In this document: piece by piece, positions 1 to 48,829 of the stretch | Layout of the letters: every line of letters begins with the position of its first letter | Position numbering within the stretch: the stretch's first letter is position 1 | Virus record (IMG/VR): IMGVR_UViG_3300005544_000021 | Direction: 5' to 3' (one strand) | Length of the DNA stretch: 48,829 nt | Source of the DNA: a virus | Taxonomy: Duplodnaviria; Heunggongvirae; Uroviricota; Caudoviricetes | Translations under genes and position numbers: made by a program | The notes under the pieces: generated by a model | Told to the model about the DNA's origin: nothing | Databases searched by the model: none | Seen by the model: only the letters and a program-made list of their open reading frames with translations

Positions 1-528
1 ACCAACATTAGCAGCGGGTTCAACCTCCCGAACTTTTCTAATTTTTCGGGGATCAATATATCTTAGTTCTTGAATACCAGCCTGAGGTTGTTTTTCATCT
101 ATAATAGCATGATAAGGAAGCCTGCCATCCACGTAAAAACGCAGGAAAATATCCTTTGCCCGAACATTCCATTTTAGAAGTTGTTGGATGGTTTCAAACT
201 CGCCTTCAATAGCTTTTTTAGTACTATCTCCAACCATATCATCTAAATCGTCCAGGACTATATCAACAATTTTTTGCCCTTCTTCGTGGACAATAGTTTC
301 GTTGGAAATATTCTTAACCGCCGAATCAATCTCATGATGCAACATCATTTGGCGGTATTTGCTTATGAGTTCGGCTTCGTTTTTAACCGATCCTTCAATA
401 TCAATATATCCCCCATAGTGACCTCCAGCGGCCACAGTAACAGCTCCATCATCTACAACGGGGGGAGTGAAAGATGGAAGGGGTTTAGCTTCCGCTTGTT
501 TACGAATTTCCCAGCCGAATATTCTCAA
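1..528 (-). CDS. gp20: Portal vertex protein (T4 gp20-like), N-terminal 176 codons, runs off the window; not in the ORF track
   Basis: Manual translation from TTG at 528: MRIFGWEIRKQ...DIEGSVKNEAELISKYRQMMLHHEIDSAV...FYVDGRLPYHAIIDEKQPQAGIQELRYIDPRKIRKVRE, matching gp20 motifs. GGAG RBS upstream; follows gp19. Confidence 0.95.
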   Translation of the reverse strand, partial: MRIFGWEIRKQAEAKPLPSFTPPVVDDGAVTVAAGGHYGGYIDIEGSVKNEAELISKYRQMMLHHEIDSAVKNISNETIVHEEGQKIVDIVLDDLDDMVGDSTKKAIEGEFETIQQLLKWNVRAKDIFLRFYVDGRLPYHAIIDEKQPQAGIQELRYIDPRKIRKVREVEPAANVG

Positions 529-959
529 TCAACTTCTCCATGACTTTGTAACATTTTATGAAAATATTCGGTTGTATTATGAGGTAGTTCATAAACATGT
601 GCTTTAAGAATACCTTTACTATGAATATGTTCAATAGCCGCACGATGATGACCATCTAAAATTAGATGATGTTTTCCAACCTTTAATAAAATTGGATTAT
701 GATGTCCTTCAAATGTTGTTTCATCTGGGTCTGCTCCAGTATTTCTTAGCCATTTTTGAGTGGCAATTAAACTTCCAGTATTTACATTAGAAAGTTTAGC
801 TGGAGTAGTATGACTGTTAATATGGTCTACAACTATACCCAATCTTTCCTCTCCAGCAGTTTTATATTCATCATGATATCCATGAAATATCTTAGAAAGT
901 CTAAATGGAGTTTCTTTTGGAAGCTTTACTTCTAATAAAAATTGCTGAAAAGACAACAA
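525..959 (-). CDS. ParB/Srx-like domain protein with capsid-targeting-like leader (MLSFQQFLLE)
   Basis: LIATQKWL...PILLKVGKHHLILDGHHRAA is the ParB/sulfiredoxin-like motif. TTG start with AAGGA RBS; stop overlaps the gp20 start. Confidence 0.75.
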   Translation of the reverse strand: MLSFQQFLLEVKLPKETPFRLSKIFHGYHDEYKTAGEERLGIVVDHINSHTTPAKLSNVNTGSLIATQKWLRNTGADPDETTFEGHHNPILLKVGKHHLILDGHHRAAIEHIHSKGILKAHVYELPHNTTEYFHKMLQSHGEVD

Positions 960-1050
960 CCAAAAATCCTTTCTAAATCATTATAAAAACATGAAATCCC
1001 AATCGTAATATTTTTGGAAAATATCAGAGGATTGGGACATATAAAATCAT

Positions 1051-1680
1051 TTAAGGCGTAGTAACGCGAGGGACTCCAGTTTCCTGATTACCACTGATAC
1101 TACCTTGCTCGGGTTCATCAGGTAGCAACACAGAATATTGATCCGAAGCACTTGATTGATTAATTGGTTGGAAGTAATCTAAAGCAAAAGTGACATTAAA
1201 TTGTTCAAGCTGACCTTGGGAACCCCAATCTAAGGGAATAGGAGTAATACTCATAGGCCATAAACCAATAAACTGATAAGCTCTTAAATCCCGACCATCT
1301 TTACCTTTTTGTAGAACTTCGGCGGTAGCTTTATATCCCGTTGGATAAAAACTTGGATTTAGACGATTTGAAACCAAGGTGTTCATAATATTAGACCAAG
1401 ATTCTAACATGGCTCTTTGCCCAAAATCTTCATCGTTCATGATAGTTACATCCCAATTATCATAAACTCGTTCGCCCGCAAATTTAGCTTGCCAACCAAA
1501 ATATGGAGCAATAACAGGTTGAACGACAAATCCGGGAAGACTTGCCGCACTTACCAGAAGTACTGATCTTTTACTTTCGGCGGAAGTAAATGGCGGAAAC
1601 AAAGATACCTCAAACTGATTAGGACGAGCCCCGCCTTGCTTGAGACCGTTTGCCCGAAAATTTTCTATATTAAAACTAAT
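1051..1680 (-). CDS. gp19: Tail tube protein (T4 gp19-like), probable ATT start
   Basis: WDVTIMNDEDF...LESWSN...FIGLWPMSITPIPLDW...EQFNVTFALDY. The frame extends upstream of the track start (1602) through SFNIENFRANGLKQGGARPNQFEV to ATT at 1680, 8 nt after AAGGAG. Confidence 0.93.
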   Translation of the reverse strand: MSFNIENFRANGLKQGGARPNQFEVSLFPPFTSAESKRSVLLVSAASLPGFVVQPVIAPYFGWQAKFAGERVYDNWDVTIMNDEDFGQRAMLESWSNIMNTLVSNRLNPSFYPTGYKATAEVLQKGKDGRDLRAYQFIGLWPMSITPIPLDWGSQGQLEQFNVTFALDYFQPINQSSASDQYSVLLPDEPEQGSISGNQETGVPRVTTP

Positions 1681-1712
1681 AGCACTTACTCCTTAAAGAT
1701 GTTGATTATTAT

Positions 1713-1720
1713 TATTTATA
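1713..1720 (-). promoter_or_regulatory. T4-type late promoter TATAAATA upstream of gp19
   Basis: Exact TATAAATA on the minus strand, about 33 nt upstream of the gp19 start. Confidence 0.75.
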
Positions 1721-1745
1721 TCCTGATAATTTACCTATAAGACCC

Positions 1746-4049
1746 TTAGGAGTACTTCCCTATAACTTCGTTGAAACTTACCGCCGTGCGAACTGCAATA
1801 AAGTTCAGGTTAACCCAGTTAATACTGCGGGCTGGCTTAATATAGATATCGCAATTTAACTCATTATTATCAATAACATCTCCATCGTTATTTGATGCAT
1901 CGCAAATCACCTGGAAGTCATAAATGCCTCGTCGTCCTTGAATTGTCCGAAGATATGGGATAATCATGTTGCGAACTTGAGCCCGAGTAAATGCATCATT
2001 GAACTCAAAGAGGAAGAATTTAGCTGCCGTGGCGATTGCTTTTTCAATCGTGATAAACAAGCGACGCACGTTAATTCGGCTAAAGGCTGAATCTTTTGCC
2101 AGCAAAGTCTTATCACCAAATAGGAGGAAACCTTGTCCTGGATCATTAATGACAGGATTAATTCCGTTTGTATAAAGGGCATCCCGATATGCTTTTCTTG
2201 GATTCCACGCTAGCTTAACAACATTCTTTAAGAGACCCCGATTATATCCTGCAAAAGACCACCAGGGATCATTTGTCGTGTCGGTTCTAACTGCCAGACC
2301 TGCCATATCTCCATTTAATGGAATCCAACGGAAGATATCATTATAACGATCATACATATATTTGTAGCCAGAATCCATAAAGACATAAGAGGTTGATCTG
2401 AGGTTATTTCGGAAGTCAATAGCATTATCGGCTTCAAATCCTACCTGATTAACAACGTCAGTTCTATTTGGAGAAACGAAGAGAACACAATCTTTTCTCT
2501 TTTCCACGATATTATCGGTGATATAGTTTGCAAGTTGCTCCCCATTTATGCCGCCTCGGGCTCTACCCTGCATAATTAAATTTACGTCTACATCTTCGGC
2601 AGATTGGAATAAATCATAAGCATTAGCCAACACGCCCAGAGAAACAACTGTTTCGTCTGAACCATCTTGACCATAATTAAAATCCAAGGACTGAATAGAT
2701 GTGTTTGAGACCGAAGAAAGATTCAAGGCTGTATTTGTGTATCCGATAGACCGGGGATTACAAATCCAAATATATTGGGAAGCTTGATTTATAACGTCTT
2801 GATAGAAAATCGTACCCCCATCAATACCCTTAGCGTTTGTGGCTCGGGAAAGATGACTATATTTTTCCAAGACAGTTCCTGGAACACCCGTGAATAAACC
2901 ATCACTATCCACGACAACCACGTGTAATTCATCGTTTGCCGCCGTGTTTCCATTTATACGCACAAAGTCTGATTGACTTGGGGCGCTATCCATTAAGCTG
3001 AAGAATTCCCAGAATCTGGTAAAGTCTTCAGTTAGATTTTGATTGGCAATCAGGCGTAAATCTTCATTAAATTGAAGTTGGAAGGTAGCCGCTGCGACAG
3101 TGCTATTCACGTTTGAGGTATAGGTGTTAATTGTCGTGATTTGCAGAGCTTGCGTACCAATTGAGTTATTTCCAAACTCCACAAAATCGGTAACTTGCAT
3201 ATTAGCTTGAAAATCAGTTGCTGCTGTATTGACTGCAAGTCTGGCGTTATTTTGTGAAGTACCATCATGGTTATAAATTAACACTACTGTTGCGGTGTTT
3301 GAACCAACGTTTAAGGAAACGGAGGCTCCTCCATTTGCCAGGGTAGCAAGATTAATTGTGCTGGTAAAACCCCCCGAAGAATCACAGAGATTGATTCTTA
3401 ATGAATCTCCTATTGCTCCTGGATATCTGGCGACGGCAATAATATCTGGATCAAAAGTTCCAGCTTTGGTTATATAATCATCTTCCTGCCGAATAATTTG
3501 ATATTCAAGATTTGCTACTTGGGCTGTGTTTGCGATTGAGGAAAATACTGAGGTATTTGTTACAGCCTGGAATTGAATAGTTCCATTTGATAAGGCGTGT
3601 GAACTTGAATCAAGGGTAAAGGCTGTAGAATTAACGATAGCCCCGATGGTTGCCCCAATAGTGACAACTCCAGCAATATTAGCTGCAACGATGATATCTC
3701 CTGCCGCTAGGGGGGCCGTGTTTGTTCCCGTAACTGTAGAATTACCGCTTACAAAAGTTGCGTTAGCAAGAGGGGAACTTCCTGTGGTATTTGCGGCCCG
3801 AGAAACTAAAAGTTTATTACCATCAGCAAGGAAGCTTGCAGCGGTAAAGAATGTTTCGGGGTTAAAGTTTGTTGGTTTACCAAACGTTTTCCAGAGGGTA
3901 GTTTCTGAATCAATTAGCATTCTATGCCCAATTGGACCCCAGCGATAGACACCAGCGATTGCTCCAATAGTAGTGGCTTGAATAGGAATGCCACCAGTTA
4001 AATCAAATTCCTTAATATTCACGCTCGGGCTTACACTGAAGAACGGCAT
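1746..4049 (-). CDS. gp18: Tail sheath protein (T4 gp18-like) with N/T/S-rich inserted domains
   Basis: SPSVNIKEFDLT...WGPIG...FGKP N-terminus and FSRINVRRLF...FEFNDAFTRAQ...IKPARSINWVNLNFIAVRTAVSFNEV C-terminus; AGGAG RBS. Confidence 0.97.
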   Translation of the reverse strand: MPFFSVSPSVNIKEFDLTGGIPIQATTIGAIAGVYRWGPIGHRMLIDSETTLWKTFGKPTNFNPETFFTAASFLADGNKLLVSRAANTTGSSPLANATFVSGNSTVTGTNTAPLAAGDIIVAANIAGVVTIGATIGAIVNSTAFTLDSSSHALSNGTIQFQAVTNTSVFSSIANTAQVANLEYQIIRQEDDYITKAGTFDPDIIAVARYPGAIGDSLRINLCDSSGGFTSTINLATLANGGASVSLNVGSNTATVVLIYNHDGTSQNNARLAVNTAATDFQANMQVTDFVEFGNNSIGTQALQITTINTYTSNVNSTVAAATFQLQFNEDLRLIANQNLTEDFTRFWEFFSLMDSAPSQSDFVRINGNTAANDELHVVVVDSDGLFTGVPGTVLEKYSHLSRATNAKGIDGGTIFYQDVINQASQYIWICNPRSIGYTNTALNLSSVSNTSIQSLDFNYGQDGSDETVVSLGVLANAYDLFQSAEDVDVNLIMQGRARGGINGEQLANYITDNIVEKRKDCVLFVSPNRTDVVNQVGFEADNAIDFRNNLRSTSYVFMDSGYKYMYDRYNDIFRWIPLNGDMAGLAVRTDTTNDPWWSFAGYNRGLLKNVVKLAWNPRKAYRDALYTNGINPVINDPGQGFLLFGDKTLLAKDSAFSRINVRRLFITIEKAIATAAKFFLFEFNDAFTRAQVRNMIIPYLRTIQGRRGIYDFQVICDASNNDGDVIDNNELNCDIYIKPARSINWVNLNFIAVRTAVSFNEVIGKYS

Positions 4050-4102
4050 ACGGACAATCTCCTAATTTATTCTAGTAAAAACACAGTTTCTTAATTCAAA
4101 TC

Positions 4103-4127
4103 TATTTAGAAAAATATTATATTTATG
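4103..4127 (-). promoter_or_regulatory. Late-promoter-like TAAATA boxes (CATAAATA, TCTAAATA) upstream of gp18
   Basis: Two TAAATA cores on the minus strand 55-80 nt upstream of the gp18 ATG; the region is AT-rich. Confidence 0.5.
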
Positions 4128-4146
4128 ATATACAGTAGATATCTAG

Positions 4147-4175
4147 TTGACATTTGTAAATAAATATTCTAGAAT
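4147..4175 (+). promoter_or_regulatory. Sigma70-type promoter TTGACA-N17-TAGAAT for the homing endonuclease gene
   Basis: TTGACA at 4147-4152, 17-nt spacer, TAGAAT at 4170-4175; AAAGGAG RBS and ATG 4204 downstream. Confidence 0.7.
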
Positions 4176-4203
4176 ACGATATAAGGTTTCAAAAGGAGAG
4201 AAG

Positions 4204-5046
4204 ATGATACCATACACTTATTTGTTAATTTTTGATCATCCAGACTTACCAAAGAAATATTATTATGGAGTTCAGTATGGAAAGAATGCTCACCCTGATA
4301 ATCTATGGAAAACATATTTTAGTTCAGGAAAAAAAGTTCATGATCTAATAGAACAATATGGAGAAGAAAATTTTGTATTTGAAATACGTCGGATATTTAA
4401 AAATCCAGAACACGCTAAAACATGGGAACAAAAAGTTCTTCAGCGAATGAAAGTAAAGGATAATCCTGATTGGTTAAATGAAAATGACCATTTTGCTCCA
4501 CCAATAATATCTGGCGAAAAACATTGGTTATATGGGAAATCTTTGCCTAAAAATACTTTAAAAAAAGCAGTGCAGTCACGACAAGAAAAACTTAAAGACC
4601 CAGAATACAAAAAATGGCTTTCTGATATTATGTCAAATAGAGATTTTTCTTGGATTACAGAAGAATGGAAAGAGAAAAGAAGTCTACAATATAAGCAATT
4701 ATATAAAAATAGACCAGATTTGATGAAAAGGTTGGTTGAGAATAATAAAGGAACTAAAAATGGGATGTATGGTAAAACCCAAAAAGAAAGTAGCCGACAA
4801 CTTATGAGTCAGGCTCATAAGGGCAAAAAACTTGGAAAAGACAACCCTATGTTTGGAACAACAAGGCCGGATTCAGTTAAAGATGCCATATCTAAATCTC
4901 GTAAAAATAAAAGATGGATATATGATCCCCTAACCCGAATACAAAAATCGGTTGACAAAAATTCCTTGGAAGTGTATCTTGCCCAAGGATGGAAACTGGG
5001 GCGTCTCAAATATAAGGATGATCCAGATTTCCTCTTATCCTTCTGA
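4204..5046 (+). mobile_element. Free-standing GIY-YIG (Seg-like) homing endonuclease with NUMOD3-type repeats
   Basis: PYTYLL...YYYGVQYG...YFSSGKKVHDLIEQYGEENFVFEI catalytic domain; GTKNGMYGKTQKESSRQLMSQAHKG and NPMFGTTRPDSVKDAISKSRK repeats. ATG 4204 preferred over the track TTG because of the RBS. Confidence 0.85.
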
Positions 5047-5070
5047 AAACCTGAGAGGACTAGAGAGAGA

Positions 5071-5301
5071 ATGAGATCAGCACAGCATATGCTAAATCTC
5101 CGAGCTATTCAACATCCTCGGGTTGGGGATAAGTGGTATGATCATGGGGTTCTTCAACTACAAGTTATAAAAATTACGGCATTATATATCCATGTAAAAA
5201 CTGGGAATGGAAAAATAGAACAATATACCCCCACGGAATTTAAAAATCATATGTTATATGATACTATTCCCGATAGAACATGGGCAGATGTGGAGACATA
5301 A
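5071..5301 (+). CDS. Hypothetical protein, 76 aa
   Basis: Open frame with GAGAG-rich upstream region; co-oriented with neighbours. Confidence 0.55.
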   Translation: MRSAQHMLNLRAIQHPRVGDKWYDHGVLQLQVIKITALYIHVKTGNGKIEQYTPTEFKNHMLYDTIPDRTWADVET

Positions 5302-5740
5302 GGTGATCATCCCTCGTTGTGGTCCAGAACCCAATGCTTTTTGTATGTACAGTAGTCTTGTTTGTAAGGATCAATGCGAGCTGAAACGGCGCCGAGAGAT
5401 ATACATGAACCTGGAATACGATAAAGAATTGGCTTGGTTTCGGGACCAAATTGCTACACAATTTCCGCTTTATGGTTATCAAGACCTTGAGCAAAGTATT
5501 AATAAAAGTTCAATAATAGATAGATTTGTTGATTCGTTACAAATTTCTACCTGGATATCTCCACGATATCGTATGTATGCCTATATCCCCCCCGGCTTGC
5601 CGAATTGGCCTGTGCCTTTTATAAATGGAATAGCCTCGGATAAGCGTTGGTATGGTATAGGTTGGCCTCCTGGATTTGAAACTAAGGCAAAAATAGATTA
5701 TATGGCTGCAATCCGGGAATTAGTAGAGGGAACTAGATGA
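5258..5740 (+). CDS. Hypothetical protein (true start uncertain, may be downstream)
   Basis: 160-codon frame; stop overlaps the next ATG (ATGA). Confidence 0.55.
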   Translation: MILFPIEHGQMWRHKVIIPRCGPEPNAFCMYSSLVCKDQCELKRRREIYMNLEYDKELAWFRDQIATQFPLYGYQDLEQSINKSSIIDRFVDSLQISTWISPRYRMYAYIPPGLPNWPVPFINGIASDKRWYGIGWPPGFETKAKIDYMAAIRELVEGTR

Positions 5741-5865
5741 AATCTGTTGAAAATTTGCTTCATATAATCGGGAATAATTGGTTTTTATCTTTCTTCACTG
5801 CGATGCTTATTAGTTTCATTATCACAATTCCAATCACTTACTTAGCATTAAGGCTCCTTTTTTAG
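5737..5865 (+). CDS. Small membrane protein, 42 aa (not in track)
   Basis: MKSVENLLHIIGNNWFLSFFTAMLISFIITIPITYLALRLLF; ATGA overlap with the upstream stop, one hydrophobic helix. Confidence 0.5.
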   Translation: MKSVENLLHIIGNNWFLSFFTAMLISFIITIPITYLALRLLF

Positions 5866-5876
5866 AGGAGCCTTAA
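5848..5876. terminator. Hairpin between convergent gene blocks, probable bidirectional terminator
   Basis: TTAAGGCTCCT / AGGAGCCTTAA, perfect 11-bp stem with 7-nt loop. Confidence 0.65.
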
Positions 5877-5908
5877 ACTACTTATACTTTATTAAACTGG
5901 CTATAACC

Positions 5909-6097
5909 TTAGCCGTTGCCCCCGTCTCCCCCGCCAGTGCTACGGTCAATCAAATCCCAAAATACCTTTGGGTTTTTAATGTTGTCAGAGACATTAGGTT
6001 TCTCTTTTACGACTTTTACTTTCTTAACAGGATGTGCCTGGGCTCCGAAAGAAAAAGTAGCTAATAATATACCAGTTAAAATTAAACTACGATACAA
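5909..6097 (-). CDS. Small exported protein, 62 aa
   Basis: Signal peptide ending AQA; C-terminal FWDLIDRSTGGG; AGGAG upstream. Confidence 0.65.
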   Translation of the reverse strand: MYRSLILTGILLATFSFGAQAHPVKKVKVVKEKPNVSDNIKNPKVFWDLIDRSTGGGDGGNG

Positions 6098-6114
6098 TTT
6101 ATATTTACTCCTTT

Positions 6115-6432
6115 TTACTGAAGATATGGGCAGATTTTACGCTGACCGTTTGATAAAGTTATTAGACCTGTTGAGGTATCATAACTTCTATAGTCTTGAG
6201 CGCATTTGCTTTGAGCATCAACTCCCATATTACCTCTTTTATATTTCAATGCTGTCGTTGGATCAGTTGCAGGATCATGATTCAAAATATGATGACCGAC
6301 AAGATAGCCGATAACCCCCATAGCAACGCCGACGCCAATTGTGATTCCAAAATCAGCTCTTGCAGGTTGAGTCATAACTCCAACAAGCAGTCCCATTGTA
6401 ATAACACTTGCTAATATTTTGGACTTTAGCAT
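6115..6432 (-). CDS. BA14K-like exported lectin-family protein
   Basis: Signal peptide (ARA), Gly-rich hydrophobic segment, C-terminal CAQDYRSYDTSTGLITLSNGQRKICPYL. Confidence 0.75.
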   Translation of the reverse strand: MLKSKILASVITMGLLVGVMTQPARADFGITIGVGVAMGVIGYLVGHHILNHDPATDPTTALKYKRGNMGVDAQSKCAQDYRSYDTSTGLITLSNGQRKICPYLQ

Positions 6433-6485
6433 TTTACTTTCCTCTTAGTTTGTTAAAAAAAATCATACTAACGATTTAAAAAGCC

Positions 6486-6830
6486 TCACTTTAAATATGG
6501 ACAAAGCTTTCTGGTTCCATCATTACTTAGGAACAATCCCGTGCTTGAATCAAAAGACTTATACTTTTGAGCACAAAGACTTACGGGGGAAGCTGAATAG
6601 CTAGATGGGCCAGGGCCTACTGGAGCCGCAATAACAGGGCGGGGTTGGGTTAATAGATATGTTCCCAGAACGCCTAAACCTACTCCAGGCCAGAAACCGC
6701 CCCCAAACCAACCAGGACCACCCCAGTGGCCATGTCCCCAATGGCCACCATGACCATGGGCTAAGGCGGGAGCCATAGAACCAAATATAAGGCCCAGGGC
6801 TGTGATTGTGGTAATAATAGTCTTCTTCAT
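6486..6830 (-). CDS. BA14K-like exported lectin-family protein (paralog)
   Basis: Signal peptide (ALA), HGGHW/GGPGW repeats, C-terminal CAQKYKSFDSSTGLFLSNDGTRKLCPYL. Confidence 0.75.
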   Translation of the reverse strand: MKKTIITTITALGLIFGSMAPALAHGHGGHWGHGHWGGPGWFGGGFWPGVGLGVLGTYLLTQPRPVIAAPVGPGPSSYSASPVSLCAQKYKSFDSSTGLFLSNDGTRKLCPYLK

Positions 6831-6885
6831 GAGTTTGTTAGTCTCCGTTTATAACATGTTTGTTTTTAGGATGCGTTTTATTTAG

Positions 6886-7134
6886 CTACTTGAGTTTCTT
6901 AAACGGATTATCATGGTTAGGGTTTGATCTAATTTTATTCCACGCTGATGTTAATTGGTAAGTGGATTCGTTTGATCCCCCATGATCAGGGTGTATTTTC
7001 TTCAAAACTTCATGATATTCCGGCTTTATTTTTGCTAATTCTTGACGCACATTTATTTTGAAGTCCCGAAATATTTTATATGCTTTATGTAGAGGCATAT
7101 CATTTTCCAAAAGAAATTTCTTAAAGCTTACCAT
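6886..7134 (-). CDS. Minimal J-domain (DnaJ-like) protein with capsid-targeting-like leader (MVSFKKFLLE)
   Basis: YHEVLKKIHPDHGGSNESTYQLTSAWNKI (HPD motif). ATG 7134 overlaps the end of gp17. Confidence 0.75.
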   Translation of the reverse strand: MVSFKKFLLENDMPLHKAYKIFRDFKINVRQELAKIKPEYHEVLKKIHPDHGGSNESTYQLTSAWNKIRSNPNHDNPFKKLK

Positions 7135-8774
7135 TCTTCGGGAAACATCCAAGATTCTTGAGGAACTTCTATTAAATCTTCCATGTCTTCTCGTCCGTCA
7201 TTCCGAAAACCAAATGGTAGCATTTCATCCATCATTTGCTCGTCTGTCTTATCACGCAACTTAGACAAAGTATTTATGTCGTTAAGTTCCTTGAAATAAC
7301 TTTGTTCTGTCAGCCAAGCGAAATGAACCAAAGGCATTACCATATCATCATGTTTTCCCGGCTCAGCCTCATATGAATCTTTTTTTCGGGAGAAGGTGAA
7401 TAATTCTTGAATTGTGCCGTAATCGTGAATCACTAATTGATGTTGTTCTACTAAGAGTTTTAACATAGAACATCCCAGAGCCTTGACGGGTTTTGTGGTT
7501 TTGATTCCTTTTTCTGTTGCCTTGTTATACCCAAATGAAATCTGTTTGCCTAATCTTCCGGCACTTCGGGTATGCAGAATGTTTTCATATTCTAAATCAT
7601 AACTTAAAATATCTGCCACACTTGCTCCAATGCCGTTATTTTCAATCAAGACGTTTGCCTCATTATAAGACTTGGCTGTGTGTAAAATAACTTCGGCATA
7701 GTCATAAGGAGTGATCATGTTGTCGTTAAAAGAACAGACTTGAGTATATGGAAGCTTGGTGATATCTATAATATGAAATGCAGAATAGTCAAGTCCTTTT
7801 CCTTCTGAAACATCACAAACACAAATATAGACATGATCTTTTTCAGGTTTGGCAAATTGTCGCAACCCATTTTTATCAATCAATGGCAAGGTGTATTCAT
7901 CTTTTAGTTCTTCTAGACGCCATCCCGCTATTAAGGTTCCGCTTGATCCAAGCCACGCAACCGCATATTCCTGATCAAACTTCTGGGAATCAAAGTTTAG
8001 AGTCGCTAAGGTTTCTTCCCGCCATTTTGGGTTATTCTTGAAGAATGGAACTTGTTGCCATGTTACCTTGATTGGATGGAAACCATTCTTTCCTTTTTCC
8101 GCTAGAGACCATATTTCATGAAAATGGTTTAATCCTTTGGGAGTGCTAACCATGACAATCTTGGATTTTTGTCCCGAGGAAATTGTTGGGTAGACTGAGG
8201 TATAAAATTCTGCCCAATTATCAATGTGTGCGGCCTCGTCCAAAAATAGAATATCAATATTGTATCCCCGAATAGCGTCTTTAGAAGTTGCACTGGCGAT
8301 AACCCTGGAATTATTCTCCAAGGCCATAGAACCCTTATGCCATTCCTTTGTTCCTTGTTTAATCCACATCGGAAGTTCGTGATGTGCATATTGAATCTTT
8401 CCTAGAATTTCTCGGGATGTTTCCCCCTTGTTAGACAAAACTGCTACTGTCTTATCAGCATGGAATGTTACATACCAAAGAATGAAAGCACAAACAGCGG
8501 TTGATTTTCCCGCCCGTCTGGAGGTTGCGATAATTGTAAAGCGATTATCTTTCATGGACATAATCATCTCTTTTTGATAATCAAAGAGCTTGATTAAGAC
8601 TGCACCTTCATCGGAATTAACAACCTTGATATAATTTTCCGCAAAATATATTGGATCATCTTTACATTTAATATATTCGGAAATTCTATCGGGAGTCCAG
8701 GAAATTGGAATTCCGGTGCGTTTTAGGGTTTGGGAACCCCGATAAGTGTTAGTATAGGATATGTGTTCGGACAT
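7128..8774 (-). CDS. gp17: Terminase large subunit (T4 gp17-like)
   Basis: CKDDPIYFAENY, Walker A-like SRRAGKST, Walker B LFLDEAAH, VSTPKG, DVSEGKGLDYSAF, HDDMVM. Confidence 0.98.
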   Translation of the reverse strand: MSEHISYTNTYRGSQTLKRTGIPISWTPDRISEYIKCKDDPIYFAENYIKVVNSDEGAVLIKLFDYQKEMIMSMKDNRFTIIATSRRAGKSTAVCAFILWYVTFHADKTVAVLSNKGETSREILGKIQYAHHELPMWIKQGTKEWHKGSMALENNSRVIASATSKDAIRGYNIDILFLDEAAHIDNWAEFYTSVYPTISSGQKSKIVMVSTPKGLNHFHEIWSLAEKGKNGFHPIKVTWQQVPFFKNNPKWREETLATLNFDSQKFDQEYAVAWLGSSGTLIAGWRLEELKDEYTLPLIDKNGLRQFAKPEKDHVYICVCDVSEGKGLDYSAFHIIDITKLPYTQVCSFNDNMITPYDYAEVILHTAKSYNEANVLIENNGIGASVADILSYDLEYENILHTRSAGRLGKQISFGYNKATEKGIKTTKPVKALGCSMLKLLVEQHQLVIHDYGTIQELFTFSRKKDSYEAEPGKHDDMVMPLVHFAWLTEQSYFKELNDINTLSKLRDKTDEQMMDEMLPFGFRNDGREDMEDLIEVPQESWMFPEEW

Positions 8775-9172
8775 TAATCTTTTTTGATATTCTCTAACAT
8801 CTTGCCAAGTTCGGCTGTAGTTATATGAAGATGTTGATTTACTTCATTTGGTTGATCTTGTCGCTTATTAATAAATTTCGTTTTCTCATTAATCATTTTG
8901 CTTTCCACAAGCTGGCGATTTGAATCCACCAAATTTTTCATGTGCATAGTCAGAACTTCAAAAGCCCGAGGGTGCCCAGATTGTTGGGCAATTTCCATTA
9001 GTTCCGACATGGCAATATTACCTTGTTCAATTGCTAGCTTTATGTTCTTGCGGACAAATTCAAAATCATCTCCCTCAACATCCACATCTATTTCTTTTGG
9101 AATCAAAACATCCGTGGGGATATTAAGAATAGATTCTAAGTCATTCTCGGGGTTTTTATCTTCTTCATTCAT
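8774..9172 (-). CDS. gp16: Terminase small subunit (T4 gp16-like)
   Basis: DDFEFVRKNI...AQQSGHPRAFEV motif; directly upstream of gp17. Confidence 0.9.
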   Translation of the reverse strand: MNEEDKNPENDLESILNIPTDVLIPKEIDVDVEGDDFEFVRKNIKLAIEQGNIAMSELMEIAQQSGHPRAFEVLTMHMKNLVDSNRQLVESKMINEKTKFINKRQDQPNEVNQHLHITTAELGKMLENIKKD

Positions 9173-11067
9173 TTTTTCTTTACCTGTTCATGATCAACAA
9201 CATGGGCATCAATATGGGTTTCCCCTCTTAATTTAGCCGCCATAACTCTATGTAATCCATTATCTATATAATGATCATTCCCTACTCTTAAAACACTAAT
9301 CGGGGATTTATTATTAGAATCAAGATGTTGATCAAGTCCTTTTCTGTGTACGTAGTTTTGCATTGCCTTCAATTTATGAATCGGCAGCTTTTGAATTGGA
9401 GCATTGGAAATTTTATTGTTGAACTCTTTGGGGTTATATTTTGGAAATGGAGTTTGCGTTTTTACTCCAATTTCTCCGGGTTGTTTATTCTTGGTTCTTT
9501 GCAGGAGATAATCTGCCAGCTTTCGGGCTCGGAATGGATCACGCACAACTTCATTAACCACGAAACCCCATGTATGTTTGAAACCTCGGACCTTTCGGGT
9601 TGCTACTCTATGATTCCCATCAACCGTAATATGATGACCAGTTTGTTTATCTTTAACGAAAATTGGAAATCTTGGTTCATGATTTTTCCATTTCTGCATT
9701 ATTTTCTTAGCTACAACCTGAGCACTTACACTGACTTGCGGGCTATGAATTTTATCAAGAGGAATCTTTTGGACTTTCATTCCTTTATACTCGCCACCAT
9801 ACGCTCTGTTAATTTTTACTCCCATTTTATCACTATCATGGTGATAGTCTTTATCTCCTACCCCAAGGTCACTATTATAAATTTGGTCTTTCTTTTTTCC
9901 ATGTTTTTTTCGTAACTTTGATATCATTGCAACAGCAGCCCGTTTTGATAAAATAGATTCCTTTATATCTGAATCAATTACATGTCCCCGAATATGGGTA
10001 AATCCCCGAACAGCTCTTGCGGCGGCTCGGTGATTACCATTAATCATTAAATGAAATCCATTTTTCAAACGCACAAAAATTGGAAGTTTATTTCCGGGTT
10101 GCTTAGATTTACCCCATGTTCCCTCAAGCTTCTTAGAAACAACCCGACTACTAATGGAATCTTGATTAGTGACAACTTTATCAAGAGGAACATTAGCTAC
10201 GGTGTGTTTTCTTGGGGTTCCATTTTGAATCTTATCAAGTTCTTTGTCTATAGCTTGGGAAGAAACCCTTTTGTTCCATTGAGCATTTGGAAAAATTGAT
10301 TGGGTTGGCATTTGTTCCCGATGGAAAGATGCCCCTTTTAATGTTACGTTTCCTTGAGGAGTTTTTTTGTGTATACGATGAATAGAATCTACCTTATCCA
10401 GAGCTTTATATTTTGGAATAATAGCTTCTTTGATATTACTATTTCGCTGTTTAAGTCTCTTGTATATCTGAGAAACATGTTTAATATGACCATAGGCTAA
10501 TTGGGCGGCATGTGGCCCCCCCGTTACAGCAGCCCCTAAGGCCATATGTCCGGGAGACATTCCCTTGAAAGCCAGAGCCCCTAAACCCCCCATTCCCCCT
10601 ACTCCTGCCGCACTATGAACGACATGTTTAATGAAATTCTTTCGGCCCCCATGTCTGCGGATTGTATCCCGAGCATGTATCTTCAGGGCTTGTTTTAGTT
10701 CGCCATCTTCATTTAATCCATCTTTGTTTATTATATTATGTTTTTCAAATCGTTGTAAAATTGAATGTTTTTTATTGTCTTTAGTATAAGGCCAACTAGT
10801 ATAATTATAATTATTGTTTTTATGAGAAACATAACCAGTAGTATGCCATTCATCTTCTGGCCATAAAGTATCATGAGTATGATGTTCTGAATCTCCTACA
10901 ACCAAATCATTTGTTTTAGTAATAACATAACGTAATCCATATTTTGATCTTTTAGATAATCCTTTTATACTTTCAATTGTAGGATTCATATGAACTTGAG
11001 GCATAGATTCAACAAGTCGCTCGTTACGAAATTTCTCAAAACTAATAATGTTATTGCTATTATTCAT
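9169..11067 (-). CDS. 632-aa basic multidomain protein with three ParB/Srx-like domains; probable head-packaged polyprotein
   Basis: INGNHRAAA, VDGNHRVAT and DNGLHRVMA motifs; leader ISFEKFRNERLVE; [LIV]-x-E at domain borders; both ends overlap neighbouring genes (ATGA). Confidence 0.75.
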   Translation of the reverse strand: MNNSNNIISFEKFRNERLVESMPQVHMNPTIESIKGLSKRSKYGLRYVITKTNDLVVGDSEHHTHDTLWPEDEWHTTGYVSHKNNNYNYTSWPYTKDNKKHSILQRFEKHNIINKDGLNEDGELKQALKIHARDTIRRHGGRKNFIKHVVHSAAGVGGMGGLGALAFKGMSPGHMALGAAVTGGPHAAQLAYGHIKHVSQIYKRLKQRNSNIKEAIIPKYKALDKVDSIHRIHKKTPQGNVTLKGASFHREQMPTQSIFPNAQWNKRVSSQAIDKELDKIQNGTPRKHTVANVPLDKVVTNQDSISSRVVSKKLEGTWGKSKQPGNKLPIFVRLKNGFHLMINGNHRAAARAVRGFTHIRGHVIDSDIKESILSKRAAVAMISKLRKKHGKKKDQIYNSDLGVGDKDYHHDSDKMGVKINRAYGGEYKGMKVQKIPLDKIHSPQVSVSAQVVAKKIMQKWKNHEPRFPIFVKDKQTGHHITVDGNHRVATRKVRGFKHTWGFVVNEVVRDPFRARKLADYLLQRTKNKQPGEIGVKTQTPFPKYNPKEFNNKISNAPIQKLPIHKLKAMQNYVHRKGLDQHLDSNNKSPISVLRVGNDHYIDNGLHRVMAAKLRGETHIDAHVVDHEQVKKK

Positions 11068-11909
11068 CGGTCAAACGGATATGTATTTGGAGTGAAGGGG
11101 GCAACATCCAGGACAATAATCTCCCCATAATTATCATCAAAATTAATCAAGCTGGCATCAATAGTTTCGGAGGCATTACTTGTTGGGTCTCCATTAGCGG
11201 TTAAGCCTGGATAAGAAGCTATGCGTTCTCCAATTTCAAGTTGTTCTATTATTGACTGACTATTGCCCACGTGTATGAACTTTTCTACAAATTTAATAAC
11301 TGGTTTATTTAGAATTGGACCATATAAATGAGCCTTCATTGAAAATGATAAGGTATAAATCAAAACTTGTCTTTGCGTAAAAGCCCCATCATATTGATCC
11401 TCAATTCCAATATTATTCAACACCACGGGAATATCTTTGGTGATGCTCATTTCTGGAATAATATGGGCACTAACGGTGAAGTCGGGGGTGAAGTAAGGTA
11501 ATATTTGCTCCACAATTTTAGTGGCATCCTCGGCATTCTTAACATAGATATAAAGATTGAATAAGATGTTATAGGGAGCATCAGTATAAACCATCTTGAA
11601 ATGATTTGGATCATCCCCCCGCCTAACAATCTTTTCAATCCGATTTAGTTTTCGTTCCGAATCATAAACAATATTTGTAATTTCAAAGCCCATTCGGGGC
11701 AAAGTTATTGCAGCTTGTTTTGTGATTTCTGGATCACCCTTAACTCGGGCCAGAAGCTTATCTTTGGCCGCATACGAAAGGGGGACCTTCATTTTCTCAA
11801 TTTCAGTTCCATTAGCATCTTCTCGGGCAATGTTGATATTATTGAACATTAAGCCAAAAACGGTTATATATTTTCTAAATAGCTTGTGGTAAAAATCTTC
11901 TCCGAGTAT
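11064..11909 (-). CDS. gp15: Tail sheath stabilizer / tail terminator (T4 gp15-like), probable ATA start
   Basis: KVPLSYAAKDK...ITLPRMGFEI...YDSERKLN...EQILPYFTPDF. The frame extends upstream of ATG 11849 through LGEDFYHKLFRKYITVFG to ATA at 11909. Confidence 0.92.
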   Translation of the reverse strand: MLGEDFYHKLFRKYITVFGLMFNNINIAREDANGTEIEKMKVPLSYAAKDKLLARVKGDPEITKQAAITLPRMGFEITNIVYDSERKLNRIEKIVRRGDDPNHFKMVYTDAPYNILFNLYIYVKNAEDATKIVEQILPYFTPDFTVSAHIIPEMSITKDIPVVLNNIGIEDQYDGAFTQRQVLIYTLSFSMKAHLYGPILNKPVIKFVEKFIHVGNSQSIIEQLEIGERIASYPGLTANGDPTSNASETIDASLINFDDNYGEIIVLDVAPFTPNTYPFDR

Positions 11910-11910
11910 G

Positions 11911-12621
11911 TTATGTTCCCTTCTTTACTTTCTCTATGGGTAAATGTTCAGGTTCAAACATAATATAACTTTTTTTAGAACGAACCCCTTGAGTTTCATT
12001 GGGAGATGTATTACGATACACAAGCCCATGTTTTCCCTTGCTTTTCATATGTTCAATATATTTGTTTACAACCTTGGCTCGTAAATCACTATGAATGCCA
12101 ATTAATCCCGCATCAAAATTATGCATATATGATTTAAATGAATTTCTTGAAGCTGCCGCAGTTCCAAACTTTTTATCGCTTGGGGCTTTACCAGCCATTA
12201 AATGAGAATGAACTTCCTCGGCAGTTTTATCATCAACATGTCTTGTATGTTTAACCCAAGTTTTGAATAGTTCTTTATTCTCGGGTTTAGAAAATACGGT
12301 TCCCGTAATATGAGAACCAATGGCGTGTTGATCCCATCCATTAGATGTTTGATCAAGTTTATGTAGTTTAGAACGACTTGGAGCTTTAGTGCGATAAACC
12401 CCTGGTTCATAATCTTTGCTATGAGTTTTTCCAGGTAGAGGTTCCCGTGGGTCTCCAAACTTATCTGCCATGGATTTATCCGAGGCAAAATGTGAACCCA
12501 AGGCTCTATCAATAGAAAAATCATGTCTATCAACCTTTAGTTTACCCCCTTCTATTTTTCGCAAGGTACCATGATACATCCAATTCGGCATTTCAATTAA
12601 GAATTGTCTAAAGCTTATCAT
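11911..12621 (-). CDS. ADP-ribosyltransferase-fold protein (ART-PolyVal-like) with capsid-targeting-like leader (MISFRQFLIE)
   Basis: MYHGT...GSHFASDKSMADKF...HGLVYRN...E...SYIMFEP pattern. ATG 12621 overlaps the gp14 stop. Confidence 0.65.
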   Translation of the reverse strand: MISFRQFLIEMPNWMYHGTLRKIEGGKLKVDRHDFSIDRALGSHFASDKSMADKFGDPREPLPGKTHSKDYEPGVYRTKAPSRSKLHKLDQTSNGWDQHAIGSHITGTVFSKPENKELFKTWVKHTRHVDDKTAEEVHSHLMAGKAPSDKKFGTAAASRNSFKSYMHNFDAGLIGIHSDLRAKVVNKYIEHMKSKGKHGLVYRNTSPNETQGVRSKKSYIMFEPEHLPIEKVKKGT

Positions 12622-13361
12622 AGATTCTCGGGCCAATTCTCGGCGAATGGGTCTTCCTCAGAGAAATCTAGAACATCACTTTCTTGTTTTAATTCTGTAT
12701 TGTCTTCTAGCGGATCAATTACGTCTAGGTTAAATCCTGGGCCAACAATGATATTACCTTGTTCATCAACTAAAGCTTTTCCATTTTGATCTTTTAAAGC
12801 GTAGTCATAAATGTTGGTACTTAGATTTTTCTGGATAGAATCTATCTCGGGAATTCCTGTGTTGAATTGCTCGTTAGAATATTCAAACAATTCACAGAAC
12901 ACATTATAGACTGGTAAGATTCCCAAGGGATAATGTATGGGCTTATTTTCCACATACTTTATTTGAAATACTTTGTTGTTCAGAGGATAGTAAATCAGGT
13001 CACTTTCATTTGGTCGCAGTAAGGAATATGGGCGTCCTATTTCATCATCAAAAACTCGTTTGGCAATCGTAAAGGTTATTTGATCCCGAATTTCAATACC
13101 AAACTTGCTCATGAAAGAACCTTCCCCCTGAAAGCCTTCCACATTAGTTACATACATTGCAATTTGAATTGCCTGATTGTAAGTTGAAATGTCGTCCTGT
13201 AGATATACTTTATCCAAATTATTCAGGGTTCGGGGAAGATAATAGAAGTCCAAACCATAGATAGAAATTGATTCAATAATCAAGTCCTCAAGCAAACTTT
13301 GCTCAGGAGAATAATCATAGTTCTCAAAGAAGACGTTTGTTATTGAACCAGATGACGGCAA
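12618..13361 (-). CDS. gp14: Neck protein (T4 gp14-like)
   Basis: EQSLLEDLIIESISIYGLDFYYLPRT...GSFMSKFGIEIRDQITF...RPNESDLIYYP...CELFEYSNE; TTG start. Confidence 0.95.
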   Translation of the reverse strand: MPSSGSITNVFFENYDYSPEQSLLEDLIIESISIYGLDFYYLPRTLNNLDKVYLQDDISTYNQAIQIAMYVTNVEGFQGEGSFMSKFGIEIRDQITFTIAKRVFDDEIGRPYSLLRPNESDLIYYPLNNKVFQIKYVENKPIHYPLGILPVYNVFCELFEYSNEQFNTGIPEIDSIQKNLSTNIYDYALKDQNGKALVDEQGNIIVGPGFNLDVIDPLEDNTELKQESDVLDFSEEDPFAENWPENL

Positions 13362-13364
13362 TTC

Positions 13365-14015
13365 TTATCCCTCACTTACTAAAAATTCATCAAGATCGGC
13401 ATGATTATGCAAGAGATAGTGTTGATCATAAGTAAAACTTTGTTTGGGAACCACCTTATAGTCTTGGTCTAAAATTACATAACCCTTATCGGACATGTAG
13501 TTATAAATGGAATCCCGATTTATTGTCTGATGGGTTTCCAGGGCAATAATGATTTTGTTGTTATCCAGAATTTTACTGGCTCCCCGGAGAACAAATTCTT
13601 CCGCTCCTTCCACATCAATTTTTATAAATCCAATATTAGTTGTGTCCCCAAAATAATTATCCAGGGATACACTCTGAACCATTTTAAATCTATTTGGATC
13701 ATGATCATAAACAGTAGCGTTAGCTATTGCCGGGGATATTGTGTGTCCTCCAGGATTGCTTCGGCAAGTCCAAAGCTTGATTAACCCATTTTCTGTTCCT
13801 ACAGCCCCATTAACAAATATTACGTTTTCATCTTTCACATTTTCCATTAGGGTGCGAAAGTTTTCTAGATTTGGTTCAAAGGCGTAAGTTTTCATACATT
13901 GTTTGGCGATCAAAGGAGTATAGCTGCCATGATTAGCCCCAATATCCAACCCAATTTTATCTAGGCAAGATTTGTTTAGACGAGCAATAATATCTCCAAT
14001 TAATAGTTCACTCAT
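13365..14015 (-). CDS. FkbM-family SAM-dependent methyltransferase
   Basis: LDIGANHGSY, YAFEPNLENF, LDNY...FIKIDVEGAEEFVLRGA. Confidence 0.9.
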   Translation of the reverse strand: MSELLIGDIIARLNKSCLDKIGLDIGANHGSYTPLIAKQCMKTYAFEPNLENFRTLMENVKDENVIFVNGAVGTENGLIKLWTCRSNPGGHTISPAIANATVYDHDPNRFKMVQSVSLDNYFGDTTNIGFIKIDVEGAEEFVLRGASKILDNNKIIIALETHQTINRDSIYNYMSDKGYVILDQDYKVVPKQSFTYDQHYLLHNHADLDEFLVSEG

Positions 14016-14384
14016 TTACCAACTCCCTGTTGCTCCAGCCCCAAATTTTCTTTTGGGAACATCAACCCCCTGCTTAATCTCAACATTCTTACTCATTCGT
14101 CCAGATTTCCAACCCGGACCAACTTTAAGTTTTACCTTTTTTCTCATTGTAGCTATACCATTATCCAAGTCCCGAAACTTATCCCTAATTTGATCTGTAT
14201 GATATTTCATATAAGATGGAGGAGGTTTAGCTTTCCACCGAGCAATTTCATCATCATACTTATGTTGTTGATGATGTGAATATGCCCCCGCCGCAACTGC
14301 AAGACCCCCAACAGCCCCCGCAACGGCGGCTGCTAGTTTTTTGTTTTCCTCAATTGGAATTATGTCTCGTAGTTTCTTGCTCAT
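14016..14384 (-). CDS. Basic hypothetical protein with Gly/Ala hydrophobic segment; MSKKLRDII...IEE leader
   Basis: AAAVAGAVGGLAVAAGAY segment; tight TAATG coupling on both sides. Confidence 0.65.
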   Translation of the reverse strand: MSKKLRDIIPIEENKKLAAAVAGAVGGLAVAAGAYSHHQQHKYDDEIARWKAKPPPSYMKYHTDQIRDKFRDLDNGIATMRKKVKLKVGPGWKSGRMSKNVEIKQGVDVPKRKFGAGATGSW

Positions 14385-14767
14385 TAAGGGGTATTAGATG
14401 TTACCGTTGTATTTGCTGCTGCTTGCTGCTGCTGAAGAATAGCCACGGCTGCTTTAATAGCTCCAGCTTCTGCATTATGAATTGCGGTAATACCTTCCTT
14501 AATCAAGATTTGGAGAAAAATTGTTTCGGCTACTGCAACATTAGTTCCGGGGGGAGCAGTAACTGCGGCTGTTACGGCAGCAAATGCCGCATCTTCCAGA
14601 ATCTTCAAACCAACTTGTAAATCATTTTTCCCAAGTTGAAGGGCAACAGCTTTCACCTGAAGCATTAAGGGACCAAAAAAAGTTATCAGGGCTTTATCTT
14701 CTTTACTAAACCAAGCCAGAAATGCATTTTTTTGATGATCAAACCAAGTTGTTATATTTTCAAACAT
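14384..14767 (-). CDS. Hypothetical Ala-rich protein, 127 aa
   Basis: ATG with AAGGA upstream; co-oriented in the late operon. Confidence 0.65.
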   Translation of the reverse strand: MFENITTWFDHQKNAFLAWFSKEDKALITFFGPLMLQVKAVALQLGKNDLQVGLKILEDAAFAAVTAAVTAPPGTNVAVAETIFLQILIKEGITAIHNAEAGAIKAAVAILQQQQAAANTTVTSNTP

Positions 14768-14799
14768 TTTTCTTTTTCCTTTATCATTTGATTAATTTG

Positions 14800-15684
14800 T
14801 TACCATGATCCTGAACTTCCGCCGCCACCAAAATCTCCACCCCCGCCCGCAAAACCCCCAACAATGGCTTTCTTGATATGTTTCTTAATATCAAATTTTG
14901 GAGACTTGTCTTTATTAGAAAACCATTTGGCTTTCCATTTTTTATCCGAATCAGCAGCAAAAGATTTATGAACTGGATTATTTGTGTCCCTCTTAACAAC
15001 ACCTGATGGTTGATAACTAGAGGCTCCAGCGTGCTTCAGAACAACACTATTCTTTTTCTCTTTTGCTGAATAACCCGCTTTTTTGGCAATTTGAGATTTA
15101 GCAAATGCATTATATACTCGTTGCTTCTTTGCTTCATCTCCTCCTCCCGCCATAATCTTTACCCTTGGGGGTTGTTTGTCTCGCAAAAATTCTTTGGTAG
15201 AATCCTTAACCGCCCCAATAATTCTAGAATTAGTTTCGGGAGAATGGTTCTTAGTTTTATGTATTTTCCCATTTATTGTAACAAGAGGCTTATATGTTTT
15301 TCCAAAGACATTCTTGCGGTGTTGAATACGGACAGTATTACCATCAATATTCTTTACTTCCCCCCAGCCCCGATTTTTTCCGGGCAGAGGCTCAAGGGCT
15401 TCTAATAGAAAATTTGTAAAGCTAAGCATTTTATGTTCCTTTAATTTTTTTGGCGGGGTTTTCCCAAAAGAGATTTTCGTGTTTCTATCCACGGGTTCCA
15501 GATGTGAACTATGAACAACATGAGTTAATACTTTATCTTTATGTTTGGCTCTAACATTTTGAACCTTATAAACATTTTCGTATTCTGTTTTTCCAACAAT
15601 CTTAACATAATGTCCAGGTTCCAATGTTTTACTGGTTCTAGTTTTGTTTTTATGTATTGGTCCAACATACTTATAGACAGACAT
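14800..15684 (-). CDS. Basic two-domain hypothetical protein with internal MLSFTNFLLE leader at 15429
   Basis: ATG 15684 immediately follows the gp13 stop; internal ATG 15429 has its own AAGGA RBS; Gly-rich tail. Confidence 0.7.
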   Translation of the reverse strand: MSVYKYVGPIHKNKTRTSKTLEPGHYVKIVGKTEYENVYKVQNVRAKHKDKVLTHVVHSSHLEPVDRNTKISFGKTPPKKLKEHKMLSFTNFLLEALEPLPGKNRGWGEVKNIDGNTVRIQHRKNVFGKTYKPLVTINGKIHKTKNHSPETNSRIIGAVKDSTKEFLRDKQPPRVKIMAGGGDEAKKQRVYNAFAKSQIAKKAGYSAKEKKNSVVLKHAGASSYQPSGVVKRDTNNPVHKSFAADSDKKWKAKWFSNKDKSPKFDIKKHIKKAIVGGFAGGGGDFGGGGSSGSW

Positions 15685-15685
15685 C

Positions 15686-16654
15686 TCACCCCACAAACAT
15701 TGACACGGGAATACTCAAACTATTAATCAATTCATACTCAAGTTCTTTCTTTTCTTGTACTGCCTCATCATAAATTTCCTGACCATTAAAACTCATGCCT
15801 CCCGGCATTTGCATGTTTCCAAACTTCTTTAAGTTACTGCCCCACTGAAGTTTAATCAAACACGTGGCATATTCCTGGAGCCACCAATTACTCCAAACTT
15901 CGGGATATGTGGCGGGATCAATTACCTGATAACATTCCACGATAATAAAATTTCCATCTTCTATTTGAGAATAATCCATATCAATATAAAGCTTATTCTG
16001 GTAGCGGTTGAACCGTAAAGGCTGTTTTCCTACTAAGATTTCCTCAATCAAGGCCACGTTTTGCATCGCCGTGTAATATGGAACAATCTCTAGATTATTA
16101 AACATATAAAGATCACTTAAAACCATTTGATATTTTAGGTTCCAGAGAATATTACTAGAGCTTGCTGAAATACCAACATCAAAAATTTGATTTACCCCAA
16201 TAATGTTTTCTGGTAAGGGTATAAAGCCTCCTAGTTGTGAGGTAATAGAAGCATTTGACCCTGTGGAGGTTGTTATTCCAATTGTTGGGGGGTTTGCATA
16301 GTCTTTGCCGTTTGTAAAAACTAAAGAAGTTATTGTACCATTTCCATTTGTTTGTACATAACCATTTGCCTCACTACCGTTTCCCGTAAAGGTAAGAAGA
16401 TCACCGTTTGTATAGTTTATTCCCCCATTTGCAATGGTTAGATCATAAATTGAAGTTGAGTGATTATTTGGAGTTAATTGATATTTGTAATAAATCTTAT
16501 CACTAGCATCCATGTGATAATCATAGAATTTCTGAAGGGCAAAATCTACCCGATTATCAACTTGCTCATCTGAGACGTTGATTTTTATGACGGGCTGGCC
16601 TAAATTTTCTAGGCAGTATTGTTTGAATGATGCTTTATTGGTTGGAACAGCCAT
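15686..16654 (-). CDS. gp13: Neck protein (T4 gp13-like) with ~80-aa inserted domain
   Basis: YCLENLGQPVIKINVSDEQVDNRV...QKFYDYHMD and WLQEYATCLIKLQWGSNLKKF...MPGG...NGQEIYDEA. Confidence 0.95.
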   Translation of the reverse strand: MAVPTNKASFKQYCLENLGQPVIKINVSDEQVDNRVDFALQKFYDYHMDASDKIYYKYQLTPNNHSTSIYDLTIANGGINYTNGDLLTFTGNGSEANGYVQTNGNGTITSLVFTNGKDYANPPTIGITTSTGSNASITSQLGGFIPLPENIIGVNQIFDVGISASSSNILWNLKYQMVLSDLYMFNNLEIVPYYTAMQNVALIEEILVGKQPLRFNRYQNKLYIDMDYSQIEDGNFIIVECYQVIDPATYPEVWSNWWLQEYATCLIKLQWGSNLKKFGNMQMPGGMSFNGQEIYDEAVQEKKELEYELINSLSIPVSMFVG

Positions 16655-16684
16655 TTCTCATTTTCCCAAATAATTTCTTTATGT

Positions 16685-16692
16685 TATTTAGG
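16685..16692 (-). promoter_or_regulatory. Late-promoter-like CCTAAATA upstream of gp13
   Basis: TAAATA core about 30 nt upstream of the gp13 ATG, same spacing as at gp19. Confidence 0.5.
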
Positions 16693-16733
16693 AAAAAAGG
16701 TAGTAGGAACGCCGAAACATTCCTACTTCTAGT

Positions 16734-16949
16734 TTAGCGACAGAATTTCTCGCCCTTATATCGTATACAATTATATTTTCTACCATGCACAGTGTATACT
16801 CTATTCATGGATTGTGGAGGCACAGAACTATGATAGCGATTGGTATTAATTATGGGTTCCCCTTCCACAACAACGGAATATAGTTTCTCTACTCCCGCCC
16901 AAGCTGAGAAAACAGCCCCAAAACCAGCTATAATTGAAATCGGGTCCAC
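16734..16949 (-). CDS. Small hypothetical protein with hydrophobic N-terminus
   Basis: GTG start, 71 aa, co-oriented. Confidence 0.5.
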   Translation of the reverse strand: MDPISIIAGFGAVFSAWAGVEKLYSVVVEGEPIINTNRYHSSVPPQSMNRVYTVHGRKYNCIRYKGEKFCR

Positions 16950-16952
16950 TTA

Positions 16953-17255
16953 TCAGCCCTTCTTCATTGCCTTGAGAGCAACCTTAGCTTCGGTAACGGT
17001 ACTTGTTCCGTTTGCCACGGCAACTACAGTGTTTGTGGGAACTACAGGGGCATCAGCAGGAATAAGACCATGTGTTTTTAGCATGGCATCAATTAGTTTA
17101 ATTATATCTTGAGCCTTAGATACAGTAGTTGCAACCCCAAGAATCTTTGCCCAGAGGTTAGCAATTACCGCAGGTTGAGCTAAACCAACCCAACCAGCCA
17201 CAACGGCTAGTACGTGTGTAACCCAAGGGTTAGATAATAGAAATGCAACATCCAT
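16953..17255 (-). CDS. Small membrane-associated hypothetical protein
   Basis: Hydrophobic N-terminal half (VLAVVAGWVGLA...); GGAG RBS. Confidence 0.6.
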   Translation of the reverse strand: MDVAFLLSNPWVTHVLAVVAGWVGLAQPAVIANLWAKILGVATTVSKAQDIIKLIDAMLKTHGLIPADAPVVPTNTVVAVANGTSTVTEAKVALKAMKKG

Positions 17256-17300
17256 AACAGTCTATCTCCTAAAAAAATGTTAATTATTATTATTCAGTTA

Positions 17301-17308
17301 TATTTAGT
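17301..17308 (-). promoter_or_regulatory. Late-promoter-like ACTAAATA
   Basis: TAAATA core in the intergenic gap upstream of ORF 17255. Confidence 0.4.
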
Positions 17309-17311
17309 AAA

Positions 17312-17602
17312 TTATGTATTTGCCTGATGTTTTTTGTTTATTTGGATCATTTTTGAATTGGCTTCCCTGGCAGTAAATCCATGGGGTTCTCCTACGGGCC
17401 AATCAACAACCATACCCTTGGTTAAAATTTTTCCCTCAATTGCCGGATTTCCCGTACATAAAAAAGAACCATTTGATACAAGACTGATATGATTTGTGGT
17501 TTCATCATGAACATGAACTGGTAATTCATCTCCTACGTGTTCATATAAATGAATCGCCCCTTTCAAATCTCCAAGCTGAATTGTTTGCATTAAAAGAGCC
17601 AT
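17312..17602 (-). CDS. Cupin-fold protein
   Basis: ELPVHVHDETTNHISLVSNGSF ... DWPVGEPHGFTA, two His-containing cupin motifs. Confidence 0.75.
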   Translation of the reverse strand: MALLMQTIQLGDLKGAIHLYEHVGDELPVHVHDETTNHISLVSNGSFLCTGNPAIEGKILTKGMVVDWPVGEPHGFTAREANSKMIQINKKHQANT

Positions 17603-17605
17603 ATA

Positions 17606-17851
17606 TTATAATATTACCATTCCGTTTGCTTGTTTAGTAAGATTAACCTTTGGGGGTTGAATTGGTTCTGGTTCTGGATTTGGATTATATGCCTTTGATC
17701 CATCCCACATCCATCCATCTTGCCAAGCTCCATCATATTGGATTGCGGTTATTCCTTTGGGGGCTTGCCAATTTTCAGGATCACCATCCCACATCATTGA
17801 ATTTATTACATTATTTGCTTTATCAATCAAAATATATACTTTCGCTGTCAT
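17606..17851 (-). CDS. Probable tail fibre assembly/accessory protein
   Basis: VYILIDKANNVINSMMWDG...W pattern typical of small genes following Gly-rich fibre tips; position supports this. Confidence 0.55.
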   Translation of the reverse strand: MTAKVYILIDKANNVINSMMWDGDPENWQAPKGITAIQYDGAWQDGWMWDGSKAYNPNPEPEPIQPPKVNLTKQANGMVIL

Positions 17852-17868
17852 ATCAATTTCCTTTCATT

Positions 17869-20157
17869 TTATGGATACCATTCAAGTATTGCACATCCTG
17901 CTGTTCCTGCTGCTCCAGCCCTATTTGCTGCATTTGAATCATAACCCCCTCCTCCAGCCCCGCCATATCCAATTCCAGCCACACCATTTCCAACAATAGC
18001 AGATTGTTTACCAAACCCAAAACCCAAACCAGTATGAGAAGAAAACGATCCTGATAAACCTAATGCCCCAACAAACCCAGTGAAGTTTAAGTCTCCGTTA
18101 GTTCCTCCTCCTCCAGTTCCATTTGTTCCTGAAGTTCCCCCTGCGGCACCCGCTCCTCCTGTACCTTTACCCGCAGTTAGGGTTGTAATGGTTTGAGAAC
18201 CTGATGCTAGTATTGTATCACCCCCGTCGCCCCCAGCCTGATTTCCTGATGATCCAGCCGACCCCGCCGCCCCAATTGTTAAGGCCAAAGTATTTCCTGG
18301 AGTCAGTCCTGTTAGATATTTAACTAAAACTCCTCCAACGCCCCCAGCCCCTCCAAAAGAAGCGGCGCCAGTGGGACTACCGCAAATACAATCTAGAGTG
18401 CCTCTAACACAACCTCCACCCCCGCCGCCTCCTCCAACTAACGTCACTTTTAGTTTTGTCATTCCTGTTGGAATAGTTAAGGTAGCTGAAGCGGTGCGAA
18501 TATCTGCTGATCCCCCACCCCCACTTGCACTAATGCTAGTTAAACCAGCACCATTTCCGAAAAATCCAGCGGTATTAGCAATTGTTGTACCAATTTGGAT
18601 TCCATCAGGAGTAATATTTGCTGTAACGGTAGAATTTGCAAATTTAAGTAATATAGAATTAGCTGTGCTATTCGCCGTACTATTACCAAACAATAGAGTA
18701 GTAGCAAAAATGTCCCCATTAACGTGAAGTGTGTGAAGGGGAGATGTTGTTTTAATTCCAACATTCGCTCCCGAGTCAATTCTCATCACTTCATTTAAAG
18801 TATTTGAAGTACCTGTGGTCCAAAAAGTTATGCGTCCAGGCATTTGGGTTGAATTTGCTGTGCCATCAGAATCCATACGAATCTGAGCGGCATTGACGAA
18901 ATCTATACCATTATCCCCATAAGCAATAAATCTAGAAAGAACATCCCCCGAACTAATAATCCCCCGTGTCCCAACTACAGTTCCTCGGCTTTTTGCCCCC
19001 CCAAGAGTTGGTGCTACTGCCGCTGTACCACTATTTTTCCAGGTATAAGCAACCGTTGTTCCCCCTATGGCTCCAGTGCCATGATATTGTAATAACGGAG
19101 AATAAACATTTCCTGATTCAACGGGGACAGAAGTTTGGGTACCAATATACAATGTACCCAAAGTACTAAGCAAAATGTTTGCTGAAGCAAAAGCAGTCGT
19201 ATTAATTAATACATCCGGGCCAACATTAATTACTGTGGGCTGAAGGTTTAAGGTGGCCGTTGAATTTGCCAAGGAAATTAAGACAGAATTAGCTAATAAA
19301 TTTGCCGTGGAATTACCAACCAATAATTTGGTTACATCAAGAAATACATTAGCCCCGGCAACGTATGCAGTTGCATTTATTGTTGAGCTTCCAATCACAA
19401 GTTGTGTGGGCTGAAGATTAGCAATTCCTGTGGTGTTTGCCAAAGAAACAAGAATGCTATTTGCTGTCAAATTTGCGGTAGAATTACCGACACTTAATTT
19501 TGTAGTGTTTAAAAATACATTTGCCCCCGAAGCAAAAGATGTGGTATTAATGGTAATAGAACCAAGAACAATTTGCGTGGGCTGAAGGTTTAAAGTTGCC
19601 GTAGAATTTGCCAGAGAAACTAAAATAGAGTTTGCAAGTAGATTAGCTGTGCTATTCCCAACACTCACTTTAGTCGTGTCAATAAAAACATTAGCTCCAG
19701 CTATATAGGCTGAAGAATTAACTGTGGAACCCCCAATTATCAGGGTAAATGGAGTTAGGTTTGCCGTCCCTGTTGAATTTGCAACCGACACAAGGATAGA
19801 GTTAGCATTAAGGTTAGCAGTAGAGTTTCCAACACTTATTAAAGCTTGAGTGAAAAGAACGTTTGCTCCGACAGCTATGGCCGTGGTATTAGCGTTTATG
19901 TTTCCAAGAGCAAGAGCTGTAGTATTAAGAACAGAATTGCCGGCCGCAAAACCAATTGGACTTAAATTTAGAATCGCCGTGGCATTTGATAAACCAACAA
20001 AAATTGAGTTGGCAATCAAATTTGCCGTGGTGTTTCCAACCCAAAATGTTGAAGTGTTTATTGTAAGGTTTGAAGCAACGGCTACTGCCGTTGAATTTAT
20101 AACAACGAAATTATTTACGTTGAGCCCATTACGAGCAAAAAATGAAGTATTAGCCAA
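17869..20157 (-). CDS. Tail fibre / adhesin with N-S-T-rich repeats and Gly-rich C-terminal tip
   Basis: GNSTANLLANSIL..ANSTA..NL.PT repeats, MRIDSGANVGI module, GGGGGGGG tip ending ILEWYP; TTG start. Confidence 0.85.
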   Translation of the reverse strand: MANTSFFARNGLNVNNFVVINSTAVAVASNLTINTSTFWVGNTTANLIANSIFVGLSNATAILNLSPIGFAAGNSVLNTTALALGNINANTTAIAVGANVLFTQALISVGNSTANLNANSILVSVANSTGTANLTPFTLIIGGSTVNSSAYIAGANVFIDTTKVSVGNSTANLLANSILVSLANSTATLNLQPTQIVLGSITINTTSFASGANVFLNTTKLSVGNSTANLTANSILVSLANTTGIANLQPTQLVIGSSTINATAYVAGANVFLDVTKLLVGNSTANLLANSVLISLANSTATLNLQPTVINVGPDVLINTTAFASANILLSTLGTLYIGTQTSVPVESGNVYSPLLQYHGTGAIGGTTVAYTWKNSGTAAVAPTLGGAKSRGTVVGTRGIISSGDVLSRFIAYGDNGIDFVNAAQIRMDSDGTANSTQMPGRITFWTTGTSNTLNEVMRIDSGANVGIKTTSPLHTLHVNGDIFATTLLFGNSTANSTANSILLKFANSTVTANITPDGIQIGTTIANTAGFFGNGAGLTSISASGGGGSADIRTASATLTIPTGMTKLKVTLVGGGGGGGGCVRGTLDCICGSPTGAASFGGAGGVGGVLVKYLTGLTPGNTLALTIGAAGSAGSSGNQAGGDGGDTILASGSQTITTLTAGKGTGGAGAAGGTSGTNGTGGGGTNGDLNFTGFVGALGLSGSFSSHTGLGFGFGKQSAIVGNGVAGIGYGGAGGGGYDSNAANRAGAAGTAGCAILEWYP

Positions 20158-20184
20158 AGATTCCCTGTCCTCTTTTGGTTATGT

Positions 20185-20218
20185 TATTTAATAAAGATAT
20201 TTAGGGATTATATATTTA
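20185..20218 (-). promoter_or_regulatory. Cluster of three TAAATA late-promoter-like boxes upstream of fibre gene 20157
   Basis: Minus-strand TAAATA at 20185-20190, 20198-20203 and 20213-20218. Confidence 0.4.
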
Positions 20219-20221
20219 CCT

Positions 20222-21961
20222 TTATGGATACCATTCAAATATTGCAGCCCCTGCTGTTCCAGCTCCCCCTGTTTTATTTGTAGTTGCTGTTTGTCCTCCT
20301 CCACCACCTCCTCCATAGCCATTTCCAGGATTACCGTTCGCATCACTTGTGCGGGGTTCTCCGGGGATACCTAAACTTAAACCTGAAACACCCCCCGCCA
20401 CTCCTGTAATATTAAGATCACCATTCGTCCCTGTCCCTGATGCCCCCGCCGCTCCTTGGGCTCCTGTTCCTGCTGAACCTCCAATTCCCTTTGATGCCGT
20501 TAAAGTTGTAATGCTTTGGCTTCCTGATGCTAAAGTAGTATCTCCTCCATTTCCTCCTGCGGCCGGAGTTGACGCCCCCGCCGAGCCTGCTGCCCCAATC
20601 GTTAAGGCTAATGTATTTCCCGGAGTCAGACCTGATAGATATTTTACAACAACTCCTCCAGGCCCCCCCTTTCCACCAGTTCCCGCCGCGCACCCACCAA
20701 CGGCAGCCCCTCCTCCTCCCCCACCCCCTCCAATTAGGGTGACTTTTAATTTTGTGGCTCCCGTTGGAATTGTGATTGTTGCAGTAGCTGTGCGAATATC
20801 AACTACGCCGGTAATTGCAACTGCTATGCTTGTTAAACCAGCTCCATTTCCAAAAAAGCCAGCGGTATTAGCAATCGTGGTTCCGACTTTCATTCCATCG
20901 GGGGTGACGTTTGTTGTTGCTGTGGAATTTGCTGCGGAAATAAGAATTGAGTTACTAAACACATTTGCTGTTGAATTGCCAACAAAAATCGTGTTACTTG
21001 AAAAATCGCCATTAACTTGCAGAGTATAAGCAGGAGCTGTAGTTCTGATTCCAACATTCGCTCCTGAGTCAATTCTCATTCTTTCAGAAGGAGTATTTGA
21101 ACCAGGGGGTGTTGTCCAAAATGAAAGATGTCCGGGCATTTGGGTTGAATTTGCCGTACCATCAACTACGAAACGAATTCGGGCTGCGGCAATAAAATCA
21201 AGGCCGTTGTCGCCGTAACCGTGAATGTTTAATAATACATCGCCAGAAGACATCACGCCGCGTGTTCCTACAGTCGCCCCTCTACTGTGACCCCCACCAA
21301 TAATTGATCCTGTGGTTCCTGTTGCATTCCAAGTATAAGCTACAGACAAAGCTTGCGTTAGATTATGAATTTGAAATGGAACAATGACTGCATTTGCTGG
21401 ATTTACAGGATATGAAGTAACTGAACCAATTAAAACAGCATTTGAAACACTGACAATATTTGAAGTTTTATCAAAAACAAATCCCGCACTCGCCCCCGTA
21501 GCCCCCGAATCATTAAATTGAACTTGCGTATTTGCTCCTGCTGGCGCAGCCGTGGCAGTAATGCTCGTTAAACCAGCACCATTTCCAAAGAAACCAGCGG
21601 CGTTTGCAATTGTATTTGCCCCAACTTTTATACCATCGGCCGTAACGTTTGTGGTTTGAACAGAATTGGCGACTTGAAAGATAACAGAATTAGAAAGAGA
21701 ATTTGCGATGGTATTTCCAAAAAACATTTTCACTGTATCAAAATAAACATTTGCTCCAGCAATATGAGCTGTAGAATTTACAGTGGAAGAACCAATTTGA
21801 AGATTGGCAATGGTAAGATTGGCCAAAAATGTAGAATTTGAAATTTGAAGAATTGAAGAATTACAAAATAGATTGACTGAAATGTTTTCAGTCTTAATTG
21901 TTAGATTTTGCCCATGAAGGCGACTACCTTTTCCGCTTCTTGACCCTGGTGTTATAAACAT
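20222..21961 (-). CDS. Tail fibre / adhesin paralog with Gly-rich tip
   Basis: QVQFNDSGA module, ERMRIDSGANVGIRTT module, tip near-identical in layout to that of 17869..20157, ending IFEWYP. Confidence 0.85.
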   Translation of the reverse strand: MFITPGSRSGKGSRLHGQNLTIKTENISVNLFCNSSILQISNSTFLANLTIANLQIGSSTVNSTAHIAGANVYFDTVKMFFGNTIANSLSNSVIFQVANSVQTTNVTADGIKVGANTIANAAGFFGNGAGLTSITATAAPAGANTQVQFNDSGATGASAGFVFDKTSNIVSVSNAVLIGSVTSYPVNPANAVIVPFQIHNLTQALSVAYTWNATGTTGSIIGGGHSRGATVGTRGVMSSGDVLLNIHGYGDNGLDFIAAARIRFVVDGTANSTQMPGHLSFWTTPPGSNTPSERMRIDSGANVGIRTTAPAYTLQVNGDFSSNTIFVGNSTANVFSNSILISAANSTATTNVTPDGMKVGTTIANTAGFFGNGAGLTSIAVAITGVVDIRTATATITIPTGATKLKVTLIGGGGGGGGAAVGGCAAGTGGKGGPGGVVVKYLSGLTPGNTLALTIGAAGSAGASTPAAGGNGGDTTLASGSQSITTLTASKGIGGSAGTGAQGAAGASGTGTNGDLNITGVAGGVSGLSLGIPGEPRTSDANGNPGNGYGGGGGGGQTATTNKTGGAGTAGAAIFEWYP

Positions 21962-21999
21962 ATATCACTTTCATACATTTTTAATTATTAAGACAGTAT

Positions 22000-24174
22000 T
22001 TAAATGGCCCCATAAAAATCATGGATAAAACGTGCCGCTGTCACATAACCAAGATCATAACCATTCACAACAATGTCCGAGGAGTTTGCCACACAATTCA
22101 CCGTGCTGTTTCCAATATTTAAAAGTGTGTTATTAAGAAACACATTTGCCCCAGTAGTATAGGCTGTAGAGTTTACCGTTGAACTCCCAATAACCAGCGT
22201 TGTGGGGGTTAGATTTGCTATTCCTGTGGCATTAGAAACCTGAAAGATAATAGAATTTGAAATAGAATTTGCGATGCTATTTCCCATTGACATTTTAACT
22301 GTATCAACGAAAACATTCGCCCCAGCGGCATAGGCAGTACCATTAACGGTAGAAACGCCGATGACTAAAGTAGCAGGACTTAAGTTTGCCGTCGCTGTAG
22401 AATTTGCCAGAGTTATAAGAATACTGTTTGATAACAAATTCGCCGTAGAATTTCCAATTGACAAGGTAGTTGTAGAAAGAAAAACGTTGGCTCCCGCAGT
22501 ATAAGCAGTAGCGTTAACGGTGGAAGCCCCGATGACTAAAGCCGCAGGATTTAGATTTGCCGTTGCTGTTGAGTTGGCCAGAGTTATAAGAATCGAGTTG
22601 GCAAGTAAGTTAGCGGTTGTATTTCCGATACTTAATTTTGTCGTATCAAGGAAAACGTTAGCCCCGGCAATATGGGCTGTGGAGTTAACTGTCGCACTTC
22701 CAATTATAAGCTGGGTGGGTTGAAGATTTGCGGTTCCCGTTGAGTTTGCCAAAGAAACAAGAATGCTATTTGCTAATAGATTAGCTGTAGAGTTTCCGAT
22801 ACTTAATTTTGTAGTATCAAGAAAGACGTTAGCCCCGGATATAAATGCTGTGGTATTTACGCTTGCCGAACCAAGAACAATTTGTGTGGGCTGAAGATTT
22901 AAAGTTGCCGTGGCATTGGCTACTTGGATTAAAATAGAATTTGCAAAAACGTTTGCAGTAGAATTTCCAAGCAGTAATGTAGTGACTAAAATGTCTCCAT
23001 TAACTTCAAGTTTATGTGCGGGGGCAGTTGTGCCAATACCTGTATTTCCCCCGCTATCAATTCTCATTACTTCATTAAGAGTATTTGAGGCCCCTGTGGT
23101 TGAAAATGTAATACGTCCTGGCATCTGAGTAGCATTTGCCGTGCCATCAACGAGCATTTGAATTCGGGCCGCATTAACAAAATCTGTAGCATTATCGCCA
23201 TAAGCAATAACGGAACATAAAACATCCCCCGAAGAAACAACAGCATGGGTTCCGGGCACAACGCCCCGACTTTTTGCACCCCCAATTACTGGAGCCGCAC
23301 TAGCAACTGCGCTGTTTTTCCAGTTATAGGCTAGCAAAGAACCTTGAAACGTCCCCGAACCATGGGCTTGAAGTTGAGGATTTACAGTATTTCCCGATTC
23401 AACGGGAGCATTCGTATATGGATTACCAATATAAAATGTACCAAGCGTACTTAAGAATATATTAGCCGACCCGTAAGATGTTGTATTAATGAATAAATCG
23501 GCCCCAACATTGATACCAGCCGGAGTTACGTTTACTGTTGATGTAGAATTTGAAACCTTAACTAGAATAGAGTTAGCAAGTAGGTTTGCTACGGAATTAC
23601 CAACACTTAAAGTTGTGGTAGAAAGAAAAACATTCGCCCCGGCTGCATAAGCAGTAGCGTTAACGGTGGAACCCCCAATGACTAATGTTGCGGGACTTAA
23701 GTTTGCAGTTGCTGTAGAGTTTGCTAAGGTAACAAGAATTGAATTAGCAAGCAAATTTGCGGTGCTATTACCAAAAGACATTTTCACGGTGTCAAAGAAT
23801 ACGTTAGCTCCCGATATAAAAGCTGTAGTATTAACTGACGCCGAACCAAGAACAATTTGTGTGGGCTGAAGATTTAAAGTGGCCGTAGAATTTACGACCT
23901 GCATTAATATTGAATTAGCAAATGAATAGGCAATGGTATTACCAATTCCTAATGTAGTTGAATTTATTGTTACATTTGTTCCTAGAAGAAGGGTATTCGC
24001 AAGATTTACAGTGTTTGTGGTATAATTGAAAGTAAAGCCAGTTGAGCCAGCTTCTACTCCACTGTTAGCAAAAATAACTTGAGCATTTGTAACACTAGTA
24101 TTTGTGCTCCCAGTACTTGGTAGAGGTTTACCGCTTCTACCTCTACCAGCTCTGGAACCCGATGATATGAACAT
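22000..24174 (-). CDS. Tail fibre shaft protein with many ~55-aa N-S-T-rich repeats
   Basis: Repeats GANVFLDTTKLSIGNSTANLLANSIL..LANSTATANL.P; MRIDSGGNTGIGTT module. Confidence 0.85.
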   Translation of the reverse strand: MFISSGSRAGRGRSGKPLPSTGSTNTSVTNAQVIFANSGVEAGSTGFTFNYTTNTVNLANTLLLGTNVTINSTTLGIGNTIAYSFANSILMQVVNSTATLNLQPTQIVLGSASVNTTAFISGANVFFDTVKMSFGNSTANLLANSILVTLANSTATANLSPATLVIGGSTVNATAYAAGANVFLSTTTLSVGNSVANLLANSILVKVSNSTSTVNVTPAGINVGADLFINTTSYGSANIFLSTLGTFYIGNPYTNAPVESGNTVNPQLQAHGSGTFQGSLLAYNWKNSAVASAAPVIGGAKSRGVVPGTHAVVSSGDVLCSVIAYGDNATDFVNAARIQMLVDGTANATQMPGRITFSTTGASNTLNEVMRIDSGGNTGIGTTAPAHKLEVNGDILVTTLLLGNSTANVFANSILIQVANATATLNLQPTQIVLGSASVNTTAFISGANVFLDTTKLSIGNSTANLLANSILVSLANSTGTANLQPTQLIIGSATVNSTAHIAGANVFLDTTKLSIGNTTANLLANSILITLANSTATANLNPAALVIGASTVNATAYTAGANVFLSTTTLSIGNSTANLLSNSILITLANSTATANLSPATLVIGVSTVNGTAYAAGANVFVDTVKMSMGNSIANSISNSIIFQVSNATGIANLTPTTLVIGSSTVNSTAYTTGANVFLNNTLLNIGNSTVNCVANSSDIVVNGYDLGYVTAARFIHDFYGAI

Positions 24175-24197
24175 TGATTTTTATTTCCTACTAATTA

Positions 24198-24611
24198 TTA
24201 AAAGTCGCCGTAATTGCTTGTCAAATGAATTGTTTTGCCTGAGGTAACAGTTGAAAGAGCTTTTGCAGTTAAGGTGTCTCCATTCTGCAAAAAGATATAT
24301 TGCTGTCCATCATTATCAACGGGAAGTCCAGGTAAAAGGGTTGTCCCTAAAAGATTAACAGAAGCTGTGCTGCCATCTGTTCCTGAAGCAGCGGGAATAG
24401 AAACGCTACCCAAAACATAAGCCGTTGAGCTTCGGGTAACAGAAATCTGCACTACCCGAGATGAAGTATCATCAGAGGCGGCAATTAAAGACGTAACCTT
24501 AGAACCTGAAGCTCCGGCAGTTATAACAGTTTTTTGGTTGGACGCATCAGCGTTAACTATTTGGACGACCCCGATTTTTGGGGTTTGTAAGACGACAGGG
24601 GTAGATGCCAT
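24198..24611 (-). CDS. Probable small virion structural protein (beta-rich), 137 aa
   Basis: S/T/V-rich beta-type sequence located between fibre genes. Confidence 0.6.
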   Translation of the reverse strand: MASTPVVLQTPKIGVVQIVNADASNQKTVITAGASGSKVTSLIAASDDTSSRVVQISVTRSSTAYVLGSVSIPAASGTDGSTASVNLLGTTLLPGLPVDNDGQQYIFLQNGDTLTAKALSTVTSGKTIHLTSNYGDF

Positions 24612-24617
24612 TTAGTT

Positions 24618-25898
24618 TTATATTCCTCCATATATACGATGAATAACTTCGGCCACAGTATAGGTTATATCATAGCCGCCTACTTTTAGACTTAATGAGT
24701 TTGCAACTAAATTGACTGTTGAATTACCCATTTGTATTGTGCTAGTATTTATAGAAACGTTTACACCAACATCAATAGTGTTGGAAACAGCTAAGGTATT
24801 GCTTGTCTTATTAAAAACTAACCCCAAACTGCCGTTTGCAAAGCCTCCATCATTAAATTGAATTTCAGTGTCATCCCCTGAAACTCCAGCCGTTACGGCT
24901 ACTCCATTTATGTAAAATCCTGTGGCATTTACTGTCGTATTTACCGAGGAATTCCCAATAGCCAATTGGCCCATGTCCAGAAGAACATTTGCTCCTGCCA
25001 TGAAGGCTATGGTATTAATAACCATCCCCCCCGTACCGCCAACACTTAATCCTAGAGCATTAACGATAGAAGGCCCAATAACCAAAGCAGTAGGAGAAAG
25101 GTTAGCAATTCCCGTAGAATTTGACACCGAAAGAAGAATTGAATTCGCCAATAAATTTGCCGAGCTATTTCCGATTACAAATTTTGTGGTATCAAGAAAA
25201 ACATTGGCTCCTATTCCTATTCCTACCGAGTTAATAAAACTATTTCCCAGAGAAAATAAGGAAGCTGATAAATTTGCCATCACGGTAGAGTTGGCTGCAA
25301 GTTTCAAGATGGTGGCATTTGACATGATGTTTACCGTGCTATTTCCCGAAAAGAAAATAGCTGAATTTAAGGTATTTGAAACAAACACTGTGTTTGTTAG
25401 TTTATCAAACGTAAAAGCCCCGGAGCCTTCGTAGATTTCCGAATCATTAAACTGAATTGAACCATTTGGACCCCCAGGTTCATTAACATAAACCCAAGTA
25501 CCATTAGAATAACATTCCAGGGTTCCAACTTCTTCATTATAACGAAAATAACCATTTGCCGCAGGTATCGGACGATCTGAATTATTTCCCAGAGGGATAA
25601 TCGCTGCCCCTGGAGCATTCCAAATTAAATGAGTATTTGCATAGGCATTAGAAACGAATGCAGTCTGGAGATACGTATTAGTTACAAATAATCCAGTGTC
25701 TAAACCTGATTCAGCGAGAAGAAATGTAGTGTTTTGATTAGCGGAATATAATTTCTGATCCGCAAAATTTATTGCCAAATCTCCCGGACTTATATCATCA
25801 GTTGTAGGCACTTCCCCAGCCGAGTTACTTGCTAGAATTTGTGTATACTTAAATCGGCCTTTAATTAACCTGCGATTAAAAGAAGTGACTGTATCCAA
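24618..25898 (-). CDS. Tail fibre protein with N-terminal attachment-type domain
   Basis: SNSAGEVPTTDDISPGDLAINFADQKLYS, IPLGNNSDRP...GYFRYN, two IQFND modules and N-S-T repeats. Confidence 0.8.
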   Translation of the reverse strand: MDTVTSFNRRLIKGRFKYTQILASNSAGEVPTTDDISPGDLAINFADQKLYSANQNTTFLLAESGLDTGLFVTNTYLQTAFVSNAYANTHLIWNAPGAAIIPLGNNSDRPIPAANGYFRYNEEVGTLECYSNGTWVYVNEPGGPNGSIQFNDSEIYEGSGAFTFDKLTNTVFVSNTLNSAIFFSGNSTVNIMSNATILKLAANSTVMANLSASLFSLGNSFINSVGIGIGANVFLDTTKFVIGNSSANLLANSILLSVSNSTGIANLSPTALVIGPSIVNALGLSVGGTGGMVINTIAFMAGANVLLDMGQLAIGNSSVNTTVNATGFYINGVAVTAGVSGDDTEIQFNDGGFANGSLGLVFNKTSNTLAVSNTIDVGVNVSINTSTIQMGNSTVNLVANSLSLKVGGYDITYTVAEVIHRIYGGI

Positions 25899-25901
25899 TT
25901 T

Positions 25902-26249
25902 TTATTTTACCTCGGCATCTCTCCTGATCAAGTTAATCGCATAATTTAATTCTTCCTGGGTATCCATGTTTTTAATTTTTGCAAATTCGTTGTCCATGAT
26001 AGTAAGAACTTTATAGAGGGCCGAATTAGATTGAAACCTACGAGTGGTTCCAACAAAACTAGTCGGGGATGCCTCTCTTTCTTGTTTGAGCTTCAAGGCA
26101 GCTTCTTCTAATTTGCTGTTTTTAGTTTTAAGAATGTCGTTTTTAATTTGTTCCATCATATATTTTTTATTCAATTCCGCAAATTCATAGTGGAGTTTGT
26201 TAATATATAAACTAACAAACTCTCCCGAAACTTCTTCATCCTCTGTCAT
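25902..26249 (-). CDS. Hypothetical coiled-coil protein
   Basis: 115-aa charged helical frame with AAGGA RBS. Confidence 0.6.
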   Translation of the reverse strand: MTEDEEVSGEFVSLYINKLHYEFAELNKKYMMEQIKNDILKTKNSKLEEAALKLKQEREASPTSFVGTTRRFQSNSALYKVLTIMDNEFAKIKNMDTQEELNYAINLIRRDAEVK

Positions 26250-26271
26250 ACATTAATCCTTTATATTTTTT

Positions 26272-26520
26272 TTAAGCACCATCTTCCTCTTCCGTAACAG
26301 GCTTGGTTGACGCATTAACATCCAAAGATTTTGATGCTACGGGGGGGCTCTTTACTTCCTCGGCATCCTGAATCTTTCTATTCCAGAATACCGCTACTTC
26401 GGCAACTTGTAATCCAGCGTGTTTTACTGCCATATCTAGAAGTTGGGTTAGGGCTTCATATGCTTCTTTTGGGGCGACAATTTTCATTTCAGCCATTATA
26501 TCTATTTTCTCCTTTTTCAA
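26272..26520 (-). CDS. Hypothetical protein, 82 aa
   Basis: Open frame with GAGAG upstream; co-oriented. Confidence 0.6.
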   Translation of the reverse strand: MKKEKIDIMAEMKIVAPKEAYEALTQLLDMAVKHAGLQVAEVAVFWNRKIQDAEEVKSPPVASKSLDVNASTKPVTEEEDGA

Positions 26521-26528
26521 TTCTCTCT

Positions 26529-26855
26529 CTATATTCTTGTTACCATGGGGCGAATAGTCAAAATCCCCTCAACGATTCTCTCAACGGTTCCGGTGTTTGA
26601 CGATAAGTCCACATCATAGACATATCTTCCCGACGTAATATTTGCCGTTTGATTTGCCGTGAGTGCAATATTTATATTGCCATTACTTACTTCCGTTGTA
26701 AATGACACATAAGTGTTGGATTCATAATATTTCCGAAATTGAGCCTCGGAAGTGTAATCAGTCAAGTCTCGGGCATCCCCATTGCTATCCAAAACTGAAA
26801 TATTGGCGGAAAAAGTTGTACCTTGATCTATTGCAAGATTTCTTTGATTAGCCAT
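26529..26855 (-). CDS. Conserved T4-like virion protein (BppU/LtfC-like beta-sandwich)
   Basis: NLAIDQGTTF...DLTDYT..AQFRK...IALTANQTANI.SGRYVYDV...RIVEG..TIRP.VTR. Confidence 0.75.
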   Translation of the reverse strand: MANQRNLAIDQGTTFSANISVLDSNGDARDLTDYTSEAQFRKYYESNTYVSFTTEVSNGNINIALTANQTANITSGRYVYDVDLSSNTGTVERIVEGILTIRPMVTRI

Positions 26856-26856
26856 A

Positions 26857-28857
26857 TTATACGGACATCAATGTTCTAGTAACTTTAATACTGGTATTGT
26901 TTGTAGCCCCCGCTGTGTAATTCAATAAAGCATGGGTAGCATTTGTAGAAGCGGTAAATACTCCAATGTTGGTGTTTGTCACAATTGTTCCATATTCTGT
27001 CATGGTTGCTATCCCGCCATCATGAAGAATTAAAAGCTTGCTCATTTGAAAAGCATTCGCATTATTATCTTTGATGGAAATCAAATATTCCCCGGCCCTA
27101 AAGTCTGCCAGAAAGAATGAATCCAAAACTACCGAAGTTGTCACACTGGTATTAACATACAGGTTATCAAATTTTGTCTGGGGTAAAAGAAGTTCGGTAA
27201 TAGAAGCATTGGGAACTAATAAAACAGACCCAACGGTTAAAGTCTGGGAAGTCTTATCATAGAGTAGACCAGAATGGCCGTTGAAAGCCCCCGAATCATT
27301 AAACTGAACTTGGGTGTTGGCTCCTCCAATAACCCCCAGACTAATAGCGGCGGTATTAATTGCAATTTGTACGTCTACCCAATTTGATCCTGATTGATCT
27401 GTTACATCAACGCTTGCTCCACTACCCCCAATAAAATTGATCTGAGGTCTTGTACCTATAGTAGCTCCCGAGTTTGAGACCACAATATATGGATCAAGAT
27501 TGGTGTAATTTTTTCCATTTAAACGAATAGTCCCGGTATTCGCCAAAAATCCAACACTAGAATTTACAATAGCCGAAAATGTTTTTGTATTAACCTGAGT
27601 AGAATTTGCAAAGGTATTCGCAACATCATTTCCAATACTTAAGGATGTGGTGGATAAAAATACGTTAGCCCCCGCCGCATAAGACGTAGAATTAACAACC
27701 GAACCCCCAATTACAAGTTGGGTTGGTTGAAGATTTGCTATTCCCGAGGCGTTTGCTACCGTGACAAGAATAGAATTGGCTACTAAGTTTGCAATCGTAT
27801 TTCCGACACTTAATTTTGTGGTATCAAGGAAAACATTAGCCCCCGCTATAAAAGCTGTAGTATTAACTGACGCCGAACCAAGAACAATTTGTGTTGGTTG
27901 AAGATTTAAGGTGGACGTTGCGTTTGCGACACTTACAAGAATAGAATTGGCGGTTAAGTTTGCGATGCTATTTCCAACACTTAATTTTGTGGTGTTGAGA
28001 AAAACATTAGCTCCCGCTACATAAGCCGTGGAATTTATCGTTGAGCTACCAATTACAAGTTGAGTTGGTTGGAGATTTGCTGTGCCTGTGGCATTCGCTA
28101 CAGTGACAAGAATAGAGTTAGCGATTAAATTGGCAATTGTATTTCCTGCCGCCAGAGTCAGGAAAGTTAGCTGAGTAGCATTAGCAATAACCCCTCCCGA
28201 CCCAACATTCAAATAGGTAGCAAAAACGTTGGTGGCAAAAACATTTACAACCGTGATAGAGGTAGCATTTACGACTGTGTTTACGCTATCATTTCCGACC
28301 GTGGTACTCGTGTTTACACTTAAGTTGGGGGGAATACCAATCCGAACATCAATCCTGTTTTGAGCCACATTATCAAACGTGAGAAGGCTAACTCCATTAG
28401 CCTGAAAATTAATAGTCGGCTCAGACCCAATTGAAGTTCCAGAATTTGCTACCGTGACACTAGATTGTATAGAAGTATATGTTGTTCCATTCAAGGTTAT
28501 GGAGGATGTATTACAAGAAAATCCATTACTAGTATTTCCGACCACAATCTGGGATGTGCGAAGATAAGTGGAGTTTGCAAAGGCATTTGCAACGGAATTT
28601 CCTAAAAATAAGGTGTTGGCAAAAATATCCAAAACCCCATTAGATTGAACGTTTCCCCCCCTTAAGACATTACAGGAAAGAGTGTTAGAAGAAAATATGC
28701 CGTTGACAAATCCATTTCCCTGAGAAAATGAACCATTTGCCGTAGTATCAACCGTGACGACAGAATTGGCGATAGCATTAATGATAAGGTTTAATTTATC
28801 AAAAACATTCTGGAATGTTGAAATTGCGGTGTTTATTAATTGAATACTAACTGTCAT
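26857..28857 (-). CDS. Tail fibre / fibre-like structural protein
   Basis: N-S-T repeats shared with neighbours, QVQFNDSGA module, C-terminal FRAGEYLISI...KLLILHDG...TEYG domain. Confidence 0.8.
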   Translation of the reverse strand: MTVSIQLINTAISTFQNVFDKLNLIINAIANSVVTVDTTANGSFSQGNGFVNGIFSSNTLSCNVLRGGNVQSNGVLDIFANTLFLGNSVANAFANSTYLRTSQIVVGNTSNGFSCNTSSITLNGTTYTSIQSSVTVANSGTSIGSEPTINFQANGVSLLTFDNVAQNRIDVRIGIPPNLSVNTSTTVGNDSVNTVVNATSITVVNVFATNVFATYLNVGSGGVIANATQLTFLTLAAGNTIANLIANSILVTVANATGTANLQPTQLVIGSSTINSTAYVAGANVFLNTTKLSVGNSIANLTANSILVSVANATSTLNLQPTQIVLGSASVNTTAFIAGANVFLDTTKLSVGNTIANLVANSILVTVANASGIANLQPTQLVIGGSVVNSTSYAAGANVFLSTTSLSIGNDVANTFANSTQVNTKTFSAIVNSSVGFLANTGTIRLNGKNYTNLDPYIVVSNSGATIGTRPQINFIGGSGASVDVTDQSGSNWVDVQIAINTAAISLGVIGGANTQVQFNDSGAFNGHSGLLYDKTSQTLTVGSVLLVPNASITELLLPQTKFDNLYVNTSVTTSVVLDSFFLADFRAGEYLISIKDNNANAFQMSKLLILHDGGIATMTEYGTIVTNTNIGVFTASTNATHALLNYTAGATNNTSIKVTRTLMSV

Positions 28858-29078
28858 ACCTTAAGAAATCCAACCTCTAATAAGATCGCCTGAATCATTT
28901 TCTTTTGATCCGCAAGTTCTTTTTCCAGGTCTTGAACTTTTTTCGCCAATTTATTTCTTTCTAAAATAGCTTCTTTTTGTTTCTTGTATGCAGTTAGTTC
29001 ACTCTGGTTATTATTTATGATAACCCCGGTATCTTTGTCCTTTTTATATCCGGGGATATTGGTTTCCTGGAGGTTCAT
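28854..29078 (-). CDS. Small coiled-coil protein of the type found after VrlC-like genes in T4-like phages
   Basis: GYKKDKDTGVIINNNQSELTAYKKQK followed by a heptad-like helix. Confidence 0.7.
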   Translation of the reverse strand: MNLQETNIPGYKKDKDTGVIINNNQSELTAYKKQKEAILERNKLAKKVQDLEKELADQKKMIQAILLEVGFLKV

Positions 29079-29134
29079 CCATATACCCTTTTCACGTTTA
29101 TGAATTGGGTGAAACTAAGCATATGCTTTTTCAT
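29075..29134 (-). CDS. 19-aa micro-ORF consisting mostly of the capsid-targeting-like leader (MKKHMLSFTQFINVKRVYG)
   Basis: Manual translation; ATGA overlaps at both ends exactly fill the gap. Confidence 0.4.
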   Translation of the reverse strand: MKKHMLSFTQFINVKRVYG

Positions 29135-29268
29135 GTGGCATTACAATGAGGACAAGAGGGATATTCCCCCGGAGATTTAACTTCATATGGTTCTTTACAT
29201 CCACAAAAAGGACATTTTGGTTTAACTTTTTTCACTCGTTTAACTATTTGACGTAATGTCTTTTTCAT
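29131..29268 (-). CDS. 45-aa zinc-ribbon protein (CPFC...CPHC) with MKKTLRQIV leader; not in track
   Basis: MKKTLRQIVKRVKKVKPKCPFCGCKEPYEVKSPGEYPSCPHCNAT; TAATG coupling to the upstream stop. Confidence 0.65.
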   Translation of the reverse strand: MKKTLRQIVKRVKKVKPKCPFCGCKEPYEVKSPGEYPSCPHCNAT

Positions 29269-32018
29269 TAGGCAGTCACGGCCACGGCCCGAAGATCATC
29301 TACTTTCGGGGGAAACCAATTATCGGGACTTAAGAACACAACTTTAATCTGATACGTGTCAAAGGTGTCAAATTCCACTTGCGAGGAATTAAAATATCTT
29401 GCTACATTATCATTTGTGATATTCTTGAAAACCTGAAGCGGATAATAAACCTTGGCTACTTTCATTCCCGAGGCTTGTAAACTATTATTAGAAATTGGGC
29501 TTGAAATCGTAAAGACCGTGCTATTAACGACTGTATTAACAACCGCCACAACATAATCCACGTTTGCAAACAAGGGCTGGTAGATTTTCACTAAATTTCC
29601 AGCGGCTAAAGAAGTATTAAAGTTTGTGCCTACCCCAGTAACAGTTGAGCTATTCAAGGCACACGTGACAACTCCAGGTAAAACTCCGGAGGTTGAAACT
29701 GTGGTGGTAGTGTTAGCTTCTAAAGTTGTGTTGGGATATAAGCGGAAACCATAGGTTAGTTCGCATCTATCTGAAGGATTAGTTATGGATGTATAGACCC
29801 CAAGCCCATCAATTTGCTCAAGAATTGTCCAATCCTTGTCATCAAAGGCTTCAGGATCATGGGAATTGTGAATTCGGGCAAAAACTTTAAAGTCTGTGTT
29901 TGGAGGACGGATAGCTGTTAAGTAGACTAACATATCCTCAGCACTTTGTCCGTTTGCCAGAGTGACCTTTGTGGTCACGTGTTTTGCATAAGCATTTCCA
30001 TAATTAGTGTTTTCCCGAGTATAGTCATTGTTTATGTTATATTTGGCATAATAAGAATTTAGTTCTTTCGGATTTAGACTTATCCCAATAAAGTCATTAT
30101 TTGAATGAGTATCAACATAAAATACGGCAGTATTACTTAAAGGATATCCAATCACGGAATTATTAGGAATTGCTCCATTTGCATAACCAATCACAAACTG
30201 GTTTGATCTTGAAACAATAACAGGATGAGAAGAAATACCAAAGTTATAAAATTGTTGGTTTCTCACGTCTAATTCAATTGCCGATTCAGTGGTATTAATA
30301 TAATATGAAACCTTGGATATCGTATTAGCCGATGGTTTTACCGAATATAAGGACTTAAACTTTAGAGTATAAATTGTTCCCTGGGGATTATCAATTTGTA
30401 AATCCGGGAGTAAATTCTGAGCCTCCAAATTAAGTATTTTACAGCCTTTAAAGAAGGTATTCATTCCATTAAAACTGCTATAAAGAACAGCATCAACTCC
30501 GAAAGATAAGTTAGCCCCTGTGCCAACGGAAGTTAAAGCCGAACTGTTTACGATTGAATATGTGATTGTTGAGGTATTAACAAACCCGGCTCCGGCATTG
30601 GAAAAATAGATATTTTGAATCCTACCATTTGCATAAGTGATAATATTTGCTGTGGCGCGATAGCCCCCCAGCAATTCGTTGGTAACGTTTTCAAACCCAT
30701 TTACTAACAAATAGTCAGTGTTTGAATATCCAGACCCCCCACTAATAATTGAAACATTTGCAATTTGATTATTTACGAAACGACAAGAATCGTTTGCATT
30801 TGAGTCGGCAAGTACAATCAAATCAGTTGTATGGCCACTAACATATGGTCTACTTTTTGAATATAAACGACCAACGGGAGATTTAAAGAAATAGGCTGCC
30901 GAGTTGGTAAAAGTAAATGGTTCATTAACAAGAAATGCATTATTAGACATGGACCGCAAAATTTTTCTGACATTTACGGCATGTTGATTTGCCCCATAAT
31001 GATTCAGGCTTGTCACAACGATATATTCTGTTGTACCAGCGGTAATATTAAATAATTTTGTAAAATCAAAAATACTATTATCCGATAAGACATAAGTGTT
31101 TGGAGTTGTGACAAGTAAGGACATAGACACATTACTCACTGAAACAGTGGCTGGAGTGGCCTTTCCCCCTGGATAATATGGCTGACTTTGATAGATCAAG
31201 TCTCCGTAGTGTATATCATCGGTAGAAGATGTTTTCAGGTCAAAATTGACATATTCCATTGGATATGCGGGGCAAATAAAACGAATCGAATCATTAGATA
31301 AAACAACCACATTATTTGAGGAGGAAAATTCAATCAAGGCTCCATTAGCAATTTCTGTATTAGATTGTACAGATGAACCAGCGGTTGCATATCTAGCTAT
31401 TTCAACTTTGAATTTTAAATCTGTATCGTTTAGAGGTTTCCAAACTGTTAAAAGATAATCTATGTCTGGAACAGTTTGATCAGGGGTAGATTGATCTGAG
31501 GTAGACAGGATGATATTATCTGTATTTGAAACTCCGGGAAATTCTTCCGCCGAATTAATATACGAAAACAGTTTACCAATATATTTTCCGCTGGGTCCAG
31601 GACTGGGGGTGTTTGTCAAATTACCATTCTTGTCAATCAGAAAATCACCCTGTCTACTTGACCAAAGTTCAAAATCTTCATCTCCATCAAATTTAATAAT
31701 AATGGCATATTCTTGATTTGATGGCAGATTGACGGGGTTACGAAAACGAAAAACAGTGGGGGCTTGGGCTGTTGAGTCGGCAACAATAGCAGAATATTCT
31801 GTTCGGGCAATTGGAGCTGCTAGATTTATGATCGGCACCCCCTGTAGAGTTTTTACAATTTGAACTTCCACTCCAGGACCAGATATTCCGCTTTTGTTAC
31901 CTACCGTTTTTGGTTTGTTTTTAAAAAACAATGATATTCTAGTAATTCCAACTGTTGTAGAGTTTTGAACTAACGATTTATCAACATAAAATGTCTGAGC
32001 CCAGTTAAATAATCCCAT
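29268..32018 (-). CDS. Large baseplate-associated protein resembling the C-terminal part of VrlC/DUF4815 proteins
   Basis: AQTFYVD...ITRISLFFKNKP...QEYAIIIK...DLKFKV...AKHVTTKVTL...DMLVYLTAIRP...FDTYQIKVVFLS...PKVDDLRAVA. Confidence 0.75.
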   Translation of the reverse strand: MGLFNWAQTFYVDKSLVQNSTTVGITRISLFFKNKPKTVGNKSGISGPGVEVQIVKTLQGVPIINLAAPIARTEYSAIVADSTAQAPTVFRFRNPVNLPSNQEYAIIIKFDGDEDFELWSSRQGDFLIDKNGNLTNTPSPGPSGKYIGKLFSYINSAEEFPGVSNTDNIILSTSDQSTPDQTVPDIDYLLTVWKPLNDTDLKFKVEIARYATAGSSVQSNTEIANGALIEFSSSNNVVVLSNDSIRFICPAYPMEYVNFDLKTSSTDDIHYGDLIYQSQPYYPGGKATPATVSVSNVSMSLLVTTPNTYVLSDNSIFDFTKLFNITAGTTEYIVVTSLNHYGANQHAVNVRKILRSMSNNAFLVNEPFTFTNSAAYFFKSPVGRLYSKSRPYVSGHTTDLIVLADSNANDSCRFVNNQIANVSIISGGSGYSNTDYLLVNGFENVTNELLGGYRATANIITYANGRIQNIYFSNAGAGFVNTSTITYSIVNSSALTSVGTGANLSFGVDAVLYSSFNGMNTFFKGCKILNLEAQNLLPDLQIDNPQGTIYTLKFKSLYSVKPSANTISKVSYYINTTESAIELDVRNQQFYNFGISSHPVIVSRSNQFVIGYANGAIPNNSVIGYPLSNTAVFYVDTHSNNDFIGISLNPKELNSYYAKYNINNDYTRENTNYGNAYAKHVTTKVTLANGQSAEDMLVYLTAIRPPNTDFKVFARIHNSHDPEAFDDKDWTILEQIDGLGVYTSITNPSDRCELTYGFRLYPNTTLEANTTTTVSTSGVLPGVVTCALNSSTVTGVGTNFNTSLAAGNLVKIYQPLFANVDYVVAVVNTVVNSTVFTISSPISNNSLQASGMKVAKVYYPLQVFKNITNDNVARYFNSSQVEFDTFDTYQIKVVFLSPDNWFPPKVDDLRAVAVTA

Positions 32019-32031
32019 TTTTCTCTCTTTT

Positions 32032-35000
32032 TTAGAATATTAATTTGTTTGGCATTACCAGAGGAACTTCAGCATAGGCTAATGAACCTACTGCCGCCAA
32101 TTCAAATAATGCATAAACTGGTATATAATTTTTATTTTGTTGGTTAAAATAATTTGGACTGTATTTATTCTTTTCTCTAACCAACGTTTCTATTTTTACA
32201 TTGGCCACCCGAGTAAACCAAACTTCGGTTAAGTGATAACATGCGACAAGCGTTCCATCTGCCCCACTTATCAGGGGGTCTCCAAGGTTTCCTCCAAATG
32301 GACGAACATTATCTACTTCTATTACGCCATCCACATAAAATGAGTGTTTGGTGTTTGGTCTTAATCCAGTACAAGTCATTTTTATATAGTCATACGATAA
32401 AGAACTGCTTGTTGGAGGGGGAGTTCCATTTAAAAATGTAGAAATTTGCATAGTTCCCCAATTCGTCAGGGAGTTAACGCCTCCCGGTTCAATTAATTGT
32501 CCAGCATTTAAGGTGACATCGGCTGGATATTCCATCATGTATAATACCCCAGCATGGCCAAAACCTCCCATTGTTAATTTTATTTTATAGTTTGTTCCAT
32601 TAATAGGATTGTGGTTAAAGGTTAGTTTTCCCACTCCGATAACAAAACCATCAGCATAATACACTAAAGGATTATTTGTTAAGGTTGCAATCTGTCCGTT
32701 TGGAAAATAAGTTCCCGCAAACATATCTTCCCAATAAGGCCCTGAATAAGGATCATTCATCAAGGCCACAACTTCAGCATTTGTTAATGGTAAAGATGAG
32801 CCAGTATCAATCAATAAGACGTTATTTTGGAAAACTTGTAAGAGAGGATCATTTGAAAAATCAAAATAAAGATGACCAATACCAGGTTTGGTTGAAAATG
32901 TAAATTCATTTACATAAGAAGCAACACCTGGAACTACTCCATCCGTTTGTAAAACTCCAAAATCATACCAAAATTCATATATTTGAGCAGTATTTCCAAC
33001 ATCTACAATTTTAATATCCGTGGCATTATTTTGATCAACACAAACAAAATTAACATAGGCTGCGGAAAATTGTCCGGTAAAATGTTTTAAGGACCAATGA
33101 AATCCAGGGGGCACGAGCAAGTTGCTGGCCAAAGATGGTAATGTGTTTCCTGTTGCCTCTGTTCTTTCATTTTGCGAAGCTTGTACTGTTTCAATATCCG
33201 CCGCATATTGTGGGTTTGATGTGTCTGAATAAATTTTGGTACTAAAATCATCGGCAAAAAAGCCATACTTAAAGCGGTTAATTGAACCATCAATTGAACT
33301 TGGGATAGTTTTGTTAGTAATGCTTGTCTCAAGAATTGATAAAGATGTATAATATTCAAGGCTCTGAATTCTTCGTTCCAAGTTTCCAATCTGAGCCATA
33401 TTATAGCCTTGAGGTTGGAAAAATCTGACATTTTGAATGCTAATAGATTGTCCCAGACTGTGGTTTTCAATTCTGGTATTTAAGTCTCGTTCATTAAAGA
33501 CTCCGGTACTTACAACTTCGGCTAGTTCAAAAGATTGGTTTTTTGGAAGATTTGGATAGGGTGGAATATCAAGAGTTTGTAGTTTTAATATATCAACTGG
33601 TAGGTTTGGCTCATATCTTTTTGCAGGATCAGCATTGGGTAATCCTTTTACAACCACAATATTGCCATCTGAACCAATAACAATATCATCCTTCCGTCCC
33701 AAATATTGTTGTACATCTGATTGAAACAAAGAATCAGGAAGGGGGAATTTTTTGTCATTTGTTGGATCAGCAGTATTACCAAATGACAAAGTATAAACTG
33801 GGTTTACGGGGGCTGTGGCCGCATTTTGTGTTGGACTTGCTGTTGCTACAACAGATGGACGGAAATCAATACAATTCATCAGGTCATAATACTTACCCTT
33901 GTAAGTATAAATCTCGGGAATTTCCCAAGTGGCGGCATCGGAAGAAAGATTTGCCAGGGGCAAGGAATCCAGGGTTGCAATTTGTGCAGCATTAGCTGTA
34001 TGTAAATAAGAAACAGTATCATGATAAGAAGCTGAAGAAGTTGTGTAGTAATCAAAAGAAACCAGAAGATAATCTGTACTTATTAGGGCAAGACCACTCT
34101 TTGGTTGTAAGAATAGGTATGAAAGATCGGCAAAGTTTGCATTATGATTACTATCAATATAAAACTCACTTGTGATATCAATACTTGCGGTATTAACCGA
34201 GGAATCTCCAACCCAAACATTTCTTAGTCTAAACACATCAGAAACCCCCAGAACCCAAGGTCCAACGGTATTTGCGACATTATTGGAGAGCTGGAGCTTG
34301 ACAAGTTGGTTACGATTTACAGTTTTTGCCGCACTAGTCGCCCCCATTTTCATGATATTTACCCCCAGAGCTGTATTAACGGAGGTAGCCGTATCAAAGG
34401 TCATTCCAAAGTCCAGGGTTAAGATATTCCCATTTGCATCAACATTTCCCGATAACCCGGCCCGTACTCCAAAAGGCACGGGTAAGTTTTTGGGGAAAGT
34501 TCTCTTGAACTGATTAGTAGTATTTGCATAAACACAGTTTGAATCAACTACGATCAGGGTGTTATTTACGACCGTGATAACCTTTTTAATATCATAAATG
34601 TCATTATTTGGGAACAGATATATGTAATCACCACTCACCAAATCAGACAAGAATGTTGTGGAAGTCCCCGTAACATTTGGAGAGGTAGTGTTACAAGAAA
34701 CGGTTCCTGTCAGGCTATCATATTCAACTAGATTATTTCCAATCGGTACAACATATAAGTCTTTTAAGTTATCGTTAGATAAATCTCCGCTATAAGGGAA
34801 AAATTCATCGGGACTTGCGGCTATAGATTTGGTTAGAATACCATTATTTCCAGTCGTCGTTGTTTGATCAATCGTTCGGTAAATGTATGTGGTGTTATTT
34901 GAATTTTTGATGGATTCCAGTCCCGAACGAAATACCATGGCATCATTTTCAACACTCTGAATATGTGCCAAATTTGCCGATGTGGTTGGGTCACGGTCTA

Positions 35001-36918
35001 AAATAATATCGCCAATACCCTTGTAGCTTGATCCATTATAATAGACCGAACGTACTTTGTTGAAATTTGAACCATTAGCCACATTCACATTAAACAAATA
35101 TAAACGATAGATCGCCGTTGGGTCTCCAGGAGTTCCTTGTTCTAGAACCATTGAACGAATTCTAGCTGTTCCAATCAGATTACCTTGAGGGGTAGTATTG
35201 GAAGCTACAACTAACGACACATTTGATAGATATGTTTTAGCGGTATCATATAGGGATATTTGATCGGCCGTAGAAAATTGGAATATTCCCCCAACCTGAT
35301 TTATTCTCACATATGCATCATAGTTCAAGGACACTTTCAAGGTGTTTGCAATCGCCGTGTCTAATCCCTTACCAACATCAATACGATAATTAAAATTGGT
35401 TTTTACGTGTTTGCCTTTAATATAGGCATTTCCTGAATCAACCACAACTGAATACGAATTGCCTTCTAAAGCTGAGTTTGAAGGACTAGCTGTGGTGACA
35501 AGAAATGGGTCAAGAACAAAGTTTCCACTGGAATCAAAGGTTCTCTGGGCCATTTCATCCCCAATACGAGAATAGGACGAAACTTGATTTTGTTTATATG
35601 GATTCCCATCATTCCATTCTACAAGGGTGAAAAATCCATCAGTATTTTTAGCGGTCTCAAGATCAAGAACTGTTAGGGTAGGAACTAGCTGTAGACGATT
35701 TGCCCCCGGAGCATTGGAATCATCAATTCCCAGGCTATTATCCAACAAACTTGTATCAATATTGGCGTCAATAATATTTTCAAGTGTCTTAAATCCAACG
35801 GCCACAGAATTAGGAGCATTGGAGTATTTGTCAACGATTACGACTTGTTTATCAACTCTCTCAAAATATCCTTTTTGGTAAATTACGCCATTAGAAACTA
35901 AAAAGGCATATCCCGTTCCTGTTGCATCCCCCCCACTTGCAACCTTAACTTTTGTTAGGTAATTTTGAGCGACTAAATCAAGAATCGCAATTCCCGAGGT
36001 ATTATTTGCGGATTGAATTCTAACCGATGGAATATACGTATATCCCGAACCCCGATCAGTCATTATAACTTCTTTTACTTTTCCAACAGCATTGGTGATT
36101 ATTTCCCCTTTAGCTCCTGTTCCAATAACCCGAAGAACTGTAGCCGAAGCAGTGTTTGCCGCATTAATAATATCGGCCCCTTTATTAATTGTCCAAAAAT
36201 CTGAATTAGCATCCCCATCAGCTAAATCGGTAGCTCTTGGAGATACATAAAGTATGACTTGGGAAGAATCAGCTAAAGTTGTCGTATCAATAGAGATAAT
36301 CTGAACATTAGCTCCCGTGTCAGGATCAATAATATATTGAGATGTAGAAAAATTTCCCGTCGTCATACTCACAACCAAGGCGGGAGAAAATATTAACTCA
36401 TCAGTGTTTGAAAAATTTAATCCCCCATTTTCAACCGAAACTGAAAAGATGGAATTGTTAGAATCATACACCGTTAGAGTATCGGCGGGAGAAAAAGCGG
36501 TATCGGTTCCGGAAATTCCAGAATTGATATAGTTTACGTAAATTGTTTTTAGATCAGGAGGGGCAGCTTCAAAACCATCCACATAATTAACGACATAACC
36601 AGCCAAACCATCAGCATTCTTGACAAAAAGATTATTGAATAATGATACATCAATAGGAACCCCATTAACATCATTATCAACCAGTTTTACATATGCATAA
36701 TTATTCAAGAAAGAGAAATTGCAGCCATCAACAATTGTTCCTCGTTTAAAGATATTATCACCAAAACGCTCTATTTGAGCCTGGAACATAGTCTGAAGTT
36801 GATTTAGTTCCCGAACTTGAACCGCCACGGAAGGACGAAATAGAATTTTATAGTAATTCTTGGCGGGATCATAATCGTCCGAATAAGGTTGGACTGATAA
36901 ATTTGTTGAAATAGGCAA
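32032..36918 (-). CDS. VrlC-like / DUF4815 baseplate protein, 1628 aa
   Basis: PYSDDYDPAKNYYKILFRPSVAVQVRELNQLQ..FQAQIERFGDNIFKRGTIVDG; APGANRLQL; RTFDSSGNFVLDPF; IDFRP; NLERRIQSLEYYTSLSILE; RFKYGFFADDFS. Confidence 0.85.
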   Translation of the reverse strand: MPISTNLSVQPYSDDYDPAKNYYKILFRPSVAVQVRELNQLQTMFQAQIERFGDNIFKRGTIVDGCNFSFLNNYAYVKLVDNDVNGVPIDVSLFNNLFVKNADGLAGYVVNYVDGFEAAPPDLKTIYVNYINSGISGTDTAFSPADTLTVYDSNNSIFSVSVENGGLNFSNTDELIFSPALVVSMTTGNFSTSQYIIDPDTGANVQIISIDTTTLADSSQVILYVSPRATDLADGDANSDFWTINKGADIINAANTASATVLRVIGTGAKGEIITNAVGKVKEVIMTDRGSGYTYIPSVRIQSANNTSGIAILDLVAQNYLTKVKVASGGDATGTGYAFLVSNGVIYQKGYFERVDKQVVIVDKYSNAPNSVAVGFKTLENIIDANIDTSLLDNSLGIDDSNAPGANRLQLVPTLTVLDLETAKNTDGFFTLVEWNDGNPYKQNQVSSYSRIGDEMAQRTFDSSGNFVLDPFLVTTASPSNSALEGNSYSVVVDSGNAYIKGKHVKTNFNYRIDVGKGLDTAIANTLKVSLNYDAYVRINQVGGIFQFSTADQISLYDTAKTYLSNVSLVVASNTTPQGNLIGTARIRSMVLEQGTPGDPTAIYRLYLFNVNVANGSNFNKVRSVYYNGSSYKGIGDIILDRDPTTSANLAHIQSVENDAMVFRSGLESIKNSNNTTYIYRTIDQTTTTGNNGILTKSIAASPDEFFPYSGDLSNDNLKDLYVVPIGNNLVEYDSLTGTVSCNTTSPNVTGTSTTFLSDLVSGDYIYLFPNNDIYDIKKVITVVNNTLIVVDSNCVYANTTNQFKRTFPKNLPVPFGVRAGLSGNVDANGNILTLDFGMTFDTATSVNTALGVNIMKMGATSAAKTVNRNQLVKLQLSNNVANTVGPWVLGVSDVFRLRNVWVGDSSVNTASIDITSEFYIDSNHNANFADLSYLFLQPKSGLALISTDYLLVSFDYYTTSSASYHDTVSYLHTANAAQIATLDSLPLANLSSDAATWEIPEIYTYKGKYYDLMNCIDFRPSVVATASPTQNAATAPVNPVYTLSFGNTADPTNDKKFPLPDSLFQSDVQQYLGRKDDIVIGSDGNIVVVKGLPNADPAKRYEPNLPVDILKLQTLDIPPYPNLPKNQSFELAEVVSTGVFNERDLNTRIENHSLGQSISIQNVRFFQPQGYNMAQIGNLERRIQSLEYYTSLSILETSITNKTIPSSIDGSINRFKYGFFADDFSTKIYSDTSNPQYAADIETVQASQNERTEATGNTLPSLASNLLVPPGFHWSLKHFTGQFSAAYVNFVCVDQNNATDIKIVDVGNTAQIYEFWYDFGVLQTDGVVPGVASYVNEFTFSTKPGIGHLYFDFSNDPLLQVFQNNVLLIDTGSSLPLTNAEVVALMNDPYSGPYWEDMFAGTYFPNGQIATLTNNPLVYYADGFVIGVGKLTFNHNPINGTNYKIKLTMGGFGHAGVLYMMEYPADVTLNAGQLIEPGGVNSLTNWGTMQISTFLNGTPPPTSSSLSYDYIKMTCTGLRPNTKHSFYVDGVIEVDNVRPFGGNLGDPLISGADGTLVACYHLTEVWFTRVANVKIETLVREKNKYSPNYFNQQNKNYIPVYALFELAAVGSLAYAEVPLVMPNKLIF

Positions 36919-37021
36919 CTTACTTCTTATCCTTTATAAATGGAGGCAGAAAAATTAATAACGCCGCAAGGCACCCAAATACCCATAAAAGTATTAGTAT
37001 CTCGTAGTACATTTACATCCT

Positions 37022-39043
37022 CTAGAAATTGAAGGCAATTTTGAATTTTTCGGTTTGATCATCTTGTCTTGACACATCGGAAATATTCTCCAGGTAAATT
37101 ACTTTACCCGATCCATAAACAATTTCGGGACTATAAGCATTACTCATATTTAGAATGGCCCCGCTTGTGTTTCCAACCACGATATTATTTTCCTCAAATA
37201 CTCCAACTTGGTTTGAAGTATAAAGGATGGTGTTTGAACCATCCAAGATTGCTGAATGAAGTAAGGCATTAGATGTAGTTAAATTTCCCTGATATATTAC
37301 TTCATTATCCTCAAATGTTCCCAGAGAAATCGTTCCATTATACTTGTATAATTGAATAAAAGTGTCAAATCCCTTGAAAACATCATTTCTCTTTATTGTG
37401 TCTAGATAAGCTATTGTTCCCGTTCTCTCCCCAATTATAAAATCCCCGGTCTCCATAGAACCCGAAACATTACTTCCCCGAATCGTTGCTATAGACACAA
37501 GTTCCGAAACGACGCCCGTTGAAATCACGTTTATTGCATAAAGATAAGCATTAGCCGAATCAAAATACGCATTTGTGGTTAAATCAAAAACACTGGAATT
37601 CGTGATACTATTAACAACCCCAAGCTGATTTGAAGCATTATCCGAAGTTGTCAGATAAACAAAATCCCCCACATTAAGCAAAGAAACAAAATCTCCATCC
37701 GAGGCTGTGATCGTGGAGGTTGTAGAGTCTGCGGTTGCTATCTTAGTGATATTATATTTTTTGATCTTATAGAAATTTTCATTGGAGATAAATTCTCCAA
37801 CAACATTTGCCAGGTGAAATACAACATTTGCAAATAAGGGATTTTTCAGAACCCCAAATTGCTGGAATTTATTGGTCGTTAAAATTGTGTTGGATTCGCT
37901 GTTAGATAACTGAACCGAGATTTCAAATTTAGAACAATTAAGTTCCCGAGCCGCATTAAATCCATGTCCCTTGTTTGGGCCATAAATTGGACGAATATCA
38001 GCCTCTTGAACAACCCCAACCACATTATTTGCTATGACGTTTGCCTGAATAAATTCGTAATCCGCCCCCCGATTTAACATCTCAATCTTGTAAATAGAAT
38101 TAGAAGCCACAGCATTCACCAAAGCCCGAGCTACAGCATTTACCGTTTCGGCTCCCGTGCCTATAATATTTACTTGCGGATATATCTGATATACACTTCC
38201 ATTTTCCGGGACAATTTCTAAGACTGTATTTAAACGAACGTAGTTTCCATTAGTATTTGAATAATAATCAACTACAGTTCTATATTGGCCGACTCCGGTA
38301 CCCGAAGATATATAAAGTAAACATCCAGTATAAAATCCATTTACTGAAGATATATTAGAATTGGATACTCCAAAAACTAGAGGATCGCCATTAATTTGAA
38401 TATCTGTCCCCGTCCAAGTACCTGCTAAGTAGTTATTATACTTGAGCCCTCCATTCTCAATCTTAATAACATCTATTGCTCCCTGCTTTGCCCCATTCGT
38501 AACATCATTATTTGCAACTACCGGAAAATTATTAGAGGTCGCAAATTTAGCAACAATATCACTATCCACGGAATACATATATTTCCAGACATAACCATCC
38601 GAGGTTTGGTAAAACTCAGTATTCGCCCCCGAAATATCGGAAAAGTTTGGTTCAATTGTTGAGTTAGCCCTAAAATTATTATCTAAGCATTTGAAAACAT
38701 GATAGAAAGAAGTTGCATTCACAATCGCATAAAAATCTTTTTCGGCTAAAGTTTCCTGATCATCATACATCTCAAAAACTTTAGCAGATTGATAGGGAAT
38801 GTTCCGAATGATCAAAGCCACATCATCGGTTCCAATTCGTTTCCCTTCAATCATGTTTCGGTAAGTAGAAGTTAAAGTTGTTTCAATATTATCCTCCAGG
38901 GGTTGGAGCATATTATTGGAATGATTGGTATGATCGCCAATAAAGAAATAATATTGGTTATTACCCAAGGTCACGGAATCAAGAAAATCCTGGGCCGCTG
39001 AATGTCGCCAATTATTTGGAAGAAGTTTTGTGTTAGCTACCAT
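37022..39043 (-). CDS. gp8: Baseplate wedge subunit (T4 gp8-like), extended
   Basis: YYFFIG, FYHVFKCLDN, TSDGYVWKYMYSV, YGSGKVIYLENISDVSRQDDQTEKFKIAFNF. Confidence 0.88.
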   Translation of the reverse strand: MVANTKLLPNNWRHSAAQDFLDSVTLGNNQYYFFIGDHTNHSNNMLQPLEDNIETTLTSTYRNMIEGKRIGTDDVALIIRNIPYQSAKVFEMYDDQETLAEKDFYAIVNATSFYHVFKCLDNNFRANSTIEPNFSDISGANTEFYQTSDGYVWKYMYSVDSDIVAKFATSNNFPVVANNDVTNGAKQGAIDVIKIENGGLKYNNYLAGTWTGTDIQINGDPLVFGVSNSNISSVNGFYTGCLLYISSGTGVGQYRTVVDYYSNTNGNYVRLNTVLEIVPENGSVYQIYPQVNIIGTGAETVNAVARALVNAVASNSIYKIEMLNRGADYEFIQANVIANNVVGVVQEADIRPIYGPNKGHGFNAARELNCSKFEISVQLSNSESNTILTTNKFQQFGVLKNPLFANVVFHLANVVGEFISNENFYKIKKYNITKIATADSTTSTITASDGDFVSLLNVGDFVYLTTSDNASNQLGVVNSITNSSVFDLTTNAYFDSANAYLYAINVISTGVVSELVSIATIRGSNVSGSMETGDFIIGERTGTIAYLDTIKRNDVFKGFDTFIQLYKYNGTISLGTFEDNEVIYQGNLTTSNALLHSAILDGSNTILYTSNQVGVFEENNIVVGNTSGAILNMSNAYSPEIVYGSGKVIYLENISDVSRQDDQTEKFKIAFNF

Positions 39044-39062
39044 TTTTTAGATAGCTGTACCA

Positions 39063-41573
39063 TCAGACATAAGAAACTTCCTCACTATTCGCTGTTAACT
39101 CAGATTTTATTTCCGACAAGACATTCAAGGAACCAAACATTTTTGAACCCGCAAAATGCATCACATTAACCATCATATCTTTGTATTTATCAAGAGCTAA
39201 TCCACTTTGAATATCATAAGAATATTCCTGGTAATAATATCCATCATATAGTTTTTTGCCGTCTGACAAGAAACCTCCCCGGAATGTATAATATCCCAGC
39301 CCCTTACCCCCTTTTCCAAGATTAACCAAACCTTCGGCAACAATGTCGGCATTTGAAGTATTTTTTAATATAACTACTTCTCCGTCCTGATATCCAAATC
39401 CAGAATCCTTAACCTCAATACCCGAAATAGCTCCAGCTTCAGTTTGGACGAAATCTAAAATACGTAAATTGAACCCCGAAACATCAGACCATTGAACAAA
39501 ATCTGAATAAACAACATTAGCTTGGGAACCCGAATCATCCCCGACTACATAAGTTGTTCCATTAACAGTTGGAACGAAATTATTCAAGACCGAAAGTCTT
39601 TCCAAAACAAGATGCGAGGAATTAGAGGATAAAACCAAACCTCGGGCTCCTGTCGCCCCTTGTTCTACAACTTCCCCCAGAGCAAATAATCCGGTCGGTC
39701 CCTGAATAGTTAAATCAATGTCTTGAGCATCGGCCCCGGCACTCAGAGGATCATAAACCCTAATCATGGGGGCCTTATTATATCCCGAACCTGGATTTAA
39801 ATTGGTTATTTTGTTTATGGTTCCCACATTTTGGGTGGACCAAGATAAGCAAAGAGCAACATTTCCTGATGTCAAGTTTGCACTCGCCAGAGCAGGAAAA
39901 TTGTAAGAATTATCCTCTAAACCAACATGAAAATAGTTATGAATAACGTCAGAATTTAAGTTTACCGTCTCACTATAAAGAAATGAGGTAGTGTCAACAT
40001 TAAAGCTTGCTCCTGTTCCAATGCTCACGAGGTTTAAGTTTGCCATTCCCCCCGAATCTAAACCAACGATATAATTATATGGAGCATTACTAAATGCCGA
40101 ACTAATATCAATAACTCCTAAGTCATAAGTCACCCGAAATACTAGGGCACGATTATTTGAAGTCAGGCCATAAACATTATTGTTTTGTAAAAAAACCCCA
40201 TGTTTATTTGTAGCCGTAATAATTGCATTTGGTCCATTTATGCCAGTCAAGGTAAGAATAACAGCTTCCCCGGTTATTGCATTAGTGGTATTATTTACTC
40301 CTAAAATCGTTTCCCCAACTTGAAAGTTAGCAACCGAAGACGTGATTGTCAGGACAAGGTTAGAAGAAACCCCCATGATATTAGCCGTAGAGGTAAAATC
40401 TGTATATCCATTAGAAACGGCTAAATCTGCTCCAATCGCATTAGCGGTCGTGAAAACAGAATTTGAATCTAGATTTCCCGACATAATAAAAAATTCAAGT
40501 TGACCAGCCGTGGAATTTGCCGGGGTTACATTATAAACTCTTCCATAACCCTTCAAGGAATCATTAGCATAGTAAGTAAAAACAGCATCTTGATTCGCAA
40601 AAGTTCCATTTGCCCCAGTATAATTAATACTACCCTTAGGTTGAGAAATTGTTTCAAATAACTGAAAATAGCCATTTGGGGTCGTATTTGGTACCACATT
40701 TGTAATTGTGAATACTTTTTCGGAGATTAAAACCTCGGCATTTTCCGAGAAACCATAACCGCCGTCTTCAAAGGAAAAGGTGATAATTCCAACAATATCA
40801 CTAACTGATGTGACTCGGGCTTTACCCCCCAAACCAGTCTTGGAGCTTATAACATCAACAATATCCCCCACGGCAAATCCTGTTCCCGAACCATCCAAGG
40901 ATACATTTAAAGACGTAAGGGAACCCACAATTGTTGGACATTCCCGAACATTTACCATTTTTAAAGAGTCTTGAATCGTTTCCCCAGTCCGAAAATTCCC
41001 CTTAATGGCCGAAATATAAAACACATCAATTAACCGAGAACCTACTGTTCTTCGGACTACTCGCTCCACAAAAGCGGTCGCCCCAGATTGTAAACCCTGG
41101 ATTTGCTGATGGACAAATAGGTTATTATTATCTTGAACTGTGATTTCAAGATACATTGGAATTTTCCAGATTCCATCAGATAAGCGGAAAATGCTTTCCG
41201 AGGGATATATAACTGTGGCTCCCTGACCAAATACTAGTTTGAAAAGAAGATCAACCCCTCGCATTGTTCCTTTTGAACGGTATAAATCCAGGGAGTGTTT
41301 AACTAGGTTTCGGACATTTGTATGGGAAGTAATAGGGATAAACTTTAAAAACTTTTCCTTGAAATGTTTAAGGAATTCGTCTAATGTAAAGTCAATATCT
41401 TTTATATTGAATAAATTTCTTGCATACCATAAATCATTATATTGTTCTTCTCTCCATTCAAAATATGCCTTCATAAAGGCTACTAAAATAGGGCCGTCTT
41501 CTCTAAATGTCTGAGGAAATTGTTGTTCTATAAGTGGACTAATATGTTGTTCGAGTGTATCCATTCTATCCAT
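39063..41573 (-). CDS. gp7: Baseplate wedge initiator (T4 gp7-like)
   Basis: ISPLIEQQFP..FRED..FMKAYFEW, LYRSKGT, YYQEYSY.I.S....KYKD....HFAG. Confidence 0.85.
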   Translation of the reverse strand: MDRMDTLEQHISPLIEQQFPQTFREDGPILVAFMKAYFEWREEQYNDLWYARNLFNIKDIDFTLDEFLKHFKEKFLKFIPITSHTNVRNLVKHSLDLYRSKGTMRGVDLLFKLVFGQGATVIYPSESIFRLSDGIWKIPMYLEITVQDNNNLFVHQQIQGLQSGATAFVERVVRRTVGSRLIDVFYISAIKGNFRTGETIQDSLKMVNVRECPTIVGSLTSLNVSLDGSGTGFAVGDIVDVISSKTGLGGKARVTSVSDIVGIITFSFEDGGYGFSENAEVLISEKVFTITNVVPNTTPNGYFQLFETISQPKGSINYTGANGTFANQDAVFTYYANDSLKGYGRVYNVTPANSTAGQLEFFIMSGNLDSNSVFTTANAIGADLAVSNGYTDFTSTANIMGVSSNLVLTITSSVANFQVGETILGVNNTTNAITGEAVILTLTGINGPNAIITATNKHGVFLQNNNVYGLTSNNRALVFRVTYDLGVIDISSAFSNAPYNYIVGLDSGGMANLNLVSIGTGASFNVDTTSFLYSETVNLNSDVIHNYFHVGLEDNSYNFPALASANLTSGNVALCLSWSTQNVGTINKITNLNPGSGYNKAPMIRVYDPLSAGADAQDIDLTIQGPTGLFALGEVVEQGATGARGLVLSSNSSHLVLERLSVLNNFVPTVNGTTYVVGDDSGSQANVVYSDFVQWSDVSGFNLRILDFVQTEAGAISGIEVKDSGFGYQDGEVVILKNTSNADIVAEGLVNLGKGGKGLGYYTFRGGFLSDGKKLYDGYYYQEYSYDIQSGLALDKYKDMMVNVMHFAGSKMFGSLNVLSEIKSELTANSEEVSYV

Positions 41574-41600
41574 AGTTTATTCCATCTGCGCCATTATAGA

Positions 41601-42137
41601 TTAAGCCCCATGTTTCTTTATCCATTCATTTGAGAAGTATTTACGCTTGTATTCCTCGCCTTCCGTATGTCCAACCTTGATAGCTAGATCAGGAAACTGT
41701 TTCTGTTTGGTAAGCGGCACTGTTTCTCTCTTGAAATGAAAATGGTGCATCTGATCATGAGTGGGGTCAACAAAATGCTTGATTTCTGGTATCTCTACCC
41801 AGGAATGTGAGCCTTCTTGTCTTCGTTTCCGTCCAGGAAAAGTAGTTAATTGATGAGTTGATGTTACTGGAGACGTATAATAACCATTTAAAACCTTAGC
41901 GGAGGGATAATGTGGTTTCAGGGCCTTAACTACCGCCCGAGAAACAGCCTCACAGCGTCCAAAACAGGCGAGACGATGACTTGGAGCTTTTGAAGATGCA
42001 TCCGTAAATCCCTTGTCCTTGGCATGTTTGATATAATAATCAAGCCGGGCCTTTGATGCCAATTCTCTAATCTTTGGCTCATGCTCGGACTTGAATCTTT
42101 CTGTTATTAAAGTGATGAACTCCCCAAAGCTTAACAT
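41601..42137 (-). CDS. Papain/transglutaminase-like Cys-His-Asp protein with capsid-targeting-like leader (MLSFGEFITLITE)
   Basis: GRCEAVSRAV ... HSWVEI ... VDPTHDQ spacing of a Cys-His-Asp triad. Confidence 0.65.
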   Translation of the reverse strand: MLSFGEFITLITERFKSEHEPKIRELASKARLDYYIKHAKDKGFTDASSKAPSHRLACFGRCEAVSRAVVKALKPHYPSAKVLNGYYTSPVTSTHQLTTFPGRKRRQEGSHSWVEIPEIKHFVDPTHDQMHHFHFKRETVPLTKQKQFPDLAIKVGHTEGEEYKRKYFSNEWIKKHGA

Positions 42138-42180
42138 TTCTCTTATATCATTCTTGAGTTTGCATCAATAATATCATATC

Positions 42181-42273
42181 TCACTTAATATTCATCCTAT
42201 TCTGTTTACTCCCCAAACCAAGAAGCCAGATTAATGCTACCACAAATATTGCTAGGGAGAGCATAATTTCCAT
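42181..42273 (-). CDS. 30-aa membrane peptide (not in track)
   Basis: MEIMLSLAIFVVALIWLLGLGSKQNRMNIK; ATG 1 nt after the upstream stop. Confidence 0.45.
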   Translation of the reverse strand: MEIMLSLAIFVVALIWLLGLGSKQNRMNIK

Positions 42274-42274
42274 G

Positions 42275-42787
42275 TCAGTCAAAGAGTTCTTCTAAAATCA
42301 TAAAAAACTGATGAAATAATTTATGTAGTTCCCGATCTAAATCACAAAATGGTTTTGGTTTTGGTCTTGGGGGATTAACCACTGGAGGAGGAACAGGAAC
42401 TGGAACTGGATCAACCACAGGTGGGGGAACAGGGGCTGGTGGCTCAGGATTTGGATTAACAATAACTGGAGGAACAGGGGGCGTTGGATCAACTACCGGA
42501 GGAGTTGGGGCTGGTGTTACAGGGGCTGGATCATCAACCTTTAATTTTTGATCTGAGGGGGTAATCCAGGGAGTTTCGGGTTTGATAATCTCAATTTGAG
42601 GAGGCGGTAATTTCTTAGGCGTATTATGATAATATGCTCCCGCTCCAACAGCCATCATTAACATAACAGCTACCGCAACATGTGTTTTTTTTACTGGACC
42701 AGGGCTCGGCACAACTTCCATATTATTTAATGGGGCTGTATTGTTTTCTGGCATGGGATTGTTTGGGGTGTTAGCTTCTTCTGCCAT
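42275..42787 (-). CDS. Proline-rich single-pass membrane protein
   Basis: VAVAVMLMMAVGAGAYY helix followed by PVVDPTPPVPPV-type repeats. Confidence 0.7.
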   Translation of the reverse strand: MAEEANTPNNPMPENNTAPLNNMEVVPSPGPVKKTHVAVAVMLMMAVGAGAYYHNTPKKLPPPQIEIIKPETPWITPSDQKLKVDDPAPVTPAPTPPVVDPTPPVPPVIVNPNPEPPAPVPPPVVDPVPVPVPPPVVNPPRPKPKPFCDLDRELHKLFHQFFMILEELFD

Positions 42788-42791
42788 TTGA

Positions 42792-43658
42792 TTATCCTTT
42801 TCTTCTACTCGTTAAATGTTTGATTCCATCATGAACTAAATGTCCAACCCAATTTACTATTCTGGAGGACGTAATAATACGAGGTTGCTTAGCTATATGT
42901 ATCTTGGCTCCCGGATGTAAAATGAATTCATATTCATCTGGGTGTTCCGACACATGACTTACATAAGCCCCATGTGAACCCTTGGGAACATGAATTGTCA
43001 CATAATGACGGTTTTCTTCTTCATCTTCCTTGGAAAAATCTCGGGCAATATCTCGCCTTAATGACGTACTGGTAAAGGCGGGAAGATGAATATGAAAATG
43101 TCCGTGTTTATTTTCTCCGGGAGCCTGATACATTTGCTTAATTGCCGAACGAGTCATTCCCGTGTGAACGGCAAAATCGTGGGGTGTTTCATGCTGAACC
43201 AGGGCTTCTTTTATTCTTCCAGGAATCTTTGAATCATCATAACGATTAGAGTGCCCCATGATGTGTTTATTTATTGGGACGCTTGAACCCCCAGTATACT
43301 GTTTCAGGGCTTCCTTATGATCATCATTAAATGTATAATGGTTAGTTAATTTATTATGAAGTCTATTAACATAGTCAGGTTTAGTATTCTTATCAAGTTT
43401 AAAATCATCAACATGAACAATTTGGGCTTTTATTAGTTTGGGTTTATTTGGGTTAACATGCATATATTTCTTTTGGGCCAGAATATTCTTTAACGCATTT
43501 TTATGTTTCTGGGGATCATCCAGAGAAGCATGACCATATACCCCCCCAAATTGATCCACAAATCTAGAAACCAATCCTTCCGAAACATCTCCATTTTTTC
43601 CGATAAAACCTAGAAACATTTTCTGATATTTTGGGACGATATGTCTTAGTTTCTTCAT
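42792..43658 (-). CDS. Alt/VIP2-like NAD-dependent ADP-ribosyltransferase
   Basis: ALKQYTGGS..INKH, FTSTSL, TIHVPKGSHGAYV, DEYEFILHPG (STS and ExE motifs); MKKLRHIV leader. Confidence 0.85.
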   Translation of the reverse strand: MKKLRHIVPKYQKMFLGFIGKNGDVSEGLVSRFVDQFGGVYGHASLDDPQKHKNALKNILAQKKYMHVNPNKPKLIKAQIVHVDDFKLDKNTKPDYVNRLHNKLTNHYTFNDDHKEALKQYTGGSSVPINKHIMGHSNRYDDSKIPGRIKEALVQHETPHDFAVHTGMTRSAIKQMYQAPGENKHGHFHIHLPAFTSTSLRRDIARDFSKEDEEENRHYVTIHVPKGSHGAYVSHVSEHPDEYEFILHPGAKIHIAKQPRIITSSRIVNWVGHLVHDGIKHLTSRRKG

Positions 43659-45457
43659 AGGGATAGGAATTCTATATCTACATTAATGTTATTTGATTCA
43701 ATACTTAAAATAGTATTCAAGGCAGCTTTAATATCTAAATCTTTTGGGCGCACATAGATTAATAAGCTACTACCCTCATAATCTTCAATCAAGAAGTTAT
43801 TCAAGTTTATCTTCCCCAGGGTATAATCTATGGTTCCAATATCCGTAATTTTGGTAATAAACGTTCCATCATTTTTAACGATTCTAACAATCCCGTTTCC
43901 ATCGTCTGCCAGAATAACATTCTGTCCCCCAAATCGGAATGAGGAAGACGTTAGAACTGTTTTATCGTTTACTGAGTATTTTGTCTGAAGTAAAGAAAAA
44001 TCATCATCAAGTTCAGTAGCAAAATCCACGACAATATTTTGAGAGGTTAATAAGGATGGTTGAATTTTCTTGTAAATTCGAGTTGTCATAATATTAGAGA
44101 TTATTGCAGGATTTACCTCATCAATAATATCCCGAAGCTGAGAGTCCCGCAAAATTACATTAAAGTTATTCAGGAAATCATCATTATATTGATTGATTGC
44201 GGAAACTACCAGAGACTTGATATATTCGGAAGTAAAATCAACAAGATTTAGGTTGCATCGCACCAAAGCAGTAATATCAATATAAGTAAATTCTGGTTCA
44301 ATAAAGATTGGAATAATAGAAAGATTACATCGTTTTTTCAGGAAATTATAGTATTCAGTTTTTTTGGAATCAGGTAATCCATCCACATTTGCAATATCCA
44401 CGGAAACGAATATTTTACCAAATCTTGGGGGATTAACTTTTTCTCCGCCGAATACTGCAACGGCATTTATTTCGGGAAATTGTTCTTTCAATAATACTTC
44501 GGTATCTGTTTCAATTACGGCTCTTTCCTGAACCTGAAAATGTCTGGGCGCCATATAACGAATTGACTCTAAAGTTTCAGGTATTGCTCCCCCTTCTGCA
44601 ACCCTTATTGTGGTAATAGTTGGTCCCCCAGTTAGTTCTGAAACTGGGCCTGTTGGATCAAAGTTTGCCACAAAAACTTTTGCCCCATTTGATTTAATAT
44701 CCGAGGAAACCCGATAATTGAGCTGAATAGTGGCATTAATCTTGGGTTGGCGTCCAATAACCCCATTACCAAATAGGACTTCATAAAACCCCTTTTCCGA
44801 AGCCTGAAGAAAATAAACCTTGGAACTACTATCTAAGTCAAGCAAAGATGTGGCAAGGTTATACTTATCTCCAATTACCTTATTATCCTCAAAGACTGTG
44901 ACTGTCAGAGAACTTGTATCAACCGTGGGGTTTGAGATACGAAATCTTTGATTCTCTATATCAGGAAAAAAGATATACGTGTCTTTTAGGTAAATGCCTT
45001 CATAAATGTCTGTTTGAAAAGAATATGTAGTATTGGCCGATGATAAGATTATATTTTCGGGAATACTAAAGGTAAAAGACTGGGCCTTGATTAGGGTTGT
45101 AAAAGAAGAACCCTTGGGAACAATATAAGGCTGACTTTCTTGGGTGGCCTGAAAATCTACCTGCACCCGAGCAACAGAGGATCGGGCAGATCGGGGGGTG
45201 TAATTCAAATCCTTGGCATGGGAGAGAACAGAATCTCGTATCTGAGCCGAATCCAGGAAGGATTCCGAGATATTCATGTTCAAAAAGAATAGGTTTTTTT
45301 GGGTATTATAGGCTAGAATATCTAGCAAAACATTAAAGGTTGAACCCGCAAAATCATAATCCTGAAGAAATGCCTGACCTTGAAGATATGATTTCAGGTT
45401 AAACTTTAGGGCATCAAAATCTAGGTTTACTAAGTCTGTTGAGTTATTAGCCGCCAA
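43655..45457 (-). CDS. gp6: Baseplate wedge subunit (T4 gp6-like)
   Basis: LDFDALKFNLKSYL...DYDFAGS...LLDILAYNT...ESFLDSAQIRDSVLSHAKDLNYTPRS; AP...QERAV; TTG start. Confidence 0.95.
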   Translation of the reverse strand: MAANNSTDLVNLDFDALKFNLKSYLQGQAFLQDYDFAGSTFNVLLDILAYNTQKNLFFLNMNISESFLDSAQIRDSVLSHAKDLNYTPRSARSSVARVQVDFQATQESQPYIVPKGSSFTTLIKAQSFTFSIPENIILSSANTTYSFQTDIYEGIYLKDTYIFFPDIENQRFRISNPTVDTSSLTVTVFEDNKVIGDKYNLATSLLDLDSSSKVYFLQASEKGFYEVLFGNGVIGRQPKINATIQLNYRVSSDIKSNGAKVFVANFDPTGPVSELTGGPTITTIRVAEGGAIPETLESIRYMAPRHFQVQERAVIETDTEVLLKEQFPEINAVAVFGGEKVNPPRFGKIFVSVDIANVDGLPDSKKTEYYNFLKKRCNLSIIPIFIEPEFTYIDITALVRCNLNLVDFTSEYIKSLVVSAINQYNDDFLNNFNVILRDSQLRDIIDEVNPAIISNIMTTRIYKKIQPSLLTSQNIVVDFATELDDDFSLLQTKYSVNDKTVLTSSSFRFGGQNVILADDGNGIVRIVKNDGTFITKITDIGTIDYTLGKINLNNFLIEDYEGSSLLIYVRPKDLDIKAALNTILSIESNNINVDIEFLSL

Positions 45458-45494
45458 ATCAAATTCCTTAAATAAAAGAGAGATAATCCTCCTT

Positions 45495-45502
45495 TATTTA
45501 TA
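45495..45502 (-). promoter_or_regulatory. T4-type late promoter TATAAATA upstream of gp6
   Basis: Exact TATAAATA about 38 nt upstream of the gp6 start; marks the start of the structural operon. Confidence 0.75.
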
Positions 45503-45516
45503 TTGACGGGCCTGAC

Positions 45517-45750
45517 TCAATAAATCCATGGGGAAGAGGCATATATTGGTTGCTTTGCAATCCAAGCCTCTGTTTGTTCTTGTCTATATTGTAGTCTATT
45601 TGCTAACACTTCTGTCTGTTGCATTATAAATTTCAAGTCCTCTATTTCCTTCTTAAGATTGGTATATTTAATTTCAAGAATCAAAATTGTAACCCCCAGT
45701 ATAAACATACAAACTGTGAGGATGATGATCATAATTCTTGACTCCTTCAT
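45517..45750 (-). CDS. Membrane-anchored coiled-coil protein
   Basis: IMIIILTVCMFILGVTILIL helix then a heptad region; ATG 45750 preferred to the track TTG. Confidence 0.6.
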   Translation of the reverse strand: MKESRIMIIILTVCMFILGVTILILEIKYTNLKKEIEDLKFIMQQTEVLANRLQYRQEQTEAWIAKQPIYASSPWIY

Positions 45751-45755
45751 ATCTC

Positions 45756-46136
45756 TTATTTTACCCCGAAGAAAAATAGCCAATCGTCATGTTTTAGTTC
45801 TAATTCACTAGTACTTGGTTGTTTTGACAATATCTCCACCCAACCATCATATTCATTCTTTTTTGCCCGATGTTCATGAATTTTTTGAGTACATTCTTGT
45901 AAATCTTTTAATAAATCATTTCGGACATTAACCGTGGGGGCTCGGGAATAAGAATTAGAAACAAGATTTGCCAGACTCTCATCAAATTCTAAGCCCTCAC
46001 TTTTTATTAGGGCTTTTGTCTGATCTAGAGTTGTTTCCCAATAAGTTAAACGTTCTTTATGATAATCAGCCTTAGTTATAGCTGCCTCATGGACTGATGC
46101 TATTGTGTATGGAAATTTCCATTCGTTGCGTTGCAT
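45756..46136 (-). CDS. Hypothetical protein, 126 aa
   Basis: Open frame with GGAG RBS. Confidence 0.7.
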   Translation of the reverse strand: MQRNEWKFPYTIASVHEAAITKADYHKERLTYWETTLDQTKALIKSEGLEFDESLANLVSNSYSRAPTVNVRNDLLKDLQECTQKIHEHRAKKNEYDGWVEILSKQPSTSELELKHDDWLFFFGVK

Positions 46137-46146
46137 GTTATTCTCC

Positions 46147-46386
46147 TTACCGACCCACGATTTCTTTGGTGATACTAGAATAATCCACTTTCTGATTTAA
46201 TGGGGATTGCGGCATTTCTTCCACCAATTTAAATCTGGAAGCATATAATAATGTTGGTATATCATCTACCCTAATATAATCGGTTCCATCCATGCTACTC
46301 TTACAAAATTCAACGATGGTATATATTTTTCCTTTAACAAGATTATCCCGAGGTCTTGAACACCTAACCTTATCTCCAACTTTCAT
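46147..46386 (-). CDS. Small SH3/KOW-like hypothetical protein
   Basis: MKVGDKVRC...GKIYTI...YASRFKLV; GGAGG RBS. Confidence 0.65.
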   Translation of the reverse strand: MKVGDKVRCSRPRDNLVKGKIYTIVEFCKSSMDGTDYIRVDDIPTLLYASRFKLVEEMPQSPLNQKVDYSSITKEIVGR

Positions 46387-46398
46387 TGGTTCCTCCGT

Positions 46399-46575
46399 TT
46401 ATCTAAAAGCCGCACTACGACGACGGGCTCTTTCTCGCCGCTGTTCTTCCGTAGGATTTTCCAAGGCATTCTTCTGGGCTTGACGACATTCTGGACAAAG
46501 AGATTGATCTACCACAGTCATATTGTAAACTTGATATGGTGCCCCGCATACCTTACACTCAACAATCTTAGTCAT
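46399..46575 (-). CDS. 58-aa zinc-binding protein (CKVC...CPEC); not in track
   Basis: MTKIVECKVCGAPYQVYNMTVVDQSLCPECRQAQ...; ATGA overlap with the upstream ORF. Confidence 0.65.
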   Translation of the reverse strand: MTKIVECKVCGAPYQVYNMTVVDQSLCPECRQAQKNALENPTEEQRRERARRRSAAFR

Positions 46576-46847
46576 GGCGATGGCTCATTCTTTTTCCATA
46601 AGTCCTCGGCTAGTTCTACAATATTTACATCCCCGTTTTCATTTTTCATGGAGTCAAAATAATCTTTGGTTAATAAAACACACCTAACATCTACTCCCTC
46701 AAAAAGATAAGCATTATCGGCTTTATATTTTTCCTCATCCTCTTGCTGTAAAATGGTAACAGGATTTCCATCATCATCCAATAAGAGACCATATTGATCG
46801 GCGGCTTTGATATATCCTACGAAGACATATGCTTCTTCTTTGTTCAT
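46572..46847 (-). CDS. Acidic hypothetical protein
   Basis: ATG 46847 with GGGAG RBS. Confidence 0.6.
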   Translation of the reverse strand: MNKEEAYVFVGYIKAADQYGLLLDDDGNPVTILQQEDEEKYKADNAYLFEGVDVRCVLLTKDYFDSMKNENGDVNIVELAEDLWKKNEPSP

Positions 46848-46873
46848 TTCCGTTCTCCCTTGAGATTTTAGGT

Positions 46874-46906
46874 GCCCCAAGGGAAACTATCCTGCTCCCT
46901 TGGGGC
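46874..46906. other. GC-rich hairpin downstream of the tRNA-like RNAs (processing/stability element or terminator)
   Basis: GCCCCAAGGGA / TCCCTTGGGGC, perfect 11-bp stem with 11-nt loop; no clear U-tract. Confidence 0.5.
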
Positions 46907-46922
46907 GATGCCATGACTTTAC

Positions 46923-47065
46923 CCGGTTCTCGGCATTTAATGTATAACCTGAGGTTTATGTCGGACGCTCTACCGCTAAGCTACCTCGCCATAATATGGA
47001 GGCGAGGATAGGATTTGAACCTATGCTTTCCGAATAGGGGGTTACACACCTTGATAGAACCAGCA
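46923..47065 (-). ncRNA. Circularly permuted tRNA-like RNA (YrlA/Y-RNA architecture), unit 2, opened at the anticodon loop
   Basis: 5'-3' order: TCGGA, AAGC, T arm ATAGG-TTCAAAT-CCTAT, CCTCGCC-T-CCA, 6-nt linker, GGCGAGG, D arm GCTT-AGCGGTA-GAGC, TCCGA. Flanks pair: TGTGTAACC/GGTTATACA and CTGGTTCT/AGAACCGG. Confidence 0.8.
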
Positions 47066-47066
47066 T

Positions 47067-47255
47067 GGCAATACTCAAGTTGGGGTGAATAGTCTGAGTC
47101 TGAGCGAGCCAAACATCTCAAGGATGTTTCCGTCTACCGTTCCGGCATCCCCGCATCAGTTTTAGACACCAAAAAAGTATCTAAAATTGGTACGGGGAAA
47201 GGGATTCGAACCCTTACGACTCGTTTTTTAGATTCACCACAAGCTTGAGATTTCC
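47067..47255 (-). ncRNA. Circularly permuted tRNA-like RNA (YrlA/Y-RNA-like), unit 1, class II tRNA-like, opened at the variable arm
   Basis: Order: CGAGTC, T arm AAGGG-TTCGAAT-CCCTT, TCCCCGT-A-CCA, 33-nt hairpin linker, GCGGGGA, D arm CCG-GAACGGTAGA-CGG, hairpin AAACATC-CTTGA-GATGTTT, GGCTCG. Ends pair: GGTGAAT/ATTCACC and CTCAAG/CTTGAG. Confidence 0.75.
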
Positions 47256-47258
47256 GTT

Positions 47259-47996
47259 TCAATCCCCCAGCAGATAATCAAAGATGGCTGATCCGACATT
47301 GGGGGTTTGAATTTCTTCATGGACGTTGGCTTCTTCCCGAGCCTCTTTTATGGCTCGTAATAGAATTTCAACTCGTTCCGAGATAGCTTGCTTTTCGGTT
47401 TTTGGTATTGCTCCACTTTGTTTAACCTGTTCCCAAAACCCCGCTATTACATCTTCGGTTATTAGTTGGGTTTGGGCTGGATGTTCGGGGGTCGCGGGAA
47501 ACAAAACAATAGGCTTTTGTACCTTGCGAGTCCGATGTGTTTTCGTTGTCTCGGCCTTGAACAAGCCAGAGTTTTCGTCTTTACTCCAATTATCTCCCTC
47601 ATCTAGAATTGGAAGATTTCCCACAAAGGTACGCAAATCAGTTAGTTGTTTCTCCAAAAACAACAAGAAACTAACGGGAGCATTTGGGATAATAACCTTA
47701 TCATCAATTTTAACAGAAGCATTAGCCGCACAATTAGTCCAATCTTTGCGGGCCGTAACTTCCATTAACTCACTAATAATTCGTTCCGCCCGAGATAATA
47801 CTTCGGCGGCAGAAAACTGAACCCGCTTTTTTTCCGCCGGCAAATCTTCTCCCTCATCATCTCTTTTCAGATATGTTTTCTGAAAACCATTAAATAATTC
47901 TGGTTTCTGAATCGCCTTATTAAGATCGGTCAATTCCCCATAGACTCGGGATTTGATTCCTTTCTCAATTGCGATGATCTGATTGAGCTTAGCCAC
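47259..47996 (-). CDS. Uncharacterised conserved-looking protein (MAKLNQIIAIEKG...), 245 aa, directly upstream of the tRNA-like RNAs
   Basis: GTG start with AAGGAG RBS; helical N/C termini flanking a beta-hairpin region (THRTRKVQKPIVLFPATPEHPAQTQL). Confidence 0.85.
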   Translation of the reverse strand: MAKLNQIIAIEKGIKSRVYGELTDLNKAIQKPELFNGFQKTYLKRDDEGEDLPAEKKRVQFSAAEVLSRAERIISELMEVTARKDWTNCAANASVKIDDKVIIPNAPVSFLLFLEKQLTDLRTFVGNLPILDEGDNWSKDENSGLFKAETTKTHRTRKVQKPIVLFPATPEHPAQTQLITEDVIAGFWEQVKQSGAIPKTEKQAISERVEILLRAIKEAREEANVHEEIQTPNVGSAIFDYLLGD

Positions 47997-48028
47997 TAGG
48001 TAATTCTCCTTTGATAAGCTTGAGAGGA

Positions 48029-48057
48029 AGCATAGCAGCTTAGAGTTTTATCGTCAA
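48029..48057 (-). promoter_or_regulatory. Sigma70-type promoter TTGACG-N17-TATGCT
   Basis: -35 at 48057-48052, -10 at 48034-48029, about 30 nt upstream of ORF 47996. Confidence 0.6.
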
Positions 48058-48151
48058 CCAGAAAATTGTGGATAACTTAAAAAAGAACTTGCCTTGCCAG
48101 CTAGCCGAATTATGATCGGAATAGTGCTAGCGTAAGAACCGGAGAGTTCTT

Positions 48152-48268
48152 ATGATTATGATTCTCGGAATGATAATAGGGTTTTGTTTTCTGGTATTAA
48201 TAATAGAATATGTCCGAGAAGTAATAGCTGATAGAAACTTTAACGCAAGGAAGACATGGTTCTCATAG
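48152..48268 (+). CDS. 38-aa membrane peptide (not in track)
   Basis: MIMILGMIIGFCFLVLIIEYVREVIADRNFNARKTWFS; GGAGAG RBS; possible TTGCCT-N16-TATGAT promoter at 48089-48116. Confidence 0.45.
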   Translation: MIMILGMIIGFCFLVLIIEYVREVIADRNFNARKTWFS

Positions 48269-48541
48269 AAAGGATCGCTCGCACGCAAGGTTCGGTTCTC
48301 ATTCATGGCCTTGGCTCGCAACTCATGAGTGGTTCTCATGACATTACGTGGTTCGCACGGCTGATAGGGTTCTCAGAGCTTCCTTGGCTCGCACGGGATC
48401 ATTCTGGTTCTCAACCTTCCGATGGCTCGCAAGCGAGTGGTGGTTCTCATGTGGTCAATGGCTCGCATGGGATCATTCTGGTTCTCAACCTTCCGATGGC
48501 TCTTCCACGCACGTGGATGTGGTTCTCAACCTTTCCTTGGC
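48257..48541. repeat. Tandem array of ~36-38 nt units with alternating boxes TGGTTCTCA and TGGCTCGCA
   Basis: GGTTCTC starts at 48258, 48294, 48331, 48368, 48406, 48442, 48480 and 48521, with a (G)GCTCGCA-type box between each pair. Confidence 0.9.
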
Positions 48542-48545
48542 TTTT

Positions 48546-48716
48546 TTAAAGTTTTTTGCATAACCAAGAATACGAATCAGTCTTCATTTTTAAGACCAAT
48601 TCAGCTCCCTTTTTTTCACACAGATCAAACGTTTCGTGTTTCGTTACTTCTGCTATTATAGGGGCCGGAAGTCCTGTTGCAGAGTTTATTGCAATCACAA
48701 ACACAAGAAGATACAT
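48546..48716 (-). CDS. 56-aa small protein with hydrophobic N-terminus and two Cys, inside the repeat array; not in track
   Basis: MYLLVFVIAINSATGLPAPIIAEVTKHETFDLCEKKGAELVLKMKTDSYSWLCKKL; AAGGAG RBS. Confidence 0.65.
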   Translation of the reverse strand: MYLLVFVIAINSATGLPAPIIAEVTKHETFDLCEKKGAELVLKMKTDSYSWLCKKL

Positions 48717-48752
48717 GTCCGTTTCTCCTTTTTTTTCCGTCGCATCGGATTA

Positions 48753-48829
48753 TGGTTCTCATCACGACACTGGCTCGCAATGCTACTTATGGTTCTCATA
48801 TCTGTTTTGGCTCGCAAGCGGTATCTAGT
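48753..48829. repeat. Continuation of the TGGTTCTCA/TGGCTCGCA array, running to the window edge
   Basis: GGTTCTC at 48754 and 48791; GCTCGCA at 48773 and 48810. Confidence 0.85.

What the first reader, a model, noticed from the sequence alone, without database searches (positions are those of the whole stretch)
525..43658. Capsid-targeting-like leader on many unrelated enzymes placed between structural genes: a putative injected-effector set
Seen: near-identical leaders on otherwise unrelated proteins. They are MLSFQQFLLE (959, ParB-like), MVSFKKFLLE (7134, J-domain), ISFEKFRNERLVE (11067, polyprotein), MISFRQFLIE (12621, ART fold), MLSFTNFLLE (internal ATG 15429), MLSFTQFI (micro-ORF 29134) and MLSFGEFITLITE (42137, Cys-His-Asp enzyme). 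Each gene sits at a junction between core virion genes, mostly with overlapping start/stop codons, and the proteins are Lys/His-rich. Known: T4 internal proteins IPII/IPIII carry the 10-aa capsid-targeting sequence MKTYQEFIAE, removed by protease gp21 after (I/L)-x-E. Inference: a portable leader loads a modular set of enzymes into the head for injection, and the set is more varied than the T4 IP/Alt proteins.
Basis: partly seen in the sequence, partly recalled or inferred. Interest (0 to 1): 0.88.

Follow-up and report, generated by a model that had tools for sequence, protein, structure and literature searches.

The report
T4-type capsid-targeting leaders on phage enzymes
An uncultured T4-like phage puts a close relative of phage T4's 10-residue "load me into the head" tag on about a dozen unrelated, strongly basic proteins, several of them predicted enzymes, so its packaged and probably injected protein cargo can largely be read from sequence; the mechanism is known from T4, the cargo set is new.

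Summary
All seven leaders are at the stated places. M[LIVM]SF..F[LIV] occurs 5 times in the contig against 0.04 expected.

The window is the late structural module of a distant T4-superfamily myophage; its large terminase is 52% identical to Sinorhizobium phage phiM12. The leader (M-x-S-F-x-x-F-L/I-x-E) matches the T4 IPII/IPIII capsid targeting sequence (CTS), MKTYQEFIAE, at the four positions that mutagenesis showed to matter: 4 and 7 for targeting, 8 and 10 for cleavage.

The contig encodes a gp21-type (S77) prohead protease. Its capsid protein has DLLE|A where T4 gp23 is cut.

Relatives found through the cargo alone keep the F..F[LI].E leader, or an internal hydrophobic-x-Glu junction, just before the domain. 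T4-type (MKTF..), MLSF-type and a second type (MKKLRDIL) replace one another on the same cargo family. That second type marks about five more genes here, including a clear Alt-like ADP-ribosyltransferase.

Cargo calls:
- ADP-ribosyltransferase fold and Cys-His-Asp transglutaminase-like fold: supported.
- ParB/Srx-like: weak to moderate.
- J-domain: weak.

Packaging, cleavage and injection are inferred, not shown. This scan has already noted T4-CTS-like leaders on other DNA. Verdict: a real, well-supported new variant of a known system.

The parts
525..959 (-). Leader protein A (144 aa, TTG start, (M)LSFQQFLLE). His-rich, with one ParB/Srx-like domain containing a DGHHR motif. Lies between tail tube gp19 and portal gp20.
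   Evidence: It aligns to each of the three repeats of protein C at E about 0.002-0.003. Weak Pfam VapB-like hit.
6886..7134 (-). Leader protein B (82 aa, MVSFKKFLLE). Probable minimal J-domain with an HPD motif. Its start overlaps the stop codon of the large terminase gene.
   Evidence: Pfam DnaJ E 0.0027, below the family cut-off. pI 9.8.
9169..11067 (-). Leader protein C (632 aa; leader IISFEKFRNERLVE at residues 7-20). Contains an unknown domain, a Gly-zipper hydrophobic segment and three ParB/Srx-like repeats, with IKE/VNE-type junctions at the domain borders. Lies between gp15 and the small terminase, with overlaps at both ends.
   Evidence: PHROG ParB-like E 3.7e-8 and 2.2e-5. Precomputed ParB_N, faint. 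pI 10.2.
11911..12621 (-). Leader protein D (236 aa, MISFRQFLIE). ADP-ribosyltransferase fold, ART-PolyVal/AcrIF11-like. Lies between gp14 and gp15.
   Evidence: Atlas PF18760 ART-PolyVal, score 0.94. AF2 model pLDDT 80.6. Foldseek and VIA lists are almost wholly ADP-ribosyltransferases. Homologues keep the leader or junction.
14800..15429 (-). Leader protein E (209 aa from the internal ATG, MLSFTNFLLE; the frame stays open upstream to 15696). Unknown fold, Lys-rich, with a Gly-rich tail ending in SGSW.
   Evidence: The only homologue, P0014, starts directly MLSFKAFINQLLE|ALEPLPGKNRGW. No family found.
29075..29134 (-). Micro-ORF MKKHMLSFTQFINVKRVYG*, joined by ATGA overlaps to the zinc-ribbon ORF upstream and the 74-aa Lys-rich ORF (28854-29078) downstream. 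Possibly a leader split from its cargo by a 1-nt frame change.
   Evidence: The fused reading is inference only.
41601..42137 (-). Leader protein G (178 aa, MLSFGEFITLITE). Transglutaminase/papain-like Cys-His-Asp fold. Lies between gp6 and gp7.
   Evidence: C62, H111, D124 and D128 are invariant in 6 homologues. AF2 pLDDT 72. VIA: TglA Z 7.7, LapG 6.2, SseI 6.0, transglutaminases about 5. Atlas gives Transglut_core rows.
42792..43658 (-). Second-form leader protein (288 aa, MKKLRHIVPKYQ...). C3/Vip2-type ADP-ribosyltransferase, the functional analogue of T4 Alt.
   Evidence: Pfam ADPrib_exo_Tox E 4.7e-16, above cut-off. PDB sequence hits to Certhrax, CdtA and C3larvin. Homologous, E 2e-8, to an MISFKQFLLE-led protein in locus L153, which also holds gp20-gp23 homologues.
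14016..14384 (-). Second-form leader protein (122 aa, MSKKLRDIIPIEE...), with a Gly-zipper hydrophobic segment. Basic.
   Evidence: No family found.
29131..29268 (-). 45-aa zinc-ribbon protein starting MKKTLRQIVKRVKK. Possible second-form leader; the weakest member of the set.
7128..8774 (-). Large terminase gp17. Context gene that identifies the T4 superfamily.
   Evidence: Pfam Terminase_6N E 3.8e-21. 52% identity to phiM12/phiN3.
11064..16654 (-). Neck genes gp15 (11064-11849), gp14 (12618-13361) and gp13 (15686-16654). They are interrupted by the leader genes, a methyltransferase (13365-14015) and one non-leader ORF (14384-14767).
   Evidence: The same genes are contiguous in phiM12 and in the closest IMG/VR relatives.

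Best explanation
The leaders are homologues of the phage T4 capsid targeting sequence (CTS).

Inferred mechanism, by homology with T4:
1. The genes are co-transcribed late with the virion genes they sit between.
2. The N-terminal amphipathic peptide (M-x-x-F4-x-x-F7-[L/I]8-x-E10, or longer forms ending in L/I-x-E) docks the nascent protein onto the scaffolding core, so it is enclosed in the prohead.
3. The gp21-family protease encoded on the same contig cuts after the Glu. This frees basic mature proteins that stay with the packaged DNA.
4. The proteins most likely leave with the DNA at infection.

The cargo is a set of separate enzyme-like proteins:
- two unrelated ADP-ribosyltransferases;
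- ParB/Srx-like proteins, one of them a three-repeat polyprotein probably cut at internal I/V-x-E junctions;
- a transglutaminase-like Cys-His-Asp enzyme;
- a J-domain-like protein;
- several proteins of unknown fold.

A second N-terminal form (MKKLRDIL-like) is a variant of the same signal.

Shown here: motif, context, protease gene, capsid-protein site, comparative conservation and folds. Inferred: late timing, packaging, cleavage, injection and targets.
For: 1. Position-by-position match to T4. ipII and ipIII read MKTYQEFIAE, and ipI reads MKTFKEFTSTTTPVSTITE, taken from NC_000866. T4 mutagenesis places targeting at residues 4 and 7 and processing at 8 and 10 (PMC9026906). These are the only four positions conserved here. 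The longer leaders of C and G end in LVE and ITE, like IPI.

2. The contig encodes a Peptidase_S77 protease, E 1.4e-32. Its capsid protein has RDLLE|AA aligned to T4 gp23 SFLTE|AE.

3. The same DNA pattern returns exactly ipII, ipIII and gene 61.1 in T4, and none in reversed controls.

4. Homologues found by cargo only:
- D family: MRRFKEYLIE, MDRFSSFIAE, MKTFREFILE and others, directly before WMYHG. 21 of the 26 closest relatives have a hydrophobic-x-Glu within 7 residues of the domain start, against 3 of 65 distant, polyvalent-type relatives, P 5e-13.
- G family: MKTFREFITE, MKRLRDIVEG and MKKKPLRGILTE, before RFKSEHE.
- ART 42792-43658 has an MISFKQFLLE-led homologue in a locus that also holds gp20-gp23 homologues.

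5. In IMG/VR the leader heads at least 20 unrelated families. 13-14 of 18 larger contigs carrying it at ORF starts have a T4-type Gp23, against 0 of 5 chance-match contigs. One contig has six consecutive genes mixing MKTF, MLSF and MLTF leaders. Another has three basic leader genes just downstream of gp23, after a GIY-YIG-like ORF.

6. Leader proteins are basic, pI 9.6-10.3, like T4 internal proteins. The virion core proteins are acidic.

7. The cargo types match domains already linked to capsid-delivered proteins: T4 Alt, and ParB/Srx in P1 DdrB (PMC5512222).
Against: There is no experimental evidence for this phage: no virion proteome, no N-termini, no injection assay. It is uncultured, and the contig is only about 32% of the genome.

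Motif presence alone is not proof. T4 gene 61.1, in the early region beside primase gene 61, also starts MKTFKEFIKE and, to my knowledge, is not known to be packaged.

Late timing is inferred from gene packing only. The T4 late-promoter word TATAAATA is not enriched: 4 found against 6.5 expected, although all four are on the coding strand.

Several second-form leaders lack a Glu at position 10, so they may be targeted but not cut, or not targeted at all.

A J-domain and a membrane-like Gly-zipper are not obvious DNA-bound cargo.

The E leader is internal to an open frame, and the micro-ORF leader has no cargo in frame.
Confidence: 0.72

Rival explanations
1. The leader does target proteins to the prohead core, but most of them are assembly or scaffold accessories. 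They would be degraded or expelled during maturation, like T4 gp22, gp67 and gp68, and would not be injected effectors.
For: Several leader genes lie in the gp20-gp21 interval where T4 keeps its core genes 67 and 68. The J-domain-like protein would fit an assembly chaperone role. An acidic gp67-like protein is also present.
Against: The mature proteins are strongly basic and enzyme-like: ARTs, ParB/Srx, transglutaminase-like. That profile fits T4 Alt and the internal proteins, which stay in the head and are injected (PMC5512222; PMC3012670). There is one cleavage site at the domain border rather than many internal sites in D and G.
Confidence: 0.15
2. The shared N-terminus is an amphipathic helix with another role, such as membrane association, chaperone or partner docking, a degron, or a handle for a modifying enzyme (like the radical-SAM tag seen elsewhere in this scan). 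On this view it is unrelated to capsid loading.
For: A short M-x-x-F-x-x-F-L helix is generic. T4 gene 61.1 carries it in an early-gene region. In other phages some leader genes lie beside replication genes.
Against: The motif coincides with the four experimentally defined CTS positions. The Glu-terminated junction recurs exactly at domain borders, even inside multidomain homologues, which points to cleavage. ORF-start occurrences go with T4-type capsid genes. No radical-SAM gene is on the contig, and that tag has a different sequence.
Confidence: 0.1
3. The similarity is chance, or a remnant of gene duplication (paralogous N-termini) or of DNA-level cassette shuffling. It would then have no function of its own.
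For: The leaders are short, and T4-type genomes do shuffle cassettes (PMC2839356, listed).
Against: The motif occurs 5 times against 0.04 expected. The downstream domains are unrelated folds. Codon usage differs between copies, and the upstream DNA is not conserved. The leader persists across homologues at 40-50% identity.
Confidence: 0.02

Closest known systems
Phage T4 internal proteins IPI, IPII and IPIII with their capsid targeting sequence (CTS), removed by prohead protease gp21 (Mullaney & Black 1996, as cited in PMC9026906 and PMC3012670)
   Same: An N-terminal tag of 10-19 residues. An aromatic residue at positions 4 and 7, L/I at 8 and Glu at 10, or a later I/L-x-E. Unrelated basic cargo behind one shared tag. 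A gp21-family protease and a matching capsid-protein site in the same genome.
   Different: Positions 2-3 are L/I/V-S instead of K-T. A second form (MKKLRDIL) coexists. The genes are wedged between core neck, tail and baseplate genes rather than sitting in separate IP loci. Much of the cargo looks like enzymes rather than small inhibitors. The phage is only distantly related to T4 (capsid protein 39% identical). Nothing has been shown experimentally.
Phage T4 Alt, a head-packaged, gp21-processed, injected ADP-ribosyltransferase (PMC5512222; PMC9026906)
   Same: Window gene 42792-43658 is an ADPrib_exo_Tox-family (C3/Vip2-like) ART (T4 Alt's own ART class is not tested here). It sits in a T4-like phage, carries an N-terminal propeptide-like leader and is basic. 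D is a second ART of another class.
   Different: I did not test direct sequence homology to Alt. The protein is much smaller (288 aa). The leader is of the CTS kind; I did not read Alt's own termini here. The targets are unknown.
Polyvalent proteins of phages and conjugative elements (Iyer, Burroughs, Anand, de Souza, Aravind 2017, PMC5512222)
   Same: The same domain vocabulary. Distant relatives of D are internal domains of proteins of 1000-5500 aa. ParB/Srx domains and peptidases are proposed to be delivered with the DNA.
   Different: Here the domains are separate small proteins, or a modest polyprotein. Each is addressed by a CTS and bordered by prohead-protease-type sites, rather than being fused into one giant polypeptide.
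Earlier notes of this scan on T4-CTS-like leaders in other genomes (e1-4335524, e1-1603694, e1-1689889, e1-1678419)
   Same: The same kind of tag on many unrelated proteins of T4-related or giant phages.
   Different: They concern other DNA and partly other consensus forms. I did not re-check them.

Membership tests
T4-type capsid targeting sequence (CTS) / internal-protein system | Short N-terminal propeptide (10-19 aa) shared by otherwise unrelated proteins | tested here: met
   Seven first-form leaders sit on unrelated folds. The count is 5 against 0.04 expected.
T4-type capsid targeting sequence (CTS) / internal-protein system | Aromatic or hydrophobic residues at positions 4 and 7, the targeting determinants in IPIII | tested here: met
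   F4 and F7 are present in all seven leaders. The determinants are taken from PMC9026906. T4 has Y/F4 and F7.
T4-type capsid targeting sequence (CTS) / internal-protein system | Processing determinants: L/I at position 8 and Glu at position 10, or a later L/I-x-E as in IPI | tested here: met
   L/I8-x-E10 in A, B, D and E. LVE in C and ITE in G. Not met by the micro-ORF or by some second-form leaders.
T4-type capsid targeting sequence (CTS) / internal-protein system | A gp21-family prohead protease in the same genome, with the same site used in the major capsid protein | tested here: met
   Peptidase_S77 E 1.4e-32. DLLE|A aligns with T4 gp23 FLTE|A. That T4 gp23 is cut after Glu65 comes from my own knowledge.
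T4-type capsid targeting sequence (CTS) / internal-protein system | Late expression together with the head genes | tested here: inconclusive
   Same strand, and overlapping or abutting virion genes. The late-promoter word is not enriched.
T4-type capsid targeting sequence (CTS) / internal-protein system | Physical presence in heads, cleavage after Glu, and injection with the DNA | not testable with these tools
   The phage is uncultured. D has no homologue in cultured phage records.
ADP-ribosyltransferase superfamily (protein D, 11911-12621) | ART fold with a conserved catalytic-type triad | tested here: met
   Nearly all of the top VIA rows are ARTs: diphtheria toxin Z 6.8, exotoxin A 6.4, RES/ParT toxins, PARPs, AcrIF11. 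Foldseek probabilities are 1.00 and 0.97 for the top two. Atlas gives ART-PolyVal at 0.94. H44, Y202 and E209 are invariant, but I did not check by superposition that they form an H-Y-E triad.
ADPrib_exo_Tox (C3/Vip2-like ART; protein 42792-43658) | Pfam family score above the curated cut-off | tested here: met
   59.2 bits against a cut-off of 23.4, E 4.7e-16. PDB sequence hits.
Transglutaminase/papain-like Cys-His-Asp enzymes (protein G) | The fold, plus invariant Cys, His and Asp | tested here: met
   C62, H111 and D124/D128 are invariant. The VIA top rows are all of this superfamily, Z 5-7.7. Foldseek against PDB alone was not significant, so support is moderate.
ParB/Srx superfamily (proteins A and C) | Significant match to a ParB/Srx model, and a conserved Arg motif | tested here: inconclusive
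   PHROG ParB-like E 3.7e-8 and 2.2e-5 for C. Pfam gave only a sub-threshold VapB-like hit and a faint precomputed ParB_N. A D/N-G-x-HR motif occurs in all four copies. No PDB sequence hit. Not folded.
J-domain (protein B) | DnaJ family score above cut-off, with an HPD motif | tested here: inconclusive
   18.2 bits against a cut-off of 27.8. The HPD motif is present.

The most novel reading that the evidence does not exclude
Across the T4 superfamily, well beyond the T-even phages, one simple grammar specifies the protein set loaded into the head and injected. The grammar is an N-terminal M-x-x-F-x-x-F-[L/I]-x-E tag or its MKKLRDIL variant, plus hydrophobic-x-Glu junctions that the prohead protease cuts. 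In this phage that set would be a pre-made counter-defence and takeover kit: an AcrIF11/ART-PolyVal-like ART, an Alt-like ART, ParB/Srx nucleotide enzymes, a transglutaminase-like enzyme and a J-domain. It would be delivered as separate pieces and as a protease-cut polyprotein. If so, the 'injectome' of uncultured T4-like phages could be predicted from sequence alone.
Probability: 0.35. Interest if true: 0.8.

Novelty: new variant of a known kind. Interest (0 to 1): 0.6.

Why it matters
T4's internal proteins are the textbook case of proteins injected with phage DNA; IPI* blocks a restriction enzyme and Alt reprograms RNA polymerase. Outside the T-even phages the injected set is almost unknown.

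If this tag is a reliable address label, the head-packaged proteins of thousands of uncultured T4-like phages could be listed from sequence. That would give a direct route to new first-minute anti-defence and host-takeover enzymes. Here these include an ART related to the anti-CRISPR AcrIF11 family.

The result also suggests that the domains fused into giant 'polyvalent proteins' in other phages are delivered here as separately tagged units.

The tag variants could widen the T4 protein-packaging tool that is already used for delivery work.

Tried and rejected
- Megablast of 21 kb of the window against cultured phages: no match.
- tblastn of D against cultured phages: no match. No cultured proxy with a virion proteome could therefore be named.
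- phiM12 and the closest IMG/VR relatives have gp13-gp17 contiguous with no inserts. The inserts are lineage-specific, not an ancestral layout. One relative (L001) has an MKKFKDFIKK-led gene between gp15 and gp16.
- Foldseek of the G model against PDB: nothing significant. The fold call rests on VIA, the Atlas and the invariant residues.
- PDB sequence search with C: nothing.
- Pfam, PHROGs and the Atlas for E, 14016-14384 and the two upstream second-form proteins: no family.
- T4 late-promoter word TATAAATA: not enriched.
- Radical-SAM tag hypothesis from other scan notes: different motif, and no radical-SAM gene on the contig.
- The top structural match of D to a cyanophage A4 pre-ejectosome chain (Z 7.7, rmsd 6.2): the paper does not describe an ART domain there. 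I treat it as a lead only.
- The 181.8-kb contig holding the whole genome could not be fetched, so I could not count leaders among the early genes of this phage.
- No complex prediction was run, because the leader is shorter than that tool's 30-residue minimum.

Full report
WHAT THE WINDOW IS

Almost all long ORFs lie on the minus strand. Family searches identify T4-type late genes in T4 order:
- baseplate wedge gp6 (43655-45457), gp7 (39063-41573) and gp8 (37022-39043);
- fibre-like proteins;
- gp13 (15686-16654), gp14 (12618-13361) and gp15 (11064-11849);
- small terminase (8774-9172) and large terminase gp17 (7128-8774);
- sheath gp18 (1746-4049) and tube gp19 (1051-1602);
- the start of portal gp20 (1-528).

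The window is part of a 57.5-kb viral contig, estimated at about 32% of a genome. Upstream of the window the contig continues with the rest of the portal gene, several small genes, a gp21-type prohead protease (Pfam Peptidase_S77, E 1.4e-32), a scaffold protein and a gp23-type major capsid protein.

The nearest cultured relatives by large terminase are Sinorhizobium phages phiM12 and phiN3, at 52% identity. IMG/VR offers nothing closer than 56%. There is no nucleotide-level match to cultured phages. This is an uncultured, distant member of the T4 superfamily.

THE OBSERVATION

| Protein | Window place | Leader |
|---|---|---|
| A | 959 (TTG start behind an AAGGA site) | (M)LSFQQFLLE |
| B | 7134 | MVSFKKFLLE |
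| C | ORF start 11067 | IISFEKFRNERLVE from residue 7 |
| D | 12621 | MISFRQFLIE |
| E | 15429 (in-frame internal ATG with its own AAGGA) | MLSFTNFLLE |
| micro-ORF | 29134 | MKKHMLSFTQFINVKRVYG* |
| G | 42137 | MLSFGEFITLITE |

The strict pattern M[LIVM]SF..F[LIV] occurs 5 times in the six-frame translation of the contig. Shuffles give a mean of 0.04 and a maximum of 1 in 300, Poisson P about 1.5e-9. One copy uses TCT for Ser and the others use AGC/AGT, and the upstream DNA is not alike. What is conserved is therefore the peptide, not a DNA cassette.

The genes sit at tube|portal, after gp17, gp15|gp16, gp14|gp15, gp13|gp14 and gp6|gp7. Start/stop overlaps hold for B, C, D and the micro-ORF. 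In phiM12 and in the closest IMG/VR relatives, gp13 to gp17 are contiguous with nothing between them. The inserts are therefore acquisitions of this lineage.

Ten of 11 leader proteins have pI 9.6-10.3 and 2-11% His. Nearly all the virion core proteins have pI 4-6 (Fisher P 1e-5).

IS IT A T4-TYPE CAPSID TARGETING SEQUENCE?

I read the T4 genes from NC_000866. ipII and ipIII start MKTYQEFIAE, and ipI starts MKTFKEFTSTTTPVSTITE. A review of the Black laboratory's work states that in the IPIII CTS targeting depends mainly on residues 4 and 7, and processing on residues 8 and 10 (PMC9026906). Those are exactly the four positions invariant or near-invariant in the window's leaders: F4, F7, L/I8 and E10. 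The longer leaders of C (…RLVE) and G (…LITE) parallel IPI (…ITE).

In an alignment of capsid proteins, the window's RDLLE|AA falls on T4 gp23 SFLTE|AE. phiM12 has LLQE|AA and another T4-like contig has LLTE|T at the same place. That T4 gp23 is cut after Glu65 is from my own knowledge. The leader's last four residues therefore look like this phage's own capsid maturation site.

As a positive control, the DNA pattern for M-x-x-[F/Y]-x-x-F-[L/I/F]-x-E finds three places in T4. Two are ipII and ipIII. The third is gene 61.1, a 54-aa ORF beside primase gene 61. The reversed control finds none.

COMPARATIVE TESTS THAT DO NOT DEPEND ON THE LEADER

Protein D. Word-based and full-HMMER searches with D returned 233 relatives.
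- In the close subfamily the conserved domain begins W-M-Y-H-G. It is preceded either by an N-terminal leader (MRRFKEYLIE, MDRFSSFIAE, MKTFREFILE, MKSFRQYISE, MIPFSSFLNE, MITFKQFFIE and others) or, in two-domain proteins, by an internal junction such as …KLNE|A, …AIFE|S, …IIPE|S or …VLLE|A.
- 21 of the 26 closest relatives have hydrophobic-x-Glu within 7 residues of the domain start, against 3 of 65 distant relatives (P 5e-13).
- The distant relatives are mostly internal domains of proteins of 1000-5500 aa.

Protein G. Its homologues carry MKTFREFITE, MKTFKQFLEE, MRNFKDFLTE, MKRLRDIVEG or MKKKPLRGILTE before the conserved RFKSEHE.

Protein E. Its one homologue starts directly MLSFKAFINQLLE|ALEPLPGKNRGW. 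This supports the internal ATG, or cleavage there.

Together these results show three things: positions 2-3 are free; the Glu marks a domain border; and the T4 form (MKTF), the window form (MLSF) and a second form (MK[KR]LRDI[LV]) replace one another on one cargo family.

THE SECOND FORM

The second form explains more genes here:
- in the window: 14016-14384 (MSKKLRDIIPIEE), 42792-43658 (MKKLRHIVPKYQ) and, weakly, 29131-29268 (MKKTLRQIVKRVKK);
- upstream of the window: two basic proteins between portal and protease (MKKLRDILKRKK and MIKRFRDILNE).

Gene 42792-43658 is a clear ADPrib_exo_Tox ADP-ribosyltransferase, E 4.7e-16 and above the Pfam cut-off, with PDB sequence hits to Certhrax, CdtA and C3larvin. 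It has a homologue (E 2e-8) that carries an MISFKQFLLE leader in an IMG/VR locus (L153) that also holds gp20-gp23 homologues.

DISTRIBUTION

A back-translated pattern scan of IMG/VR gave 113 matches. About 70 sit at the starts of real ORFs, and these belong to at least 20 unrelated families. Most of the families are of unknown function.
- All 5 near-complete genomes carrying the leader have a T4-type Gp23.
- 8-9 of 13 larger fragments carrying it have one too.
- 0 of 5 contigs with chance, non-ORF matches have one.
- In six genomes the looser pattern hits 16 times, against 1 in the reversed control.
- One genome has three basic leader genes just downstream of gp23, after a GIY-YIG-like ORF.
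- One short contig has six consecutive genes starting MKTFRSFITE, MLSFKKFLFE, MLTFKQFIKE, MLTFKQFRST…, MKTFKQILFE and MLTFKQFLYE.
- phiM12 has MKSFKQLVE on the gene between portal and protease.

The tag is thus a feature of the wider T4 superfamily, and the window's form is part of a continuum with T4's.

CARGO

D (ART fold). The AF2 model has pLDDT 80.6. The Atlas places D with PF18760 ART-PolyVal and AcrIF11-like clusters at 0.94. Foldseek's best hits are a cyanophage A4 pre-ejectosome chain and the anti-CRISPR entry 6kyf, followed by exotoxin A and diphtheria toxin. VIA lists ADP-ribosyltransferases in almost every one of the top 47 rows, Z 4-7.7. H44, Y202 and E209 are invariant, but I did not verify their spatial roles.

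G (Cys-His-Asp). C62, H111 and D124/D128 are invariant. The model has pLDDT 72. VIA's top rows are TglA, LapG, SseI, transglutaminases, arylamine N-acetyltransferases and SpvD. 'Cys-His-Asp enzyme' is supported at moderate strength; Foldseek alone was not significant.

A and C (ParB/Srx-like). C has three repeats with an N/D-G-x-HR motif and PHROG ParB-like hits. A aligns to each repeat. Pfam support is sub-threshold. I rate this weak to moderate. By analogy with the D-family junctions, it may be cut into pieces; that is inference.

B (J-domain-like). There is a sub-threshold DnaJ hit plus an HPD motif. I rate this weak.

E and the others have no recognisable family.

The vocabulary of ART, ParB/Srx and peptidase-like domains is that of the 'polyvalent proteins' proposed to travel with phage or plasmid DNA. 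T4 Alt and P1 DdrB are the experimental anchors (PMC5512222).

MECHANISM AND CAVEATS

The best explanation is the T4 one: late synthesis, docking of the leader on the scaffolding core, enclosure in the prohead, cleavage after Glu by the S77 protease, retention of the basic mature proteins with the DNA, and exit at infection. Only the sequence-level parts are shown.

Caveats:
- T4 gene 61.1 shows that the motif can occur on a gene of unknown fate in an early region.
- Late timing here rests on gene packing alone. The T4 late-promoter word is not enriched, although all four copies are on the coding strand.
- Some second-form leaders lack Glu10.
- The micro-ORF leader is out of frame with the next ORF. 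A 1-nt shift in GTGAAAAGGG would give a 20-residue propeptide ending NLQE|T, but I could not check reads.
- The rest of the genome, on a 181.8-kb contig, was not retrievable. I therefore could not test in this phage whether early genes lack the motif.

COMPARISON WITH WHAT IS KNOWN, AND NOVELTY

The T4 literature already holds the central ideas. [quoted passage not shown] Among the 21 papers in the held library that use the term, none by title or abstract is about phages distant from the T-evens or about such enzyme cargo; I did not read them all. This scan has itself noted T4-CTS-like leaders on other DNA.

The finding is therefore a real and well-supported new variant of a known system, not a new kind. 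What is new:
- the consensus, and its interchangeable second form;
- the Glu-junction rule inside multidomain relatives;
- the placement of the genes between core virion genes;
- a cargo of discrete predicted enzymes, including two ARTs.

Noticed in passing
window 42792-43658 (-): A clear C3/Vip2-type ADP-ribosyltransferase (Pfam ADPrib_exo_Tox, E 4.7e-16) lies between baseplate genes gp6 and gp7. It carries the second leader form.
   Followed up: yes
window 28854-29268 (-): Three ORFs are joined by ATGA overlaps: a 45-aa zinc ribbon, the 19-aa leader micro-ORF and a 74-aa Lys-rich ORF. A 1-nt frame change in GTGAAAAGGG would fuse the leader to the 74-aa ORF, with an NLQE junction. This could be an assembly error, a decayed gene or a frameshift.
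   Followed up: partly
window 15430-15696 (-): About 85 codons stay open in frame upstream of the E leader. The only homologue lacks this extension. It could be a fused small gene or an N-terminal extra domain that is cut off at LLE.
   Followed up: partly
T4 NC_000866 18966-19130 (locus L201 1467-1631, -): T4 gene 61.1 (54 aa, hypothetical, beside primase gene 61) starts MKTFKEFIKE, a perfect CTS-like N-terminus. To my knowledge it is not listed among the internal proteins.
   Followed up: no
L200 201-4175 (+): A 5.6-kb contig has six consecutive genes that each start with a CTS-like leader, mixing the MKTF, MLSF and MLTF forms. It looks like a hyperplastic internal-protein locus.
   Followed up: partly
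window 4147-5046 (+): A GIY-YIG/NUMOD3 (SegE-like) homing-endonuclease gene lies on the opposite strand between the terminase and sheath genes, with two small plus-strand ORFs after it.
   Followed up: no
window 6115-6830 (-): Two small proteins with signal-peptide-like starts. One is BA14K-like (PF07886) and has a His/Gly/Trp-rich repeat (HGHGGHWGHGHWGG).
   Followed up: no
window 13365-14015 (-): A Methyltransf_21 / phrog_8156 methyltransferase gene lies between gp13 and gp14. It has no leader and is acidic.
   Followed up: no
contig upstream of the window (L196 6935-7690, -): A papain-family C1 peptidase (Pfam E 1.7e-8) lies between portal and protease and has no CTS-like start. An earlier follow-up of this scan already covered it.
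   Followed up: partly
L196 6284-6655 (-); L198 (G004 35207-35566); L003 16972-17217: A small Ala/Thr/Asn-rich protein (…VAGNNATSNIATT…) is present between the portal and protease genes in the window's contig and in G004; L003 has an 81-aa ORF of similar composition at that position. Function unknown.
   Followed up: no
window 17869-24174 (-): Three consecutive fibre-like genes. The last two start MFI(T/S)(P/S)GSR, and one has a Gly_rich_2 domain. They look like paralogous receptor-binding proteins.
   Followed up: no
window 14016-14384 and 9169-11067 (-): Two leader proteins contain Gly-zipper hydrophobic stretches (AAAVAGAVGGLAVAAGA; AAGVGGMGGLGALA). Some packaged proteins may therefore insert into membranes at ejection.
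   Followed up: no

Follow-up and report, generated by a model that had tools for sequence, protein, structure and literature searches.

The protein encoded at 9169..11067 (minus strand) of the phage sequence analysed here, a single window of 48,829 nucleotides, is probably a polyprotein of the internal-head (ejection) type, belonging to an uncultured myovirus of the T4 superfamily, and the head protease would release five proteins from it. The 632-residue, 72-kDa chain (P0001) contains exactly five [LIVM]-x-E motifs, in RLVE (E20), GLNE (E120), NIKE (E214), DIKE (E370) and VVNE (E506); the segment ends named in an earlier sequence-only reading are all present, and no other such motif occurs in the chain. 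On the minus strand these motifs delimit a leader resembling the T4 capsid-targeting sequence, CTS (residues 1-20, 11008..11067; MNNSNN, ISFEKFRNE and RLVE), module A, a conserved and uncharacterised alpha/beta domain (residues 21-120, ending GLNE, 10708..11007), and module B, which is Gly/Ala-rich and moderately hydrophobic with a pI of 10.8 (residues 121-214, ending NIKE, 10426..10707). Three ParB/Srx-like modules follow: P1, with NGNHR and a long N-terminal extension (residues 215-370, ending DIKE, 9958..10425), P2, with DGNHR (residues 371-506, ending VVNE, 9550..9957), and P3, with NGLHR (residues 507-632, 9172..9549). The predicted products range from 10.0 to 17.5 kDa and have pI values of 8.0, 10.8, 10.5, 10.2 and 10.1, four of them at least 10; small basic mature products, a trait of T4-type internal head proteins, are thereby predicted for P0001.

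Genomic context of the polyprotein gene

The identical protein is encoded on three contigs from different samples, with ERZ27265541 and SRR5452084 as source samples, which rules out an assembly chimera as its source. The gene lies between gp15 and the small terminase, with the small and large terminase genes directly downstream; the gp15 stop and the ATG at which P0001 begins share the letters ATGA, and the TGA stop of P0001 (9169-9171) overlaps the small-terminase ATG, so that there is an ATGA overlap at either end of the gene. Since these overlaps link gp15, P0001 and the small terminase, late and coupled translation of P0001 along with the structural genes is strongly indicated. In the nearest cultured relatives gp15 directly adjoins the small terminase without a P0001-like gene, and P0001 is therefore not part of the packaging machine. 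Searches with the protein (tblastn) and with the region (megablast) against 50,697 phage records, a collection that presumably includes phage P1, gave no match, and a search with full-length P0001 against 5.8 billion proteins returned P0001 itself as the sole match; a related-locus search with P0001 gave no relatives either. Homologues are found among T4-type structural genes, P0106 between gp14 and gp15 and P0014 adjoining gp2. The contig that carries P0001 also encodes a protease of the gp21 type, the gp21 homologue at G000:C1:3246-4103 (Peptidase_S77, G000:C1:3609-4154, E 1.4e-32, above the Pfam cut-off), and its neighbours are a scaffold-like protein rich in the motif and a capsid protein with a propeptide ending LLE/A, where the solidus, here and below, follows the Glu of the motif.

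A T4-type leader on P0001 and on other proteins of the window

The T4 CTS is MKTYQEFIAE (PMC8442874); its positions 4 and 7 serve targeting and its positions 8 and 10 processing, which Asp at position 10 blocks, and gp21 cleaves after L/I-X-E (PMC9026906). Judged from its sequence, the leader of P0001 matches these four functionally mapped positions. It has a six-residue N-terminal extension, Phe stands at the equivalents of targeting positions 4 and 7, and E16, the canonical Glu of the leader, is preceded by Arg at the P3 position of the cleavage site; an L-V-E comes after it, at E20. The leader was counted as a T4-type propeptide, defined by aromatic or hydrophobic targeting residues together with L/I-x-E.

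Six ORFs of the window carry such a leader in front of unrelated bodies, and the five besides P0001 match it strictly. All on the minus strand, these are a solo ParB/Srx-like protein of 144 residues (525..959; own leader (M)LSFQQFLLE) and leader-bearing cargo candidates of 236 residues (11911..12621; MISFRQFLIE; between gp14 and gp15, with an unrelated body), 82 residues (6886..7134; MVSFKKFLLE; with an HPD motif), 209 residues (14800..15429; MLSFTNFLLE; without an internal [LIVM]-x-E) and 178 residues (41601..42137; leader MLSFGEFITLITE). The 123 homologues are likewise mostly small single-module proteins with a T4-like leader, of consensus MKSFKQFLxE. A strict leader, that is F/Y at 4, F/Y at 7, L/I at 8 and E at 10, is present in 45 of them and a looser [LIVMF]-x-E leader in a further 52, giving 97 of the 123 altogether.

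Protease motifs coincide with module borders

Enrichment of the motif in P0001 was rejected, with five observed against 4.9 ± 1.9 in shuffles, and the argument for cleavage stands on the placement of the motifs and on the homologues, not on motif count. The borders between modules were set independently of the motif, by the N-termini of stand-alone homologues. There are 19 Glu residues after the leader, and the four with [LIVM] at the P3 position are exactly the four at the homologue-defined borders, which by arithmetic is one choice in 3876; on this sequence evidence the placement of the motifs, unlike their number, is not explained by chance. At E506 the P3 residue is Val, not Leu or Ile, and Val occurs there in only 2 of the 45 strict leaders. 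At the P0001 joints the aromatic targeting residues are gone and the hydrophobic-x-Glu part is kept, and in the structure models the joints are low-confidence or coil stretches.

The sequence-only reading had made its case depend on conservation of the Glu sites at the domain borders of homologues, and this is what was found: in homologues with several modules [LIVM]-x-E is present where 17 of the 20 internal modules begin, against a background of 14%, and the leader Glu of stand-alone homologues lies within four residues of E20, E120, E214, E370 or E506 in 67 of 69 cases, within two residues in 41 and at offset 0 in 31. Every P0001 module further occurs as a single-module protein with a leader of its own, whose cut point is in register. 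The near relative P0003, approximately 98% identical over module B, has its own leader MKTFRESLTE/DGELK exactly at E120/D121, and P0005, a stand-alone homologue of module P1, starts MKSFLE/SILNKYKA at the P1 border; the leader Glu maps to E370 in the stand-alone homologues P0007, P0028, P0042 and P0061, and to E506 in 20 others. P0002, on a contig of only 1.9 kb, contains the same module types as P0001 in another order, with Glu joints that retain whole fossil leaders (MSLWQKIKKHFTE/S and SWGEKLFGE/A).

Within the module cores of the homologues the motif is depleted, with 53 observed against 96.4 ± 9.0 expected and none of 300 shuffles as low, although the homologues are mutually related and z-scores from the shuffles overstate their independence. 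Control motifs are flat in the cores (E-x-[LIVM], 105 against 96; [LIVM]-E, 100 against 97 expected); [LIVM]-x-x-E, too, falls somewhat short (72, with 96 expected), for which the cleavage model has no explanation. In the window, the interiors of the cargo proteins hold 4 motifs against 10.8 expected, and tail, neck and terminase proteins 76 against 63. The sole internal [LIVM]-x-E of the solo ParB/Srx-like protein (VYE/L) lies after its last strand, matching the position of the polyprotein joints.

Three modules belong to a phage-specific ParB/Srx family

Segments 215-370, 371-506 and 507-632 are paralogous (blastp 2e-19, 2.5e-9 and 7e-6), and the solo protein at 525..959 is related to them (5e-5). 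All four share (D/N)G(N/L/H)HR, in the form of DGHHR in the solo protein, and by paralogy and shared motif the earlier count of four ParB-like domains in the window, three in P0001 and one at 525..959, is upheld. Structure models, which the sequence-only reading had called for, reached a pLDDT of 86 for module A and of 95 for P3, the latter with a ParB/Srx fold. When the P3 model was compared with the PDB by Foldseek, the top 50 matches were all proteins of this fold (ParB, Srx, SbnI, SerK, Noc, KorB and PadC), with probability 1.00 over approximately 77-80 residues at approximately 2.5 Å, an alignment that covers the N-domain core only. P1 has a PHROG ParB-like match (3.7e-8), and the fold of P1 and P2 was assigned by paralogy. 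The assignment first made from the sequence alone is in this way confirmed by profile and fold, and membership of the ParB/Srx superfamily rests on profile-to-PDB and fold evidence.

The Pfam ParB models PF02195 and PF08857 gave no match above the gathering score for the P0001 modules or the solo protein; below threshold there were matches to ParBc_2 (0.055, ORF 525..959) and to the VapB-like PF23719 (0.0018), and a precomputed, 'faint' match to PF02195. Because no Pfam ParB model reaches its cut-off with the modules, they constitute a separate, phage-specific ParB/Srx family, which has an added N-terminal helix. Fold and pocket motif are held in common with the superfamily of the ParB CTPase N-domain, sulfiredoxin and the serine kinases SbnI and SerK, and the DGNHR of the family aligns with SGCHR of Srx, DGVHR of SbnI and GERR of ParB. 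In the pocket motif, all of the 36 sequences compared have G98, and at least 90% of them have H100 and R101; the modules also have an invariant Gln. Unlike sulfiredoxin, they do not have the Srx Cys. Identity with partition ParB was considered and rejected, given that the modules, of 126-156 residues, have no helix-turn-helix, dimerisation domain or GERR box and align over a core of approximately 80 residues only.

Modules A and B

Module A is the most frequent first module after leaders in the homologues, and their alignment is marked by VHxNPS...RFVI...GDS...TH...DHP. A Foldseek search of the PDB with its fold returned nothing at E up to 0.001, and the matches in a structure search of the atlas were all hypothetical proteins of viruses, apart from one RHS-associated cluster (TM 0.57). 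A gelsolin/ADF-H-like identity was rejected, the best Z in a wide VIA structure search being an unconvincing 4.8.

Module B had been read as a Gly-zipper hydrophobic domain. The Gly-rich stretch is there (AAGVGGMGGLGALA, residues 152-165), as are small-xxx-small repeats; the Pfam family and a clear hydropathy peak are not. No match to Pfam, including its glycine-zipper families, was obtained at E up to 5, the atlas search gave no informative match, and the best 19-residue Kyte-Doolittle mean, 1.35, does not reach a level at which a transmembrane segment could be called with confidence. 'Gly-zipper' is at best a loose descriptive label for this segment, which is Gly/Ala-rich and possibly membrane-active.

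Discussion

In the pathway proposed here, the leader would carry the whole 72-kDa chain into the prohead scaffolding core, as suggested by homology to T4 IPI-III. The gp21-type serine protease would then cut after Glu in [L/I/V]-x-E, taking the leader off at E20 (or E16) and opening the joints at E120, E214, E370 and E506, and five separate proteins of 10-17.5 kDa would remain with the DNA packed in the head and pass into the cell along with it. Three of these products would be minimal ParB/Srx domains with a nucleotide pocket of the Srx/SbnI type, G-x-H-R, of which both fold and motif are observed; from these we infer that the products are most likely NTP-binding phosphotransferases, hydrolases or DNA-nicking effectors. 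Their time of action would be the onset of infection, and their role host takeover or counter-defence. Such polyproteins would presumably arise by fusion of neighbouring leader-bearing genes and would split again at the same joints.

T4 IPI, IPII, IPIII and Alt likewise have a leader of approximately 10-20 residues with aromatic targeting residues that ends L/I-x-E, and T4 likewise has a gp21-type protease in its genome and small, very basic internal proteins (approximately 8-20 kDa; PMC9026906) with variable bodies behind a conserved leader. However, the T4 internal proteins consist of one module each and undergo a single cut (PMC8442874), whereas P0001 has one leader, five modules and further protease motifs; they are encoded at a separate locus, whereas the P0001 gene lies inside the neck/terminase block; and their bodies have no sequence similarity to the P0001 modules. 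The multi-cut release of folded modules is without experimental precedent in the T4 internal-protein system. Polyvalent proteins (Iyer et al. 2017) include DdrB-like ParB domains of phage P1 in phage heads, and ParB/Srx domains, proposed to be NTP-regulated DNases, recur in them; the DdrB-like clade is distinguished by a helix with a conserved Tyr and by Asp/Asn at the end of strand 2 (PMC5512222). Like P0001, these proteins combine several unrelated or paralogous effector-type domains, are encoded with late virion genes and are predicted to be delivered together with the DNA, and P0001, with five modules of three kinds, falls within their definition of at least two effector-type domains alongside virion genes. 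It differs from them in having no built-in zincin-like metallopeptidase, short motifs being instead processed, on our proposal, by a trans-acting head protease, and in having minimal modules that are also encountered as separate proteins with leaders of their own. In the inner-body/ejection proteins of phiKZ, 201phi2-1 and SPN3US a T4-related prohead protease cuts after S/A-x-E and several cuts are possible, but these destroy long propeptides, and the release of a series of modules that fold and evolve independently is not described for them; cleavage motif and leader type are also unlike those of P0001. Of the papers searched, none joins a capsid-targeting sequence to polyprotein release of modules.

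Given that the T4 internal proteins are cut just once (PMC8442874), that some polyvalent proteins, the N4 virion RNA polymerase among them, are packaged unprocessed (PMC5512222) and that the motif count in P0001 is not above chance, P0001 could be packaged with only its leader removed and act as a single multi-domain 'polyvalent' effector of 70 kDa, its joints being inaccessible to the protease. This is unlikely, as it leaves unexplained the motif at 17 of 20 joints of homologues whose module orders differ, the depletion of the motif in cores and the solo modules with their own leaders and cut points in register; furthermore, the joints are modelled as coil or with low confidence. The whole fossil leaders at the P0002 joints and the variation of module order among relatives raise a second possibility, that the joint Glu motifs are leader fossils of fused genes, or module-shuffling recombination joints, and are not kept for cleavage. 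We consider this improbable: the P0001 joints have no aromatic targeting residues and keep hydrophobic-x-Glu alone, fossils would not produce motif depletion within modules, and in the solo ParB protein, which is not a fusion, the single internal motif likewise follows the domain.

The location of the gene immediately before those for the small and large terminase, together with the DNA and NTP binding of ParB-family proteins, would also suit a cytoplasmic multi-ParB protein, for instance one handling DNA in packaging, with a merely coincidental resemblance to the CTS. This is highly improbable, given that the leader is common to six unrelated ORFs of the window and to 97 of 123 homologues, that the modules have neither the helix-turn-helix nor the dimerisation domain of ParB proper, and that in the nearest cultured relatives gp15 adjoins the small terminase with no such gene between them.

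The T4 capsid-targeting sequence and gp21 processing are textbook matters, described for single-module proteins cut once. If P0001 is the packaged and cleaved polyprotein proposed here, the head protease would also be a polyprotein-processing enzyme, in the manner of RNA viruses, a single tag would load several independent proteins at a fixed 1:1 stoichiometry, and modules would be gained and lost at the cut sites. More tentatively, the T4-type leader and head protease may perhaps form a general 'load one chain, release many' platform, in which effector genes fuse and split at three-residue protease joints and the cargo set behind one tag can change, with the minimal ParB/Srx modules as a new class of injected NTP-dependent effectors, three diverged paralogues with different host or defence targets. 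A leader, motif-bearing joints and motif depletion inside modules would together provide a simple sequence rule by which injected effectors could be predicted from genomes alone, and the phage-specific ParB/Srx branch and the domain families of modules A and B would be candidate early effectors. Because T4 packages foreign proteins fused to its leader, the architecture of P0001 also suggests an engineering route. Release of several modules from one packaged chain would, if true, explain the diversification of first-injected proteins in uncultured T4-like phages.

Gene context and leader

The 632-residue protein P0001 is encoded on the minus strand by ORF 9169..11067, in a late block that runs gp13 (15686..16654), gp14, a 236-aa ORF, gp15, P0001, TerS and TerL. 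ATGA overlaps join the gene to both neighbours: its start codon to the stop of the gene for gp15, the tail-sheath stabiliser, and its stop codon to the ATG of the small-terminase gene. It is therefore translated within the late block. Because the identical protein occurs on three contigs from different samples, it is no assembly artefact. The gene belongs to an uncultured phage of the T4 superfamily whose large terminase is 52% identical to its counterparts in Sinorhizobium phages phiN3 and phiM12; since gp15 directly abuts the small terminase in phiN3, P0001 is a lineage-specific insertion. Also within the window are a SegE-like GIY-YIG homing-endonuclease gene (4147-5046, plus strand) between terminase and sheath genes, and a Methyltransf_21 gene (13365-14015, minus strand) flanked by neck genes.

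In T4, internal proteins have MKTYQEFIAE as their leader, and a single cut follows it (PMC8442874); targeting depends on residues 4 and 7, processing on residues 8 and 10, with Asp as residue 10 no cut is made, and gp21 cuts after L/I-X-E (PMC9026906). Six minus-strand ORFs of the window, starting at 959, 7134, 11067, 12621, 15429 and 42137, have N-termini of the form M-x-S-F-x-x-F-[L/I]-x-E or close to it. Among 123 homologues of P0001, collected from 1.84 billion representative proteins, 45 have a strict N-terminal match (consensus M-K-S/T-F-K-Q-F-L-x-E) and a further 52 a looser leader ending in hydrophobic-x-Glu. The leader of P0001 has a six-residue extension with both Phe kept; E16 has Arg at the usual P3, L-V-E then ends at E20, and homologue leaders align to one or the other. 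By sequence, it is a predicted capsid-targeting signal of T4 type. In many of the longer homologues with several modules (P0015, P0018-P0020, P0036, P0045, P0085, P0118 and P0122), module A follows a leader of another class, M-[K/R]-L-[I/V]-D-L-F-E and then ARFQE, which probably serves for targeting in a different clade of phages.

A gp21-type protease (Peptidase_S77, E 1.4e-32) is encoded on the contig of P0001, adjoined by genes for a motif-dense scaffold-like protein and a capsid protein with a propeptide ending LLE/A (the slash follows the Glu). On the larger contig carrying the window, two genes that also adjoin the protease gene and lie before the window (G000:C1:5581-6291 and 4554-5588) encode basic proteins with the leader-like N-termini MIKRFRDILNE/ and MLNE/, and the head module includes a papain-like peptidase gene.

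Modules of P0001

The last three segments (residues 215-370, 371-506 and 507-632) are paralogous (blastp 2e-19, 2.5e-9 and 7e-6), and profile and fold confirm the three ParB-like domains proposed by the sequence-only reading; its fourth, in ORF 525..959, is related to them. A profile of 36 family members matched the solved structures of SbnI (2e-4), ParB (5e-4) and sulfiredoxin (8e-3), the family motif DG(N/H/L)HR aligning to DGVHR, AGERR and SGCHR respectively. When residues 507-632 were modelled with AlphaFold (pLDDT 95, pTM 0.87), Foldseek returned only ParB/Srx-fold chains in the top 50 PDB matches, with ~77-80 residues aligned at ~2.5 Å. A Gln and the motif's Gly, His and Arg are invariant or nearly so in the family alignment, which points to a conserved nucleotide pocket. 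Partition-protein identity was rejected, given that the HTH domain, dimerisation domain and GERR box are absent from these modules, and no Pfam ParB model matched them above cut-off. Within the superfamily they make up a distinct branch, minimal and specific to phages. Pfam PF23719, 'Antitoxin VapB-like', is matched below threshold by eight of the 36 aligned members (best E 1.2e-5) and may itself be a ParB/Srx relative.

Module A (21-120) is well conserved, with invariant Lys, Arg, His and Gly and with NP and DHP motifs, and is modelled confidently (pLDDT 86, core 96). No convincing solved relative was found (Foldseek none, best VIA Z 4.8), and the atlas places it beside viral hypothetical proteins and one RHS-associated cluster (TM 0.57). 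Module B (121-214), earlier called a hydrophobic Gly-zipper domain, is indeed Gly/Ala-rich with small-xxx-small repeats but only moderately hydrophobic, and Pfam and atlas searches gave no family match; the Gly-zipper label is a description.

Joint motifs

The motifs and domains reported for P0001 are confirmed: RLVE (E20), GLNE (E120), NIKE (E214), DIKE (E370) and VVNE (E506) are its sole [LIVM]-x-E motifs. Their number is no evidence, because composition predicts exactly as many (5 against 4.9 +/- 1.9 in shuffles). Their placement is another matter: of the 19 Glu that follow the leader, four have [LIVM] at P3, and these are the ones at the four borders that homologues define independently, by our arithmetic one choice in 3876. 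Most homologues are small and match one module only. Conservation of the Glu sites at domain borders, which the sequence-only reading had set as its refutation test, was found: the leader Glu of 69 homologues (those with an N-terminal match and a leader) maps to P0001 sites, with an offset of 0 in 31, at most 2 in 41 and at most 4 in 67, all offsets of 3-4 being confined to the leader with its competing E16 and E20. The site counts are 20 at E506, 13 at E20, 5 at E370, 2 at E214 and 1 at E120. P0003, ~98% identical to module B, starts MKTFRESLTE/DGELK where P0001 has KDGLNE/DGELK and retains the next joint, NIKE/A; the pair shows that fusion or fission has occurred in nature precisely at E120. 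P0002 (528 aa; locus L003:248-1834) runs leader, A and three ParB modules, the last of P1 type (like residues 215-370), without module B; its joints carry Glu, and two of them retain what look like complete fossil leaders, including a Met (MSLWQKIKKHFTE/S and SWGEKLFGE/A), which suggests that adjacent genes with leaders have fused. Val at P3, as in E506, is rare among strict leaders (2/45).

Of the 20 internal module starts in multi-module homologues, 17 have [LIVM]-x-E between -9 and +5 relative to the mapped border, against 14% of random 14-residue windows. In the module cores of 118 homologues, each shuffled on its own, the motif is depleted (53 observed, 96.4 +/- 9.0 expected; 0/300 shuffles as low), although these statistics overstate independence, the homologues being related to one another. 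Counts of the controls E-x-[LIVM] (105 vs 96) and [LIVM]-E (100 vs 97) stay near expectation, those of [LIVM]-x-D lie above it (207 vs 172), and [LIVM]-x-x-E is also mildly depleted (72 vs 96). Outside cores the motif is enriched (340 vs 183). For the interiors of leader-bearing proteins in the window, 10.8 motifs are expected and 4 are present (P about 0.014); its tail, neck and terminase proteins have 76, with 63 expected. The stand-alone ParB/Srx protein of ORF 525..959 (minus strand) has a single internal [LIVM]-x-E (VYE/L), directly after the last strand and in register with the polyprotein joints; the protease may trim a tail of 24 residues from its C-terminus.

Proposed packaging and processing

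On this comparative evidence, P0001 is likely to be packaged into the head and cut at its joints. That it stays an intact polyvalent protein, processed at the leader only, is an unlikely alternative. Less probable still is a reading of the joints as mere fusion fossils or recombination joints; fossils would not explain why the motif is depleted in cores. It is very improbable that P0001 is a non-virion protein.

If P0001 is cut as proposed, the predicted products are of 11.8, 10.0, 17.5, 15.5 and 14.5 kDa, with pI 8.0, 10.8, 10.5, 10.2 and 10.1, matching the T4 internal proteins in size and charge class (PMC9026906). Likewise, 34 of 97 leader-bearing family members would yield at least two pieces of at least 60 residues (median piece 115 residues). 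In other T4-like phages, homologous polyproteins with two ParB modules are encoded among structural genes, P0106 between gp14 and gp15 and P0014 beside gp2. At sequence level the system shares the features of T4 internal proteins and Alt, and it would work as they do; it differs from them in being multi-module, in the several cuts that would release folded products, and in its position in the neck/terminase block. P0001 also fits the definition of polyvalent proteins (PMC5512222), although it has no built-in peptidase, and no relationship of its ParB modules to the DdrB-like ParB clade was demonstrated. In phiKZ-like phages multiple cuts destroy propeptides and are not described as releasing modules, and no description of leader-bearing polyproteins of this kind was found in the literature searched.

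Elsewhere in the window, an HPD motif and a sub-threshold DnaJ match (E 0.0027) mark an 82-aa leader-bearing protein (6886-7134, minus strand; MVSFKKFLLE) as a possible J-domain protein that is packaged in the head and could engage host DnaK. A 288-aa ADP-ribosyltransferase (42792-43658, minus strand; PF03496, E 4.7e-16), encoded directly after the gp6 baseplate gene and with a possible propeptide ending VSE/G at residue 27, could be a counterpart of T4 Alt.

In the proposed sequence of events for P0001, translation is late, as the gene overlaps show; by homology with T4, the leader would then take the complete chain into the core of the prohead, and a gp21-type protease would cut at the leader and the four joints. 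By analogy, five basic proteins would remain with the DNA and be ejected together with it. The ParB/Srx products, given their fold and pocket, would be putative NTP-binding enzymes or DNA-nicking effectors acting early in infection.

What the first reader, a model, noticed from the sequence alone, without database searches (positions are those of the whole stretch)
46923..47255. Two tandem circularly permuted tRNA-mimic RNAs (Y-RNA/YrlA-like), both with CCA inside a closed acceptor loop
Seen on the minus strand: in each unit the T arm and 3' acceptor strand with CCA come before the matching 5' acceptor strand and D arm. The acceptor pairs are CCTCGCC/GGCGAGG and TCCCCGT/GCGGGGA, and the unit ends pair into a long stem. 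The halves pair only within their own unit, so these are not two ordinary tRNAs with insertions. Known: bacterial YrlA Y RNAs that bind Ro60/TROVE proteins have this T - closed acceptor - D order, and some phages encode them. Inference: these are phage Y-like RNAs. They could act as decoys for anticodon nucleases or tRNA-sensing defences, or be opened by RNase P/3' processing into aminoacylatable two-piece mimics. No Ro60 gene is visible in this window.
Basis: partly seen in the sequence, partly recalled or inferred. Interest (0 to 1): 0.86.

Follow-up and report, generated by a model that had tools for sequence, protein, structure and literature searches.

The report
Double tRNA-mimic RNA beside DUF7873 gene
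The two back-to-front tRNA look-alikes are real, and they belong to a conserved structured RNA that always follows one protein gene of unknown function (DUF7873) in phages and bacteria, so it resembles Ro60/Y-RNA particles but seems to use a different protein.

Summary
On the minus strand, 47250-46911 holds two circularly permuted tRNA-like units. Each has the order T arm, 7-bp acceptor closed by a loop holding N-CCA, then D arm, and each sits on a long stem made by its own ends.

Unit B has the YrlA topology. Unit A is a tRNA-Leu-like body opened at the variable arm. Twelve relatives give 95.5% pairing, and 30 of 39 pairs show compensatory changes.

Neither unit is an Rfam member: YrlA scores 24 bits against a cut-off of 69. 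No Ro60/TROVE gene is in this record, or in 9 of 11 related genomes or records, including one complete genome.

The RNA instead lies directly downstream of a DUF7873 gene (47259-47996). This held in 51 of 51 testable viral loci, 8 of 8 cultured phages and 7 of 7 actinobacterial genomes.

Phages that do carry Ro60 have separate Y-like RNAs beside that gene. DUF7873 has no recognisable fold and is predicted to form a homodimer.

My best reading is a Ro60-independent RNA-protein module built on tRNA mimicry. Its function has not been tested. The CCA is conserved in this clade but not across the family.

This scan has already found the same module on other DNA, in more than 100 genomes. I found no description of it in Rfam 15 or in the searchable papers.

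The parts
48029..48057 (-). Sigma-70-like promoter candidate (TTGACG, 17 nt, TG-n-TATGCT) about 30 nt upstream of the DUF7873 start codon.
   Evidence: Consensus scan only. No promoter-like site lies between the gene and the RNA.
47259..47996 (-). DUF7873 gene (245 aa, P0001), the invariant upstream neighbour of the RNA.
   Evidence: Pfam PF25283, 307 bits, full length. 3438 homologues, all unnamed. AF2 model pLDDT 88 with no informative fold match.
47073..47250 (-). Unit A, a permuted tRNA-Leu-like module. Outer rod 47250-47224 with 47104-47073. Inner stem CGAGUC/GGCUCG at 47223-47218 with 47110-47105. T arm 47215-47199. Acceptor 3' strand plus A-CCA 47198-47188. Loop hairpin 47187-47155. Acceptor 5' strand 47154-47148. 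D arm 47145-47130. Anticodon-like hairpin 47128-47112.
   Evidence: Sequence, MFE fold, alignment A3 and alifold with compensatory changes in the T, acceptor and D stems. The D arm is closest to phage tRNA-Leu.
46911..47068 (-). Unit B, a permuted class-I tRNA-like module with YrlA topology. P0 47068-47064 with 46915-46911. P1 47063-47056 with 46930-46923. Conserved internal loop AUCAAGG (47055-47049) opposite UUAAAUGCCG (46940-46931). P2 47048-47040 with 46949-46941. Anticodon-stem equivalent 47033-47029 with 46965-46961. T arm 47024-47008. Acceptor 3' strand plus U-CCA 47007-46997. Loop 46996-46991. Acceptor 5' strand 46990-46984. D arm 46981-46967.
   Evidence: Alignment A1, alifold and pair counts. 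Model R1 scores 175.9 bits here. Rfam YrlA scores 24.2 bits.
46874..46906 (-). GC-rich hairpin (11-bp stem, loop GCAGGAUAGUU) that closes the unit. It is terminator-like in relatives that carry a U-tract. Here the tail is ACCUAAAAUC.
   Evidence: Sequence. Comparison of 3' flanks in relatives. The terminator scan does not call it.
46572..46847 (-). Next gene (91 aa from the ATG at 46847, no known family). It marks the downstream end of the non-coding gap.
   Evidence: ORF list. Gene calls on a near-identical contig leave the 411-nt gap uncalled.

Best explanation
The stretch encodes a conserved structured non-coding RNA of about 340 nt with two heads. Each head is a circularly permuted tRNA mimic carried on a rod formed by its own 5' and 3' ends.

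Unit A is a tRNA-Leu-like body. It has discriminator A73, a Leu-type D arm and a non-conserved anticodon-like hairpin, and its rod takes the place of the long variable arm. Unit B is a class-I-like body whose rod takes the place of the anticodon arm, as in YrlA.

The RNA is probably made as the 3' part of the DUF7873 transcript, running from the promoter-like site at 48057-48029 to the hairpin at 46906-46874. This is inferred, not shown.

The RNA is coupled to DUF7873, not to Ro60. I propose that the DUF7873 homodimer docks on the sequence-conserved internal loops of the rods (AUCNA opposite UUAAANG in unit B). The tRNA-like heads would then present elbow and acceptor surfaces to host tRNA-handling enzymes. 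The particle would work like Ro60/Y RNA, as a tether or gate in RNA metabolism, which phages carry along with their tRNA clusters.

In this clade the acceptor loops keep N-CCA a few bases before G+1. RNase P cleavage and 3' trimming to a two-piece RNA, as shown for M. smegmatis YrlA, is therefore likely here.

Shown: the structure, its conservation, the gene linkage and the independence from TROVE. Inferred: co-transcription, direct binding, processing and cellular role.
For: Structure:
- z = -5.0.
- Unit B has 95.5% of cells paired and 30 of 39 pairs with double changes. No shuffle of 500 reaches this, and slid controls pair in 37-44%.
- Unit A's T, acceptor and D stems covary.

Linkage to DUF7873:
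- All 12 testable loci found by an RNA-only pattern have DUF7873 directly upstream.
- All 51 DUF7873 loci in viral contigs with enough downstream DNA have a full or near-full unit B match on the same strand, at 55-181 bits. These loci were found by protein only, at 41-75% identity. The two misses are cut off 27 and 199 nt after the gene.
- 8 of 8 cultured phages of Arthrobacter, Gordonia, Pseudanabaena, Rhizobium, Ralstonia, Klebsiella and Vibrio have permuted units with 7/7 acceptor pairing in the unannotated gap after the gene.
- 7 of 7 DUF7873 genes in actinobacterial genomes are followed by the RNA.
- A second, unit A-like module is present in at least 36 of 43 non-redundant loci.

Independence from Ro60:
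- TROVE is absent from G000, from the 100% complete relative G001, and from Pam2, Mimi, Phendrix, Ronaldo, FBKp24, RSL1, D470 and G002.
- Where TROVE is present (G003, TM30), it has its own Y-like RNAs. These match only the tRNA core of model R1.

Rod motifs:
- AUC.A and UUAAA.G are at least 90% conserved across 40 unique sequences, as conserved as the T loop.

DUF7873 dimer:
- Score 0.72, best of 3 controls 0.00.
- That mark was reached by 20 of 30 proteins solved as pairs of one chain and by 1 of 23 solved as single chains.
- The runs agree in at least 95% of contacts, and the partner's pLDDT is at least 89.

Other points:
- Unit A's D arm is closest to tRNA-Leu among 54 phage tRNAs.
- M. 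smegmatis YrlA is cleaved by RNase P and receives CCA in vivo (PMC4201824).
Against: - There is no transcript, binding or processing datum.
- DUF7873 is acidic (pI about 5.5) and has no recognisable RNA-binding fold.
- Adjacency could reflect co-transcription or a cis role of the RNA for the DUF7873 mRNA, without any physical complex.
- N-CCA is found in only 25 of 40 unit B and 16 of 36 unit A sequences family-wide. Some unit A acceptors are long perfect hairpins. RNase P opening therefore cannot be the general mechanism.
- An earlier check in this scan priced the protein-binds-RNA reading at 22/100.
Confidence: 0.55

Rival explanations
1. They are true YrlA-class Y RNAs that work by binding the host's (or another phage's) Ro60/Rsr and tethering PNPase. 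DUF7873 is an accessory or unrelated neighbour.
For: - Unit B has the YrlA topology, and YrlA is its best Rfam hit.
- Ro60-adjacent phage RNAs score no better on that model: 28-37 bits against 24-38 for DUF7873-linked units. The Rfam cut-off therefore does not separate the two groups.
- Some relatives carry GUCGAAG or AUCGAAG where YrlA has GNCGAAN0-1G.
- Two of the 11 genomes carry TROVE, as do 3 of 5 actinobacterial genomes with the module.
- Tandem Yrl1/Yrl2 bind a phage Ro60 and host PNPase in Thermus phage phiLo (PMC12135203).
Against: - No TROVE gene lies within 4 kb on the same strand in any case examined. It is absent from most genomes.
- TROVE genes have their own separate RNAs, whose rods do not match R1.
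- The window lacks the GNCGAA motif: it has AUCAAGG in unit B and GGUGAAUC in unit A.
- The perfect linkage is to DUF7873.
Confidence: 0.15
2. The tRNA-like units are cis-acting processing or stability signals. RNase P, RNase III or exonuclease stops would define and protect the 3' end of the DUF7873 mRNA, or separate it from downstream messages, in the manner of organellar t-elements. On this view there is no trans-acting RNA.
For: - The RNA starts about 8 nt after the DUF7873 stop codon, with no promoter-like site in between.
- A hairpin closes the unit.
- The CCA-then-G+1 geometry suits RNase P.
- Long perfect acceptor hairpins in some relatives would suit RNase III.
Against: - Two elaborate modules, with rod loops conserved at 90% or more from Actinomycetota to cyanophage-like viruses, are far more than a processing site needs.
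- Full tRNA tertiary features are kept: G18G19 and the T loop.
- The anticodon-stem and variable-arm rods covary as helices.
Confidence: 0.12
3. After opening they are aminoacylatable two-piece tRNA mimics (unit A by LeuRS), or decoys or sponges for host tRNA-targeting defences that act on the acceptor end. DUF7873 is not needed for that activity.
For: - N-CCA is invariant in unit B of the 14 closest sequences and present in 10 of 13 unit A sequences.
- A73 together with a Leu-type D arm in unit A. From established knowledge, LeuRS of E. coli needs neither the anticodon nor the variable arm. This was not tested here.
- The module sits inside phage tRNA clusters.
Against: - CCA is lost in about 40-55% of family members.
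- There is no conserved anticodon loop, so these cannot be anticodon-nuclease decoys.
- The module also occurs in bacterial chromosomes.
Confidence: 0.1
4. They are decayed remnants of a tandem tRNA array, or an assembly artefact.
For: - blastn and model R1 both hit junctions between adjacent tRNA genes, such as T4 Ser|Thr, at 20-33 bits.
Against: - The acceptor halves are complementary within each unit, and compensatory changes maintain them across dozens of independent assemblies.
- The rods are conserved.
- The same architecture appears in finished cultured-phage genomes.
Confidence: 0.01

Closest known systems
YrlA (Y RNA-like A, Rfam RF02553) with Ro60/Rsr. Found in Salmonella, M. smegmatis and mycobacteriophages (Chen et al. 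2014, PMC4201824).
   Same: Unit B has the same order: rod from the RNA's ends, T arm, loop-closed acceptor stem, D arm. It has a 7-bp acceptor like the M. smegmatis RNA, which is cut by RNase P and receives CCA. Two RNAs sit in tandem in one precursor, next to the partner gene and on the same strand.
   Different: It scores 24 bits against the 69-bit cut-off. There is no GNCGAAN0-1G motif in the window. No Ro60 gene is nearby or, in most relatives, anywhere in the genome. The neighbour is DUF7873. The rods carry different conserved loops (AUCNA/UUAAANG). Unit A opens at the variable arm and keeps an anticodon-like hairpin.
Thermus phage phiLo Ro60 with Yrl1/Yrl2 (PMC12135203).
   Same: It is a phage-borne pair of tandem structured RNAs encoded beside their protein, proposed to hijack a host RNA enzyme.
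   Different: Those RNAs lie upstream of a TROVE protein and are defined by a CGAA bulge. Here the protein is DUF7873 and the RNAs lie downstream of it.
Circularly permuted tRNA genes of Cyanidioschyzon merolae, and two-piece (permuted) tmRNA genes.
   Same: The gene order is 3' half (T arm, acceptor 3' strand, CCA), then linker, then 5' half. Rfam's beta_tmRNA model weakly hits that junction in relatives.
   Different: There is no conserved anticodon loop, tag reading frame, pseudoknots or G3:U70. ARAGORN calls neither a tRNA nor a tmRNA. The ends form long conserved rods and are not removed junctions.
Phage T4 stable RNAs rnaC and rnaD (species 1 and 2), at the end of the T4 tRNA cluster.
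   Same: They are two tandem small stable RNAs of unknown function with tRNA-like elements, in a T4-type phage.
   Different: The T4 RNAs are not permuted: the T arm and ACCA lie at the 3' end. They do not match R1 and have no DUF7873 neighbour.

Membership tests
YrlA (Rfam RF02553) | Reaches the family's curated gathering score (69 bits). | tested here: not met
   24.2 bits for unit B, and no YrlA match at E <= 10 for unit A. Relatives score 31-38 bits. Caveat: Ro60-adjacent phage RNAs also score only 28-37 bits.
YrlA (Rfam RF02553) | T arm, loop-closed acceptor stem and D arm, with the RNA's ends forming the stem at the anticodon-arm position. | tested here: met
   Met for unit B. Unit A differs: its rod is at the variable-arm position and it has an extra anticodon-like hairpin.
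YrlA (Rfam RF02553) | GNCGAAN0-1G motif near the 5' end, the presumed Rsr contact (PMC4201824). | tested here: not met
   The window has AUCAAGG in unit B and GGUGAAUC in unit A. A few relatives have GUCGAAG or AUCGAAG at the same place.
YrlA (Rfam RF02553) | Encoded within about 4 kb of a Ro60/TROVE gene on the same strand. | tested here: not met
   No PF05731 match in the 57.5-kb record (record only 32% complete). None in the complete relative G001. None in 8 of 10 further genomes. Where TROVE is present it lies 6-20 kb away with its own RNAs.
YrlA (Rfam RF02553) | Bound by Rsr/Ro60. | not testable with these tools
   Needs immunoprecipitation or a gel-shift assay.
tRNA (RF00005) | Contiguous cloverleaf with a 7-nt anticodon loop, recognised by tRNA finders. 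| tested here: not met
   ARAGORN finds 0 genes. The Rfam tRNA model scores 18 bits against a 29-bit cut-off, and only by spanning unrelated flanks.
Permuted / two-piece tmRNA | Tag reading frame, pseudoknots and alanine identity (G3:U70). | tested here: not met
   ARAGORN finds no tmRNA. Pair 3:70 is G-C in unit A and C-G in unit B. Only weak partial beta_tmRNA hits appear in relatives, at 20-25 bits against an 84-bit cut-off.
DUF7873-linked double tRNA-mimic RNA (unnamed, not in Rfam 15) | Lies directly downstream of a DUF7873 gene on the same strand. | tested here: met
   The gene is at 47259-47996 and the RNA starts at 47250. The same arrangement holds in 51/51, 8/8 and 7/7 loci.
DUF7873-linked double tRNA-mimic RNA (unnamed, not in Rfam 15) | Unit B rod with the conserved internal loop AUCNA opposite UUAAANG, flanked by covarying helices. 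| tested here: met
   The window has AUCAAGG / UUAAAUGCCG. The motifs are at least 90% conserved in 40 unique sequences. The helices covary.
DUF7873-linked double tRNA-mimic RNA (unnamed, not in Rfam 15) | Two permuted tRNA-like heads in tandem, with a Leu-type D arm in the first. | tested here: met
   A second head was found in at least 36 of 43 loci by a conservative rule.

The most novel reading that the evidence does not exclude
DUF7873 and this two-headed RNA form a previously undescribed ribonucleoprotein that does not need Ro60. A DUF7873 dimer would clamp the two rods. The two tRNA-shaped heads would be opened by RNase P in CCA-bearing members, with unit A possibly charged by LeuRS. 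The heads would then capture or gate a tRNA-handling or RNA-degrading enzyme. That would give bacteria an RNA-surveillance device, and would give phages that carry tRNA clusters a way to protect or reprogramme the tRNA pool during infection.
Probability: 0.2. Interest if true: 0.9.

Novelty: new variant of a known kind. Interest (0 to 1): 0.72.

Why it matters
tRNA-mimicking Y RNAs are known only as partners of Ro60. Here the same RNA design recurs across phages of at least four bacterial phyla and in bacterial chromosomes, and it is strictly tied to a different, uncharacterised protein with thousands of homologues.

If the two act together, this gives DUF7873 a testable function. It would show that the tRNA-mimic scaffold is a reusable module with more than one protein partner. 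It would also add an RNA family that current annotation misses, or mislabels: the Klebsiella phage FBKp24 record calls part of it 'tRNA-Sup-TTA'.

Cultured phages of Gordonia and Arthrobacter, and Streptomyces-like genomes, carry the module, so the question can be tested directly.

Tried and rejected
- **Rfam.** The gathering and E-value scans gave no family membership.
- **blastn against phages.** It hit only junctions between adjacent tRNA genes.
- **16-mer pattern scan of viral contigs.** It gave mostly chance hits. Only 5 loci, from 4 distinct contigs, were real.
- **Pattern scan of genome contigs.** Filtering 100 of those loci with R1 left one weak core-only hit, so the scan says nothing about bacteria. 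A later Pfam-led search did find bacterial copies.
- **DUF7873 fold searches.** The best Foldseek pdb hit was Cas7/CasC at E 2.6e-3, probability 0.15, TM 0.11. Swiss-Prot gave nothing. VIA wide gave a best Z of 8.8 to helical designs. The atlas returned only DUF7873 itself. The feature search gave unnamed clusters. Weak Pfam and NCBIfam scans gave nothing.
- **T4 rnaC/rnaD as relatives.** Rejected: they are not permuted and do not match R1.
- **A decoding permuted tRNA that is circularised and re-cut.** Rejected: the anticodon-like loop is not conserved. It is a GNRA or other tetraloop in several relatives.
- **Burroughs & Aravind 2016.** The paper is not held, so I could not check it.
- **First rule-based acceptor scan.** It had an off-by-one error in the T loop and was redone.

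Full report
**What is in the sequence.**
On the minus strand, between the stop codon of a 245-aa gene (47259) and the next gene (ATG at 47847... corrected: 46847), there are two tandem modules.

Unit A (47250-47073) reads, in order:
- the 5' strand of the rod
- inner stem CGAGUC
- T arm AAGGG-UUCGAAU-CCCUU
- acceptor 3' strand UCCCCGU, then A, then CCA
- a 33-nt loop containing a hairpin
- acceptor 5' strand GCGGGGA
- U-G, then D arm CCGG-AACGGUAG-ACGG
- an anticodon-like hairpin AACAU-CCUUGAG-AUGUU
- inner stem GGCUCG
- the 3' strand of the rod

Unit B (47068-46911) reads, in order:
- helices P0 and P1
- internal loop AUCAAGG
- helix P2
- UCGGA
- T arm AUAGG-UUCAAAU-CCUAU
- CCUCGCC, then U, then CCA
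- loop UAUUAU
- GGCGAGG
- D arm GCUU-AGCGGUAG-AGC
- UCCGA
- P2'
- internal loop UUAAAUGCCG
- P1' and P0'

A GC-rich hairpin follows at 46906-46874.

ARAGORN finds no tRNA or tmRNA. No Rfam family reaches its gathering score. The minimum-energy fold reproduces the two independent domains, with z = -5.0 against shuffles.

**It is conserved, and conserved as structure.**
The window is part of an IMG/VR virus record. That record is 57.5 kb, is estimated to be 32% complete, and carries a T4-type baseplate block.

A search with the upstream protein and two DNA-pattern scans recovered the same two-unit arrangement in 13 further viral contigs.

For unit B, measured on 12 sequences:
- 95.5% of cells form standard pairs
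- 30 of 39 pairs change on both sides
- none of 500 column shuffles reaches the observed values
- sliding the partners by 1-3 columns drops pairing to 37-44%

Unit A's T, acceptor and D stems also covary. Decay of tRNA genes and assembly error are therefore excluded.

**What kind of tRNA mimic each unit is.**
Unit B has the YrlA topology, with the rod at the anticodon-arm position. YrlA is its best Rfam hit, but at 24.2 bits against a cut-off of 69.

Unit A is different. It keeps a hairpin where the anticodon arm would be, and that hairpin's loop is not conserved: several relatives have tetraloops there. The RNA's ends leave the body where a class II tRNA has its long variable arm. Its D arm (UGGCGGAAUUGGUAGACGC in relatives) is closest to tRNA-Leu among 54 phage tRNAs. 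Its discriminator is A in 28 of 36 copies.

**The partner is DUF7873, not Ro60.**
The upstream gene is a full-length DUF7873 (PF25283, 307 bits). This family has 3438 unnamed homologues and appears in no paper in the searchable library.

The linkage holds in both directions:
- Every testable locus found through the RNA alone has DUF7873 directly upstream (12 of 12).
- A covariance model of unit B (R1) finds a full or near-full match downstream, on the same strand, in 51 of 51 viral DUF7873 loci that have enough flanking DNA. These loci share 41-75% protein identity. The two misses are cut 27 and 199 nt after the gene.
- The same is true in 8 of 8 cultured phages: Arthrobacter Mimi, Gordonia Phendrix and Ronaldo, Pseudanabaena Pam2, Rhizobium TM30, Ralstonia RSL1, Klebsiella FBKp24 and Vibrio D470. 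In these the gene often sits inside the tRNA cluster and is followed by an unannotated 350-1160-nt gap that holds permuted units with 7/7 acceptor pairing.
- It is also true in 7 of 7 actinobacterial genomes that carry the gene, out of 401 sampled.

TROVE (PF05731) is absent from this record, from a 100% complete close relative, and from eight further genomes.

Two phages do carry TROVE. In both, the gene has its own Y-like RNAs immediately upstream. Those RNAs match only the tRNA core of R1 and not its rods.

The TROVE-linked phage RNAs also score only 28-37 bits on Rfam's YrlA model. Failing that cut-off therefore does not separate the two classes. The rods and the neighbouring gene do.

**What is conserved besides the tRNA core.**
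Across 40 unique unit B sequences, the letters AUC.A on the 5' strand and UUAAA.G on the 3' strand of the rod's internal loop are at least 90% conserved. That is as strong as the T loop, while the flanking helices vary by compensation. This is the signature of a specific binding site.

N-CCA in the acceptor loop is invariant in the 14 closest unit B sequences, and A-CCA is present in 10 of 13 unit A sequences. Family-wide, N-CCA is present in only 25 of 40 unit B and 16 of 36 unit A sequences. Some unit A acceptors are long perfect hairpins, and one holds a nested tRNA-like insert (L098).

RNase P opening to a two-piece RNA is documented for M. smegmatis YrlA (PMC4201824). It is plausible for this clade but is not the family's common denominator.

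**The protein.**
The AlphaFold2 model is confident (pLDDT 88, pTM 0.70). It has no informative structural neighbour, and the protein is acidic (pI 5.5).

A two-copy prediction supports a large symmetric homodimer:
- score 0.72, best of three controls 0.00
- that mark was reached by 20 of 30 proteins solved as pairs of one chain and by 1 of 23 solved as single chains
- the runs agree in at least 95% of contacts
- the partner's pLDDT is at least 89

A dimer facing two rods is an attractive picture, but it is inference only.

**Transcription.**
A sigma-70-like site (TTGACG, 17 nt, TG-n-TATGCT) lies at 48057-48029, upstream of DUF7873. No such site lies between the gene and the RNA. The closing hairpin has a U-tract in several relatives but not here. 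Co-transcription is therefore likely but unproven. No expression data could be obtained.

**Comparison with what is known.**
Phage Y-like RNAs have been described only beside Ro60, in mycobacteriophages, CcrColossus, phage G and Thermus phiLo (PMC4201824, PMC12135203).

Earlier follow-ups in this scan reached the same reading on other DNA, with 124 notes in at least 100 genomes. One note cites Burroughs & Aravind 2016 as the nearest idea in print. That paper is not held, so I could not check it.

T4's rnaC and rnaD are not permuted and are unrelated.

**Verdict.**
This is a real, widely conserved two-headed tRNA-mimic RNA. It is YrlA-like in design but is not a Ro60-linked YrlA, and it is tied to DUF7873. 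I class it as a new variant of a known kind. Its function is open, and I hold the RNP reading at roughly even odds.

Noticed in passing
window 48254-48817: There is an array of at least ten copies of GGTTCTCA-N11-12-GGCTCGCA at a period of about 37 nt, split by a 230-nt spacer. It looks like iterons or a protein-binding array. It lies beyond the end of the IMG/VR record.
   Followed up: partly
window 42792-43658 (-): A 288-aa protein with an ADP-ribosyltransferase exoenzyme domain (PF03496, E 4.7e-16) is encoded directly after the gp6-like baseplate wedge gene. It may be a virion-borne ART.
   Followed up: no
L098:4484-4746 (-): In this relative, unit A's acceptor is a 21-bp perfect helix. Its loop holds a nested tRNA-like element with its own D-arm-like and T-arm sequences.
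   Followed up: no
L251:1700-2130 and L247:41-115: The two related phages that carry a TROVE/Ro60 gene (IMG/VR G003 and Rhizobium phage TM30) have separate permuted tRNA-like RNAs directly upstream of that gene. The DUF7873-linked pair lies 6-20 kb away.
   Followed up: partly
L243:3018-3097 (Klebsiella phage FBKp24, NC_061421.1): The record annotates 'tRNA-Sup-TTA' inside the DUF7873-linked RNA. Unit B lies at about 3051-3169 by R1, so this is probably a mis-call of a fragment of the mimic.
   Followed up: partly
L104:4900-5030 (IMG/VR contig of 293,850 bp): Inside a tRNA cluster with no DUF7873 in the fetched locus there is a T arm, then an acceptor stem closed by a UUCG tetraloop, then a D arm. 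It may be an independent permuted tRNA mimic.
   Followed up: no
L241:63-591 (Gordonia phage Phendrix): A phage-encoded tmRNA (Rfam 89 bits) sits at the head of the tRNA cluster that contains the DUF7873 module.
   Followed up: no

What the first reader, a model, noticed from the sequence alone, without database searches (positions are those of the whole stretch)
47067..47255. Unit 1 is permuted at a different point (variable arm) and keeps a pseudo-anticodon arm
Seen: after a Leu/Ser-like D arm (CCG-GAACGGTAGA-CGG) comes a hairpin AAACATC-CTTGA-GATGTTT. The end-to-end stem (GGCTCG/CGAGTC, ATTCACC/GGTGAAT, CTTGAG/CTCAAG with a bulged C) then sits where a class II variable arm would be. The anticodon-like loop is non-canonical (5 nt, or 7 nt with C33). 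The acceptor linker is itself a hairpin (TTTTAGATAC/GTGTCTAAAA). Known: YrlA RNAs, as I recall them, replace the anticodon arm with the terminal stem. Inference: this is a possibly undescribed class-II-tRNA-derived variant with four arms, which fits a decoy role better than a translation role.
Basis: partly seen in the sequence, partly recalled or inferred. Interest (0 to 1): 0.72.

Follow-up and report, generated by a model that had tools for sequence, protein, structure and literature searches.

The report
Leu-tRNA-shaped phage RNA opened at variable arm
The flagged stretch is a real, conserved phage RNA domain shaped like a long-armed (leucine-type) tRNA whose ends sit where the extra arm should be. 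It cannot decode, and it belongs to a widespread RNA family that follows one unknown protein gene (DUF7873) rather than Ro60.

Summary
Observation confirmed. On the minus strand, 47255..47067 folds as described (MFE -69.3 kcal/mol, z -5.6). A long bulged rod ends in a five-way junction carrying a T arm, a capped 7-bp acceptor stem that keeps A-CCA, a 3-bp class II D arm and a short hairpin directly after the D arm.

Relatives keep both contested helices with unrelated sequences: all 6 pairs of each helix show changes on both sides, and 91-94% of cells pair. If the rod is closed and the acceptor opened in silico, ARAGORN reads 22 of 27 relatives as 83-99 nt tRNAs. It places the hairpin as the anticodon arm and the rod as the variable arm. 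Their "anticodons" all differ and many loops are tetraloops, so the RNA does not decode and is a poor anticodon-nuclease decoy.

Unit 1 is the first of two tRNA-like heads in a ~390-nt RNA immediately downstream of a DUF7873 gene. This cassette occurs in most of 66 viral and 80 bacterial DUF7873 loci examined. I found no Ro60 gene in this contig or in a complete related phage genome, and the Ro60 motif was in 1 of 58 relatives. Function is inferred.

This scan has reported the same module on other DNA. I found it in no paper and it reaches the threshold of no Rfam family.

The parts
47259..47996 (-). DUF7873 (PF25283) gene, 245 aa. Its stop codon lies 9 nt before the first paired base of the RNA rod.
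   Evidence: Pfam E 9.6e-92. A DUF7873 gene sits immediately upstream of the RNA in L003, L012, L017 and L027, and the cassette is present in most of 66 viral loci.
47232..47249 (-). 5' strand of the terminal rod: CTCAAG, bulged C47243, TTG, a T mismatch, then GGTGAAT.
   Evidence: Fold. The outer 6 bp appear in the RNAalifold consensus of 16 relatives; pair 20/204 reads GC:6 AU:5 GU:3.
47218..47223 (-). P3 5' strand (CGAGTC). This helix closes the junction and sits in the variable-arm position. GT 47217-47216 follows, with T47216 a candidate U48.
   Evidence: 6 of 6 pairs change on both sides; 93.7% of cells pair.
47199..47215 (-). T arm: AAGGG, loop TTCGAAT, CCCTT.
47188..47198 (-). Acceptor 3' strand TCCCCGT, then A73-CCA.
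   Evidence: 7 bp with many compensatory changes. Among relatives with a class II-like D arm, A occupies this position in 28 of 31 and CCA follows in 20 of 31.
47160..47186 (-). Lineage-specific hairpin that caps the acceptor stem (10 bp, loop TTTTTTG).
   Evidence: Fold. Most relatives have a 5-16 nt linker instead.
47148..47154 (-). Acceptor 5' strand GCGGGGA. The predicted RNase P site lies between T47155 and G47154.
   Evidence: Pairing. The cleavage site is an inference from M. smegmatis YrlA (PMC4201824).
47130..47147 (-). U8-G9 plus a class II (Leu/Ser-type) D arm: 3-bp stem and a 10-nt loop.
   Evidence: Apart from the tRNAs that the TGCCGGAAC search pattern itself had selected, the closest real phage tRNAs in this region are mostly tRNA-Leu.
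47111..47129 (-). Hairpin in the anticodon-arm position: 7 bp with loop CTTGA, or 6 bp with the 7-nt loop CCTTGAG.
   Evidence: 6 of 6 pairs change on both sides; 90.8% of cells pair. Such a hairpin is found in 21 of 28 class II-type relatives, against 14% of shuffles.
47105..47110 (-). P3 3' strand (GGCTCG).
47074..47104 (-). 3' strand of the rod: a conserved internal-loop region, then ATTCACC, C, CAA, CTTGAG.
46910..47069 (-). Unit 2: a second permuted tRNA-like head with a class I D arm and T-CCA. Its ends are in the anticodon-stem position on their own rod (GCCATG pairs with CATGGC; GGTTCT pairs with AGAACC).
   Evidence: Weak YrlA match of 24.2 bits, E 0.01, below the gathering score of 69. 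Fold. Present in most relatives.
46875..46905 (-). 3' hairpin with a conserved GGATA loop. It is the likely 3' domain or end of the RNA.
   Evidence: Fold. The same hairpin and loop occur in L003, L101, L102 and L103.

Best explanation
Unit 1 is a non-decoding, circularly permuted mimic of a class II (leucine-type) tRNA.

Its 5' and 3' ends leave the tRNA-like core through the variable-arm position as a long, bulged rod. The acceptor stem is capped, here by an extra hairpin, but still carries A73-CCA. The anticodon arm is reduced to a short structural hairpin.

The unit is the first of two tRNA-shaped heads of a ~390-nt structured RNA. That RNA is probably transcribed together with the DUF7873 gene just upstream.

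Shown: the architecture, its conservation, and the linkage to DUF7873.

Inferred: the RNA works like a Y RNA but without Ro60. It would be a scaffold that displays tRNA elbows and acceptor ends to tRNA-handling proteins, with DUF7873 as the likely bound partner, in tRNA or RNA repair, quality control or counter-defence during infection.
For: Structure:
- The unconstrained fold gives z -5.58 for unit 1 and z -6.26 for the whole 389-nt RNA, which forms three domains.
- Covariation supports the acceptor, T arm, D stem and outer rod, and P3 and the hairpin.
- After in-silico un-permutation, ARAGORN of 27 relatives as 83-99 nt tRNAs with a long variable arm. The window copy comes out as a 90-nt 'tRNA-Gln(ttg)' with a 6-bp variable arm.

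Non-decoding:
- The native sequence gives no tRNA call.
- The pseudo-anticodons differ in every relative, and many loops have 4, 5 or 8 nt.

Class II link:
- Viral relatives: of those with a class II-like D arm, 20 have the hairpin and 7 do not; of those with a class I-like D arm, 4 have it and 17 do not.
- Bacterial relatives with a class II-like D arm: 13 have the hairpin in the anticodon position, 6 have one upstream of the T arm, 3 have neither. With a class I-like D arm the counts are 2, 2 and 47.
- The spacer before the T arm is about 2 nt with the hairpin and about 5 nt without.

Cassette:
- Of 66 viral DUF7873 loci, 51 have at least two modules within 800 nt downstream, 11 have one and 4 have none.
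- Of 80 bacterial loci, 74 have at least one module.
- The two closest relatives place RtcB RNA ligase right after the cassette.

No Ro60: no TROVE gene in the window's contig or in a complete related phage.
Against: - There are no expression, end-mapping or binding data.
- DUF7873 has no recognisable RNA-binding fold or solved relative. Its role as partner rests on gene order alone.
- The hairpin is missing in about a quarter of class II-type relatives, so it is not essential to the family.
- RtcB lies nearby in only 3 of 105 loci.
- The covariation alignment was fitted to the model.
- The window's phage contig is only 32% complete, so a distant Ro60 gene cannot be excluded for this phage. 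A host-encoded Ro60 cannot be excluded either.
Confidence: 0.6

Rival explanations
1. It is an ordinary Ro60-dependent Y RNA of the YrlA family. Host (or an unseen phage) Ro60 binds the bulged rod, and the tRNA-like head tethers an effector such as PNPase.
For: - Overall YrlA-like layout. Unit 2 gives a weak YrlA match of 24.2 bits, E 0.01.
- Tandem Y RNAs and an RtcB neighbourhood are known for Salmonella rsr-yrlBA-rtcBA (PMC4201824, PMC7790460). RtcB follows the cassette in L101 and L102.
Against: - No TROVE gene in the contig or in a complete 103.9-kb relative.
- The motif GNCGAAN0-1G is in 1 of 58 module-1 5' strands.
- No Rfam match reaches the gathering score.
- The bulged base is not conserved.
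- The RNA tracks DUF7873 instead.
Confidence: 0.1
2. It is a decoy substrate for host anticodon nucleases or other tRNA-targeting defences, soaking up the enzyme in place of real tRNAs.
For: - Close tRNA shape with an arm in the anticodon position.
- Phage setting. Two relatives (L102, L103) carry a 5-bp stem with a Met-like CUCAUAA or CUCAUCA loop.
Against: - Loop size and sequence are not conserved. Many relatives have GNRA or UUCG tetraloops or 8-nt loops, and a quarter lack the hairpin. Anticodon nucleases read specific loops (established knowledge, not tested here).
- The same cassette is chromosomal in many bacterial phyla.
Confidence: 0.1
3. It is a precursor that RNase P and 3' trimming cut at the acceptor cap. 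The result would be a two-piece tRNA-Leu look-alike with a free A73-CCA end that could be recognised, or even charged, by LeuRS or the CCA-adding enzyme.
For: - A 7-bp acceptor followed by A-CCA is strongly enriched: A in 28 of 31 and CCA in 20 of 31 class II-type relatives.
- M. smegmatis YrlA, which also has a 7-bp acceptor, is cut by RNase P and gains CCA in vivo (PMC4201824).
- U8, A14, A15, G18G19, a candidate U48 and A73 are all present. From my own knowledge, these are the E. coli tRNA-Leu identity elements, and LeuRS needs neither the anticodon nor the variable arm.
Against: - CCA is lost in many relatives, including most bacterial ones, so a free CCA end cannot be the family's core function.
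- There are no end-mapping data.
Confidence: 0.12
4. It is a genuine permuted tRNA gene, of the kind found in red algae or resembling two-piece tmRNA genes, that matures into a decoding tRNA.
For: The 3' half precedes the 5' half, and CCA is encoded.
Against: - No conserved anticodon or canonical 7-nt loop.
- The rod that would have to be removed is the most sequence-conserved part.
- A second, anticodon-less head always follows.
Confidence: 0.03

Closest known systems
YrlA (Y RNA-like A; Rfam RF02553; Chen et al. 2014, PMC4201824; structure in 10.1101/312249)
   Same: A circularly permuted tRNA mimic: T arm, loop-capped acceptor stem and D arm, with the RNA ends forming a long bulged stem. 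It occurs in tandem with a second Y-like RNA, sometimes next to RtcB.
   Different: - In YrlA the ends form the anticodon stem, there is no anticodon loop, and any extra stem-loop ('V') lies upstream of the T arm. Here the extra hairpin follows the D arm and the ends occupy the variable-arm position.
- Unit 1 gives no Rfam YrlA match.
- There is no Ro60 gene and no Ro60 motif.
- The neighbouring gene is DUF7873.
Mycobacterium smegmatis YrlA (PMC4201824)
   Same: A 7-bp acceptor stem. That RNA is cut by RNase P in vivo and in vitro and receives CCA, and both halves stay in the particle. This is a precedent for processing at the cap seen here.
   Different: It is bound by Rsr and encoded next to rsr. 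Part of its CCA is added after cleavage, whereas here CCA is encoded. It has no arm in the anticodon position.
Deinococcus radiodurans Yrn1 (PMC4201824)
   Same: A Y RNA modelled with an anticodon-like arm (5-bp stem, 6-nt loop) as well as a T arm.
   Different: Its T and D arms are oriented differently relative to the RNA's 5' end, and the stem-loop between them sits in the anticodon-arm position instead of the acceptor position. No V arm is present. It binds Rsr.
Bacterial class II tRNA-Leu (and tRNA-Ser)
   Same: A 3-bp D stem with a long GGTAGA-type D loop, A73-CCA, a 7-bp acceptor, and a helix in the variable-arm position. ARAGORN accepts the un-permuted form.
   Different: The gene order is permuted, the acceptor is capped, the variable arm is an open ~30-bp rod, and there is no conserved anticodon loop.
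Permuted tRNA genes of Cyanidioschyzon merolae and two-piece (permuted) tmRNA genes (from my own knowledge, not checked here)
   Same: The 3' acceptor/T-arm half is encoded upstream of the 5' half, and the CCA lies internal to the precursor.
   Different: Those are processed into functional tRNA or tmRNA. Here nothing indicates decoding or tagging, and the breakpoint helix is conserved as a structure.

Membership tests
YrlA (RF02553) | Permuted order: T arm, loop-closed acceptor stem, D arm, inside a terminal stem | tested here: met
YrlA (RF02553) | The terminal stem takes the place of the anticodon stem; there is no anticodon loop | tested here: not met
   In unit 1 a hairpin follows the D arm, and only 2 nt separate the terminal helix from the T arm. 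Unit 2 does meet this feature.
YrlA (RF02553) | Score at or above Rfam's gathering threshold (69 bits) | tested here: not met
   No match at gathering score. Unit 2 scores 24.2 bits and unit 1 gives no YrlA match at E up to 10.
YrlA (RF02553) | Ro60-contact motif GNCGAAN0-1G near the 5' end | tested here: not met
   Absent in the window. Found in 1 of 58 relatives.
YrlA (RF02553) | Encoded within about 4 kb of a Ro60/TROVE gene on the same strand | tested here: not met
   No TROVE match in the 57.5-kb contig or in a complete 103.9-kb relative. The window's contig is only 32% complete.
YrlA (RF02553) | Bound by Ro60/Rsr | not testable with these tools
   Needs a pull-down or EMSA.
Class II tRNA (Leu/Ser/Tyr) | 7-bp acceptor, N73-CCA, 3-bp D stem with a long loop, and a helix in the variable-arm position | tested here: met
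   ARAGORN parse of the un-permuted sequence. Covariation.
Class II tRNA (Leu/Ser/Tyr) | Conserved 7-nt anticodon loop with U33 and a fixed anticodon | tested here: not met
   The window has a 5-nt loop, or a 7-nt loop with C33. Relatives have loops of 3-8 nt with unrelated sequences.
Class II tRNA (Leu/Ser/Tyr) | Free 5' and 3' ends at the acceptor stem; detectable as a tRNA gene | tested here: not met
   ARAGORN finds no tRNA in the window. The acceptor is closed by a 37-nt linker.
DUF7873-linked double tRNA-like RNA (found in no paper and at threshold in no Rfam family; noted repeatedly by this scan) | Lies directly downstream of a PF25283 gene on the same strand | tested here: met
DUF7873-linked double tRNA-like RNA (found in no paper and at threshold in no Rfam family; noted repeatedly by this scan) | Two permuted tRNA-like heads on rods, followed by a 3' hairpin | tested here: met
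DUF7873-linked double tRNA-like RNA (found in no paper and at threshold in no Rfam family; noted repeatedly by this scan) | The RNA is bound by the DUF7873 protein | not testable with these tools
   Rests on gene order alone. The available complex predictor does not take RNA.

The most novel reading that the evidence does not exclude
Unit 1 is cut by RNase P at its capped acceptor, between T47155 and G47154, and trimmed back to the encoded A73-CCA. This would produce a two-piece, leucine-tRNA-shaped particle held together by its rod and by DUF7873. The free CCA end would be recognised, possibly charged, by LeuRS or used by RNA-repair enzymes. That would make it a Ro60-independent, tRNA-end-presenting ribonucleoprotein that phages and many bacteria share.
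Probability: 0.12. Interest if true: 0.85.

Novelty: new variant of a known kind. Interest (0 to 1): 0.62.

Why it matters
Bacterial Y RNAs are so far the only known circularly permuted tRNA mimics, and all of them are tied to Ro60. This locus shows a second way of building such a mimic. A class II, leucine-type tRNA core is opened at the variable arm and keeps an anticodon-position arm and an encoded A-CCA.

It belongs to an RNA family that travels with a different, uncharacterised protein across phages and many bacterial phyla.

- It gives a concrete, testable object for two questions: what tRNA-shaped non-coding RNAs do outside translation, and what DUF7873 does.
- The retained CCA and anticodon arm look like the intermediate expected under the published idea that such RNAs arose from tandem tRNA transcripts (10.1101/312249).
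- Both placements of the extra hairpin, after the D arm and upstream of the T arm, coexist in one family. This offers a natural experiment on which helix must project from the tRNA core.

Tried and rejected
- ARAGORN on the native window found no tRNA. Rfam at gathering score found nothing.
- BLAST of the RNA and of 5.8 kb around it against GenBank phages gave only a 59-nt chance-level match in a Pseudomonas phage tRNA region, or nothing.
- MAFFT alignments (A3, A4) could not align the hairpin or P3, because their sequences are unrelated. RNAalifold on A4 therefore missed both. I solved this with a covariance model seeded on the three closest relatives. Its consensus mis-drew the invariant D arm, and that helix shows no covariation, as expected.
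- A fixed-register test of P3, with no per-sequence fitting, gave only 63% pairing against 37-48% at shifted registers. The spacers vary by 1-3 nt.
- TROVE and RtcB searches in the contig and in a complete relative found nothing. RtcB lies next to the cassette in only 3 of 105 loci, so I do not treat it as part of the system.
- For DUF7873: the PDB sequence profile, Foldseek against PDB, VIA-align wide, AFDB clusters and the ESM Atlas gave no informative relative. Helical-bundle matches at Z below 9 are within noise.
- The Burroughs and Aravind 2016 paper and the Sim/Wolin reviews are not held in the library.
- The permuted-tRNA-gene reading and the anticodon-nuclease-decoy reading were considered and ranked low, as set out under the rival explanations.

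Full report
**What is there.** The window comes from a T4-like phage contig (IMG/VR, 57.5 kb, about 32% complete). Baseplate genes lie nearby. The feature is on the minus strand.

- A terminal rod: CTCAAG/CTTGAG, bulged C47243, TTG/CAA, a T-C mismatch, then GGTGAAT/ATTCACC.
- An internal loop.
- A 6-bp helix I call P3 (CGAGTC/GGCTCG).
- A five-way junction carrying four arms:
  - a canonical T arm;
  - a 7-bp acceptor stem whose 3' strand is followed by A-CCA and which is capped by a 10-bp hairpin;
  - U8-G9 and a 3-bp D stem with the loop GAACGGTAGA;
  - a hairpin directly after the D stem, AAACATC-CTTGA-GATGTTT, which abuts the 3' strand of P3.

An unconstrained RNA fold reproduces this structure at -69.3 kcal/mol, z -5.58. 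ARAGORN and Rfam at its curated thresholds see nothing here. With relaxed thresholds only the neighbouring unit 2 gives a weak YrlA match: 24.2 bits, E 0.01, against a gathering score of 69.

**Is it more than chance?** The gene just upstream (47259-47996) is a DUF7873 protein (PF25283, E 9.6e-92). I collected relatives through that protein and through a DNA pattern.
- The same RNA follows the DUF7873 stop codon in L003, L012, L017 and L027, with the gene confirmed in each.
- The hairpin after the D arm sits in the same place in every close relative but has unrelated sequences and loops: GCGG-TCTAAAG-CCGT, GCACTC-GACA-GAGTGT, ACTAGC-CTTG-GTTAGT, GACGC-GTAA-GCGTT, and a UUCG-capped 7-bp stem, among others.
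- MAFFT cannot align such helices. I therefore seeded a covariance model on the three nearest sequences, where RNAalifold already finds P3 and the hairpin, with 5 of 6 hairpin pairs changed on both sides. I then aligned 26 matches to it.
- On that alignment P3 and the hairpin each show changes on both sides at 6 of 6 pairs, with 93.7% and 90.8% of cells paired. Whole-structure pairing is 92.8%, against 39-51% when the partners are slid by 1-3 columns. The alignment is fitted to the model, so these numbers lean towards the structure.
- Two less biased checks agree. A simple hairpin of at least 4 bp starts 0-2 nt after the D arm in 21 of 28 non-identical class II-type relatives, against 14% of shuffles. 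A fixed-register test of P3 peaks at the expected register, 63% against 37-48%.
- The acceptor, T arm, D stem and outer rod are supported by an independent MAFFT/RNAalifold analysis of 16 sequences.

**The topological claim.** The order D arm, hairpin, P3, T arm leaves only one tRNA-consistent assignment: the hairpin is the anticodon arm and P3 is the variable arm. Three results support it.
1. I closed P3 with a tetraloop and opened the acceptor in silico. ARAGORN then called 22 of 27 relatives as tRNAs of 83-99 nt. It drew the window's copy as a 90-nt cloverleaf with a 3-bp D stem, a 6-bp anticodon stem and a 6-bp variable arm.
2. The spacer between P3 and the T arm is about 2 nt, as after a class II variable arm. 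Relatives without the hairpin have about 5 nt there, a normal class I variable loop.
3. The hairpin goes with the D-arm type.
   - Viral relatives: with a class II-like D arm (TGCCGG... or TGGCGAAATTGGTAGACGC), 20 have the hairpin and 7 do not. With a class I-like D arm (TAGCCC...GGTAGAGGC), 4 have it and 17 do not.
   - In 80 bacterial loci, class II-like D arms split 13 (hairpin in the anticodon position), 6 (hairpin upstream of the T arm) and 3 (neither). Class I-like D arms split 2, 2 and 47.

The base at position 73 is A in 28 of 31 class II-type copies, and CCA follows in 20 of 31.

Real phage tRNAs whose D-arm region most resembles these are mostly tRNA-Leu (with A73) and some tRNA-Ser. 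That sample was partly selected by my own search pattern.

A few relatives (L097, L068) instead place a hairpin upstream of the T arm, as published for YrlA. Others (L048, L053, L054, L087) have no hairpin at all. The hairpin is therefore common but dispensable, and both placements coexist in one family.

**What it is not.** It is not a decoding tRNA. The native gene order is permuted, the acceptor is capped, and the pseudo-anticodons differ in every relative. Many loops have 3, 4, 5 or 8 nt. The same variability argues against a decoy for anticodon-specific nucleases. Two close relatives do carry a Met-like CUCAUAA or CUCAUCA loop on a 5-bp stem.

It does not meet the definition of YrlA:
- no Rfam score at threshold;
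- the Ro60-contact motif is absent, being found in 1 of 58 relatives;
- no TROVE gene in the contig or in a complete 103.9-kb relative;
- the ends are not in the anticodon stem.

Only the one- or two-base excess on the 5' strand is.

**Context.** Unit 1 is one domain of a larger RNA. It is followed by a conserved spacer, a second permuted tRNA-like head with its own rod (46910-47069), and a 3' hairpin with a conserved GGATA loop (46875-46905). The 389-nt stretch folds into these three domains with z -6.26.

- Of 66 viral DUF7873 loci with a complete gene, 51 have at least two such heads within 800 nt downstream, 11 have one and 4 have none.
- DUF7873 also occurs in at least 579 stretches of bacterial genomes. 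These span Acidobacteriota, Myxococcota, Planctomycetota, Actinomycetota, Cyanobacteria, Deinococcales, Chloroflexia and others. Of the 80 examined, 74 have at least one head downstream.
- The protein has more than 3,800 relatives, all unnamed. Its model is confident (pLDDT 88.9), combining long helices with a beta sheet, but has no informative structural or sequence relative.
- In the two closest relatives an RtcB RNA ligase gene follows the cassette. This recalls the Salmonella rsr-yrlBA-rtcBA operon. It holds for only 3 of 105 loci, and no RtcB is seen in the window's contig.
- A sigma-70-like promoter lies upstream of the DUF7873 gene, and no intrinsic terminator separates gene and RNA. 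This fits co-transcription.

**How it most likely works.**
- Shown: a conserved, non-decoding, class II tRNA-shaped domain, opened at the variable arm and physically linked to DUF7873.
- Inferred: it acts like a Y RNA without Ro60. It would be a scaffold whose two tRNA-like heads present the elbow and acceptor end to tRNA-handling proteins, with DUF7873 as the probable bound protein, in RNA repair, quality control or counter-defence.
- The strongly enriched 7-bp acceptor plus A-CCA, and the precedent of M. smegmatis YrlA (cut by RNase P, CCA added; PMC4201824), make processing at the cap a serious possibility for this lineage. CCA is lost in many relatives, so it cannot be the core of the family's function.
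- The retained CCA and anticodon arm also fit the published proposal that such RNAs arose from tandem tRNA transcripts (10.1101/312249). [quoted passage not shown]

**Comparison and novelty.** Published YrlA RNAs have their ends in the anticodon stem, 'lack the anticodon loop', and carry an optional V stem-loop upstream of the T arm (PMC4201824; 10.1101/312249). A 2025 study of a Thermus phage Ro60 and a 2026 preprint on new bacterial tRNA mimics do not describe this RNA. 'DUF7873' occurs in no paper of the library.

Earlier notes of this scan report the same DUF7873-linked double tRNA mimic on other DNA, including the variable-arm-opened Leu-like module. My tests here are independent and agree with them. 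One of those notes also records that later checks gave only modest odds to DUF7873 binding the RNA, which I have taken into my confidence.

I class the finding as a new variant of a known kind (permuted tRNA mimics of the Y-RNA type). It is real and well supported structurally. Its function is still inferred.

Noticed in passing
window 48250-48820: An array of at least 10 copies, about 37 nt apart, of a two-part repeat (TGGTTCTCA, 10-12 nt, TGGCTCGCA) upstream of the DUF7873 gene. It looks iteron-like or like a protein-binding array. This part of the window lies beyond the end of the held contig.
   Followed up: partly
window 46875-46905 (-): A long hairpin with the loop GGATA, followed by CACC/CACT. 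It is conserved with compensatory stem changes in L003, L101, L102 and L103. It is probably the 3' domain or terminator of the RNA.
   Followed up: partly
L101:2783-3738 and L102:1464-2573: In the two closest relatives of the window's DUF7873 (80% and 78% identity), an RtcB RNA ligase gene follows the cassette. It is also found in L097, but in no other of 105 loci.
   Followed up: partly
L102:1104-1209 and L103:2129-2230: The anticodon-position hairpin has a 5-bp stem and a 7-nt loop, CUCAUAA or CUCAUCA. This is a canonical Met-type anticodon loop with U33, unlike the window's copy.
   Followed up: partly
L097:3287-3371 and L068:3290-3382: These copies have a class II-type D arm, but the extra hairpin lies upstream of the T arm (the published YrlA 'V' position) instead of after the D arm. 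Both placements therefore exist in one family.
   Followed up: partly
window 42792-43658 (-): A 288-aa ORF with an ADP-ribosyltransferase exoenzyme domain (PF03496, E 4.7e-16) sits among the baseplate genes. It is possibly a virion-associated ADP-ribosyltransferase, as in T4 Alt.
   Followed up: no
tRNA clusters in loci L004-L028: ARAGORN calls a 75-nt 'tRNA-Leu' whose D arm, TAGCCCAATTGGTAGAGGCA, matches the class I-like D arm of module 1 in distant DUF7873 cassettes. The hairpin-less type may therefore also be Leu-derived.
   Followed up: no
window 47256-47271 (-): The end of the DUF7873 ORF reads GGGGATTGAAAC, which gives weak chance-level matches to CRISPR repeat models. There is no repeat array, so this is not a CRISPR.
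   Followed up: yes
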